A stretch of DNA of 64,000 nucleotides from Octopus bimaculoides. Its lineage: Eukaryota. Each line of letters opens with the position of its first letter. Position 1 is the first letter of the stretch. The DNA lies in the NCBI RefSeq assembly GCF_001194135.2, contig NC_068982.1, positions 33,388,948 to 33,452,947 of the forward strand, read 5' to 3'. Shown in pieces: positions 1 to 64,000 of the stretch. A program made the position numbers and the translations under genes. A model generated the notes under the pieces. That model ran no database searches. It was not told the DNA's origin and saw nothing but the letters and a program-made list of their open reading frames with translations.

Positions 1-450
1 GGCCTGTTCAGAGATTTCCGACAACTAAATAATAATAACATAATTTAAACATCTTTTACCAAACTTCTCCCAAAACTTGATTATACTGAAAATTAATTGA
101 AACACCTAAGTTAGACCATTCATTATAAATATAGTTATGGATAGACTAAATATAAGATAAGTTTTGTTTTTTTTTTTCTTGTCATTCAGCCATAGTAAAT
201 GTTTTAAATATGACCAGATGAAAATGAACATGATCATAAGAAATATAAGCTGTTTCTATGGATTTTCTATTTATATTTGGGTGTATTACATTTTAAGAGT
301 AATATTTTTCAATTATATTTTAAATTTCCACTTTCAAGTTGTGAGAATTTAAAACATAGCTGAAGATCTATGTCAAGTATTTTATATCCTATTATCGAAT
401 TATTTTTTGGTTTCCCATATACCAACACACACAAAGATCAGGGAAATGAA

Positions 451-672
451 TGGGCGTGACAGTGTTGTAAGAAGTTTGCTTCTCAACCTCATAGTTCTGG
501 GTTCAGTCCCACTATGTGACATCTTGGGCAAATATCTATTATAGCCCAAGGTCAATCAAAGCCTTGCGAGTAGATTTGGTAGATCGGAAACTAAAAGAAG
601 CCCATTGTGTGTGGATGTATATGTGTATATCTGTATTTGTCTCCTCCACTACTATTACTTGAACAACAGATA
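451..672 (+). mobile_element. Family A SINE, 5' half, diverged
   Basis: Head and CORE-like block recognisable. Confidence 0.65.
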
Positions 673-883
673 AAATACTCTAAGTAAATGTTTTGAGAAA
701 GTAATCTGAAATCAATTTCAAATTACGGAGTGGTATCTAGATTTCTTTATTTACACCAAAGACTAGTCACTAAGGATCTGCTGTCATAGGCATTGATCCT
801 CTTAAGTTAACTTATTTTTACAAAAAAATAAAGACAGAGCAATAAAGCAATATATTTATAATTTTGGGGGGTAAGGGATTTTC

Positions 884-1168
884 CCTGTAGCCTTGAGCCG
901 ACCAAAGCCTTGTGAATGGATTTGGTAGGCGGAAACTGAAGTGACCCTATCGTGTAAATGTGTGTGTTATTGCGTCCCCCATTACTGCTTGACAACTGGT
1001 GGAGGTTTGTATACGTCCAAGTAATCTAATGGTTCGGCAAAAGAGATCGATAGAATAAGTACCAGGCATAAAAAAAATTTCTGGGGTCCATTCGTTCGAC
1101 TAAAACCGTTTCAAGGCGGTGCCCCAGTATGGCTGCAGTCCAATGACTGAAGCAAGTCAAAAATAGAT
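884..1168 (+). mobile_element. Family A SINE, 5'-truncated
   Basis: GCCGACCAAAGCCTTGTGAATGGATTTGGTAG...GGCGGTGCCCCAGTATGGCTGCAGTC...GACTGAAGCAAG. Confidence 0.7.
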
Positions 1169-4100
1169 ATTGTCAAACATTATACGTCATTATCTAATTG
1201 ACATTTAACATCTAATACAATGAATTCTAAAAATATAAAAGTGCCAACAAGAAAAGAAGCTTTGAACAGTTAACAAGACAAACAGAAGTTTTAACAACAA
1301 AAGCAGTGAAGCACAGTGACAATGTCCAAAGTGCTCTCCCAGCTCCACCACTTAATATGAGGGTTACACAATATATAATATCCTTAAATATGATGCAACA
1401 AACCAAACCGCAATTTGACACAAACTAATATATTTGTATAGCAGTAACACATAAAAATTCTTGCCTTAAAAAGTGCAATGTAAAAATAAAATAGTCTTTC
1501 TAAAGGACGGACGGACGGACACGCTAATCAGACTTGTCATAAAGGCAGAATCAAGAGATTACGTAAACCATAAAAATACCATATTGAATTTGGAAAAACT
1601 GAGAGCTACATTAATCATGGCTAGAGAGAAGACACTTATGGTTTAAGGAAGCAACTCAAACCAAATAACTAATTGTTAAGAACTAGCAACAACAAAATGA
1701 GAGTGAATTGTGAATTTTACATTAAATACATCTGAAACCACATTTAACTAATACTTAACAGTGTCGCTGATAGTTTAAGGTTTTCGATTGTAAGAAAAAG
1801 AAACATGATCTATTTGAAAATGCCACTTCTCTGAGTCACCTAATGTTTTGAAATAAATCCTCCAGGCAATATTTGGACCACTATATACTTCACAACTGTA
1901 AACTACATTCAAGCAAACCATTATAAATATCACACATGGGTTCCTTCGCGAATGTTAGTCAATATTACAAACAAATAATTATTGTAAATTATAAATGTCA
2001 AACTTTACCGCATAGACAAAGGAAGTAGGAATATTTATAGTAAACATTTTGAGTTTGGATAACAAGAAGGCCTTTTTGGAAAACATTAATACACATAACA
2101 ATCAATGCCTGACATAAGCAATTATTGAAAGTAATGTTGAAATAAAATTCCTTTCATGATAAAACTGTCCATTTGAGCATCAACTTCAAGCAGGAAAAAA
2201 AAAATGATAATAATAATTAATTTTCCCATTTTATAGTTTCAGAAACCAAATAAAGCAACGAATAATATAGAAAAGAGATAAACGTGAATTAGCACATAAG
2301 TGGTTCATAAATAGGAATACAGAAGAGTATAGGTTTTTAGATAACTGAATCTCACAAGATTAGGTAAGACATGAAACTGTATACTAACTTAATTGATTCC
2401 CCCCACCCCGTTAATGTTAAAAGTATGAAAACAAATACTAAATACCATACCCACTTGGAGAAAAACTTTACATATATGCATATCTTTCCAACAGAAAAAA
2501 TTCTATTTTGAGTTTGTACCATCAGGTAAGTATCAAAGTGGAATTCAAAACTTTTGAATTTTATTTTAAACCTAGTTTTGATTTTTTTTTTTCCTCTTTT
2601 AAACTATGATCCAAAGATGTGATTCTTCAAAATTGCTGTAATTTAGAGGTTTGGGGTTTTTTTTTTTTTTTAATTCAGAAGATTATATATATATTATATT
2701 ATATTATATACCAACAATGATCACACCAACATCAACAACTCAAGGCAGCTTTGTTGTTTTCTAAAAATCATAAGCGTCTGTCTGTGATCCATAAAATAAT
2801 CTTCATAACAGGGATCAACATATAGATTGCCAATTCCAAATGTAGCAGGGAAGTTGGAAAATACGGATAGTCTCTATCTTATGAAGAATTATGTAATCAA
2901 GAGAAATAATCATAGATTCTACACCAATTTAATGCAGTACAAAAACAGATAAGTTGAAAATCATTCCACCCCCATCTCATAAATTATTATTTTTCTGTAG
3001 TGTGTTGAGTATATGTCAAGATAAACGGTTGGCCAGATGGAAACCTAAAGAATAAAACCTTTTGATGTAAGAAGTAAAAGTAAAATTTTAAAAAACTTGC
3101 CAACATTTTCCCGAAAGTCACAAAAGTATAAATGAAAAAACTTAGAGAAACTATAGATTATCGTTGAAAATCTGTGAACCGTTGAAAATACATCTTTGTT
3201 TTAAAAAAAGAATGACATTTAACACTAAACAAGACCGAAATAATACATCTTTCATCTTTAAAAAGTGGTTCTATGAGGAAAAATGTAGGAGAAAAATGTC
3301 CGACATCGTTTCGACAAAACATCATGGAAATATCAGATGAGTAGAAATAATACTATTAACATTTTGTTGTTTTTACAATGAACAGACAAAATGAGTCGAA
3401 TATTTTAAACTAACGTGGTCAGACTAATCCAGAATAAGAATATAATGATGTTTGTTATGAGAAGAAAAAAAGTGTCATTACGAAATATCATCATTGCTCC
3501 AATTCCATGTGTAAAAAGTCAGGCAGCTCCAAATGTAGTTAAAGACTTGCAACTAAACTGATTGGATGAAAGAAGAATTGCTAAAGAAAGATCCACCTTG
3601 TTTCATTTTCATTTTTTCCCCCTCTCATAATAAAACTGATCTATAAAAAGAAATGGAATACTAGATTACCCAGGGGAAAAACGTGTGATAAAACGACCAA
3701 AACAAACTTTTTATTAGTCAGACGAAATGACTCGCTCTTTTCTTTTTTTTCCTTTTAATATTCCAGTCAGGAACTAGACACACCACCACAATTAAAAATC
3801 GAACTTAACCTAATAACTAGCTAATAATAAGCTAACACGAGTAAATTATTTTATAAACTAGCAGTTTATTTTAGACTGTCTGCTTACTTACTGTACAGAG
3901 CCAAAAAGAAACGAAAATCTATTTGTTTTAAGAGAGATTTACTTTTCCAGCAAGGTGGTTTTCCTTAACGAATTTTCTAGAGTATGTTGCTAAATGTCAA
4001 TAACGTTCATGTCTGTTTACTATAATGACCACACGGACAATAAGCTAAATATTTAACTCGTGGTAATTATTGAAACTTTGTCAAATTAATATTAGTATGT

Positions 4101-7100
4101 TAGTTACTAACTGATAGAGAGACAAAGGAAAGGTAAATAAAGTTCAGAAATCAATATACACACATGGCAACAACTAGAAGTACAAAAACTTCAAACCAAA
4201 ATAACCTGTCCTCTTACGTTTTTGTTTTTTTTTCTCCCTTCTTTCCTGTTTATTTTTACTAACAGTGTTTATGAGTAAGTCACACGACACATTGGATAGA
4301 CAGACTTCCTATTTTTCGAAGTCTAAATAAGTGACTAGTCTTGTCTTAAGTGAATGAAAGAAGGGCAGAAGAAATAGCAGCAGCCAAACTAACAGTAGGA
4401 GCAGTGTTTCCTACTGAAGAAGTAATAATATATGTAGGGGAGGTAGCAGCAAAAACAACCTAACCCCCCCCCCCCAAAAAAAAAAACTTAACTATGACAA
4501 GGGAATTCATTTTTAGTTTCCAGAAGTATGAATATCTGATTACAGCAACCAATAAGGCTATCAACAATAGCAATAAAATTAATAATTGCCACAGTATCAT
4601 CTATACTTGGTGACCACTATTTAATAATATTAACGATGGGTTAATCGGTGCGTGTGTGCTATGTGAAGTGATTTCACAATTAAGGTGGGTTGTTGTTTTT
4701 TTTTAAATCTTACAGCAATTTTAAACCAAGTGATCAAAGCTTTTCTCGTATTTTCTTTCTTTCTTTCGTCCGATTATCACATTAAAAACGGTTTTATCAT
4801 CGAGAGCCACTGATAAGAAATATTTATTTTGGACAGCTGTTGGATCTTATAAATATTTAGATCAACAACCAACCGACTCAATCAGCTAACAAGACAGAAA
4901 TGGCGAAATTAAGTAGATCCCATAAATTATTTTTTTTTAAATGTAAGGAAACCGTTCATTAATCTCGGTAAGAAAGTTTAAATAGCAACGTTAATGTAAT
5001 AAATCTTACAAGCAACTGTCAATAAAAACCATCACAATTATCTTCATCTAATAATTATCAAGTAAATTTCTATTCATTTTAAGAACATTGGATATATCTC
5101 TGTGAGAAAGAGTTAAGGTCTTTACAAAACGATTTCAATGTAAAAGATAAAATACCGAATCAGTCATATTGCGAGGACTAATTTACGAAGTGGAACACTT
5201 CAGAAAGAAATAGGGTCGAATCGATTAAAACCTTTTTCTTACAAAAAGGAGCCGTGTGATTAAGACAAAATAATAACCATTAATATTATGATTTCTAACA
5301 CAAACATAAAGCCACAAATAATGACTTCCTAACTAACGTATAAAGTCTGTTTGCGATTAGATAAGGAATAGTTTGATTAAACGGAGCCAATATCTTATTG
5401 GCACTTATTTTCATCATGACATTAGCTTTATAACAAGAGAGAGTTTATAGGATAGCCGGGTATGGTCAAAAGCTATAGAATCTATATAATTTTAAGGTTT
5501 TGGATTTTGCCCTTCGTTTGAGACTCAGAAAAAGGAAAAGTGACACTGCTTGGGTAAGAAAGGGGAGAGAGAGAGGGCTCATGTTAAAATCATTTGTCTC
5601 TAATCAACACAGCAATTAAATGGTCGGTGGCAGACAGGGACAGAGCATAGTTTACAGAAGATAACCACTAGATTAATTACTGTCAACCTATCAAATTAAA
5701 TGTACACCATTCGAGAGCGATAAGCTTCGCTGTAAACATTAGACAGTAGCACCAAATGTTAGCGGAATAAGATTGCATGAACGAACAATAGGTGGTTGTT
5801 ATGTAGCGGGTATGTATCATATGGGTGACAGAGGGAGCTAACAACAATAGCAGCCAAGTTTCTTTCAATCACCTCTGTTTTTAAGACAGTAAATAATTTA
5901 AGTACAAGATAGACAAGGCCTGAAATAAAATTCAAAATTAAAAAAATTAAAAAATGGTCAGCGTAGGAAGGAACTATTTTGATCATTCGCCTACTCATCA
6001 GATTTGACCAGGGGTTAAACAAAAGACCAGCGAGAAGGAAGATCCAATCAAGGGGAGGCTTTGTTGAATCAAATTTATCCCTTACATCACAGCTGATACA
6101 GCTTGTCCTCATTTTCTTTATTAAAAAATTAAATTCTCAGACGTGACAAAAAAAAAGAAGAAATGGAAAAAAAAAACAGAACTATCAAAATAACTATCAT
6201 AGACTGCTAATATATGAATATATGTAATCATAAAATATTGTTTTCTTACATAAGCATAACAAGTATTTACGAGTTGATGGAGCTTATATTCATCTGAAGA
6301 GCAATAGCAACAAACCGACCGTTTAATTGCTGTGTTGATTAGCGACAAACGTTACTTAAATCAACACTAATCACTAATATAATGAGGCTGATAGAGAAAG
6401 TACTCCCATTAATGAGGCTGACAGAAAGTACTCCTAACAGGACCGGTTTGTTGGAGAACACTTGCCTATAAAAAGATTACATTATACACACTATACCAGT
6501 ATATACATTATACATATAGGATATTCTGTTATATATAAGTTCTGTTTTTTATGCTGACATACAGTACTTTGTTTTAAAGAGGCAGCCCCATATCTCTGAT
6601 ATGAACAAGGGAAAATTCACAATTTTGAATGAGAGGTTAGGTAAGGGATATCACATTTCATTTAAATACCATAAATAATAGTTGAAATACATTTTCTTTC
6701 AAGTTGCTTATTAACTATAAATGCATGGCTTAGTACACAACACAATTTATATAATAATAGCATTATTACACGTATGTGAAAGAAAAAGAAAATCACGCTT
6801 TAGTTCTATTTTAAGTGTTCTCTTAACTTTTTCTTCCTGCAACTTTTTTTTTAAACTGGATTCGTTTCAGTTATGGCTGTCTCTGTTTAAGATACATCTC
6901 TGAGGAAGTTAAGATATTACGAAGGAACAATGGGCCTCCTATATAATTGATGGAAATGCTAGAAATAGCAGCCAAATCTTCAAATCACACACTAGCATCT
7001 TGAAAATGGTAAAAAAAAAAAACAATGATGGGAAGTACACAAAGTCTGAAATAAAGATACTTTGCTCCAGCTGGAAGTTCCCTAGTCTTCACTAAAACAA

Positions 7101-8213
7101 ACTGAACAGTTAACAATGCAAAGCAGACCGGTGTGTGTATAATGTTATGTATTATATTTGCTACTGCTATGCTTGAGTGACAAAAGTATATATATATATA
7201 TATAATCCAACTCTGCCAGTGCGTTTTATTTATTCCTTTTAATCCACAGGGGCAAATATCAAGCTTCGCTTCGGTATAGCTTATATGTTATTGTTTTACT
7301 ACCACTTAATAGCAATGGCACGATTGTCTAGCTTCATTTTGTTTTAATAATTGTTTACTTTAATATTCCCCACTCTGTGCTAAAATCCAGACGGCAGACT
7401 CAAGAAGATTAACAAATAACAATCGGGTCCCTACCATGACAGTAGCAGTAGCAACATTAATAATTGATGATGAAGATTTCTTTTATTTGCCACCAGTGCG
7501 ACGGATGAGGCGGGGGAGAATACAAAGACAGACATAAAAGTATAAGTATTTACAAAGAATGGAATGATAAAAAGAAAAGAAAAGTAGAAAGTAAACAATT
7601 TATACAAAAGAACAGATGTAGATACATTACCAAAAAAAAAGTGATAGTGAATAATAACTTTCTCCTATAGACACAAGGGGGTAGGGTATTCAATCACATT
7701 GACCCACCTTGCTCAACTGATACCTAATTTTATCAACCCCAGAAGGCTGAAAAGGCAAAGTTGACCTCGGCGGAAACAATAATGATGATGATAATAATAA
7801 TTACCAGCAGGTGTCCATGACATTAAAAAAACCAAGGTAAAATAGTCCAATAGTCCAGCGAATGATAAGTAGTTAGTGCCAGACAGCAGCCACTGGTTCC
7901 GTCACTGGATGTATGAGGATACGTGTGCCACCAACTGTCTCTATTTTTTCACACTCTCTTTGTCTCTTTCTATATGGGCCGTTTTTACCCTCCTACCACG
8001 TCATCGTCTTCTTTATATCTCCACCACACCCTCACACTCTGACTCTTTCGCTTTCCTCCCATTACCGCTGTTCTGTATTAGTTTATAACTTAACAGCTTC
8101 TTTATTCAGTGACAAAGTGGGATGAAACAAAACAACAATTACCTCCCTTGCTACAGTTTTACTATTTTTATTCTGCGTTTTTATAACTTTTACTTCACAC
8201 ACAAATGCATAAA

Positions 8214-8267
<54 letters not shown>

Positions 8268-8370
8268 TGTGTGTGTGTGTATGTATGTATATGTGTATTT
8301 ATATATATATATATATGTGTGTGTGTGTATATACACACATACATATGAACATATATACATACATACACAT
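8214..8370. repeat. Compound (TA)n/(TG)n/(TACA)n microsatellite, representative of dozens in the window
   Basis: Direct inspection. Others include (CT)n 16372-16440, (CA)n 21740-21792, (GT)n 33712-33757, 41119-41182 and 58221-58260, and (TA)n/(TG)n 43826-43900 and 44010-44180. Confidence 0.95.
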
Positions 8371-9029
8371 ATATTTCCTGTCACCTCAGACTTATCTGGT
8401 GGAACATTAACTTCATGTTACTATCATCATAAGATATGTGACGTACCGGGCTTCCTAACATTTCGTGATGTCTCTTTTTATTTTAAGTTCAAATATTGAG
8501 ATGTCAAGTTCACCTTTTACTCTTGCGGGTTAGATATAATAAGGTATCAGGGGGAAATAGATGAACAATCCAATCGAATATAACACTTTCTCAAAACAAA
8601 ATGTACTGATCTTTGGTTTTAGGTACATATAACTTGCATGATTACTTAGGAAACCAAATCAATGCGGGGGATATTTGGATGGCCCAAGTAAACAAACAAA
8701 AAAGTAAATTATTATGGTGGTACGGATAGCAAAATTGGTGGAGCATCAAACAAAATGCTGCTATTTATATTCAGTTATGTCTTTTTACGTCGTAATTTTA
8801 AATCTCATCGAGGGTAAACATTACTTCTCATATTTCCGAGGTAGATAAAAATCAAAGTCAAGCACTATTGTCCAAGCAACCTTCCTGAAAAGTATAATAG
8901 CTTTGTGTGTGTGTGTGTGTGTGTCCCTATACAACATACTTTTGTAACTTGTCTGTAATGTACCCCCTCGTCCGATGCCCTAATGGCAATAAAATGTCAG
9001 GAAGGCGACGGATTGATAGAAAACCGTTA

Positions 9030-9250
9030 GAGTCGGACAAAATACTTAGTGGTATTTCTTCCGGCTTTCTATATTCTAAGTTCAAATCCTATCGAAGTCA
9101 ACTTAGTTTTCCATCACTTTGAGGTCAGTAATGCAAAGTGACAAACAATCAAGTACTGGAGTCGATGATGTCGACTAACAAATGCTCTCCCCGCTAAAAA
9201 TCGCTGGCCTTGTACTAGGAATAGAAAGAATTATTATTATTATTATTATT
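9030..9250 (+). mobile_element. SINE family C with (ATT)n tail
   Basis: TTCTAAGTTCAAATCC..GTCAACTTAGTTTTCCATC..GGCCTTGTACTAGGAATAGAAAGAATTATT. Confidence 0.6.
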
Positions 9251-9974
9251 ATCAGCGAGATAGTTAAGTCATGAAAACCTGGAACTGACGAAGCCAATAA
9301 TTGATTCGTTGATATTAATATAACTGATAAAAGTTACTATTGCTGATATCAATACAACTAATCCAGCCACCACGCAACAACACCACAATGACTCTAATAC
9401 ATGTGTTCTTATATAGCTTTTTTGTTGTTGCTTCTTAAATACTATTGATCTTTACGAGATAGGGTGTTCTGTTTTAAACAGTTCTATTTTCAAATGCATT
9501 TCTAGCATGACTGGCGTGGCATAACTTCAAAGAGAAAGAAGGGTGGTGGGGAGAAAGCTAAAAAGAGAAGTAGGGTGGTGAGAGCTGCTAAAAGGAGTCA
9601 TATCTCATCGACAGGGAAATTACACATTACAAGCACATTTGAACTGTCTGCTTTTCAAGTGAAAGGAAGGGTGGAGAAATTATCTCCTTTAAAATGACTT
9701 CAGCCTGACATTTTTAAGATGAAAATAAATATAAAACAATGATGTAAGGATAGCTAGCATATTTATCAATGCGTTAATATACATCTTACAGAAGTTTAAT
9801 AATCATTCATCCATACATTATCAAATTTATTCATTTATATTAAGTCGGCTTTTTTTTTTTTTTTTACCGAGATCGAAACCAGGTCGTGAACTCGGTTTTC
9901 AGAAAATTTTTCTCTTCTCTACTCTGAAATATTCTTAAGTTGATTAAACTTTTCTGTATACACTACAATGTGAT

Positions 9975-10333
9975 TCTTTTATTCTTTTATTTGTTTCAGT
10001 CAGGTGACAGCGGCTAAGCTGGAGCACCGCCTTCAGTCGAGTATTCTTTGTAAGCCTAGTACTGACCCTATCGTTCTCTTTTGTTGAGCCGCTAAGTTAC
10101 GGAGACGTAAACACACCAACATCGGTTGTCAAGCGATGTTGGGAGGACAAACACAGACACACACACAGATATATATATATATATATATATATACACGATG
10201 GGCTTCCTTCAGTTTCCGTCTACCAAATCCACTCACACGGCTTTGGTCAGCCCGAGGCTATAGTAGAAGACACTTGCCCAAGGTGCTACACAGTGGGACT
10301 GAACCCGTAACTATGTGGTTGGTAAGCAAGCTA
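9975..10333 (-). mobile_element. tRNA-derived CORE-type SINE (family A) with internal (TA)n
   Basis: tRNA-like head GTGGCTGTGTGGTAAG..GGTTCAGTCCCACTG, CORE-like ACCTTGGGCAAGTGTCTTCTACTATAGCC and tail GACTGAAACAA. Resembles octopus OR-type SINEs (from memory). Confidence 0.8.
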
Positions 10334-11477
10334 CTTACCACACAGCCACTTCTCTTTCGTGCAAAGTATCAACAGCGAATATTATTTAGACAAGCCTCGC
10401 AAGCCAAACTTTTCGAAGCGAAAAAAGAAATCGGGATTTCCATGCTTTGCCCAAGATATTTGCAAATTTGGATTGTCGTTGGAAACTTTAACATCTAAGT
10501 ACTGTGCTTATATGGCTACGTTCTATAGAAAGCAGTTGATCTAACAAACGAGCGTATGATACTAGAAACCTGTAGGAAAAGCGTGTTGCATGAGATGGGA
10601 TAAGACTTATTAGACACGGTCATAATTCACATTTACAGTTGAGGTTTGGTGATACATCTGACCGACATATTATTCTATAGGGCTTCAGTCCAATTCACTG
10701 TCGGCAACAGATATTAGATTAATCAGATGTTCAGCCTCAGACCAGACCAGAATCAATCGGTCAGCCTATATTGTGAGTGGATGTAAATTCCAGTTCTGAT
10801 TTACAAGCTGCATTTGATTAAATGGTGTTTGCGCAACAGCCTACGCCGCATTAAAATCGTCACGCAGAAGACATCTTCCATAGATACAGACTTGACTGTA
10901 AGTATCATACACATCACCATGGTCACAAACAACAGCGGGTGGCAGTTCTATATATGTCACCTACCGCCTCACTAAACCAATACACATGACACAGACAGCA
11001 CGAAGGAGTATTTCGGCAAGAAACAAAGATTATAAAGTCGGCGTTTACTTGCAAAGCGAAGGCAATAATGTTTATGCTCGTGAATTTAAAGAGCAGTAGT
11101 GATGGGTAAGCATCCGTTGTTGTTGCTGTTGTTTAACTCCAGGCTAGTCATGATCGAACAAACCTATGATGGTTTCAAGAGTGACAATCTCGTCTTTTCC
11201 TTCTTTTTTCATTTTCTGCCCCCTTCAGACATACTATAACCAAAAGTACGTTATCTAATGTGTTGTTCCTTTTTTTCAGCCAGTGAGATAGAAATAGAGG
11301 GAGACTTAGCTGCTCTTACTAACAGGTTGATCAACTGCTTCAGTTCATGCTAGTCTTGAATATATGTTGGACTCATACATACTAAACACATACATACTTT
11401 GTATAAATATATATAAAACTACAGAAATAATTTATCTAGTTATGAACACACACATAAATGTACACACATGCCTGCGC

Positions 11478-11872
11478 AAAAAGAAGTTCGCTTCCCAACT
11501 ACATGGTTCTAAGTTCAATCCTATTGCATGACACCTTGGGCATGTCTTCTACTATAGCTCTGAGTTGCTTAAAGCCTTGTGAGTGGATCTGGTAGATATG
11601 AACAGAAAGAGGCCTAGTGTGTGTGTGTGTGTTGCTATCTCCTTGACAATATACGATAGTTTTAAACAAGTATTATCATGGTCCATGGTATCCTTCATTT
11701 ACTGAAAACACACCTAGCCCGACGGATATCAATTAACCTTACTTGCAAACAGGTGAGGGTTGGTGACAGGAACAGCATCCAACCTCAGAAAATCTGCCTC
11801 AACATAATTCGATCCAACTTAAGCAAGCTTGGAAAAGTTGAAGCTGAAACTATGATGCTGATGATGGTACCT
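11478..11872 (+). mobile_element. SINE with family A head/CORE and an RTE-like tail
   Basis: CORE block, then (GT)n, then GAAACAGGTGAGGGTTGGTGACAGG...TGATGCTGATG. The same layout occurs at 48075-48470. Confidence 0.6.
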
Positions 11873-12304
11873 TCCAACACACACACACACACACACACAC
11901 TTTTTTCTTTTATCAAGAGGAAAAGCAGAGCCCATGACACCTTACTGAGTCCTATGAGACTGGTGGGAGAACCGGAAACCTGACTCACATGCTTGCAAAA
12001 AAGAAGGACTCCACTAATAGTTCCCAAGATGTCAGGTGGTCTCATGTTAAACAAAGCAACTGAAATCATTGCTCAGTTAAACACTAAAAAGGAATTAAAA
12101 TAGCAAGCAATTTCCTTGCAAAGAAGAACGCAATGATAAAAATTTGTAACCTATGCATCATAAACTATCAATTATCGAATGCTATTCTGAAAAATACTAC
12201 ACTTCAATCTTGGCTAAATGTTTTAGTGAAATTTAGATATTTTTTCTCATCATAACAAATTATTCAGCTAAAATTTCAGTGGCCACAGTTAAAATGCACC
12301 ATTT

Positions 12305-12505
12305 TGAGCGTGGTCGTGCAGGTGACACATACAAGCACCCACTACACTCTCTGAGTGGTTAGCATTAGGAAGGGCATCCAGCTGTAGAAACTCTGCCAAA
12401 TCAGATTGGAGCCTGGTGTTGCCATCCGGTTTCACCAGTCCTCAGTCAAATCGTCCAACCCATGCTAGCATGGAAAGCGGACGTTAAACGATGATGATGA
12501 TGATG
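12305..12505 (+). mobile_element. RTE-type 3' UTR/tail fragment
   Basis: Nearly identical to 26170-26368; ends in (GAT)n. Confidence 0.8.
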
Positions 12506-12744
12506 AAATCTTCTTGCTCTATTTCCAAACTCAATTGAACAAGTTTGCTTACTAACTTCATCTCACCTTCAGTCTTCAACCATATTGCAGAGTGCATCAA
12601 GTACATTACTACATTAGCATTTTTTTTTTCAACTTCTAATTGCAGTTATGTAAACAGTAAGTAAAAACATTTAATCTTTCTGTTTCAATTCTATTCAACC
12701 TCACCAAATACTAAATTTCAGGCTGTAACTGCTCTTTTGCATTG

Positions 12745-14320
12745 AAAGGAATATATCAAAGATACATTTATTTCCAGGAATCTACTCTAAGCATATCTGA
12801 CACAGATTCCTTCTGTATCTCCCTTTGAATTTTGAACAGGAAATAAGTATCCCAAGTTTGTGGTCTAAAAAGCTGCTCAGGAAAATGCAGAGGACTCCAA
12901 TAACTTTCCTTTCCTTTCAATGCTTGTCAGAAACTGTAGCAAAAATAGAGTCAAGCTCCCTTAAAAAGAGCATATTGTTGTCATTATGAACAAATAGACC
13001 TACAGGTTAGGAGGTTGTTTTTGAGTGATTGCTGAATTTGTACATAGAACAAAGCTTGCCTGAACTTCCAAAGATTGAACATATTTCACAAGCATTGTCA
13101 GTCAAAAAGGGCTGCAACATCAACAATCTTTTTACAACAGGGATATATGAAGGAAACACATTTGAAAACATACTGGCAGCACATACATGAATAACGATCA
13201 TATTGATGATTAAGTCAATTCAAATAGTGTCACCAGTTTTACGTTTGCAAGAATCTCTCAATCCCGAAATCTCAGTAATATGTTATGCTTTTCAATATAA
13301 TTATCATAAGGAAAACTAGAAAGGAGTAAAATGGGAACTTAGCTCAACTTAATGAAAAGAGATAACATTACATTGAACAATGACAAACTGACAATATGCA
13401 ATACATTATATTGAACAATCTCAGTGAAACATCCATTTGTTACCTAGGATACAACATTAATAATTCTCTGCAACCTGACCTGGAAAGACTGAAACCAGTC
13501 ATTAATTACCTGGTACCTGCTAATGCTAAATGACTAAAGTAACTACAAGGTTTGTTTAGTTACCACTCTAAATGGGTGTTTCCTTTTGTCAAAACAATTC
13601 AAACTTTACAAAATCCTCCTTTTCCATTGCAAAAATACATTTAGGCAGTATTCATTGGTTTAAAACTTCAATAGTTAATGCCTCTCCCTTTTATCCGTTG
13701 AACTGAAATTCCATTACAGGTTTCCGAATGATGATGCTCCAGAGATTACAATTTGAGGTGTCCATTCACTGTCATAAATTTGTTGCCTTCTTCTCCAGAA
13801 CTCATTCTCACACTAAACAAAACTTTTCCTCGTTTCGAAAAAGTGGTTACAGCTATTTTAGTAAGTGTTAGGAAATGGCAAACTTTTTAACTTTACTTAA
13901 AGAGGAACTCATAGATCCACTACTGCATTGCTTATCAAAGATTCAGAAAATACCAGAAAAACTAAATCTTTAAAAAGAAATTTGATTTCTCTTAGAGTTC
14001 TCTATCAGACTGTTGCATCCAATATAATGTTTCTAATAAATTACATACTCTGATGAATTGGAACAACCCTCTTTTCCATGCTCTACCTCTTTACTCATAG
14101 AATTGTTTGTCAGAGGATACAGATGGATGTGGTGGTCCAGCAGGAGTTCACTACTAAGCACAACACAATCACGTCACTCATGTGTGATGATGTCTCAGTA
14201 AGCTACTTTTATTTCCCAGCATGCCATCCCATGACCATTGACTTCTAGCTGGGCTTCTTTACACAGATGGAAACAGTGTTTAGTAGATATAATTTCTTCC
14301 TCTGTTTCAACAGCTGTCTC
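12745..14320 (-). other. Putative 3' UTR of the minus-strand gene
   Basis: About 1.6 kb free of SINEs and microsatellites directly after the stop. Minus-strand AATAAA hexamers near 14208-14213 and 12768-12773. The end point is inferred. Confidence 0.4.
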
Positions 14321-14328
14321 CTAAACTT
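14321..14328 (-). CDS. Coding part of terminal exon J ((G)AA GTT TAG = E V stop)
   Basis: Acceptor catgaccttttcag|AAGTTTAG about 190 nt past microexon I. Phase 1 gives the C-terminus EEDPEV*. Confidence 0.5.
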
Positions 14329-14520
14329 CTGAAAAGGTCATGAGTACTGCCCTCACTCATTCAAATAAACCATAACATTTAAGAGGGGGGAAAAAGGACA
14401 TTATCAAAGCACTAACATATATTTGCTTTCGGTAGGTGGTGGTAACCCAGACAGGAGAAGGACAATTATGTTTCATAATGACTAGTTCAGTGCCTCACTA
14501 TTCTGATTTCAAACCCTTAC

Positions 14521-14545
14521 CTGGATCTTCTTCACTTTTCACTTT
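14521..14545 (-). CDS. Coding microexon I (25 nt; KVKSEEDP|E)
   Basis: Acceptor ctgacactcattttattaaactcag|A with a branch-like CTGAC; strong donor CCAG|GTAAGG. Phase 0 to 1. Confidence 0.65.
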
Positions 14546-16383
14546 CTGAGTTTAATAAAATGAGTGTCAGTTCAATGTTTTATTAAAATAATGTTTATCA
14601 AATTTTCCATGAAGTGTTGGTTTCTTTTTTACAGGGCATAAATGTCTTACATTTCCAAGGAGGGGACTGTGACTTGCTATATAAAATAGTAGTGTATGTA
14701 ACAAAAGAAAAACTTCAACATATGTCACCAAGTTATTTTAAGAAAGGCTTACATTTTCCTTTGTTAATATGGATTTCTTAAATAGATACAAATAATAGGG
14801 AGTAAAATTTAAACATTGTATAGTATTTGTACTTTTTCCAACATATGAATGTTATATAATAAATGATAGAAACTGGTTTCAATAAAGAACCCAAACTGGT
14901 TAAAATATTTTTTTCTTTAATAATATAATCACATTAAATGGAAGGCAATGCACAGGACCTTCTCAGAGACTAGCTGAAGGAAAGGAAGAGGTTATTCTTC
15001 AACCAGAGACCTTGCTGAATGCTTTCCATAAAGTGGACTCCACTAAAGTCCTCCAAAGAACAGGTAGTGGTGTAAACTGGGTGAGAGATTAAGCATATGG
15101 CTCTAACTGAGAACTGATTTCTAGTTCTACAGTTCATGCCACACCATTCCTTAAAATGTTAAAGCCAATAGTTTATAAATTACACCAAGTGATAAGGTGA
15201 TTAAGCAGCTGTTTCAGTCATTATCATATTAATTTATTTCCAAGAAATTTTTATCTAAGATTTATACTTCTTTTTAAACAGTGTGATTTGAATACAACTT
15301 ATCTTTTAAAATAAAAGGAGAAACATTTTCGACACAACATAAGCAATGAGACAGTAACAGACTGCAAGCTTCCTAAAAGCACCAGTGGGTGGAGGTGGTC
15401 ATGGGAAGATAAATGGGGCAAAACAGGGTAAAGGTGAGGTACAGTCCCTGTGGCAGTGGCCGGAATGATAGCAACAAAAGGGTAATGGTGAGGAATTTGA
15501 AAGGGTAAGCAAAGAAATGAATGAACCTGCAGCTGGTAATGACAAGTACAGAAGAGCAGAGTGGATGCATACAAGCAAGTGCAGTTGCTGCTGGGGCATG
15601 AGGCAGAGGGTGACAACAGCAGCAAATGTAGGGGTACTCACAAGCAGAGGGACGAGTTGATGGTGGCAGAATATCAAGAACTCATCAACCGTATAGTGTC
15701 TCAAGGCATATGTCCACATCAACAAAGACAAAATAGAAGAGTGCAATGAAAATTACCCTTCCATGTCAACTTTGTCTCAGCTCAAAACTGACGTGCTATT
15801 AGTGTCTAACCCTCACATTAGCCCCTATTACATAGACCTTCTGATCAAAGATGCTCCAGCCTTCATCATCCCCTTTGTCATTTTATATTCTGGAGCACAA
15901 TGTGACCCAGGCTACATTGTCTAATGTGTCCTTATTTTTGTGTGGTCAGTAGGGTATGATTTTTTTTTTTTTTAAAGAAACTCCGCTATTTCTGACTGAT
16001 CAAGCAACAACTTAAAGGAAAACTGCATAAATAGACTAAGATGAACTGCACATTGGTAACAGATGCATGCAATTTAATGAACATATGCCTGAATGTAGCT
16101 CATACTAAAGAGGATTGATTTTGAGGCAGCAGGTTGATATTTCAAAAATTAAACGTTTTGTGTCTGTGTGTAAATATATGTGTGTGTGTGTGTGTGTGCG
16201 TACGTATGTGCATGTGAGTATATATGTGCATCGAGGTAGATATAGCGTTGCATAGACATACAAATAACAAAATCTGTATAAATATGTATTGGAAAGCCTA
16301 TTTTCTGCAAAAGTATGAATATATCAATAATAACAACAAAAAAATTGTAACATAATAACTGAGTATTCATATCTCTCTCTCTA

Positions 16384-16423
<40 letters not shown>

Positions 16424-16479
16424 TCTCTCTCTCTCTATCTCGGGTGGGGGAGATAGTAGAAAAGTAATAACAAAGTGCA

Positions 16480-16870
16480 TATGTTGCTATTTAGCTCATG
16501 TCAGCCCACAATGAGCAGTACTATGATCAAAGACATTCCAGCTGTGGCCTTCCTGTCTTTATTCAAAACCCACATTATCAGTGTCCTTTTCTCTTTTAAG
16601 ACAGTAAGGTATAATGGGAGAGAATTTCACTGCTATTTCTAGCAGTTTGAGCAACCTTGTTCATTCTCAAATTGGTTCATGTTCCTTCATGTTACTGCTG
16701 TTTAACTTCAAATCAGCCCCAATGAGGTATAACTATGATCAGAAGTTTTCCAACCATGACCATCTCACCCTTTTTAAAGGTATTTAGAACTATTCTGTCT
16801 GAAGAGTATTTTCCTAAAGCAGCAGTGCATGATTTGGAGGGAGTTTGGCTGCTATTTCTAGCAGATTCAG
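16480..16870 (-). repeat. Two tandem diverged copies of a dispersed repeat (core GCTAGAAATAGCAGCCAAATCTCCCTCAAATCAC..., (CAA)n tail)
   Basis: Related pieces at about 6955-7010, 11115-11350, 15830-15960, 30625-30770, 30985-31110, 56650-56740 and 58905-59030. Confidence 0.55.
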
Positions 16871-16928
16871 TGACTGGCTCAAAAATGTGTATGTTGTGTA
16901 TGTATGTATGCACATATATATATATATA

Positions 16929-16965
<37 letters not shown>

Positions 16966-17845
16966 NNNNNNNNNNNNNNNNNNNNNNNNNNNNNNNNNNN
17001 NNNNNNNNNNNNNNNNNNNNNNNNNNNNNNNNNNNNNNNNNNNNNNNNNNNNNNNNNNNNNNNNNNNNNNNNNNNNNNNNNNNNNNNNNNNNNNNNNNNN
17101 NNNNNNNNNNNNNNNNNNNNNNNNNNNNNNNNNNNNNNNNNNNNNNNNNNNNNNNNNNNNNNNNNNNNNNNNNNNNNNNNNNNNNNNNNNNNNNNNNNNN
17201 NNNNNNNNNNNNNNNNNNNNNNNNNNNNNNNNNNNNNNNNNNNNNNNNNNNNNNNNNNNNNNNNNNNNNNNNNNNNNNNNNNNNNNNNNNNNNNNNNNNN
17301 NNNNNNNNNNNNNNNNNNNNNNNNNNNNNNNNNNNNNNNNNNNNNNNNNNNNNNNNNNNNNNNNNNNNNNNNNNNNNNNNNNNNNNNNNNNNNNNNNNNN
17401 NNNNNNNNNNNNNNNNNNNNNNNNNNNNNNNNNNNNNNNNNNNNNNNNNNNNNNNNNNNNNNNNNNNNNNNNNNNNNNNNNNNNNNNNNNNNNNNNNNNN
17501 NNNNNNNNNNNNNNNNNNNNNNNNNNNNNNNNNNNNNNNNNNNNNNNNNNNNNNNNNNNNNNNNNNNNNNNNNNNNNNNNNNNNNNNNNNNNNNNNNNNN
17601 NNNNNNNNNNNNNNNNNNNNNNNNNNNNNNNNNNNNNNNNNNNNNNNNNNNNNNNNNNNNNNNNNNNNNNNNNNNNNNNNNNNNNNNNNNNNNNNNNNNN
17701 NNNNNNNNNNNNNNNNNNNNNNNNNNNNNNNNNNNNNNNNNNNNNNNNNNNNNNNNNNNNNNNNNNNNNNNNNNNNNNNNNNNNNNNNNNNNNNNNNNNN
17801 NNNNNNNNNNNNNNNNNNNNNNNNNNNNNNNNNNNNNNNNNNNNN
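16966..17845. other. Assembly gap (N run)
   Basis: 880 N, preceded by (TA)n. Confidence 1.
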
Positions 17846-17888
17846 GGTATGTTAAAAACAAAAAATAAAGTAAATTACATATTTTAAA

Positions 17889-18101
17889 TATTCTTTTCTA
17901 CTCTAGGAACAAGGCCCAAAATTTTTGGGGAGGAGCCAGTCGATTGGATCAGCCCCAGCACACAACTGGTACTTTATTGACCCTGAACAAGTAAAAGGTA
18001 AAGTTGACCTCAGCAGAATTTGAACTCAGAACGTAAAGACAGACGAAATACCGCTAAGCATTTTGCCCAGCGTGCTAACGTTTCTGCCAGCTCGGCGCCT
18101 T
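17889..18101 (-). mobile_element. tRNA-derived SINE family C
   Basis: Minus head AAGGCGCCGAGCTGGCAGAAACGTTAGCACG..TTCTGAGTTCAAATTC, central CTTTTAC/CTTTCATCC..GTACCAG block and tail GTAGAAAAGAAT. Confidence 0.8.
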
Positions 18102-19206
18102 GCATACTTTAAATATTAATCGAGTTACTTTAGTGGCTTACACAATTTTATCATACAGTCAAATACCAAGCATTCTAATTGGACAGAACAAAGTATACAA
18201 TTGAATAATAACTTCGAGCCTGCATTCTATCAACCCTGGTGTATTATGTCCTGTACAGTAAAAATATCACTGTTACTTCAAATCTCACTTCTTTGCTAGT
18301 GATACTACTTGGCACTCCTCCTTAACAGTACAAGTATCATCAAACCCTATAGCATTCAGGTTATACTGTCAAATGTAATGTTTTTGTTTATTCAATTTCT
18401 TTTGAATGAACCATGTATATATCTTGTAGCTTTGTAATTTTGATAATGTGATTGTTTATTTTAACAACATTACAGGGGGTGGTGTGAGAGGTTGGATCTG
18501 GCTAGTTCAAATATCAATCAGGTAGAATATTTGGGCCGGCTACAGCCTGTTTAAATGCCAAGTGTATAAGCTATCTATGTATACTGCTCTTATTTCATCA
18601 AATCTCGCCCAAAGTACTTCATTGGTCTGGAATGGATTGATGCAGGACTAAACAACAAAAATCTCAGAGATTACACCTATTTTTCAATCAATTAAAACCC
18701 TCAAAGTTGTTACAATTTCAAGGCCAACAACTAATTTTGTGGTGACTATATCAACATCATTATTTTAATGTCCACTTTTCTTATGTTCATATGGGTGGAA
18801 CAGAATTTGGTGAGGGTGATTTTCTTCAAACAAATATCTTCTTGTTGCCAACCCTGACCTGTTTCAAAGTAAATAAAAAATTTCTCCATAGATGGACATG
18901 TTTCCATTACAAGATTGGAAATGAAAGATACCGCCTATGATGATGGCACTCATCTACAATAATCAAGTAATGTCAAGTGATATCAGATATCCTCTTATGT
19001 ATGTATTAACCGGATATTAGAGGGATGTGAGTTCGATCCTCATGGCTGGCTGCCGACCAATTTTTCTGCTTTTAAAAAGGAAAAAGGATTTTATCCTTTA
19101 TATCTATACTGTTCAGTATCTATGCATTGAATAAAATTTATCTTTCTACTTGTTCTACCATACATTTCAGCACTTCGAAAAACAAACTTATTTGTTTACA
19201 TACGGC

Positions 19207-19256
<50 letters not shown>

Positions 19257-19307
19257 TAACTGTGTAATAGTGAATATAAAGGGCACTCCATCCAATGAGT
19301 GTTCAAT

Positions 19308-19449
19308 ATTACTAAACGTTTCAACTACCGTGCTAATAGTTTCCCGTACATGCGTACATTCATCAGGCAATTGACGCCTGATGAATGAACGCATGTACGG
19401 GAAGCTATTAATAGCGCGATAAGTACATGTAGTCGAAACGTTTAGTAAT
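19308..19449. repeat. 142-bp imperfect palindrome (inverted repeat) with a 7-nt loop
   Basis: Left arm 19308-19368 pairs with right arm 19376-19449. The loop-proximal ~35 bp are nearly perfect; the right arm has a ~12-nt insertion. Confidence 0.85.
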
Positions 19450-19480
19450 GTGTGTGTGTGTGCATGCACACACACACACA

Positions 19481-19884
19481 AAATGGATGCTTTTCAGTTT
19501 CCATCTACTAAATCCTACCACAAGGGTTTGATTTAGCTAAGTTACCAACTTTTTCAAGTCATACAGACTCATAAGGGATGGTTTCCCAGTTTCCATGGCA
19601 TATATTATATTTCCCACCTGGACAGGACTCGGATCCGTTGCAGGATTACTGATTTTTGCCAGCTGAGTGGACTAAATCAACATGAAATGAAGTGTTTTGC
19701 TCAAGAACACAATGCGTCACCTGGTCCAGGACACCCTAACCATTAAAGCCACCTGTCTCCACAAGGCTTTGATTGGCTCAGGGCTATACTTGAAGACACT
19801 TACCCAAACTGCCACACAATGGGACTGAACCTAGAATCAAGTGATTGGGAAGCAAGCTTCTAAACTACACAGCCATACTTGTGC
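19481..19884 (-). mobile_element. Nested or composite SINE fragments (family A halves interrupted by another SINE-like piece)
   Basis: Family A blocks at 19481-19535 and 19755-19884 flank a different tRNA-head-like segment. Confidence 0.5.
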
Positions 19885-19902
19885 CAATACACACACACAC
19901 AG

Positions 19903-19942
<40 letters not shown>

Positions 19943-20186
19943 CAAAACTAAAACTGAATTCTAAATGCTAAGCACTTTTTTCCAGGAGCTGAAACTATTT
20001 CAGCCTTGACCAGTTGTTGATCCTACAAGAGTCCATGTCTTAATTAACATGGTTCAACCACTACTTTTTGGACTAAACAATAATTAGATAAAAACAAAAT
20101 GAATTGAATTTCAAAGTCCCAGGCAAAAACACAATGAATTAAATTGCATAGTCACACATATCTGGGATAGCTTTCACATTACACAT

Positions 20187-20219
<33 letters not shown>

Positions 20220-21154
20220 CTCACATACATAAACACACACTAGATGACAGCTATAAATAGGCCCATGTGATGAACATTAATGCACAAACATGCTCCTTAC
20301 TCACTCTTTCTCTTTCTCTCTCTCTCATTCTCTCTCTCTCTCTCTCTCTCTCCCTTCCATTCATACCACTACTACAACAGCTTCTGATTGTTTGAACTAG
20401 AAAGTCATGGATTACTTTTATCTTAGGTCAGCAAATGACCCTGTCTTGTATTCTTTCATTATCCTTACTATGTCTCTAATTCCTACACTACATGCTTTTC
20501 TCATTTCTTATCCTTTTCTAGAACTCTTTTACTGCTGACATCACCCCCAACAGGCATCAAACCACCAGAAGCTGATAGTTGGGGCCCTGGCTAATCTTAG
20601 ACCACCCCAAACACATATATTCCCAACTCACTCATTTCTCCTCTTTTTGTCACCCATATTGTATCTCTACCACTTTAAGATTTCACACTAACAACTATGC
20701 CTCGTTCTTCCTCTTCAGAATGGCAATGTTCTAGAATTCTCTCATAGCACATGTTTCTCCTGCAACTGTTAGCTTGCAACTATTTAAGAACATTAACTGC
20801 ATCAATCTCACCTGTGTGAGAGGGCCTGCAAAAGCCTTGGGTACACCAGTCTCTAAACCAGAGGTTCTCAACCATTTTTTACCTATAGACTCCTTTGTTT
20901 ACTATTTTATTCTGGTGGATTCCCACAGCCATTCGATGTTTAAAAACTAATTTATAAATACTTCTTTCAAAATTCCTATGTTGTTATTCATTCATTCACT
21001 TGTTTAGGTTGAACTATGTAAAATGCTAGAGAAAGAAACCTCAGTTTTTTTTAGGGGTTTTTCTTTAATATATACATTTAAATCAAAACCTTTCATGGAC
21101 ACTTAAAATAATACAGTGGATGCTCTAATAACTATTTTGTTAACATGAACTTGT

Positions 21155-21296
21155 TAACACTCTCGGAGTGGTTGGCGTTAGGAAGGGCATCCAGCTGTAG
21201 AAACTCTGTCAGATCAGATTGGAGCCTAGTGCAGCCATCTGATTCACCAGTCCTCAGTCAAATCGTCCAACCCATGCTAGCATGGAAAGCAGATGT
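21155..21296 (+). mobile_element. RTE-type tail fragment
   Basis: Same UTR core GAGTGGTTGGCGTTAGGAAGGGCATCCAGCTGTAG...CCATGCTAGCATGGAAAGC. Confidence 0.75.
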
Positions 21297-21526
21297 GTAG
21301 TACTTATATAGTCTGATATTTTCAGGATTCAACAAATATTCCTGATGGACTTGCAGCCTAACTATAATTCAAATAGTCTTTGGAGCTGACCTCTATGAAA
21401 ACAAAAATATAATTACATTTGTATATGTATATATTTACATTTGTATATATAATTACATTTGCATACTATTGATTTGAAAATAATGAAGTCAGCAGATGAA
21501 AGTGTATGTAAGCACGAGTACCTTTC

Positions 21527-21683
21527 TCATCATCATCATCATCATCATCATCGTTTAACGTCCGTTTTCCATGCTGATATGGGTTGGACAGTTTGACTGA
21601 GGTCTGGAGAGCCAGCAGTTGCACCAGGCTCCAATCTGATCTGGCAATGTTTCTACAGCTGGATGCCCTTCCTAACGCCAACC
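21527..21683 (-). mobile_element. RTE-type tail fragment (inverted)
   Basis: (CAT)n followed by the reverse complement of the UTR core. Confidence 0.75.
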
Positions 21684-21747
21684 ATATATATATAAAGATG
21701 TGTATGTGTGTGTATATATATATAAAGACGTGTGTGTGTATGTGTGC

Positions 21748-21795
<48 letters not shown>

Positions 21796-22299
21796 TTATA
21801 GAAATTACTACTAAAACTGCCCTTAACACTTTCATGAAAACATTTTTAATGAAATTGTACAGTTCTTATGCTTCAGCTGATCTTGAAAATAATCAAGAAT
21901 TTGGAGGGACTTAGTAAAATAACTAACTTGTTCATTAATTACTGTATTAAGCCAGTATTTGGAACATAACAATAAAAATTCCTGTGTCAAATTATGATTG
22001 GTAGTTTTAAATTAAGTATGAATATCTTAAAGCAGACAGTTTTATATGATAGACGACAGTATCAGAAGGGTTAATTCATACCCAACTACATTAAAAAAAA
22101 GGAAATATTTGTTGATGTGATCTTAATGCACAAAAGAAAATATGGAATAGTCATGGCTAGAGCAATCAGTGATCTTAGTTCTGTTAAATCAAGACTAACT
22201 TGAGGCGAAACAACAATAACTCACAACATAAGAAGGTTGAATTTAATATTATCATAAGGTGCAGCAATATCAGATGAAGGTTAACAGGGAAACTAACTC

Positions 22300-22680
22300 T
22301 GGTATGTGGCTGAGTTCCTTTTGAGCGTTGGGCCTCCTGGAGGCAAAGTGGCTGAGTTCCTTTCGAGTGTTGGGCTTCATGGAGGCAATGACCGAGACCT
22401 TTGGCATTATGTTGTGCTTCAGAAGAAGACCCATCAAGCCAAGCATAATTGCAGTCGTAGCAGATACCAGTGTCACACAAACAGCACCCATGCCGATGGC
22501 ACATAAAAGCACCCATTACACTCTTGGAGTGGTTGGCATTAGGAAGGGCATTCAGCCGTAGAAAACCATGCCAAATCAGACTGGAGTTTGATCCAGTCTT
22601 CCAGCATACCAGCCTGGTCAAACCATCCAACCCATGCCAGCATGGACAACTGACATTAAATGAAGATGATGATGATGATT
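22300..22680 (+). mobile_element. RTE LINE 3' end (ORF end DRDLWHYVVLQKKTHQAK, 3' UTR, (GAT)n tail)
   Basis: Two ~39-bp tandem units GTGGCTGAGTTCCTTT..., then the shared UTR core GAGTGGTTGGCATTAGGAAGGGCAT and a (GAT)n tail. Confidence 0.7.
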
Positions 22681-23962
22681 TTCAAACATTCAAATGAAAT
22701 GTTTCTCTAAAATATAGTTATCCGGTTGTTGTATTTTTCGACCCTGTCCTCATTCATTAAATTGTGAAAATCACAATCAAAACAAATAAACATCAATAAC
22801 AGACACCCCGAAAAAGATGGCATTTATTTAAACACCCTAAGTACTAGCAGCTCTACTTCAGCTGAAATAACAGCAGAAGTTGCTGCTGCTGCTACTACTA
22901 CTGCTACTACTGTTCCTTTCTGTTAAGCAGTGACTAGTACTTTTAAGATGAAAAAAGAAAAAGCACTAAGAGAGTTATCCTTTCTTCCTTCCCCTGCTAC
23001 CACAAAACAGTTTACATTACTCTGAGTTGAGTTCCATTAGTAAATTCCTTCTGACAATTCCATGCGAAATTGTATTTAAAAGCAGCATCATTCATTGTGA
23101 GTGAATGAGTAAATGAATGAGTGTATGCATGAATGAGTGAACGAATGATGATTATGATGGAACAATTATCATCATCATTATTGCTGTCGTTATCGTTGCT
23201 GCTGCTGCTGTTACTGTTGTTGTTGAGTTCTTCTATTAATATTATTTAGAAATGAATACAAATTGATGGAGGGAGTCTCGGAGAATAAAATGAATTCTAA
23301 AGTAGAAACACTTTTGTAATCAATTCTAAAGAAGTGATAAAAGATAATTCTAGATCCTAATGCTATTTCTAAAATTACATTTTCAACCAGTCACTCACAA
23401 AACACATTTAACCATCAGATTGATTAAATCATTGGATAATACTCAAGAGTTAGAGTTTTCAATTTTTATTGCTGTTGTTGTTATTAAAATTTTTCATGTA
23501 GAATTATAGGGTTTATTTTAACCAATTCAAGAATATGTATATGTTTAGGTGTAAGTTTGCATATACATGCGTGTGCACACATACATACATTATACACACA
23601 CATATATAAATATATACACATTATATATGAGTGTGTGTGTGTGTGTGTGTATGTATATAATTTATATATATACTTTAACCATGTAACACAAGCCTTCTGT
23701 AGTTTTTTCACTCGTATTATCTTTTATATATATATATATATATATAATTTTCACTTGTATATACAGTAGTACCTCGGTTACCTCTGATCACAAATAAATC
23801 ATGCTCTATATATATATATATATATATATATATTACGGAGATGTACTTGCATAGCAAGTGACCTGATCTGAGATCGTGTGCTGGAACGAAAACAATTGCA
23901 GCATGGAAGGTGTTTATAAGCCATTTAAAATAACACACAAAAGCTGTCAGATTCACTTCAAC

Positions 23963-24591
23963 NNNNNNNNNNNNNNNNNNNNNNNNNNNNNNNNNNNNNN
24001 NNNNNNNNNNNNNNNNNNNNNNNNNNNNNNNNNNNNNNNNNNNNNNNNNNNNNNNNNNNNNNNNNNNNNNNNNNNNNNNNNNNNNNNNNNNNNNNNNNNN
24101 NNNNNNNNNNNNNNNNNNNNNNNNNNNNNNNNNNNNNNNNNNNNNNNNNNNNNNNNNNNNNNNNNNNNNNNNNNNNNNNNNNNNNNNNNNNNNNNNNNNN
24201 NNNNNNNNNNNNNNNNNNNNNNNNNNNNNNNNNNNNNNNNNNNNNNNNNNNNNNNNNNNNNNNNNNNNNNNNNNNNNNNNNNNNNNNNNNNNNNNNNNNN
24301 NNNNNNNNNNNNNNNNNNNNNNNNNNNNNNNNNNNNNNNNNNNNNNNNNNNNNNNNNNNNNNNNNNNNNNNNNNNNNNNNNNNNNNNNNNNNNNNNNNNN
24401 NNNNNNNNNNNNNNNNNNNNNNNNNNNNNNNNNNNNNNNNNNNNNNNNNNNNNNNNNNNNNNNNNNNNNNNNNNNNNNNNNNNNNNNNNNNNNNNNNNNN
24501 NNNNNNNNNNNNNNNNNNNNNNNNNNNNNNNNNNNNNNNNNNNNNNNNNNNNNNNNNNNNNNNNNNNNNNNNNNNNNNNNNNNNNNNNNNN
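23963..24591. other. Assembly gap (N run)
   Basis: 629 N. Confidence 1.
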
Positions 24592-24669
24592 GAAGTTGAA
24601 TGCTTACACAGAACAAGTTTTACAGCCACATCATCCAAACCGACCAGGCAAAACTGGGCTTAGCTGCCA

Positions 24670-24711
<42 letters not shown>

Positions 24712-24964
24712 TTTGCTTTTTACTGGTTTCAGTCATTAGACACTACCTTGAAGAATTTTTAGTCGAATGCATTAACCCCAGTAATTATTCTTTAAAAGCC
24801 TAGTACTTATTCTATTGGTCTCATTCGCCAAACCACTGAGTTACAGGGAGGTAAATACATCAGCACCAGTTGTCAAGCGGTGGTAGGAGGGCAAACACAG
24901 TCACAAAGACACACACACACACATAGATATATGAATACATATGTATGACATAAAAACTGTGGTT

Positions 24965-25376
24965 GATGCCAGTGCCACCTGACTGGTCCCATGCTGGTGG
25001 CACATAAAAAGCACCATTCAAGTGTGGCTATTGCCAGTACTGCCTGACTGGCTTCCGTGCCAGTGGCACATAAAAAGCACCATTCAAGCATGGGTCATTG
25101 CCAGTGCTGCCTGACTGGCTCCCGTGCCGGTGGCACATAAAAAGCACCATTCAAGTGTGGTCAATGCTAGTACCTCCTGACTGGCCCTCATGCCGGTGGC
25201 ACATAAAAAGTACTCACTACATTCCCAGTGGTTGGCATTAGGAAGGGCATCCAGCTGCAGAAATCTTGCCAGATCAGATTGGAGCTTGGTACAGCCTTCT
25301 GGCTTGCCAGTCCTCAATCAAACCGACCAACCCATACCAGTATGGAAAGTGGGTGCTAAACGACAATGATGATGAT
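24965..25376 (+). mobile_element. RTE-type 3' UTR fragment with four ~66-bp tandem units
   Basis: Units GCCAGT..CTGACTGG..GGTGGCACATAAAAAGCACCATTCAAG start at about 24968, 25033, 25100 and 25166, followed by the UTR core and (GAT)n. Confidence 0.75.
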
Positions 25377-25513
25377 GACAGGCTTCTTTCAGTTTGTCTA
25401 CCAAATCCACTTACAAGGTTATAATAGAAGACACTTGCTCAAGGTGCCATGCAGTGGGACTGAAGCCTGGACCATGTGGTTGGGAAACAAGCTTCTTACC
25501 ACACAGCCATGTC

Positions 25514-25551
<38 letters not shown>

Positions 25552-25561
25552 NNNNNNNNNN
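25552..25561. other. Assembly gap (N run)
   Basis: 10 N between (TA)n and the first 116-bp repeat copy. Confidence 1.
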
Positions 25562-25700
25562 ACTGGAAAATTCTACATAATTTATTTAATACTCAGAGCT
25601 CTTTACATGAAAGCAGATTCTATCTGAAGATCACGACCAGCTAAATATCTATGTATCACACTTAATGCAGATACACTATATATATATATATATATATATA

Positions 25701-26368
25701 CCCGTCAGAGTGTAAGTATCTTGAGAGAAAAGCTGAACATTAGAAGCATCAGTTGTGGTGTACAAGAGAGACGATTGCGCTGGTATGGACATGTGGTGAG
25801 AATGGATGAGGNNNNNNNNNNNNNNNNNNNNNNNNNNNNNNNNNNNNNNNNNNNNNNNNNNNNNNNNNNNNNNNNNNNNNNNNNNNNNNNNNNNNNNNNN
25901 NNNNNNNNNNNNNNNNNNNNNNNNNNNNNNNNNNNNNNNNNNNNNNNNNNNNNNNNNNNNNNNNNNNNNNNNNNNNNNNNNNNNNNNNNNNNNNNNNNNN
26001 NNNNNNNNNNNNNNNNNNNNNNNNNNNNNNNNNNNNNNNNNNNNNNNNNNNNNNNNNNNNNNNNNNNNNNNNNNNNNNNNNNNNNNNNNNNNNNNNNNNN
26101 NNNNNNNNNNNNNNNNNNNNNNNNNNNNTAAAAGACACCATTTCGAGCATGGCCATTGCCAGTATCGCCTGACTGGCCTTCGTGCAGGTGACACATAAAA
26201 GCACTTACTACACTCTCTGAGTGGTTGGCGTTAGGAAGGGCATCCAGCTGTAGAAACTCTGCCAAATTTAGATTGGAGCCTGGTGTTGCCATCCGGTTTC
26301 ACCAGTCCTCAGTCAAATCGTCCAACCCATGCTAGCATGGAAAGCGGACGTTAAACGATGATGATGAT
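25701..26368 (+). mobile_element. Young 5'-truncated RTE LINE insertion (RT C-terminus, gap, 3' UTR, (GAT)n tail)
   Basis: LREKLNIRSISCGVQERRLRWYGHVVRMDE is a typical RTE C-terminal motif. The 3' UTR retains CpG and ends GGACGTTAAACGATGATGATG. Confidence 0.85.
25812..26128. other. Assembly gap (N run) inside the RTE element
   Basis: 317 N. Confidence 1.
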
Positions 26369-27094
26369 ATATATAGTAATATGTATGTTCTAAACTGGAA
26401 AATTCTACATAATTTATTTAATACTCAGAGCTCTTTACATGAAAGCAGATTCTATCTGAAGATCATAACCAGCTAAATATCTATGTATCATACTTAATGC
26501 AGATACACTGTGGATAGGCAAGTTTCTGCAGTTTTTATTCAAGATAAAATCTTTTGTGGAATTGCTGCCTTTAAAATACAATATATAGATTCAGACAAAA
26601 AAAAATTATCACAGCAGAAGCTAGCAAAAACAGCAAATGAATTTCAGCCTTGTTGAGGCTTGTGAACAACATGTATATTCAAGAAGAGAGAGAGTTGTGT
26701 ATATCTTTTGTCAATGCAAACATCAATAAGAAAACTAATAAGCACAATATTTCAAATGCAAATATCTTGGTATTTGTTCTGCATAGGTATTTCCTTGTTG
26801 CTCTCAGCACCAGAAATGCTGTAAATCAATGATTGACTCTGAATACCAGTGGCTAACAACACTATTGTTCACAAATTGCAATAAAACATAGTAATAAATA
26901 AAAACATAGCTTGGATACAGAATAATAATGCAAAGTTATTAGAAACTAAAGTTAAATCTGAGGCAAGCACTGGATGCTTGCCTCAAATTCAGCTTTAGTT
27001 TCAGTTGAACCATCCAATAAAATTGTTGTTCTTAATTGTATAATAAAAAAAAAATACCTTACAACCATTGGAGTTGAACATACCAAGCATATGG

Positions 27095-27292
27095 ATTTCA
27101 TATTTTGGCACAAGGTTAGGAAATACGTCAATTACATTGACACCAGTGCTCAAATGGTACTTATTTTATCGATCCAAAAAGGATGAAAGACAAAAATCAA
27201 CCTAGGTGGAATTTGAACTCAGAATGTAAAGACAGACAAAATACTGCTAAGTAGTTTGCCCAGTGGATCAATGATTCTGCCAGCTTGCCACC
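27095..27292 (-). mobile_element. SINE family C, diverged, just past exon H
   Basis: CpG-decayed family C motifs. Confidence 0.65.
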
Positions 27293-27368
27293 ATGAACAT
27301 ACCAAGAACATTAGCAACAAAAACAAAAAATGAACACACACAATAAAGTAAAAAAAAATACCATTTAC

Positions 27369-27477
27369 CTTCTTAAATTTTTTCCGAGTACTCCCAAATT
27401 TGGCTAGAACATTGGATGATTTTTTCTTTTTTTCTTCATTTTTATCTTTATCCTTTTCATCTTTGAGGCTAGAATAA
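27369..27477 (-). CDS. Coding exon H (109 nt, or 100 nt from a second acceptor; YSSLKDEKDKDKNEEKKKKSSNVLAKFGSTRKKFKK)
   Basis: Acceptor gtattatttttgtattattctag|T, with a second ttattctag 9 nt downstream; donor AAGAAG|GTAAAT. Phase 2 to 0. Inside ORF 27219-27491. Confidence 0.8.
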
Positions 27478-28818
27478 CTAGAATAATACAAAAATAATAC
27501 ATGGATTTTGAATGAGCTTCGTAGTATCGTTGGTTTTTAGCAATAAAGCAAATAATGGGACAGCTCAAGAAAGCTAAAGTTAGAGAGAGTTAGAGCTAGG
27601 GGATGTTGGGGCAGGGGATGAAGGAGAAATGGAGTGGGAGTCAAATTAGTCATATCCTCTACACATTAGCTCTATTTTCAGTGAAGTGTAGCAAATTAGA
27701 TCAAACAAGATTAGCTCGAAGATCATGAACAAGGAATTATTTTTAAATATTTTTCCAATATTATCCTAAAATATAACAATAAGAAAGATTTATAGAAACT
27801 ATGTAGGAGCAATGGATACCAAATCTGAAACTTAATTGAGAAATGATGGAAATAATATTTTAATCCAAGTTAGCAAATATATTATATTTCATTTCCATTA
27901 TGAAATCATCAAAATGACAAATTTGTTATGTTCAATAATTTTTTTGCAATATAATTGCTTTTAGTAAAAGAAAAAAAAATGGCAAATAAAAGGAATATTT
28001 TTTTACCAAATACAAATAAATGTGCTTGGCTGTGTGGTTAGTGAAACCAGATTAAGATCTTCTGAATATGTTTTCTTACACTAATCACTTCCGAAGATAA
28101 AGATGTGTAATCTACATAGAGTTCCTAATAGTAAATGTCATTAAGTTAGTTTCCTATTTCACTTTGCGCAAGACAAATCCCCACCTAATCGAATTTGACA
28201 TTTTTGAAAAAGCACATACATAGAGTAAGGACATTCTACCATCTTAAGTGTTTCATAAAATGTGTATTAGAGCATATTTGTATAATAAAGCAGGTGTTTA
28301 TCAGTTGTTGGTATTTTATTGTATACTATTACTGATATTTAAACAATATTTCAAACTCCAAGGAAGATGGGACCACACATTCTGTCTTGAAGACATTCAT
28401 TCTCCTAAGAGGGTTTGTGTTTCATAAGACCACCATTTATTTATATACTTATTCGAGAACTTTATATATAATGCTATTTAATCCTTTTAATATCAACTCA
28501 TCCAAGACTATGATACAAACTTCCAGTTTGAAATGATCTAAATTAAAACCTATCAAAATTTCATATTAACTTATGTTCCAGACACCAGATTAATAATTCT
28601 TTCTAATTTGGCACAAGGCTAGTAATGTTCAAAATGTACTTATTTTACTAACCCCAAAACAAGGTCAACCTTGGTAACATTTGAGCTCAGAAAGTAAAAG
28701 AAGAAGAAATGCTGCTGAGCATTTTGCCCAGCATGCTAATGATTCTACCAGCTTGCCACCCGAGATACTAGATTAATAACGACAAAGTTATTTTACTAGA
28801 TGTTTTCATTATTTTCAA

Positions 28819-29026
28819 TATTCTTTTCTACTCTAGGCACAAGGTTCAAAAGTTTTGAGGAAGGGGGGGGGGGCCAGTCAATTAGATCAACCCCACTATG
28901 CAACTGGTTCTTAATTTAACGACCCCGAAAGGATGAAAGGCAAAGTCGACCTCAGCAGAATTTGAACTCGGAATACTGCTAAGCATTTCGCCCAGTGTGC
29001 TAACGTTTCTGCCAGCTTGCGGCCTT
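28819..29026 (-). mobile_element. SINE family C, young
   Basis: Same structure; CpG retained. Confidence 0.8.
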
Positions 29027-29099
29027 TGAAAGAAGGCAATGTATTTCAACAGAAACATAGTAACAGAAGTGCATTGTATCTCATAGTTCATGTATTCAA

Positions 29100-29460
29100 A
29101 CTTCACAAACTGTATTAGTCTATTCTTGAGACTGTTTAATAAGGTGACAGGGTTAATGGAATATGGAACAGAAGTTAATGAGAAAATAAAAGATATATGG
29201 AAAACTGGGGAAAGTGACACTCTTCAGTTAGTGTTTATACCAGAACTTGGGAACACATGTTATATTTCTGAAGAAACAACTTCAAGAGAAGTTCTTAACA
29301 AAGAACGACTTTACTTTGCACTAGCTAACATGGAGAAAGCTTTTCTAGAGTACCACAAATGGTAATCTGAAGAATGTTGAAAAAAATTAAGTATAGACAA
29401 TTGGCTTGTGCAAGCTTGTTCAAGCCTTGCACAATACTGCTGTAAGTAAGGATAGGGTTA
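29100..29460 (+). mobile_element. RTE-clade LINE reverse transcriptase fragment, cut at its right end by a young SINE
   Basis: GLMEYGTEV..QLVFIP..LYFALANMEKAF..RVPQMVI..LSIDNWLVQ resembles RTE KLLEHxMKV..QFGFxP..LYxAFVDLEKAFDRVPR..GVxEWLV. Confidence 0.65.
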
Positions 29461-29670
29461 CTCTTTACTTGTTTCAGTCATCTGACTGCGGCCATGCTGG
29501 AGCACCGCCTTTAGTCGAGCAAATCGACCCCAGGACTTATTCTTTGTAAGCCTGGTACTTATTCTATCGGTCTCTTTTGCCGAACCGCTAAGTTACAGGG
29601 ACATAAACACACCAACATCGGTTGTCAAGCGATGTTGGGGGGACGAACACAGACACACAAACATACACAC

Positions 29671-29755
<85 letters not shown>

Positions 29756-29917
29756 TATACGACAGACTTCTTTCAGTTTCCGTCTACCAAATCCACTCAC
29801 AAGGCTTTGGTCGGCCCGAGGCTATAGTAGAAGACACTTGCCCAAGGTGCCACGTAGTGGGACTGAACCCGGAACCATGTGGTTGGTAAACAAGCTACTT
29901 ACCACACAGCCACTCCT
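29461..29917 (-). mobile_element. Family A SINE, full length, young
   Basis: Same structure as 9975-10333 with CpGs retained. Confidence 0.85.
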
Positions 29918-32899
29918 AGAAATTATAAGGTAAAACTGAGCTCCATGCAAACAAACAGTTGCCGTAAAGTCTTTGCACCTAAACTAGCTTTAGGTATCTT
30001 TTTGTATTAAAATGTACAAAATTCTTAAATTTCATTAACGCTATTATTTACCTGCTGGAAATTAACATAGAGTGGAAATTCTTCGCCAATTCCTTTTTAT
30101 CACTGTTTTTACGAGGCTCTACTGCTTCTTTATTGATTTCTGCAACCTCATCTATTTCTTCAAACTCCTGTTGCCGTCGAAATTTTCTGGAAAATTTTTA
30201 AGAATATTTTTTTTTATATTCTTACACATATGTGTATAGATGTGTATGTGTAAATTATACACATACACATGTGCATATACAGGCTAACACATACACACAT
30301 ACATATAGTATCAAACAGTATTGTGAAATGTAGCAAACAAATAAATGACGTTTATGAAATGTGGACACCAAGATATAAAATTACAAAAGCTGCAGCAAAA
30401 CCAGTGACTACAATAATAATTGATAGGAAAGAAACTTTAAATCTATTCTAGAACAAAATTCAATCCTGCAAGAAATGAAATGTTACAGGAATGTTCTTCA
30501 AAACCCTAGAATGGAGAAAAGGAAAATCATTAAAAAAAAAAAAAAAATAATTAATAGCATTTTTCTATTTTATTGAATATTTGGTTGGTAAAATACCAAC
30601 AAGAATACTTCTAGTGAGTAGCCCAACATGCTAGAAATAACAGTTGAACGTTTCTAAATCACAATGTAGTATCTTACAAAATAGCACATATATTTGCTGG
30701 TCTTCAATATTTAAAAAGGCAGGATGTTCACAATTGGAATGCTGTTGATCATAGGCCTATACTACTAATACTGAACCTTCTACCTTTTGAGTATCCGATT
30801 AACACAGATATATGTCCACAAACTTCTATATCTCTTTGTAGGCTTCAAAATATAACAAGAAATTATGTCGACATAATTCTAAAACTGAAGAACTCTATAT
30901 TTCCCAAAGCAAATGTTCCATAGGTAAAGATAATGGAGCAATTAAAGATGAACTAATCAGGATACTACTACATAATCACTAAGTTGCTTGGAAATAATAG
31001 CTAAATCTCCTTCAAATCATACCCTAGCATCTTAAATAGGGAAATAATGCCTCAGATAATACAGTCCTCTTTAGTCATAAAAGAGATGTTGGATTGCCTT
31101 TGATCACAGATCTGTTTCCTCTGAGAAGACTTTGGGTTAAAGAAAATCTACCAATTATGGATGTTGTAAAGTTTGTTGTGTTTTTTTCCCCACTAAAATA
31201 TATATAACGTTAATTATAAAACTTTTAAAGTATATTAATTGATAAAATTATTCATAAAAAAACAATGTTATTATTTCAAAATAGTGTTTCTTCTTTATAT
31301 TGAGTATTCACTCTTGGAAAAAGATCTTTGTTGTAAAGAAATAAACCTAGTGAATGCCAGTTTTAAGCCTCTAGCACTTAAACCATAAATTTTAGTAAAT
31401 GTAATAACACTTATAATTGCATGAAATATACTTGATAATGCAACAGAAGTAAGTCAATTTGAAACCAAACTAGAAATCTCCCAGATACCAACCTGACACT
31501 GAACTTTTAATATCATGACAACCACAGATCTGTATTTTTAAATAATTACAAAAAATAATTGCTTTCTTCCTCAATACAAGAAAAAAGTATGTCTGTGAGA
31601 AAGTTCTTTGACAGGAATAAATTTAGATTCACATATACAAAGGTTTGAATTTTGATAGACTTGATTCTATTACTGTAAAAAACTACCTGCAGAGTATTTT
31701 CCAATTACCAAAATTACTACCAAAATGTGTGTGAGTGTGTTTAAGAGATAAAGGAAAAAAGGAGAGACAGAATATGTTTCCCTTTGTGGGAAATATTGGA
31801 GAATACATTATAGGTACATTTCTGTTTATCCTTACTATTCTAGGAAAGGGTTACATTACCCTAAATATCAGGACTAATTAGATATTTCTACAGTATAATT
31901 CTATAGTACTTGTAAATGTCATTATTTATACTTAATGCTTAATCTGCATTCCTATAGCCTTCTATGACACACTGATTTTATATATATATAGCTTTCATTA
32001 AAACCAGAGATGAAAGGAATTTTTATTTCTTGTAACATGTTTTAGAACAACAAAAAATGAGGAATCTTAGCTGAATTTTTAAAAAAATAAAACAGAAAAA
32101 AGTAAATAAATTTCAAGACATGAAAGAACTATTCAAAATGACATTTACAGATAATGATTGGTTTTCTGTTTTAAAATAATTTACAAACATCAGTGAATAA
32201 TTAAGAAGGCACAACAAATATAAAAAAAAGTGATAAAAATCAGAGTTGTGGGACTTTACGCAGATCAGAATGGAGACAGAAAGTAAAACACTAACAACGG
32301 ATCAGATATACAAAAAAGTGTACAGGAGAATTAGGGGGAGGGGAATTTTCTCAATAATTAAAATGTTAGAAACTGTACATATTCTTTTTCTTTCTTTACA
32401 GAATAAAATGCAATGAAGACTGCCAGGCAATGAATAACAACAGCAAACAGATTAAAGCATTGTGTATCAAAACAGAATAGTTAGTAAAACAAACAAAAAA
32501 AGGAGATGTTAATACTAGTAATTCTTTTTCAGAGCAAAGCAAAGTACATAGATCTACAAATAGTAACATGTAAACATTGGGTTGAAAAACCTTTCTGGAT
32601 AGAAAAAGTTGAAGGCTGCCTACGCCCAATATTCACATGCTATTATTTATAGCCTTATGTGCTTTCAGATCCACTGTTTCAAAAAAGAATTATTTCATGT
32701 TCCCTTGAAAGTTTATAAAATCTTGTGGCATCAACAATATAAATGCTAGTGCTTGAAAAATTGGAAATTAAATGATAAATGCAATGTTATCAAATTGCCA
32801 TTATTAATACTGTCAGGATTGTTATTAGGAAAATGTATGTGTTTGAGATAAGAGTTCTTGCTTTATAGTTTGGAGAAAGGAGTTTTGTCTATGGCATTT

Positions 32900-33709
32900 G
32901 CAAACCCTCTGATATTAGTGTTGATGCCGTTAACATTCCAGTAAAGCTGTTCAAGATGACAGTTGCAGGAAAAACAAGTGCAGGCAAGGAATTCCTGAGA
33001 ATCAACATTCTGGGAAAGAAGAACTGGGTATAGTTGTTAGGGGAGTGGGCTGAGGAGGGGTTGACAGTAATATGGGTAACAAGAAGAAGAGAGCCTAAGT
33101 GGAAAGGGACTAGAAGTCATAGTAATAGCAATAGAAAAGACAGAGAAAGACAAGACATCCTAGTACCAGAGGTTGAAGTGTGTTTTGAAATGATTTTAAG
33201 TTAATCAGTTGAGTGGCCATTCTTGGGATGAATTTTGCAGAATGTTAGTACTGTATATTCTGGTATACAAGTCAAATTTCCCATCCCAAATTTTACAACC
33301 AGAAGTGGTAGGTGGGCTTCTATATCAAGAGAACTTTGGAAGACCAAACATTCCATGTGAAATACAACAGAATATGGAAAGATAGTGACACTGTTTGGAC
33401 ATTTACACTACATGTTTAAACTATATACAATGTCAGCTTGTATACTTGAAAGCTCAGTAGTTGTTAGGAATTGAAGTATTTTCTGATTTTGAAGGAGAAG
33501 ACCAGTCATTGAGATGTTATCTTTGCTATGTTGAAGATGAGCTTTCATCAGAAGAAATCATGAGGAGTGGTGAGACTTAGAAATTTGATGTGATGGAAAG
33601 GGTTTTGGTTGTAAGTGTCTAGAAGGAGATGGTGAAATTCAATGTTTTCTTTATGAGTACATTAACAATGTATTTTTGCACTTTTGAAGTTGATGCAAGA
33701 TATTTGCTC

Positions 33710-33759
<50 letters not shown>

Positions 33760-34960
33760 CATAGAGCTATTGTAAATTTGGTGTGTTGTCTAATGTAGAT
33801 GTTACTTCAGAAGGTTACAGAGAAACGACAGAGGTGGTAATGTTAGTGGTGACATTAAATAGGTCACTGATGCAGAGAAGAATGAGTGTGGTGAGGATAG
33901 AACTGAATCCAGTGACACACCAGTTTATAGGGAGTGGGTCAGAGGGAGCTCGACCTGCACACTGTAAGAGTGTCATCATCTGACATGAGGCCATCAATCT
34001 AAGAGATGCAAGATGATTGAAACCAATCAGCAGGTGTTTTGAAAGGATATCTGCATGCCAGCCATGGTCAAAAGTACTGCTGATACCAAGAACAACACTA
34101 TTTTCACTAGATTTCTAAAGTACAGAAGCTGTTCGGTGAGTAACAGAGCAGAGCAGATCACTAGTAGATCTGGTTTTGCAAAGCCATCCTGGTGATCATA
34201 AATGAATGAGAGAGAGAGAGAGATTCAAGGTGATGGAGAAGGATGTGATTGGCTAAGAGGAGGGCAGTAGTTTTCAGGATCATAGGAGTTTTGTTTCTTG
34301 GAGATGAGATACATTGTAGTACATCTCCAAAGATATTCTCTACTGAGAGAGAATGAAGAGGTTGGTAAGAATAGGGGCTAGTGTTGGCATAGGCAAGTAG
34401 AGATGATAGGCACAGAGACAGTTTTGGTATAATAGAGGTCAAATTTGGAGGTCGTAAAAAAGTGATCAATGACATTAGCAGTGTCTGTGTGTTAGTCAGG
34501 AATGAAACTAGTTAATGTAGAGAGTTGAGGATTACAAAAGATTCAGTTTCTGCACTGGTAGTATGTGTATATGAGGCATTTGAGCTTAGAAGAGGTGTGA
34601 AAATTTCAGCCACCAAAAATGATGATTTTCGAAACAGATAAAGCAAGATAATTGTCCTCAAAGCAGGAAGAGATATGATTAAAGAATTTATAGTAGTTGG
34701 AGAAGTCTAGAAGCTGTAGAGGAAGTGGATATATTTAGTAGAGTTATGGAGGGAGATTTTGTTGCTAATATCCAGCTGAGGAGTAAATGGTGACAAGAGT
34801 GGAATCTGCATATGTGCAGACATCATTTTTCAGAGTGATATTTGGAAAGCAGGTTGGGTTGAGAGCAGTTAAGAGCTGAAAGATTCATAGCTCAGAAAGG
34901 AACAGGAATTTGTGATTTGTTAGAGGTGATGTGATGCTAGATCAGAGTCATGTGCATGAG
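32900..34960 (-). mobile_element. Heavily decayed CR1/Jockey-group non-LTR retrotransposon (endonuclease and RT remnants)
   Basis: Minus-strand remnants resemble HQxGF..RSTxDLL, STFDHGWHADILSK (cf. SKAFDxxWH), INxGVxxGSVL..LILLCISDL (cf. GVPQGSVL..INDL) and NVIDHFFT (cf. LDLFLT). Many indels; interrupted by (GT)n at about 33712-33757. Confidence 0.65.
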
Positions 34961-35792
34961 ACAAAAGGAGCTTATATTAGAAACATTTATTTGAACAATT
35001 CCAGTTTATTCTCAATGGATGCCTAATATTATAAATCTTTTTGTATGGTTTTAAACATTTAACAGTTCAATGATATATTGAACTAAGCAGTAACATTTAT
35101 TCCTTAGCATGTTGTGCAGAATCAGTAGGACACAGTGTATGATAAGGTTGTACTTTGGAATTATTGATACAATCCATTTGATAAGTTTCTGTATAGTTTC
35201 CATAAACCTAATTTTCTTTACAAGGCTTGGATTGATCTGAGACTGTGGTAAGAAGGAAAAAAAAACCCACTACCCAAGACACCACACAGTGGGATTAACC
35301 CCCAAGGCCTCGTAATTGTGAGATAAACTTCTTAACCATGATGTGTTCATACACTGTACCATATTTTCTGACATACATGACAAACTTTTGACAGCCAAAA
35401 GAGACATATTGACTTATACTCCATGATAACTTTGAAGGACCAAATATTCCATGTAAAATGCAGCCTAATTTGGAAAGATGGTGATGTTGTTTGAATGCTT
35501 ACAAGTTTACACTATAAACTATGTTGACTTATATATATGCCAGAAAATATGCTAAGTACTTTCAAAGCCCCACCTTTTTTTATAGTTATTTAGCTGTCTC
35601 CTATAAACAAAAGTAATTCATATGTATATTTATTATTTCTCACCCACTGCAACCCCCTAATAATTTCAGAAATTATTTCAGTATTTTACATTTAAGGAAC
35701 CCTCAATGCTGTATTCTAGTCCTCTTACCAAAAGATCTATGTTATTCCCTTATTTATAACTTTCAACAACAAAGTTAGAGAAATTTATACTT

Positions 35793-35922
35793 TTAAACTG
35801 AAAGCCAGCCACCAGTATGAGGAATATTTGAGCCGTTAATGCCATTGCTATAATAATTTGTCTTCTTGTGAATTTTGATATTGCTCTCCAAGCTGTTACC
35901 ATCTACATACAAAGAATCAGGT
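35793..35922 (-). CDS. Possible alternative terminal exon (E-PDSLYVDGNSLESNIKIHKKTNYYSNGINGSNIPHTGGWLSV*)
   Basis: Phase-2 acceptor gctttcttaaaatacag|A, compatible with the F and G donors. 43 codons to TAA. Confidence 0.3.
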
Positions 35923-35939
35923 CTGTATTTTAAGAAAGC

Positions 35940-35973
<34 letters not shown>

Positions 35974-35984
35974 TTGATGATGAT

Positions 35985-36450
35985 GACGACTGTGTATTGG
36001 TTGATGTGAACATCTCTTGTGATCATAATATTGCAGTAAAAGAATTTGACAAGTTGAGAAAATATAAAGATTTGCTCATTGAAATAAAAAAAAAAAATTG
36101 ATATCTCAAGTCTGTTACAATACCAGTGATTGAAGGAGCACTAAGAATAATTAAAAAAGGAACTAAAAGTTATTTGAGAATGATCCCTGACTTACCATCC
36201 CTGTAAGAAGTGCCAAAAACTGTTTTAACTGGTACATACTGAAAAGAGCATTGTTGCTGTGAGAAAAATAACCTTCCTGTTTTTTTCTTTACACTTTGCT
36301 TGATTTTGTAAATGAACAATTTCATGAGTTTAATTTTAATATCCTATTAATGTATATCATGATTTTCTTTCCCTTAGGTATTGGGAAGGCACACAGCAAG
36401 AAATGGAAACATAATTGAAGGAAGAAGAAAAATCTCTTAATAATAATGTA
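35985..36450 (+). mobile_element. 5'-truncated Dong/R4-like non-LTR fragment (restriction-like endonuclease C-terminus plus 3' UTR) between (AAT)n runs
   Basis: Translates CVLVDVNISCDHNIAVKEFDKLRKYKDLLIEIK..TIPVIEGALRIIKKG..YLRMIPDLPSL..KTVLTGT, matching the REL motif pattern. (AAT)n lies on both sides. Confidence 0.7.
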
Positions 36451-37278
36451 ATATTTTCACTCAAAAACAGATTTACAATACAGCATCAACATTTTCTCTA
36501 GAAAAAGGACTTTCAGTAAGATATTAGTACTCTAAAACTACATCATTTCACTGCAAAGGTAAGCACAGAAGAAAATGGACAAAGAAAAAGACAACTAGGT
36601 TAATAAAAAATAATTCTAGTAAGCAGAAAATATATGAGTTCTATATTAATGCTTTTACTACATATAAAGGTAAAATGTATGACAAAGTTCCATATGGAAT
36701 TTTAAGGCTGAAAGCATTAGTAACTGTTAGAAATCAGATTTTAACAGCACATCACATGTTTTTGGTTTCAATTTTATGTAATTTTAACAGTTGATAAGAA
36801 CAAAAACTAAATTAAGGAAACATAGGAAGTAAGAAATAGATACAGAAAAAATACAGTAAACCACTAACAAATTTCCATCATGAAAACCAATCTTTTTGGG
36901 TGTACATGTTTGTACATATTTATGTATGTGTGTGTGTGTATGTATATATGTCTGTATATAGGATGAGTTATGATAAAAACAATCTAACATTAAACTGAAA
37001 AATTACTCAATACTTTTTGTAAAGTAAGTATTTAGAAGACTTTTATAAGAAGAGGGATGAAAAGAAGAGTGACTTCAAAGTTTCAGCCTGCTGGCCATTG
37101 TCCGTCTATCTAGCAAGTAAAACTTCAAAGTCACCATTAACCCACTTCTTCTGAAAATACAATTGCATGTGTGTATATGTGTATAAACACACACACACAC
37201 ACACATATTTCACTTAGGCATTGCATGAGACTCTTGACCATGGAGTTACTCTGTAACTTCTACCAATTAACAATAATA

Positions 37279-37636
37279 ATAATAATCCTTTCTACTAAAG
37301 GCACAAGGACTGAAATTTTGAAGGAAGGGGGAAGTCGATTACATTGACCCAGTACTTGACTGGTACTTAATTTATCAACCCCAAAAGGATGAAAGGCAAA
37401 TTCAACCTTGGCAGAATAATAATAATAATAATCCTTCCTACTATAGGCACAAGGCCTGAAATTTGGAGAGAGGGGACTAGTCAATTACACTGACCCTAGT
37501 GTTTCACTGGTACTTAATTTATTGACCCCGAAAGGATGACAGGCAAAGTCGACCTAAGTGAAATTTAAACTCAGAACATAAAGAATGCTACTAAGCATTT
37601 TGCCCGACATACTAAGGACTGTGCCAGCTCGCCATC

Positions 37637-37638
<2 letters not shown>
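37279..37638 (-). mobile_element. Two head-to-tail family C SINEs separated by (AAT)n
   Basis: Copies at about 37279-37413 (truncated) and 37426-37638, with (AAT)n between them and on both sides. Confidence 0.75.
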
Positions 37639-37669
<31 letters not shown>

Positions 37670-38021
37670 TATTCATTTAACTCCCAGTCACTATAATAAG
37701 AGAAGAAATCTGTTGTAGTTGTAACACTAATAATGTAAAGTAGCATTTCAGTAGAAATTGCATATTTTATTTCTTTCTTTCCTTTTTTTTTAATCTGGTT
37801 TTCGTTTTCATGTTGTCAAAAACTGTATAAAACAAGGAATACAAACATGCTAACATTAAAATACTTTGGAAAAAGATCAATTCACAATACCAGTGTAACT
37901 GAGTGCCAAAGAAATATTAAATAAACACAACTCAGTACAGACTTAGTATACAACTTGCAGAAAAAAAAGTGCAGTTAATCTGCAAATGATGCAAAACATT
38001 CTTTTATTCCAGTATCCTTGG

Positions 38022-38121
38022 TTATTGCATTGCAAAATGTAAGCATTGAGTTCGAGTTTGGTCTCTTCGTGGATTATCTGTCCTTGAATTGTAGGCAGTG
38101 ATCATGCTATTGGTGTGACAG
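38022..38121 (-). CDS. Possible alternative terminal exon (D-CHTNSMITAYNSRTDNPRRDQTRTQCLHFAMQ*)
   Basis: Phase-2 acceptor gtatttaag|C (weak tract). 33 codons to TAA, with minus-strand AATAAA at 38003-38008 just after the stop. Confidence 0.25.
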
Positions 38122-38454
38122 CTTAAATACTTATTACAAAATAGATGTGTTCAAAAGCTAAGGACTGTGCACAATGATGTCATATACAATATCAGATTGT
38201 TTCCCCCCATCACCACCACCATCACTAAGTATAGGTAATTAGCACAATAATAATATTTTATTAATAACAGTATATAATGTAAATATATTGATTTGCTTTG
38301 TAAATGGAATGGTGTCAGTTTCTCAACTGATGTGTATAAAATCAAATGGCATTTTGTTTCAGTTCTTCAAGAGCATAATACACCACTTCGAAGTATCAGC
38401 TAATGTAGCAGCAGCAGCAGCAGTAGTAACAGTAGTAGTAGTTATAATAATTGT

Positions 38455-38662
38455 GTAAACTTTTTGGCACAAGGCCAGCAATTTCACTGGAATGGGGGCT
38501 AGTCAATTACATCAATCCCAGTGCTTGACTGGTACTTAACTTATTGACCCCAAAAGGAGGAAAGGCAAAGTTGACCTTAGAAGAATTTTGAACTCAATAT
38601 TTAAAAACACCGACATGCCACTAAGCATTTTGTCCAGGGTGCTAATTCTGCCATTTTACTGC
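38455..38662 (-). mobile_element. SINE family C, diverged, head abutting (AAT)n
   Basis: Family C motifs followed by an (AAT)n run of about 55 bp. Confidence 0.7.
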
Positions 38663-38663
38663 C

Positions 38664-38720
<57 letters not shown>

Positions 38721-39095
38721 TATGTATATATATTAAAAGGTTGTGTTCAATAACAGTATCACTGCCTTCTATTGTGTTGCATCTATTTGAAAGGTAAAAT
38801 GCTCTCACGGAAGTTGTTAGATTTTTAGAAAATCTCTGTTAAAGATAGCTGAAACTGTAGGTAAATGTACAATTGACAATCAAATTGATATTAAAGTATT
38901 AAAAAATGAAACCATGCAATGTGAAATGTTGGAGAGATAAGGCAGCAGAAGCAGAGGTAAAAGAAAAAACAAGCATGCAGTGTTTTGAATGTTTAATGAA
39001 TGGATATATAAACATTATATATATATGTATATATGTGGTACAGCATTGTACATATATATATACATAAATAAAAAAAAAATTGAAGCAAAACTCAC

Positions 39096-39125
39096 TCATT
39101 ATCCTCAAGCTTTTGGGTATAATAT
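39096..39125 (-). CDS. Coding mini-exon G (30 nt, frame-preserving; YYTQKLEDN|D)
   Basis: Acceptor tttctcttgtaacctttcag|A; donor ATGA|GTGAGT. Phase 2 to 2. Confidence 0.75.
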
Positions 39126-41143
39126 CTGAAAGGTTACAAGAGAAATTTGTGATCAACCCACCAAGTTATACTAATATGACCCAGTGGAAAATCTATTGAA
39201 ACTGGTGCAGGTGTGCATTAGAAAAGTATCCCAACAATATTTTAAGTGTGCCACCAAGAGTGAAAGAAATAATGCTGTAATGATACTAATGGATAAGATA
39301 CTTTTTAGGCTCATAGCTCAATAACTATGAATGTATATCCTGCCAGAAGCTTTTTTTTTTTTTTCATACATCCTGATGTAATGAAGATTCAACTAAATGG
39401 AAATTATTCCGCATTGCAATGAAGATGGTTAGCTCATAAATAAATGGTTTAGGGTGATCCTAAATATGTTGACTATGTCATAACTGTAGAGGAAAGTTGT
39501 TTATTAACAATGCCAAGGCACATTTGCTCAGACTATTATTGTAAACAGCTGGAAAAAATATTTTAATAACTATGTTACTAGAACAATGAGAGTATACAGA
39601 ACTTCAGTGAAAACTATTCTAACACAAAATATAATCCAGCTACCTCCTAGGTATACACAGATATTTAATCATGTATACACTTCTTAGAACTATATGTTAA
39701 TGAATGCACATATACTACTACCAGCAACACACAAGAGAAGAGAGGCGAGAGAGAGAGAGAGAAAGAGAGAGAGAGAAAGAGAAATTTGCATACAGAGTAA
39801 AGAAGTTATAGCTGTTAGAGTCATCAATTGTTTAGATTAATTATAAATAATCAAGTTATTTTAGCATGTTAAACTGAATATTTAACTAAGCACACATGCA
39901 CACTTTCACATATATAATTTCTACTTCAACTAAACACCTTGCCAGTATTGTTTGAATACAAATCATCTTCAAGTGAAACATCTAATGCCTACTTCCTCAG
40001 GTTGTTTTGAGATTTGAAATATTTTTTAAGTACTTTCTTCTACCTAAGTACAGCATCAGAAACTCGAATCAAGGTAGGTCATTCCTACCTTCACATACTT
40101 ATCCCTGAGTGCATGTGTATTAAATACATACAGCTCAAGAATATATACATAAGAGTAATGGTGTTACTATCTAGAAACCATTACTGCTGCAGACTTAGGA
40201 ATTAGACCTTACAATAACTAGGAAATGTTATACAAAAAATTATCAATGCACACAGAAAATCATTACATTTGGAATCAGAAAATAGGATATACATTACATC
40301 ACCAATAAAAAGAAATTATTAAGAATAGTAAATATCTAAGATGTTTGTTGGTTTGTTTGTTTGTTTTTGTTTTGTTTTTTTTTGTTTTTTTATTAAACCC
40401 CAAAATTAAAAACAAAATTGCAGCAACAAAATAACATAGAAATCAATTTGATAAATAAATAATAATAGAAAAGCCATTCAAGATCATATTTGCAACTACT
40501 TTTCCTAACAATGCATTACTATACTATCTACTGGACAAAGTAGGCAGCAGATAACAATGTGAAGGGGAGAATTGAATTTTAAGCAGGGAAGATGGATGCT
40601 AAATCTAATTCAACTTAGAAAAATGAACCAAGTGAAAAGAATACATATTCAAGCTATAAATGAGTGAATTATTAAATATATTTCTATTCACTGTATTAAT
40701 AAGCAAATTCTATCTTTCACATGAACAAAATATTTTAATTTCTGTACAAAAGAAATCTATTTAGATGACATAAGTGGCTGCACGTTGCATAAATTAGGGG
40801 AGATAACTACTAAGAAACCTTTTTAATTATTTTCCATTTTATGTCTAAGTTCAGCAGTAACTGAAAAATCATGGTTTCGGCAACACAAAATAGCTGCATA
40901 TCAAGACTTCAATTGACAGCCACTTGTATAAACTACTTAATTATAAACTAAGGGATACATATATTTCCATCTAAGCAAATAAATATATATCTTTCTCCAA
41001 GCATGATGCATGATTTTCCCAAGACTGAAACGAATGAAAAGAATGAAAGAAAAAAAAAGGACTGTAGCAATCTCAGGGCAATTTTATCAGTAGCTTTATA
41101 TATTAACTTCGTGCATGCATGTGTGTGTGTGTGTGTGTGTGTG

Positions 41144-41188
<45 letters not shown>

Positions 41189-41271
41189 GTGTGTATGTGT
41201 GAGAGAAAGAGAGAGAGAGAAATCATAGCTCAGTCTTTAAATACTTTTGGGTTTCTGTTCAACTACTTCAT

Positions 41272-41410
41272 CATCATCAATTAATGTCCAACTTCCATGC
41301 ATGTCTGGGTGGGACAGTTGACAGGAGCTGGCCAGGTAGAAGACTACCCAGGTTACTGTGTCTGTTTTGACAGAGTTTTTAAGGCTGGACGCCCTTCCTA
41401 ACACCAACCA
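41272..41410 (-). mobile_element. RTE-type tail fragment (inverted, diverged)
   Basis: CATCATCATC...GCCCTTCCTAACACCAACCACTC. Confidence 0.6.
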
Positions 41411-41617
41411 CTCTGCATTACTACTTTATGATAAACATTTGTACGTGTAAGTGTATGTGAAAGTGATATATATTTATATTAGACACGTTCTAAACAAAAT
41501 AATTGATATTCACAAAATGGTGAATATAAAGAATTGTCAAATTAAGAAATTTTTCCTATAAAAAATTTAAATCACATATCACATGATATGGAAATATCAG
41601 ATCCCATTAGATTACAA

Positions 41618-41659
<42 letters not shown>

Positions 41660-41793
41660 NNNNNNNNNNNNNNNNNNNNNNNNNNNNNNNNNNNNNNNNN
41701 NNNNNNNNNNNNNNNNNNNNNNNNNNNNNNNNNNNNNNNNNNNNNNNNNNNNNNNNNNNNNNNNNNNNNNNNNNNNNNNNNNNNNNNNNNNNN
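41660..41793. other. Assembly gap (N run)
   Basis: 134 N between (TA)n and (TG)n. Confidence 1.
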
Positions 41794-41971
41794 TGTGTGT
41801 GTGTGGAAAATAAAACAGGGTAGAAAATGCTTAAATAATTTTATCACGAAGATCATTTTAGTACCAATTTCAGTCTTTGTGACATTTTCAGCTTAGAGTA
41901 AGCCACAAAAAACAAATTGTGGAAAAAATAAATGGTACGTTTTTTCCCAAAAATATTTCTATTGTTTTCAA

Positions 41972-42950
41972 ATGCATGAAAGTATGGAGAGGCTTAAAGA
42001 ATTGCAAACACTTATAAATGGGCTTGATCTAAGCATTCTTTACATCCTCATTAAAAAATCTAACAACGAAAAACAAACAGGTATATACTATAAGCCCACC
42101 GACTCCAAGCAATATCTACTGCTCAACTCATGCGACCCCAGATACACTAGAATGAATATCCCTTTCAACCTAGCAAAAAGTATTTGTATTATAGTTTCTA
42201 ATACAAGCACCAGAGACACACAACTTTATGAACTAAAGGATACACTCATTACCAAGAACTACCCACCATCACTAAATGATATAGGCTTTCAATGTGCCCT
42301 ACAACTCAACATCCATAAACTCAGACAACCCAAATTAAGGAAGGATTTACAAGCAAAAGCCCTACCATACATCTCCACACACAACCCTCTTAACAATGAA
42401 GCCTTCAACACCATCCTCCAGAACATTCCTCTACTAAAAAGGGACCACAGAATAAATGTAATCCTCCAAACGCACACCATCATAAAGAGCAAGAGACAAC
42501 CCAAGTCTATGAAAAGTCTCTTAACACAAGCCCAAGTACTCTCAACAACAATACGAAAGCTGGAAGTAAATAAATGCAGAAGACCTAACTGTGATATATG
42601 TGTTAACCTAATTGAGAGATCAGAGTTCTCTTTCAAACAGGGTCAACATTTTACAATGAAAAACAACTACATGTGTGTTTCAGAGAACCTAATATATGTA
42701 TTAACTTGCCCTGGTATTGAGAGAAATACAAAGGCCAAACCAAAAACAGTCTACATCAATCCCAGATTAAAATTCAGAAATACAGAAAAATAGCATTCAG
42801 TGAACACATCGACATTTGCGCCACTAATAAACAACCCAGCTTCAGAATTTTTCCCCTCTATAAATTCAGGGACGATGCAGCCTGTAGTCAGCGCATTAGC
42901 AAAGAATCATATTTTAATCATAAAATATAAACCCCTTTTGAATGCGTCCA
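41972..42950 (+). mobile_element. Penelope-like element fragment: RT C-terminus/thumb, linker and GIY-YIG endonuclease (5'-truncated, frameshifted near 42715)
   Basis: The 273-aa ORF has IYYKPTDSKQYL...NIPFNLAKSIC, KCRRPNCDIC and NLIYVLTCPG. The shifted frame continues FSEHIDIC...FRIFPLYKF...KE. This order is typical of PLE RT-thumb plus GIY-YIG. Confidence 0.85.
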
Positions 42951-43821
42951 CCATAAATGACACTATTACAAGCGTGTTAGAATAATAACCACGCAAATAT
43001 TCAAAACGATATATTCAGAACAGTCACTACCCATGAATTCATCCAGAACAATTCCAATCACTATTATTACAACCACAACAGGTCACTTGACCATTTAAGA
43101 CAATTACACTAACACTCTACTACTGTCATACCACTCGCACATTTTTATTATATCTTCTATTCATATTCCTCCTTCTTCTTCTTTGCCACCACATTCCTCA
43201 GCTATTACTGCTGCTTATACAATCAAAACCAAGAACTCATATCAAATATTAGGACTGCTAACACCTGCTACCTGCTACCAAACCTTCACAAGAATAAAAA
43301 AGAGAGAAACAGACATACACAAAAAAGGAAAATGTCCCTTGCATTTAAAAACTATGGAAATATTGTTAAAAAACATTTCATTTAATTTTTTATAATTTAA
43401 TTCTTTTTAAAAACTGAAGCTGGTACTAAAATGTTCTTCGTGATAAAATTATTTTAGTATTTTCTACCTTGTCTTATTTTCCTTACACATATCAATTTGT
43501 GTGTTCCTTTTCAACTTTCTACACACGTACATACATACATATACATATATATATATATTTATATATTTATATATTTGATCCTTTATATTGAACACTCAAT
43601 ATTTCATCTACATTCAATACTTTCTTTCATGGTGCCATCCATTTTTATTTTATATTGTATATCATATTATATATTCCATATTCTATACCCCACATTAGTT
43701 CTGCAGGAATATAAATAAAACATAAAAAACAGACAGTGTTGGAACTCTTTTAAGCAAAATAATATATTCCTCTATACACGATCATACAAAAAACCCCACC
43801 TTTTTTGTATTTATTTTTACT

Positions 43822-43883
<62 letters not shown>

Positions 43884-44148
43884 CATGTATATATATATAT
43901 TATTATTATTATTACTATTATTTAAAACAGTTTGATTAGGCTCCCAGCGACTTAAAGTTTCAAAGACTCAGCGGCCTCAGCCCGATGAACTCAGTTCCTG
44001 TAATTAGTATGTGTGTATATATATGTATGTGTGTGTGTGTGTGTGTATATATATGTGTGTGTATATATGTGTGTGTATATATATGTGTATGTGTGCTTGT
44101 ATGTATATATGTGTGTGTGTGTGTGTTTATACATGTGGGTGTTTATAT

Positions 44149-44180
<32 letters not shown>

Positions 44181-44967
44181 GCAACATCAAATTTTTTATT
44201 TGGTTGAAATAATTAACCAGTTGCAAAACATTGTGAACATGGCAGTTGCCTGAGCATCTGGCATCATGGAAAGTTCTGTCAATAAAAATACGAAAAGATT
44301 GGTAGAACCAATTACTCTTTAATAAATGCACCAAGAAAGAACAAATAACTTAGTTATAAACTGCTTGAAATTTTAACATTATACTAAGAGAATGGTTCTA
44401 ATATGCATCCAAATCCTGATGGTTATAAAATAAAAAAAAACAAAAAAGTTTTCCAAAATTATTAAATTACTTTTAGTATGCAATATTTTGTTGGGTTTAC
44501 TTTCTTTCGCCGCCCAAGGTTTGTGTGTATGTGTGTGTAGTGTGTTTTCTTTGAAGTAGCAAAATAGCCATGCCAAAGATTTGTAAAGGTAACTATGTAA
44601 AAAAATTTTTTTTTTAAGTTAGTGCAAACCAAATGATGTTATCCTTGATTAGACAAAATGTCGTCATTACCAAATGTGCTGAAGAATAAAGTTTGAATAA
44701 GAACTAATGGAAGAGTGAGTGCAATTGAAGAGCAGGTAGGAAACTAACAGAGATGGCCAGAGATGAAAAACTGGTTGAATAACTACTTTAAACCATGTCC
44801 AGATGTATATGCATGAATATTTCCAATGTAGGTGCATAGGTAACAAAGGGAGGAAATTTCTAGAAAGCAAATGTTCATTCTTGCATACAAACTTTTCTAA
44901 TGAATGAATGGACTCAAAAAAAACCCCAAAAAAAATTGATGCATGCAGTGGATGAAGAAATACATAC

Positions 44968-45001
44968 TGTTTGTGTTGTCTTTTCATCTGTGGTATTACC
45001 C
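44968..45001 (-). CDS. Coding mini-exon F (34 nt; GVIPQMKRQHK|Q)
   Basis: Acceptor atatttaactttcag|G; donor AACA|GTATGT. Phase 1 to 2, the shift needed between exons E and G/H. Confidence 0.75.
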
Positions 45002-46681
45002 CTGAAAGTTAAATATATGAAATATTGTATTTTGAAGGAATAATATTGACACAGAAGAGAAAATGTGTTTTATATGTTTTTACACATAATTTCTTTACAT
45101 TAAAAAAACAAAAAAAAAAACTTCAATCAAAAGAAATATCATTATATTATTTACTACAACCATTACTACAAATACCAATAAACATATTTTTGTGTTTATG
45201 TTTGTATAGATTTAAGTGTTAAAAAAAAAAAGAACACGGGTGGAAAAGTAGATGTGAAAAATATAAAATAAATTTGATGAAAGTGAAAAGTAAAACAAAA
45301 TTATTTTCATTGTAACAAAACAAAAAACAATGGTTGGGTAAAATTATTTGCTGGGAAAGATTGCCAAAATCAGTTACTGTAATTCATGTTATAGTCATTT
45401 AAATTATTTACAAAAAACAGTCACTATGTCTGCAAAACTAAGTTATATAAATCTTCAGATTTATATATTCAAGGTTAATATAAGTTACATTATATCCAGA
45501 GATTTTAAATAATAGATATAATTGCTGTTTCCTTTTAATTTATGTATTTTGTACATATGGGTATTTTAATACTGATAACTGCATTATGGTCTCTATTCAG
45601 GCCAAATTCAGTATGAAGCCATTTATATTTGAAGGGTACTACTAACAAATTGAAGACGTGTGGCCTAGCAAAGTGTTCAGCTCTCAATCATAACGTTGGA
45701 GGTTCAATTCTTGGATAGGGTAGCATGTTATATCTTTGATCAAGGCATATCATTTTATGTTACTTTAATCTATTTATCTTTAATGAGTACCAGTCAGAGC
45801 TAGAACAGTGACAGAGAGAGAAGGAAGGCTAGAACAGCCTTCTTTCTCTTTCTGTCACATTCTGGATGTTCCACTAGGTAAAGGCTGAAGTAGCTGAGAG
45901 AGAATGTGTGCTTATTCATGATGACATAGACATCTAAAACAATTAGCAAAAGCATGGGACATACTGCGAACTCATACTCACTTATAAGTGATGGCTAGCT
46001 GTACTATGTTTGTTAAATTCATCTAAAAAGTTGTAGAACTGCTTTATTAAGAAAGCAGCAATTTCAAAGGTAAACTAAAAAGTTGTTATACTGGGGATAT
46101 AACACATAAACATAATGGTATATAAATAAAACAAAGAGTCCATGAAGCAAAGATCTAGAACATTAACACAGCTATCACAGTTGTTCTGGTCATCTTCCTG
46201 TTGTAAGAACAGGAGTGATTCCACAACCTTATGATTGAGAGCTGAACACTGTTAAGCTACACATTTATCTTCCTTAAGACTATTAAAAACTGCCATGTTG
46301 AAAACGATTTTTTGCTGAGAAAATATCAATTCTAGTATTTGGTAGATATTTAACATCATTACAGAGATAATATAATGATGAAATTTAATTTCACAGTTAA
46401 AGAGTCGATTGATTATTGAAAAGTAATAAATATGTGTTTGGAAATACATATTATATATATCTATACTTTTAAACTTATAGAATGAAATATGGAACAGCAT
46501 TTAAATAAAAACTGGCAATCATCTGAGTGAAGTGATTTTAGCAAAGCCTGAAAAACAAAGAAGTTTGAAACCATATTTTTCAACCACAAATGGTCATTCA
46601 AGATGTAAAACTGCAAAATTGTGTTTATCTTTAACACTGTGAAGAAGCAAATACTGAAACAACAGAATTATTGCCAGTTAC

Positions 46682-46841
46682 CCTTGGAACCATCTCTGGC
46701 AGCAGGAAGACATGATGTTGATGAGGATTTAGCAAAGTTCACACTAGGTGTAGCAGGAAAAGGGTAATTAGATACAAATACAGAGTCTGGGGAGTCTACT
46801 GCATCAGGAGAAGGCAAAGATGCAGAGTTGTTTTCCATAAT
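46682..46841 (-). CDS. Coding exon E (160 nt; IMENNSASLPSPDAVDSPDSVFVSNYPFPATPSVNFAKSSSTSCLPAARDGSK)
   Basis: Acceptor ttactttcatattttgtag|A; donor AAGG|GTAACT. Phase 0 to 1, no stop. Below the ORF-track length cutoff. Confidence 0.85.
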
Positions 46842-48074
46842 CTACAAAATATGAAAGTAAATACATTGGAAATAATATACAATTAACTGAAATGTCTGAA
46901 GAAAATAATTTCAAAAAATTTCTGTAAACTTTCTCATTTCTCTCCCTTGTTCTTATTCTGTTTTCTAAGGATAGTCGCAGCTGGTCTCAAGTCAGCAGGA
47001 TGGAAGCTTAATAGATAACAACAGTTCATATTCCACCATTGGCTATACTTTACTCTTAGCCAATACACATTATGATTTATTTTACCATGCTATTGATACT
47101 ATTCTGATGCTATTCCATAAGTAACAATTTAACATAAGCCTAGCTAAATAGATTGGGTATTTGTTAGTGGAATCTGTTAGTTTAATGATGCCAGACTTAT
47201 AGAAAGCCATGTTTCAGTCTTGGTGATAGAGCATCTTCTACTGTAGTACTATAGACCCACATAAGAGTAGCTGTTCCAACTGCAGTGAGTACATTTGAAG
47301 GAGTTATTTGCCAGTCAATGTATTTATTCAGAAAAAGAAAAGAAAATCAAAGGGCTTAAGTTCTTGTTATTCAAAATCACTGTGCAAATAAGATATTTGG
47401 TACAAAACCATATTTTTTAGCTAAAAAGTTGAAATTTTCACAGCTTATTTTCAGCCAAAACAAGGTAAGTCAACTTATACACCAAGACAACTTTGAAGGA
47501 CCAAAAATTCCATGTGAAATATAAGAGATGGAAAGATAGGGACAATGTTTACACTACATGTTTATATTATATAATGTGCTGACTTGTATGCCAGAAAATA
47601 TGGTAAATGTTCTGAAAAATTGTCTTCAGATTCCTTTGTATCAATAAACTATAACAATTTTCAATTGGAAATTCACTCTCAGAATTGTTTTTATACAAAA
47701 TTGTTTTAATACAAAAAGTATTACAAACTAAGAGAAAATGGAAAATGCAGTCCATCCCCAAAAGATTTTTAAACAGTTAAATTAAACAATATTCCACATC
47801 TGTGTGTTGCAGAAAGGGATATAAATGCGTATAAAGATACAAAATAATTATCAACTTCTATCAATGTTGCCCTCTCTCAGCAAAAGTCACCAGAGAATTC
47901 TAAACAATTTCCTATCACTCTAATTCTTCTCATACAACTCAACATTATCTTAACAGCTATTTCTAGCCTTCCACTTGACTACTGAACATACACACTTACT
48001 TTTATCTATTACTAACAACTGCAAACTGACAAAATCTGACAATAATTTCTCCAAGAAAGTTATTTATCAAAATG

Positions 48075-48470
48075 ATGCACAGGTATGGCTGTGCGGTAAT
48101 AAGTTTGTTTCCCACTGCATGGTATCTTGAGCAAGTGACTTCTGCTATAGTCCTGGTCCAATCAAAGCTTTGTGAGTGGTTTTGGTAGATGGAAACTAGA
48201 AGGTGCGTGTGTGGGGGGGGTATACTGTCTCCTTGTCTTGACTTCGCGTGATACTTGTGAAAGAGTGTCACTCTCATACATGTGGTGTCCTTCATTTCCG
48301 ATCTTCCGTGAAAACATGTCTGGTCATGGGAAAATATTACCTTACTTGGAAACAGGTGAGAGTGGATGACAAGAAGAGCATCAAGCCATAGGAAATCCAC
48401 TGCAACAAATTCCATCTGACTCATGCAAGCTTGGAAAAATGGACATTAAATTATTATTACTGGAGGAGGA
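48075..48470 (+). mobile_element. SINE with family A head/CORE and an RTE-like tail
   Basis: Colinear with 11478-11872. Confidence 0.65.
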
Positions 48471-48524
48471 GGATACCTCTTGTCAAATGGATTATTATTA
48501 TTTTTTTTTTTTTTTTTAAGGCAT

Positions 48525-48728
48525 CGAGCTGACAGAATTTTTAGCATGTTGGGCAAAATGCTTAGTGGTATTTCAGCTGCCACTACGCTTTGAGTTCAAA
48601 TTCTGCTGAGGTCGACTTTGACTTTCATCCTTTCAGAGCTGATAAATTAAGTACCAGTGAAACACAGGTCAATTTAATCAACTAGTCCCCACCCACAAAC
48701 TTCAGGCCTTGTGCCTATAGTAGAAAGG

Positions 48729-48766
<38 letters not shown>

Positions 48767-48990
48767 CATCAAGGTGGTGACATGACAGTATTGTTAGCAC
48801 ATCAATCAAAATTCTAAGCAACATTTCTTCTGGCTCTTTGCATTCCAAGTTCAAATTCCGCTGTGGTCAACTTTGCCTTTCATCCTTTTGGAGTTGATAA
48901 ACTATGTACCAGTGAAACACTGGGATCAATGTAATCGACTAGTCCCCTCCCCCAAATTTCAGGCCATGTACCTTTAGTGGAAAGGATTAT
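48525..48990 (+). mobile_element. Two head-to-tail family C SINEs separated by (ATT)n
   Basis: Copies at about 48525-48760 and 48770-48990, each ending GTAGAAAGGATTATT or GTGGAAAGGATTATT. Confidence 0.75.
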
Positions 48991-49231
48991 TATCATTGTT
49001 ATAGGAGGAGAGATGGAGCCCATGACCTTTGCAATAGGTTGCAGTCCAGGGTAGAAGAGATGGTCTGAGTGAGGATCAAGGTAGGAAAAGAGACAACAGA
49101 GCTAACATTAAACCAACACAAGTGGATTAGAGTACATTTCTCAACAGCATAGTGTAATATATGCAATATAACTTGAATCCTTGACCTACAACTAAAGAGC
49201 TTAACACTGTAATTACTTAGTGTTAAGCATT

Positions 49232-49437
49232 ACTCTTTTACTCTTTTACTTGTTTCAGTCATTTGACTGGGGCCATGCTGGAGCACCACCTTTAGTCGAG
49301 CAAATCGACCCCAGGACTTATTCTTTGTAAGCCTAGTACTTATTTTATCGATCTCTTTTGCCGAACCGCTAAGTTACGGGGACGTAAACACACCAGCATC
49401 GGTTGTCAAGCGATGTTGGGGGGACAAACACAGACAC

Positions 49438-49499
<62 letters not shown>

Positions 49500-49655
49500 G
49501 ATGGGCTTCTTTCTGTTTCCGTCTACCAAATCCACTCACAAGACTTTGGTCGGCCCGAGGCTATAGCAGAAGACGCTTGCCTAAGGTGCCAAGCAGTGGG
49601 ACTGAACCCGGAACCATGTGGTTGGTAAGCAAGCTACTTACCACACAGCTACTCC
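49232..49655 (-). mobile_element. Family A SINE, full length, young
   Basis: High identity to 29461-29917. Confidence 0.85.
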
Positions 49656-50179
49656 AGCACCTTTGGTAAAAAATTTTTTAAATAATTAATAACAATAAGG
49701 AATGATTTCAGATCATAGCTTATCATAGGTACAACCAATTAACTGTATCCTAATATGCAAATATTACTAACTGAATAAAAGGTTCTGCTGTATTTTTCAT
49801 CATACAAATTGATACAGTTTATAGTGTAAACTTTTGAACATCATCATAATCTTTCCAAATCCAGTAGCATTTCACATGGAATTTTTGGTCTTTCAAGGTT
49901 GTTAGGGTGTATAAATCAACCTACCTATCTTGGCTGTAGATTTTGGTGTATGCCACAAAATACAGTAATTTCAAAGTCAATATAAAAAAGTGCAGAAAAT
50001 GTTAAATGATAAGGTTCACAACTACATCTCAAACTGATATATTTCTTTATATTTTCCAGGTAATACATTTAATTTGATTAAATGTATTACTCCCCTTATC
50101 TTTAGGGAAAATGCATAATCTTTCAATAGAAGAGATGATTTACTTCCAATCTGCTACAGAAACTTATTCAGCATTAAAA

Positions 50180-50330
50180 CAACACAGCACCCTTGACTTT
50201 TGGAGACATTTTTTCACACTCAGAACTGCTGGAGCATGGAATAAACTACATGCATCACTTGTTAGATGTAGAGACACTACAATCTTCAAAACTTCCATTC
50301 TGCCTGTAATCTGCCAACAGTACACCTGAT
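50180..50330 (+). mobile_element. CR1-like LINE 3'-terminal fragment
   Basis: FFTLRTAGAWNKLHASLVRCRDTTIFKTS matches the CR1-type FFSxRVVxxWNxLPxxVVxAxSxxxFK end motif. Confidence 0.6.
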
Positions 50331-50415
50331 GCTCACCACTTTTTTTTTTTTTTCACTATTCACTTCCTGTGCATATTCTGTGTATTGTTCATGCAGCTTT
50401 GGTTTCTTTTTTTAA

Positions 50416-50646
50416 TTTCTTTATTGTCCACAAGGGGCTAAACATAGAGGGGACAAACAAGGACAGACAAAGGGATTCAGTCGATTACATCGACCCCAGT
50501 TCGTAACTGGTACTTAATTTATCGACCCCAAAAGGATGAAAGGTAAAGTCGACCTCGGCGGAGTTTGAACTCAGAATGTAATGGCAGACGAAATACCGCT
50601 AAGCATTTCACTTGGTGTGCTAACGTTTCCGCCAGCTCGTCGCCTT
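50416..50646 (-). mobile_element. SINE family C variant with a different 3' tail
   Basis: Head and central block as in family C; tail reads CCCTTTGTCTGTCCTTGTTTGTCCCCTCTATGTTTAGCCCCTTGTGG on the minus strand. Confidence 0.75.
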
Positions 50647-51086
50647 TGCTTTCTTTTTCTGATGAGTTGTAGTGCAACCGAGCACAGTATACAATGAGTT
50701 TATTATTATTATTATCATTATTATTGTTATTATTATTATCTATAGTTCATTCCTTCCATAAGTAAAGATTTACATAAGGGAGTTAACTATACATAATAAT
50801 CACTTATTAAATTTGTACTTTAAATTGAACAGCAAATTTGATAGACTCTGCAAAGCTTTCACTCAAAAGTATTTTCTATGGATGAGCATTTTATAAATAA
50901 TTTGATTTAGTTATAAGTAATTTGATTTGATTGATTTAATCAGATTACATAATCACATTCATGTGCCAGCAACTCTTTACAAGATCCTAATGAGTTTACA
51001 TCATAAATTCTTATTTGAAACTACAATTGTATTTACTTTATGATTTATACTTTATCAATGTATAAATCCCATTCTTAATTTTCTTT

Positions 51087-51298
51087 GCCAGTACCACCTG
51101 ACTGGCCCTCATGCCAGTGACACGTAAAATCACCCACTACACTCAGAGTGGTTGGAGTTATGGAGGGCATCCAGCTGTAGAATGCCAAATCAGATTGGAG
51201 CCTGATGCAGCCTTCTAGCTCGCCAGTCCTGAGTCAAACCGTCCAACCCATGCCAGCATGGAAAGCGGATGTTAACCGACGACGACGATGATGATGAT
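51087..51298 (+). mobile_element. RTE-type tail fragment
   Basis: Same UTR core with a (GAC)n/(GAT)n tail. Confidence 0.75.
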
Positions 51299-51630
51299 AT
51301 TCATACAAAGTCATCTGGACAAAAACTTTTGTCTTCAGCTTTCTGAATGTGAATAAACTCTTAAGTCTAACTTGAACAAACAACTTGAAAATTAAACAAT
51401 TTCTTTTTAAACTCTGATTAATATGAAATGGAAAACAATAATTTATTACAGGCATATAATTGGACTGCAGTCATGCTGGGATACCACGTTGATGGGTTTT
51501 AGTTTGACAAATCAACACCAGTAATTAATTTTATAAGCATGGTACTTATTCTATCTCTCTCTTTTTGCTTAACCACTAAGTTATAGGGATGTAAAACAAA
51601 GGTCGTCAAGTAGTGGTGGCAGACTAACAA

Positions 51631-51667
<37 letters not shown>

Positions 51668-51674
51668 AATATAT

Positions 51675-51810
51675 ATCATCATCATCATCATCGTTTAACG
51701 TCCGCTTTCCATGCTAGCATGGGTTGGACGATTTGACTGAGGACTGGTGAAACCGGATGGCAACACCAGGCTCCAATCTAAATTTGGCAGAGTTTCTACA
51801 GCTGGATGCA
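51675..51810 (-). mobile_element. RTE-type tail fragment (inverted, young)
   Basis: Near-exact reverse complement of part of 26230-26368. Confidence 0.8.
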
Positions 51811-52146
51811 CACGTGCACACACACGCATATATATACAATGGGCCCCTTTCAGTTTCTGTTTATCAAATCCATCCACAAGGCTTTAGTAGAAGATACTTG
51901 CCAGAGGTGGAGTAGGTCTGAACCTGAAACCATGCAGTTGGAAAGCAAACTTCTCACCACACATGTGAATAAAAATAACTAATTTCAAATTATAATTTTT
52001 AACCGTATTTATCAAAGAATAAAACACATTTACAGATAATAACTATGCCATTAAATACATTTAAAAAAATCCATTTGTATTTTAAAACTGACTGGCAGAG
52101 ACAAATCGTATTGAAGATACACATGAATGTTTGAAAGAATTATTAC

Positions 52147-52217
52147 CTTTCGGTAGTCAAACATAGCAGTTAAAGGCCAACTTGGTGGACGTTTATTATC
52201 AGTATATGCAGATTGAC
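52147..52217 (-). CDS. Coding exon D (71 nt; GQSAYTDNKRPPSWPLTAMFDYRK)
   Basis: Acceptor tttaatttgattacag|GT; donor CGAAAG|GTAATA. Phase 1 to 0. Confidence 0.85.
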
Positions 52218-53599
52218 CTGTAATCAAATTAAACAAATAAAACTAATAGATTCCCAAAACTGGGAGGCAATTCATCAGCAATATGTGATTTTGTTAATAT
52301 TCTATTGCTCGCCACTAATTAAAGTGTTGGCCGCAGCAGTCTACCAAATGGGTTAAAACACACCTGAAAGAATAAATTGGTTAGATTCATTTTCATTAGT
52401 ACAAGCATGTGACTAATTATAAATAACTAAATTTTATTTTTGCCAACTATTTATCAAAGCATTGTGTGCAATATAAGAAGAAGCATAATGCATGATGATA
52501 ATGTATCAGGATGAACAATTTTATTGAGGTTATACTTCAAGATGAGATACAAATTTCTTAGGCTTTAGGTATTGTGGTTTAAGAAGTAAACAAGGAATTA
52601 ACACTACCAATTGATCATTCCTTTAATATCCTTTCTACTAGAGGCAAAATGCCTGGAATTTTTGAGGAGGGAACTAGTCAATTACACTGACACCAATACT
52701 CAACTGGTACTTCTTTTATTAACCCCAGACGGATGGAAGGCAAAGTTGACCTCAGTGGCATTTCAGAATGTAAAACCAGAAATGGCATTTAGCATTTTGT
52801 CTAGTGTGCTAAGAACTTTTTCAGCTCACCATTTCATCATCTCTTTAATATAAAACCATAGTCAGGAAGAAAGATATTTTTCTATCGTGTCTGACAAAAT
52901 TGAAAATGTACATGAAAAGAATGAAAGTACACAACTTCTGGTTTTATCACTTAATTATCATAGGAATTTGATTAATGATAAAAATCACAACTATGAAAGT
53001 TTTAATTCCATGTGAAATGGCACCAACTCTAAAATAAAGATATAAAATAGGTAAATTTACCCAATTTTTCAAGCAATTGATTCATCCCTAAAACTGAATT
53101 TTTTAATACATTTTTTTAACTGAACCTAAGTAATTCAAGTTTTTTTTTACCCCCACCCAATGGCTCAATCCCCAGTATTTCCTCCCTCCCAGTTTTTGTA
53201 TAAGTCAAAGCACTAACAAACACCTCAGAGGTGGTTGTAAGTTCTAAGACCCAAATCTTAAGAAACATGCCAAGGCAAAAATGAAACTGTCCTGACTTGT
53301 GAGATGACCAAGTGAAACAGCTTCACTTAAATGACTATGCCAAGTTCAGAATGTAATGATGATCTTTGTAAGTGACTTCTAAAAGATTGTCAGTGTTAAA
53401 TGTGGATAAAATATTTGTAGCACATTCAATGGAGTGAGTGTTCGCAAGCTGTCACTATAAACAACATGATATTGACTCTTAACTAAATAAACCATACCTT
53501 CAGTTCATGTAAGCATGCATAGTGTACGTATATTTGTATATGTTTATGGGCATGCCTATATATATTTCAGTCAAGCATCAAAAGACATGGACAAGATAT

Positions 53600-54480
53600 A
53601 TATATATATATATATATCTGGCAAAAACATCCATCTTTCACCATCTTTTGAATAGGATTATTTCCTTTCGATCATCTCACCACACATTTACCACCAAATC
53701 TATTTCTTCTATTCTCAAATTCACAAGAACACCACCTAGGCATACAGACTATGTCACTTCTTTCAATCCTTTTCCACCATCTATAAATAGGCTTGGCAGC
53801 ATCCTAAAATATGATACTACTAACTACCTTTCCCACCCATCCCTTCCCTTTATCTCTGTCCTTGGTTTATCACGCATACCCACACCACCTATAAACTACA
53901 CACAGGCATTCCTTCCTCCTCATTAGACCTTTTAACATCATCCCCCTATTCCTCCTTCACTCTATATGCTCATCCCCTCTACCCTGTTAAGACCAACTGA
54001 CCATAAATATATTGCTACCATCCTTTGCCTCTATCTCTCCTCTATCCCCTTTCACATTCTGTCTTCATGACTTGACCTTTGGCCATTCTTCAAGTAAACA
54101 AGCAAAAATCCATTGCAATATGGAATATATATACCTCTGCTATCTATGCTATATCAACTTTCGCTCCAACATAAATTTCCGATTATCCACACAAGGATTA
54201 CTTTGCACGGATTTCTACACAGATATTTATCACTGGAACGAAACTACACTTCAAGTACTGTTCTCTCTTTTTTCAGCACATCACACTCTTTACCACTTCA
54301 TATTAAAAATATCCGCCTATGGATATAATAATAGATTACTTTATTTTTTCTGTCTCCGATGAAGGGAAGTACTGGATCTTCCCAGAAACAGCTGTAAGAC
54401 TCTATCCATAAAATACTTCTCCAACCTTACCTTTGCTCTCTTTATCTTTTTGTTTTTATATATTTACATATATATATATA
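53600..54480 (+). mobile_element. C/T-rich probable non-autonomous Penelope-derived repeat ending in the hammerhead motif
   Basis: Compositionally distinct block (C-rich on the plus strand) ending in the HHR motif and a (TA)n run. No intact ORF. Confidence 0.4.
54352..54400 (+). ncRNA. Degenerate minimal type I hammerhead ribozyme motif (Penelope/retrozyme type)
   Basis: gtct-CCGATGA-a-gggaag-tactggat-cttccc-a-GAAA-c-agct-g-TA-agac. Stems I and II pair, loop III is the palindrome AGCT, and the cleavage triplet is GUA. Deviations: U4 is C, and stem II closes with an A.A mismatch. Confidence 0.6.
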
Positions 54481-57400
54481 TATATGCTTATAAAATAATA
54501 TTATTATTTGCAGAATTGTCACTCATCACCGCTTCTCAAATCACTGCAGAAAACACACATGCTTGTTTGTTTAAAAAACAACAATATGAAATTATAGTTT
54601 TTAAATCTAATGGGAAGAAGTGAGTGGATATGTTGGGGGTAATGATAGCACACTTATCAGAAATATATAGAGGTGTGAGTTCAAGCCCCAATATTTTACT
54701 ATTCTCATTAGTCAATACATAGTGATCACTTATCACTGCTTCTCAAATCATTGCAGAAAACACACATGCATTTTGTTTATATATATATATATGTATGTAT
54801 TTCATGTTACACTAAGAAGCAATGCAAGTTATCAGAATTTTCCAATTTGAGTATGATAAACCAACCCATTCCAAATCCTTGAGCGAGTAGTTGTGTAAAT
54901 GGAATAAGGATTGGTGAGCTTACAATGGTATGGAGACATAAAATGTATAATAATGAAGTCATATTTTGAAATATCTTAACTGAGAAAGATCTCACATAAG
55001 AGATGAATCTCTTTTTATATGCTGTGAAATGATCTGAGACATATGTATTAAATGCATTCAAAATATCATTACTTGGTTTGATTTCATTATCACACACACA
55101 CACACACATATAAGTACATATACTTTGTAGATCCTTGTGTCTAACAATGAATGAAGAGGATGAAAAAAAATACAGGCATTAAAATGAAAAACAACCATCA
55201 TTAGCAAGAGAAAAATATAAGCATTGTTAATAAGGCAAAAAATAATGGAAAGCAAAAAGAAAAAAATTTAAAGCAATGAATATAAAAAGAAGTAAAATGA
55301 AAATGAGTGATTTAAAAAATTAATTAGATAATTTTTTTAAACTTTCAACAAGATTAAACATTGTACAGGTAATATAAATGAAATGAATGAAGAAAAGCCA
55401 TGTCACACTTGGCATATGTAACTGTTCCAAATTTCAAACATCACATAGAAAATATGTAAATAGTTATTGTAGTAGTGGTTGTAGTATATACTAAAAAATA
55501 ATATTGAAATGATTGAAAAATAAAAAAAATTTAAAATTTTGAAGAAAAAAAAGGGAAAAATTTTACAAAACCAAACATTTGTCAATGAAATGTAATGAGA
55601 ACAAATGTAAAGAAAAATGGACAGCAGCGAAAGGGAAAAAAAAAGAAAAAGCAAGAGATGCAAGGATATTCAAAACAATTGTGAATAAGGAAGTCTAAAT
55701 AAGGCCACACAACTAATATGTTAAGCAGCTAGTTCAGCACTAAACAACAGAGAGGAAATATGTAACAAACTTAGAACCCAAAGAAGAAGAAAACTCTAAT
55801 GAGCAAAAAAATAAAAATAATTTGTTAATGAACAAATAAGCAAACACAATATTTAAACAAAATTCATGCAAATTGGATTTAAATAGACAAACATTTAAAT
55901 ACACAAACATTTAAATACACAAACATTTATACATGAACTTATATATACACATGTACATAAAAACAGTTAGTTTGAATTTGTGTTTTACAATTAGAATTCT
56001 AATATATAAATTAGCTGCTATCCTGATTAAATCTACACTCATCAATACTTTGACTCAAATAACCTGCGTGCTGTTTCCAGACTCTCATAAAAATATACTC
56101 AGTCTTTTTGACAAATAACAAACAAATCTCAGCCAGAAACTAAGAGGAAAATGGATTCCTTGATTTCGATCAAATACTTCAATGGCCATTTTCATATGAC
56201 AACAAGAAAGTGATATTCGCAATGTTAAAAAAGCCTCTATTTATCCATACCACCTATTTGTACTACCTTTCTACATGATCATCATCATAACATTGATTTC
56301 TTTGTGCAGAAATGAACTACATGGAGCCTACAAGTAAACAGCATTTCTCTATTTGTTGTGATTCAGCATAGACTTGTTCATGGGGCATACTAATCCTCAG
56401 ATTTGATCTCCCAAGTATAACAGGAAATCGAATAAAAAGAACAGGCTGATATTAATTACGCCCATGGCTTCAGATGAACAAATTAAATAACAGAGCAGAA
56501 AAGTGCCAAATTGTGAAACCGTTGTGCTACTCTTTTTTCAGTTAAGCAATAAGTGACCAAGACAGTAAGGGTGCCTCTCTCTGGTTGCTTCATATGCTAG
56601 AAAGATTATCCTAATCTTCTTCAATTCATACACCACTATCTTCAAAATGAGAGAACACACTGGATAATGTAGCTATAGATGCACAGTATGTCCAAAATGA
56701 CTGGGTGGTTACTGCTCCAAAGCCTTTGATCAAAGGATGTTCCAGTAATGACAAGGAAGAAAGGAAAGAAGGAATAAATTTGTATATGACAATGAAGGTG
56801 TGAGAGGCTTTGGGAAATGAAGTGAGGTGGCAGAGGCAGATTTTGATAGGGAGAAAAAGCACAGAGGGATCTATGTATGTAGACAGTGAAGAAGAGAAGA
56901 AAAGAAGAAGTGGGCAAGTGGGTCAGTGAGATTAATGGAAAGCAAAAGAGTAAGAGTTTAAGAGTAAGAAATTGAAGAGACAAATAAAAATAACCGGAAG
57001 AAGAGAAAATGAAACACAAGAAGAAAATGGAGCAAAGTTTCAGCAGAAAGATTCAGAATTACTTATTTACTTAAAAATTGTACAAAGAGCATTTAAGTCC
57101 TATTACTAACCAGGTTGATCAATGAAGGGATAGTGTAGTATAAAGGCTGGATAAGTTTCTGGCAATAAATGCTAGACAAACCTACAGAGCATGAATATTG
57201 AGTACTGCTAGGGTTTCAATTTTTACATGATTAAGAAGACAGTGGTGCAAAACAGCATGGCTAAAGGTATGGAAATTGCCATTTCCATATCCTAACCAAA
57301 GCCATATATTATTTATTTAACTGGTATTTCATTTCAGTCAAATTTGCGACACACTTAAAAGCCATAGCAACATAAACATGCAAATTGAAAAGGACAGCAG

Positions 57401-58225
57401 TTGGATATAAAAATAGCAAAACTGAAAAGAGGCAAAAAGAAACTTTGCTAGCACTCACATTAAGGACAAGAGACAAATTTCTATTCACTTTTGCTCAACC
57501 ACATGTAAATGGAAATAAGCTACTGTTTGTAAACCTTGATAGCAATAACTTCATGAGTAGTAGAGATCAAATGAATCAGATAATGAATTATTAGGCAATT
57601 ATTAGACTATGTAATAAGTGGTGACAAGTGCTGTGAATGCAATTTTAGCACCAAATTTTAAGGGGCTCAAAAGCAATGTGACTATATGTTTTTCTGAGCA
57701 GATGTTACAATGCAACTGAGGGGAGGCTATAATAAATAAAAATAATAAGTAACTGCTGAAAGGAAGGCAAAAGTTTGCAGATGAGATATTCTCTGAATTT
57801 TTCCAATCCCCACAAAATAGGAAAATCCAATGTTTGCAAGAGACTGTGCCAAGAAAGCCATGACCAGAAAAGGAAAGCACTCAGTGGACAACCAATTGAA
57901 AAAACTTTCCAATGTGCATTCTGGAACTTTCCATGATAGAAATGTTTCTGTATATATATATAAATTAATTTTTGTTAAATATGTTATTTCAAATTTACTT
58001 CATTTCCATTTCATTTTTAAAATGATATTTACCTGACAAATTCAGCAGAACTATATGAGTAATTTTTTTGTATTAATGAATCATTATTATGTGTGTAAGT
58101 GCATGTGAATTTATTCCATGTTATAGCTTTCAGCAATTACGCTGATAAATCCCAGTATTTCTGGCTATTTACCTATTTATGTGCGCTCGTGTTCAAATAA
58201 AAATCCTACAATGTGCACAATTCTT

Positions 58226-58263
<38 letters not shown>

Positions 58264-59086
58264 TGCGTATGCGTGTGTGCATGCGTATGTGCACGCGCGC
58301 ACATGTATTTCCCAGCAAAATATAAATAATTCATTTTACATTTTTGGAACAAAAAATTTTAGTAAGTTTACATTTCATTGTGCTTGCTTCTAAATACAGT
58401 AGTTCCAAGACAAAATTTATGCCATAAATTTTATACAAGAATCTTTTTTTTAATAACTTCTATTCCAAATGCCAAATTCATATAATAATAAACAAAAATA
58501 TTATTTTTGTTTCAGAAAACCAAACAAAGTTCGCAAATATTTTAGAATGTAAATGAAGCTCATAAAGATGTATTTTAGTTAGAAATATAATAAAAAGACA
58601 TTTCTATAAAGCAAAATACAACGGCATAATTGCACCCATACTTTGGTGAGACATGTTTATATATATAACCTAGAAGAGAAACTATTACTGTGTGACTAAT
58701 CCACACCTCTATGCAGATAGGCACAGAGGTACAATTGTACATGTACAAGAGTTCTTGTTAACGACACACAAGATATTTCATTAATTTCAAACCCGACCTT
58801 CCACTAACAAACATACAGGACTCATCAATAACATCTCTAAACCTGCTAGACACAACAACCAGACTTCTCTCAGAGCACATTTCACTAATTTTTTTTTTTT
58901 TAAATCATGATATGCTGGATAATGTAATTCTAGATACATCAAGACAACTCAAATTAAGACAGGATAGAAGCAGCTGGAATAACTAATACTATGTCAGCTT
59001 AATCAAGCCCAATTTAAGGCACAACAACAACAACTACACACAATTATTATGTAGAACATATAACATTTTTGGGGTTTTTTTTTTAC

Positions 59087-59259
59087 CATAAGAAGAATAA
59101 GCATCTCCGGAACTGATGCTCCTCTGGTGTCCCTGAATGGCATCTGATGGCATTGTGCTTAAGTTCATCATTGATTGACTTGGCGTTGGGTTCTCTCTGG
59201 CATCATGAAAGGAGTCTTCATCAGATTCCTCTGCTCCAGTTAGGCTATTCAAACTATGG
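59087..59259 (-). CDS. Coding exon C (173 nt; HSLNSLTGAEESDEDSFHDARENPTPSQS...GHQRSISSGDAYSSY), carrying the FFAT-like motif
   Basis: Acceptor ttttttgtttctag|C; donor TATG|GTAAAA. Phase 2 to 1, in frame with exons B and D. Confidence 0.9.
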
Positions 59260-61318
59260 CTAGAAACAAAAAAACAAAATGATTATGATAGTGGGGTTGT
59301 TTTGTTTTTTCTTTACCAAGGACAACAAATCAACTACATCAACAACTTACAACCTCATGTAGCTTTTAATGTGTACATTTAGTTTTTAGATATGTACTTT
59401 ATTCATGTAGGAAAAGGCTTCAAACTAAAATCTCAATTTTTCTTTCATCTTAAGACTGCAAACAAGCTTGAGTGTTGTCTTCATTTTTTATCATACTGAC
59501 CCTAGGACTTTGTCTGGGACATTTTCTTTGTGTTGATCTCTCTTATAAGGACCAAATGATAATGCCAACTTTTGCATAAAGGACCTTAATTCAAAGGAAA
59601 TTCAATACTACAGAGTATTTTTGTTTTAAATGCTGATTTACTTTAACCTTTTTGTTATATTTCTTTTGAAATTTACTGACTTTATTTCAATTAATATTGA
59701 AAATAATGAAGGATTACTTGAATTAATGTTTTTCGTTGCTATTAAGACGTGTTTGGCACATAAATTAAAATACAATTTTGATGGTAGGTTTTAGAACTAA
59801 GGACCATCTCAAGCAGGTTGGTATCAAAAGGGTTAACCATTTCATGTCAGTGCATGCACACACACACACACACACACATTCATACACACCCATACATGCA
59901 AGCATACACTTTATTCTTTTACAGGTTTCAGTCATTGGACTACAGCAATGGCTATACTACTGGCTCCTACTAGCACCAGTACATAGTTCAGTCTTGTTGT
60001 AATTTTATCAATCCCTAGTTTTAAAACTGCTAGGTTATGATGGCTCACGTTCAGGTCTCTGATCCTCTCTGTTTTACTCTATAGCTTTGAGGCTTGACAC
60101 TCTCAAGGGCCTCAGGAGCCACCTGAACTCCTTTGGTATTAAGACATTTTGTGGGATTATGGACTACCATTGTTGGTTACCATGGTCAGATATTTTATCC
60201 AACCGATGACTTGAGCACAAAAACAGGGATGTGTCCTGTTGTATGATTCAGGGGCATCAAGTTAGATACACACATATACATACAAACAAACACACAATCA
60301 TACATACAAAAAAAAAACAACACACACACACAAACACAATGGGCTTCCTACAGTTCCTGTCCACAAGATTCATGCACAAGGTATTGGTTGATCTGGGGCA
60401 ATAATAGATGCTTACCAAAAGTGCTGCAGAGAAGAACTAAACCTGAAATTGCATGACTGCAAAGAGAACTTCTAAACCACATAGCCATACCTACCTCTAT
60501 CTATGACTGTGTTCATGTGTGTGTGTTTTAATAAGGACATTGCTTATGGCGTTCATAGGCCCTGTGACACCATTAAGCTTGATGAAATTAAAAACTGGAA
60601 GCCGATAACTACGGAAAAGCAAGAGAGCAGGTGGTGGGATCTCACACCATGCTCATGCCCATATTATTTTTCCAACCAAACCCCACTCTATACATGAATA
60701 ATAAAAACTACTACAAACTATTAATACACCTCATTATGTCATGATTTTATCCATACTGCATCTTGAGAAACTTGAAGTGCAACATAGCACCTGGCACCTG
60801 TGCTGGTGCCAATGCAACATGCCAATGCCCCCACCCCACTCCACCTAACCCCAGCTCATCCTAGTATACTTTAGAGGGTGATTTGGTGAATGAGCAGAGG
60901 AAAATATTGAGAGGTCTATTTAGCTTTGTCTTACCAAGAACTTGACACCTTCTCTAATGTTGGTACCACAAAACAAAAAAAAGGACCAAATACATAGTGT
61001 AAAATTGAGAGTAAACAAGTGAAAAAAATTATAAGGTTAAGGAGTTTCTTTAGTCCTGTTATACCAAGGACTTGGTAACCTCTCCAGTGATTGTGCCAAG
61101 AGAGAATGCACCTAGTACAGCCTGTAAAGAAGTTGGCAGCTGTAAAAACCATGTTAAAATAACAAACACAAGCACCATTCTTATGACAGTAGTGGCTTCC
61201 AATAAAGAAACAGCTCAGCTGCTGAAGATTTGAAGTGCTTCAATCAACAGCCACAACAATAAAAAACATTAAGAATAATAATTCAAATACTTTTTAAAGG
61301 TTTCAGATATTGACTTAC

Positions 61319-61849
61319 CTTTTCCCACTGAGTGATGAAGCCATGGTTGACCGGATATAATTTAGGTTCCTATGGGATTTAGGGATTTCTGAATGAGTTC
61401 TTTGATGGCCACGAATTTCTTTGTGAGCCCCTGAGCCAACATGCTCCCCATATCCAGCACTTACAGGACCAGGATCAAAATCCTCTTTATCTCTGCCAGC
61501 AGCAGAAACAAATCGTCCTTCTGTGCCATGAACACATTCAGCGGTTGATTTCACTAGTTCGCTTACAGCAGATGTGAAACTGTTTTCTGTTGTAGGCGCA
61601 GTGGACACAGCCAAATTCTCAGATGAGTTACCCACAGTGACTCCATTGATGCAGATACGGACACCAGAATCATTAACATCCGCTGCACCACAGGCAGGTC
61701 CGTAGTCGTTATACAAACCAGAATTCAATAAATTTCCTGAAAGGTCCGGTGCGAAGACAGCGTCACTGTAGACAGGTTGCCGTTCAACCCCAGGAGCCAA
61801 GTCCAGCATTGATCTGTGATGAACTGTAAAGTAAGCATATGAAACCTTA
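61319..61849 (-). CDS. Coding exon B (531 nt, 177 codons; KVSYAYFTVHHRSMLDL...GHQRTHSE...MASSLSGK)
   Basis: Lies inside ORF 61315-61869. Acceptor ctgac...ttttgtgttttttttaatattcag|T with a branch-like CTGAC; donor AAAAG|GTAAGT. Phase 2 to 2. GC is visibly above the flanks. Confidence 0.9.
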
Positions 61850-62639
61850 CTGAATATTAAAAAAAACACAAAAGCGGTCAGAATACTAATGGTAAAAAGA
61901 GAAATAATAGTGTTGGTGAAGCTAGTGAAATAGCAGCAAAGGGTGAGAGTAGAGGTTTTTATGGTAATACAGATGGTATTGATAGTGTTGAATAATTATA
62001 GTCTTGGTGGTGGTTGTGACAACAACAGTTTTAAAATTATTGGCAATAGTCAGGGACAGTTTCACGTATGGGCTAATATGGGCCATGGTCTAGAGGTCCC
62101 TTTAACTCAGAAAAGCCTAAAACTTGGAGTTAAAAATTAAAAAATATATTTACAGCAATCAAGTATTTTTTTTTTTACCTGTTTGAATGTTTTTTAATAC
62201 AAAAAAAAAGTTATTTTAAAATTATTCAGCCTTCTTCTGACATATTGGGCCTTTTTACATCTAAATGTACATTTAAATGTTCATTTAAAGCCATTATATT
62301 TAACTGAGTCACTTGGAGTCTACTAAAGCCCTTTTAAGGTTTGCGGTCTCCTCAAACTGTTTGGGAGCTCTAGACTTAATGAAGCCCTCTATATTTTATA
62401 ATGTGTAGCAAAATCATAAGGGCCCCCAAAACCTATTACCTTAGGGGTCCAACTAGGTCTCAATCTGAGACCAGTGATAGTGTTAGCTGTTCTGATGATG
62501 AGGGTAATAGTGGTGAAGATGATGATATAATACTAATGATAATTGGAAGAATGACAATAAGCAGTCTCGTAGATTGTTCTTTTATGCTTCACTCACTGGA
62601 CTACAGCCATGATAAAATGGTAAAGGTCCCTTCAGTTAT

Positions 62640-62910
62640 AAATGACTATGAGATTGCACTTACAAAGTTCCCCCCCGAGACACAAGTCAGGGCAAGGTTA
62701 TTTATGGAAGACTAATAGTCACCCATGCATACCCTCTGCATACCACCAATGTTATCTAAGAGAAAGGCAAAAGTTGATACAGTTTGGTACCAGTGACATC
62801 ACAACTCATTTCTACAGCTCAAAAACACAACACACAGCCCTGTCCGGGAATCAAACTCACTACCACATGATTGTGAGCCCGACACCCTAACCATACAGTC
62901 ATGTGCCTTC
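62640..62910 (-). mobile_element. tRNA-derived SINE (another family)
   Basis: Minus head GGCACATGACTGTATGGTTAGGGTGTCGGGCTCACAATCATGTGGTAGTGAGTTTGATTCCCGG has A-box and B-box-like motifs. Confidence 0.55.
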
Positions 62911-63292
62911 ATGGACTACAGTCATGATAAGACACCTTAAAGAGTTTTAGTCATTCAAATTAATTCTGAACTAACTTTTAAAACTTGGTTCTTGTTTTAT
63001 AAGTCTCTTTTTGTTGCACAGCTATGTTACAGGGATATAAACAAATCAATAGTGGTTGCCAATGCAATAGAGACAAACACAAAGACACAAGGAATCAGTC
63101 AGCTAAGTCTTATAGTAGAAGACACTTGCCTGAGGTACTGCATAATGGGACTGAACCCAAAATCATATGGCTGTGAAGCAAACTTCTTAGCCACACACTG
63201 TGTCTGTGTCTGTTAATTAATAACAAAAAAAACCCCAGAGAAATCAATACTATTTCTTTTAATTAGAAGATTTAATTTATATTGTTACATAC

Positions 63293-63332
63293 AAGTCATC
63301 TAACAAACTATTGTCACTTCTACCATTGGCAG
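63293..63332 (-). CDS. Coding exon A of the unnamed minus-strand gene (AANGRSDNSLLDD|F). May extend to an upstream acceptor at 63467 in the same frame, adding a His-rich stretch.
   Basis: Donor GACTT|GTATGT. Pyrimidine-rich acceptor cttcttttcattcttctcaccattgaag|CT. Ends in phase 2, matching exon B. The alternative acceptor ttctttttgtcag|TC at 63467 keeps the frame open. Confidence 0.55.
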
Positions 63333-63559
63333 CTTCAATGGTGAGAAGAATGAAAAGAAGCTTTTGTTCAATCCATAACTGATGATGATGAAGAGGTGGG
63401 GTGACAGAATGGCAGTAATGGTGGTGGTGGTGGTGGTGGTTGCGAAAATGTCTTGGAATTGTGAAGACTGACAAAAAGAACCAATATATTTGAGTTACTA
63501 TCCAAGATATAAAAGCCTAAATGTGAAATTGGAGAGAGAGGCATAAGGCAAATTTGTGA

Positions 63560-63680
63560 TCATCACCATTTAACATCCGCTCCCATGCTGGCATGGTTTG
63601 GATGGTTTCACTGAAAACTGGAAAGCTGGGGAGCTGCACCAGGTGTTCTGATCTGATTCGGCAAGGTTTCTATGGCAGGA
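63560..63680 (-). mobile_element. RTE-type tail fragment (inverted)
   Basis: CATCACCATTTAACATCCGCTCCCATGCTGGCATGG... Confidence 0.6.
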
Positions 63681-63692
63681 TATATATATATA

Positions 63693-63783
63693 CTAGCAGA
63701 AATACCCGGCGTTGCCCGGGTTAAAGAGAATAATGAAATCTAAAAACGCCGTCTAGACTACGCATCATCTTTATATATAGAGA
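63693..63783 (-). mobile_element. 91-bp non-autonomous mini-Helitron
   Basis: On the minus strand: A|TCTCTATATATAAAG at the 5' end, hairpin CCCGG-GCAACG-CCGGG, then TATTTCTGCTAG|T at the 3' end. The flanking bases give an A|T target. Confidence 0.65.
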
Positions 63784-64000
63784 TGTATATACACACACGC
63801 ACCCAAACACACGTATATATATGTATATCAATATAAATATATGAAAGTCAATGAAGTTTCGTAAAAGAAGGTGATCATGTACATACTTTCTTGCTGTTGT
63901 GATTATAACACCTCGTTGTAAACAATGTTCCTTGTTTTCCCTTGTGGAGCATATACAAATAGGTTTTTTTGCTGCCCACTCTTGAGCAGCCAACATACAG

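What the first reader, a model, noticed from the sequence alone, without database searches (positions are those of the whole stretch)
14321..63332. Hidden ten-exon minus-strand gene whose exon phases chain into one ~390-aa frame
Seen: exons of 40, 531, 173, 71, 160, 34, 30, 109, 25 and 8 coding nt, each with AG/GT ends. Phases run 1-2, 2-2, 2-1, 1-0, 0-1, 1-2, 2-2, 2-0, 0-1, 1-stop with no internal stop. Nine compatible junctions over 49 kb are unlikely by chance. The product is rich in S, P, D and E with no domain I recognise. Inference: it is the disordered C-terminal tail of a larger protein whose N-terminus lies beyond 64000.
Basis: partly seen in the sequence, partly recalled or inferred. 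Interest (0 to 1): 0.7.

Follow-up and report, generated by a model that had tools for sequence, protein, structure and literature searches.

The report
Middle of an octopus AKAP13-like RhoGEF gene
The minus-strand exon chain is mostly real, but it is the middle of an ordinary, already annotated giant octopus gene for an AKAP13-like Rho activator, not a hidden gene or a protein's C-terminal tail.

Summary
Spliced together, they match residues 1147-1549 of Octopus sinensis LOC115223565 isoform X6. This protein has 2646 aa, and O. vulgaris annotates the same gene as "A-kinase anchor protein 13". The first search scored E 1e-179. The corrected eight-exon model is 92.4% identical over 406 columns.

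The 531-nt exon really starts 26 nt further in, at 61823. A distant cephalopod contig has the same acceptor position and phase.

All seven annotated isoforms read here continue for about 1100 aa into a C1-RhoGEF(DH)-PH module. That module is not in the sequenced part of the window.

The "unlikely by chance" argument fails. Shuffled sequence gives a median of about 5e7 phase-compatible chains for the nine shorter exon lengths.

All five assembly gaps lie outside the supported exons, at least 1241 nt from any of them.

This is an already known, ordinary gene, so interest is low.

The parts
61319..61823 (-). Coding exon, 505 nt, phase 1 in and 2 out. It matches O. sinensis XP_036367197.1 residues 1147-1314.
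   Evidence: tblastn gives 91% identity, E 2e-94. A related octopus genomic contig, L001, is 92.7% identical in the core with a 12-nt in-frame indel, against 73-78% upstream. Acceptor and donor positions are conserved in the distant contig L003.
59087..59259 (-). Coding exon, 173 nt, phase 2 in and 1 out. It matches ortholog residues 1315-1372.
   Evidence: tblastn gives 96.7% identity, E 5e-30. Splice sites are ttgtttctag| and G|gtaaaa. The acceptor is conserved in L002.
59193..59231 (-). FFAT-like acidic motif EESDEDSFHDARE inside exon 3. It sits in a nearly invariant block, SHSLxSLTGAxESDEDS[F/Y]HDARENPTPSQSMMNLS.
   Evidence: Regex match. The block is conserved in O. sinensis and in the distant contig protein P0003. 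Function is inferred only.
52147..52217 (-). Coding exon, 71 nt, phase 1 in and 0 out. In O. sinensis isoforms X9 and X10 and in the O. vulgaris protein it is skipped together with the next exon.
   Evidence: tblastn gives 81% identity with a 3-aa indel. A 68-nt ortholog with the same phases is present in L002.
46682..46841 (-). Coding exon, 160 nt, phase 0 in and 1 out. It is a cassette with the previous exon (71+160 = 231 nt, in frame).
   Evidence: tblastn gives 87% identity, E 1e-23. Splice sites are and isoforms.
44968..45001 (-). Coding exon, 34 nt, phase 1 in and 2 out (GVIPQMKRQHKQ).
   Evidence: tblastn gives 13 of 13 identical residues. Splice sites are ctttcag| and |gtatgt.
39096..39125 (-). 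Coding exon, 30 nt, phase 2 in and 2 out (YYTQKLEDNE). It is a cassette exon, absent from O. sinensis isoforms X3 and X10.
   Evidence: 9 of 10 residues are identical to YFTQKLEDNE.
30052..30186 (-). Coding exon, 135 nt, phase 2 in and 2 out (KFRRQQEFEEIDEVAEINKEAVEPRKNSDKK...).
   Evidence: tblastn gives 86% identity, E 5e-17. Boundaries are ttttccag| and CAG|gtaaat. It is present in all seven isoforms read.
27369..27477 (-). Coding exon, 109 nt, phase 2 in and 0 out (YSSLKDEKDKDKNEEKKKKSSNVLAKFGSTRKKFKK). It is the last ortholog-supported exon in the window.
   Evidence: tblastn gives 94.7% identity. Splice sites are tattctag| and AAG|gtaaat.

Best explanation
Window 27369-61823 (minus strand) holds eight consecutive coding exons from the middle of the octopus ortholog of an Lbc-type Rho guanine-nucleotide exchange factor. 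The gene is LOC115223565 in O. sinensis and is annotated "A-kinase anchor protein 13" in O. vulgaris.

The eight exons encode about 406 aa. This is a mostly disordered, Ser-rich linker that lies just upstream of the C1-DH-PH catalytic module.

Shown:
- exon positions, phases and orthology;
- conservation of several boundaries in other cephalopods;
- alternative cassette exons (71+160 nt, and 30 nt) in the sister species' annotation.

Inferred from what is known of the family:
- The full protein activates RhoA through its DH-PH tandem.
- The linker encoded here is a regulatory and docking region made of short linear motifs, phosphosites and one predicted helix. Alternative splicing changes its composition.

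The N-terminal 1146 aa lie beyond window position 64000. The C1-DH-PH and coiled-coil exons lie either beyond window position 1 or, less likely, inside an assembly gap.
For: - An exhaustive HMMER search with spliced exons 2-5 found P0002 (2646 aa) at E 1.2e-179, 94% identity, as one stretch covering query 1-304 and protein 1147-1447.
- tblastn of P0002 places residues 1147-1549 on eight collinear minus-strand segments with canonical AG/GT ends and consistent phases. The corrected translation is 375/406 identical with one 3-aa indel.
- P0002 domains are C1_1, RhoGEF and PH_16. The best solved structure is the AKAP13 DH-PH, 4d0n, at E 4e-67. ARHGEF12, ARHGEF11 and ARHGEF1 score E 1e-39 to 2e-45.
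- The O. vulgaris gene spans about 460 kb, so a 64-kb window holding only part of it is expected.
- A distant contig carries the upstream exon, exon 2, exon 3 and exon 4 in the same order and strand with conserved splice positions.
- AF2 and FoldIndex indicate mostly disorder, plus a helix at residues 306-346.
Against: - No transcript data from the window's own species could be examined, so usage of each junction in this species is inferred from orthologs.
- The species itself is not identified.
- The exons for the C1-DH-PH module were not found in the window. That this copy is a complete functional gene is therefore assumed, not shown.
- The O. sinensis and O. vulgaris proteins are themselves annotations, not experimentally characterised proteins.
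Confidence: 0.94

Rival explanations
1. The transcript runs from exon 1 (63332-63293), splices from 27369 to 14545-14521, then to 14328-14321, and stops at TAG. This makes the region the C-terminal tail of the protein. It could also be a truncated isoform that lacks the GEF module.
For: The sites look acceptable on their own: ctcag|AAAGTG...CCAG|gtaagg and cttttcag|AAGTTTAG. The phases fit by construction.
Against: - All seven annotated isoforms from two sister species continue ...RKKFKK|GKDGKEKENK... into C1-DH-PH. None ends with KVKSEEDPEV.
- 1502 equally phase-compatible pairs of a 25-nt and an 8-nt exon exist downstream of exon 8.
- Exon 1 needs the 61849 acceptor. Two species support 61823 in a different phase.
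- The 26 extra nt are only 78% conserved against 92.7% for the exon core.
Confidence: 0.03
2. The whole chain is a chance product of abundant AG/GT dinucleotides in AT-rich DNA, and there is no gene.
For: Phase-compatible chains are extremely common in shuffled sequence and on the opposite strand.
Against: - Eight segments match a 2646-aa ortholog collinearly at 81-100% identity.
- Exon-specific conservation and in-frame indels occur in two other cephalopod sequences.
- No shuffle produced a 531-nt open AG..GT segment.
Confidence: 0.005
3. The window holds a decayed paralog or pseudogene fragment of the RhoGEF gene rather than the functional ortholog.
For: The exons for C1-DH-PH are not found in the 27 kb downstream. 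The assembly is gapped.
Against: - All eight exons are open, with canonical splice sites and preserved phases.
- Identity to O. sinensis is 92.4% with one in-frame indel.
- Exon 2 shows 13 synonymous and 15 non-synonymous codon differences against L001, with the fewest changes at codon position 2.
- The O. vulgaris gene spans about 460 kb, so an intron longer than 27 kb is unremarkable.
Confidence: 0.02

Closest known systems
Octopus sinensis LOC115223565 (XP_036367197.1, isoform X6, 2646 aa) and Octopus vulgaris CAI9718845.1, "A-kinase anchor protein 13 isoform X4"
   Same: The exon-by-exon collinear match covers residues 1147-1549 at 92.4% identity. The same cassette units appear: exons 4+5, and the 30-nt exon.
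   Different: The window comes from another, unidentified octopus species. It has a 3-aa insertion (YTD) in exon 4 and scattered substitutions. Only about 15% of the protein is encoded in the window.
Human AKAP13 (AKAP-Lbc) and the Lbc subfamily of RhoGEFs (ARHGEF2/GEF-H1, ARHGEF18, ARHGEF28)
   Same: The octopus ortholog has the C1, DH and PH_16 arrangement. Its DH-PH is closest to the AKAP13 structure 4d0n (E 4e-67), with PH-domain matches to ARHGEF18, ARHGEF28 and ARHGEF2. Like these proteins, it has a long low-complexity region before the catalytic module.
   Different: The linker encoded in the window has no detectable sequence similarity to anything outside cephalopods. An exhaustive search of 1.84 billion representatives found 3 hits, all cephalopod-like. 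The PKA-anchoring helix that defines an AKAP was not examined.
FFAT motifs (EFFDAxE preceded by an acidic tract) that bind ER VAP proteins
   Same: Exon 3 encodes EESDEDSFHDARE. It has an acidic tract, an aromatic residue at core position 2, then D-A-x-E. The distant cephalopod sequence has it as ...SYHDARE.
   Different: Core positions 1 and 3 (S and H) depart from the consensus as I recall it. No binding data exist, and I found no literature link between this RhoGEF family and VAP. This is a lead only.

Membership tests
Ortholog of O. sinensis LOC115223565 / O. vulgaris AKAP13-like gene | Collinear, high-identity match of consecutive exons to one contiguous stretch of the protein | tested here: met
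   Eight exons match residues 1147-1549 with 375/406 identical. The search with exons 2-5 alone scored E 1.2e-179.
Ortholog of O. sinensis LOC115223565 / O. vulgaris AKAP13-like gene | The rest of the gene (N-terminal 1146 aa and C-terminal about 1100 aa) is present at the same locus | not testable with these tools
   No matches in the window.
Lbc-type RhoGEF (AKAP13/ARHGEF2/18/28) | Tandem DH (RhoGEF) and PH_16-type PH domain | tested here: met
   Tested on the ortholog P0002 only: RhoGEF 92 bits, PH_16 103 bits, best PDB match AKAP13 4d0n. These exons are not in the window.
Lbc-type RhoGEF (AKAP13/ARHGEF2/18/28) | C1 zinc finger N-terminal to the DH domain | tested here: met
   On P0002, C1_1 scores 26.9 bits against a cut-off of 26.5, at residues 1564-1613. 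This begins 15 residues after the last window-encoded residue. It is not in the window.
A-kinase anchoring protein (AKAP) | Amphipathic helix that binds the PKA regulatory-subunit dimerisation/docking domain | not tested
   No tool or model for this helix was applied. The "AKAP13" name is the O. vulgaris annotator's.
FFAT-motif VAP clients | Core E-[FY]-[FY]-D-A-x-E with an upstream acidic tract | tested here: inconclusive
   The sequence is S-F-H-D-A-R-E after EESDED. By the consensus as I recall it, 5 of 7 core positions fit. The motif is conserved in a distant cephalopod.
FFAT-motif VAP clients | Binding to the VAP MSP domain | not testable with these tools
   This needs a pull-down or a peptide-binding assay.

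The most novel reading that the evidence does not exclude
Exon 3 may carry a functional FFAT-like motif (EESDEDS[F/Y]HDARE) that is conserved across cephalopods. Such a motif would dock this Lbc-type RhoGEF onto ER-resident VAP proteins and couple RhoA activation to ER contact sites. The neighbouring cassette exons might tune this docking.
Probability: 0.12. Interest if true: 0.35.

Novelty: already known. Interest (0 to 1): 0.1.

Why it matters
It matters little biologically. This is a correctly located piece of a gene already annotated in sister species.

Its value is methodological. A tool-free reading recovered six exact exon pairs of boundaries, including 30- and 34-nt micro-exons. Yet it gave a wrong reason (phase compatibility), wrong ends (exon 1 and the stop) and a wrong overall picture ("C-terminal tail").

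The corrected exon table, with the missed 135-nt exon and the 61823 acceptor, could be used to check this species' annotation.

Tried and rejected
- The search for homologous proteins was run three times. It returned only P0001, a genomic ORF from a related octopus read set. It never returned the 94%-identical NCBI protein. Its word index evidently does not reach that protein, so its "no hits" were not taken as absence.
- Pfam on the spliced peptide and on several long ORFs found nothing.
- The PDB sequence search with the linker found nothing.
- Rfam at gathering thresholds found nothing in the window.
- A paper search for SRR11869394, meant to name the L001 species, found 0 papers.
- The look-up of encoding contigs for P0002 reported "not on record". 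For the O. vulgaris protein the gene range (460 kb) was too long for DNA to be returned. No sister-species genomic alignment of the regions holding exons 1, 9 and 10 was therefore possible.
- My ad hoc splice-site scorer used thresholds that were too strict. It returned no candidates and was dropped.
It is frameshifted (19 nt of indels) and stopped in L001, and the ortholog uses 59259-59087.
- The FFAT and AKAP13 literature search gave only a false hit, "AKAP" followed by reference number 13.
- Sensitive tblastn (E up to 1000) and regex searches found no exon for ortholog residues after 1549 or before 1147 anywhere in the window.
Full report
**The window.** It is 64 kb, 34% G+C and CpG-depleted. 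It is full of (TA)n and (TG)n arrays and carries five runs of N at the stated positions. It looks like octopus genomic DNA, which the homology results below confirm.

The finding lists exon lengths and phases but no coordinates. I enumerated every minus-strand segment of each length that is flanked by AG and GT and is stop-free in the stated phase.
- The 531-nt exon is unique: 61849-61319.
- Exon 1 is fixed by the finding's end coordinate: 63332-63293.
- The last "exon" is AAGTTTAG at 14328-14321. Its 8 nt include the stop.
- Each of the other lengths has between 5 and about 120 candidates on the strand.

**Is the chaining more than chance?** No.
- There are 5e6 on the plus strand, where no such gene is claimed.
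- In 30 block-shuffled copies of the sequence, the nine lengths other than 531 give a median of 4.8e7 chains.
- Downstream of exon 8 alone, 1502 pairs of a 25-nt exon and an 8-nt terminal exon fit.
- The only intrinsically unusual item is the long open exon. No shuffle had any open 531-nt AG..GT segment. The real 226-codon open stretch exceeds the longest seen in shuffles, 169 codons.

**What the exons are.** The 531-nt exon alone hit only a genomic ORF from a related octopus read set, P0001 on contig L001.
- In the DNA alignment the exon core is 92.7% identical with one 12-nt in-frame indel.
- The sequence upstream is 73-78% identical, with indels whose lengths are not multiples of three.

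Two further candidates stood out by peptide composition and splice sites: 59259-59087 and 46841-46682. I spliced exons 2-5 and ran the exhaustive HMMER search.
- The search matched P0002 at E 1.2e-179 and 94% identity.
- The match is one continuous stretch, query 1-304 to protein 1147-1447 of 2646 residues.
- P0002 is XP_036367197.1, "uncharacterized protein LOC115223565 isoform X6" of Octopus sinensis.
- Its 90% cluster also holds O. vulgaris CAI9718845.1, "A-kinase anchor protein 13 isoform X4".
- P0002 carries C1_1 (1564-1613), RhoGEF (1752-1934) and PH_16 (1963-2080).
- Its C1-DH-PH region is closest to the solved AKAP13 DH-PH structure 4d0n (E 4e-67). It is well ahead of ARHGEF12, ARHGEF11 and ARHGEF1, with PH matches to ARHGEF18, ARHGEF28 and ARHGEF2.
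- The gene is therefore an Lbc-type RhoGEF.

**Exon map.** tblastn of P0002 on the window, with manual boundary reading, gives eight collinear minus-strand exons:

| Exon | Coordinates | Length (nt) |
|---|---|---|
| 2 | 61823-61319 | 505 |
| 3 | 59259-59087 | 173 |
| 4 | 52217-52147 | 71 |
| 5 | 46841-46682 | 160 |
| 6 | 45001-44968 | 34 |
| 7 | 39125-39096 | 30 |
| 8 | 27477-27369 | 109 |

- All eight have AG/GT ends and polypyrimidine tracts.
- Phases run 1-2, 2-1, 1-0, 0-1, 1-2, 2-2, 2-2, 2-0.
- The 406-aa translation is 375/406 identical to P0002 residues 1147-1549, with one 3-aa indel.

**Independent support for the boundaries.** Two weaker hits of the exhaustive search, P0003 and P0004, lie 6 kb apart on one 46.8-kb contig of an ENA assembly, ERZ21867824. 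It comes from a more distant cephalopod-like genome and is held here as L002 and L003.
- The upstream exon (QHVKAESLQRYGSCPILD...) ends ...CCAG|gt in phase 1.
- Exon 2 begins tttcag|AT CAT CAT AAA TCA ATG. This is the same position and phase as window 61823. It ends AAAAG|GTAAGT, as in the window.
- Exon 3 has the same acceptor.
- A 68-nt exon 4 (…RPPSWPL…) keeps the same phases.

- Exon 1 leaves in phase 2. It only works with the 61849 acceptor. With the conserved 61823 acceptor, which needs phase 1, it would shift the frame.
- Orthologs read ...SPSASEES|VHHRS at this junction.
- At the other end, all seven isoforms read continue ...RKKFKK|GKDGKEKENKHKNAHQFVSL... into the C1 domain. None has KVKSEEDPEV.
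- A sensitive tblastn (E up to 1000) and motif searches found no trace of residues after 1549 in the window.
- The O. vulgaris gene spans about 460 kb. The next exon is therefore most likely beyond window position 1. It could also sit inside one of the four gaps between 16966 and 26128, which total 1836 nt. This cannot be decided here.
- The region is not a C-terminal tail, and the stop at 14321 is unsupported.

**Gaps.** All five gaps lie outside the supported exons, 1241 nt or more from any of them.
- No frame depends on a gap's length.
- No ortholog residue is missing across the 41660-41793 gap, which lies between the 34-nt and 30-nt exons.

**Nature of the encoded segment.**
- Composition is 14.5% Ser, with K, E, D, A and P at 6-8% each.
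- There is no Pfam family and no PDB relative.
- AlphaFold2 with a shallow 5-row alignment gives mean pLDDT 39.6, and 367 of 406 residues fall below 50. The one modestly confident helix, at residues 306-346, spans the 34-, 30- and 135-nt exons.
- A crude FoldIndex is negative in 66% of 51-aa windows.
- These results fit a largely disordered linker, but both methods are weak.
- Conservation against the distant contig is concentrated in short islands: MLDLAP, SGVRI-INGVTV, HKE-xGHxR and STMAS. There is also a nearly invariant block in exon 3 that contains an FFAT-like EESDEDS[F/Y]HDARE.

**Isoforms.** In O. sinensis, isoforms X9 and X10 and the O. vulgaris protein skip exons 4+5 (231 nt). Isoforms X3 and X10 skip the 30-nt exon. 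These exons are annotated cassette exons in the sister species.

**Mechanism (inferred from the family).** The full protein would activate RhoA through its DH-PH tandem. The C1 domain and the long N-terminal region would serve localisation and scaffolding. The window-encoded linker would be a regulatory or docking segment whose content is varied by cassette splicing. None of this is tested here.

**Verdict.** This is a real gene, but an ordinary and already annotated one.

Noticed in passing
It is present in all seven sister-species isoforms read.
   Followed up: yes
window 59193-59231 (-), within exon 3: An FFAT-like acidic motif, EESDEDSFHDARE, lies in a block that is nearly invariant between octopuses and a distant cephalopod-like contig (…ADESDEDSYHDARENPTPSQSMMNLS). 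It could be a VAP/ER docking site. I found no literature link.
   Followed up: partly
window 52147-52217, 46682-46841 and 39096-39125 (-): These exons correspond to cassette units in the O. sinensis annotation. Exons 4+5 are skipped together in X9, X10 and the O. vulgaris protein. The 30-nt exon is skipped in X3 and X10.
   Followed up: yes
L003 1404-1508 and 4987-5562; L002 5066-5235 and 6408-6475 (ena:ERZ21867824:ctg93266l): An assembly filed as a metagenome holds a 46.8-kb contig from a cephalopod-like genome. It carries four collinear orthologous exons of this gene with conserved splice phases.
   Followed up: partly
window 41897-42790 (+): A 298-codon open stretch lies inside the intron between the 34-nt and 30-nt exons, about 100 nt from the 41660-41793 gap. 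It has no Pfam or PDB match. From memory it looks like a decayed retroelement ORF. Several of the chance "exon" candidates are antisense to it.
   Followed up: partly
window 9968-10360, 29464-29923, 49245-49662: Three copies of a roughly 450-nt interspersed element share 83-94% identity and have an internal (TA)n array. One copy ends about 130 nt below the missed exon.
   Followed up: no
window 26240-26368 and 51681-51809; related copies at 12314-12509, 21127-21313, 25227-25373 and 51143-51289: This is a SINE-like repeat family. One pair is a 129-nt, 100% complementary inverted match 25 kb apart, and one arm lies 112 nt from the 25812-26128 gap. It may be a very young insertion or an assembly artefact.
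   Followed up: no
window 24967-25210: A 66-nt tandem repeat of 3.7 copies at 85% identity lies between two assembly gaps.
   Followed up: no
window 1-12000: CpG observed/expected is 0.54-0.68 here, against 0.11-0.42 over the rest of the window. No coding match to the RhoGEF was found there. The cause is unknown: it could be repeat content, an unmethylated region or an internal promoter.
   Followed up: no
tool behaviour: The word-indexed protein search never returned the 94%-identical NCBI protein that the exhaustive search found at E 1e-179. A longer query even lost the earlier hit P0001. "No hit" from that tool is not evidence of absence for eukaryotic proteins.
   Followed up: yes
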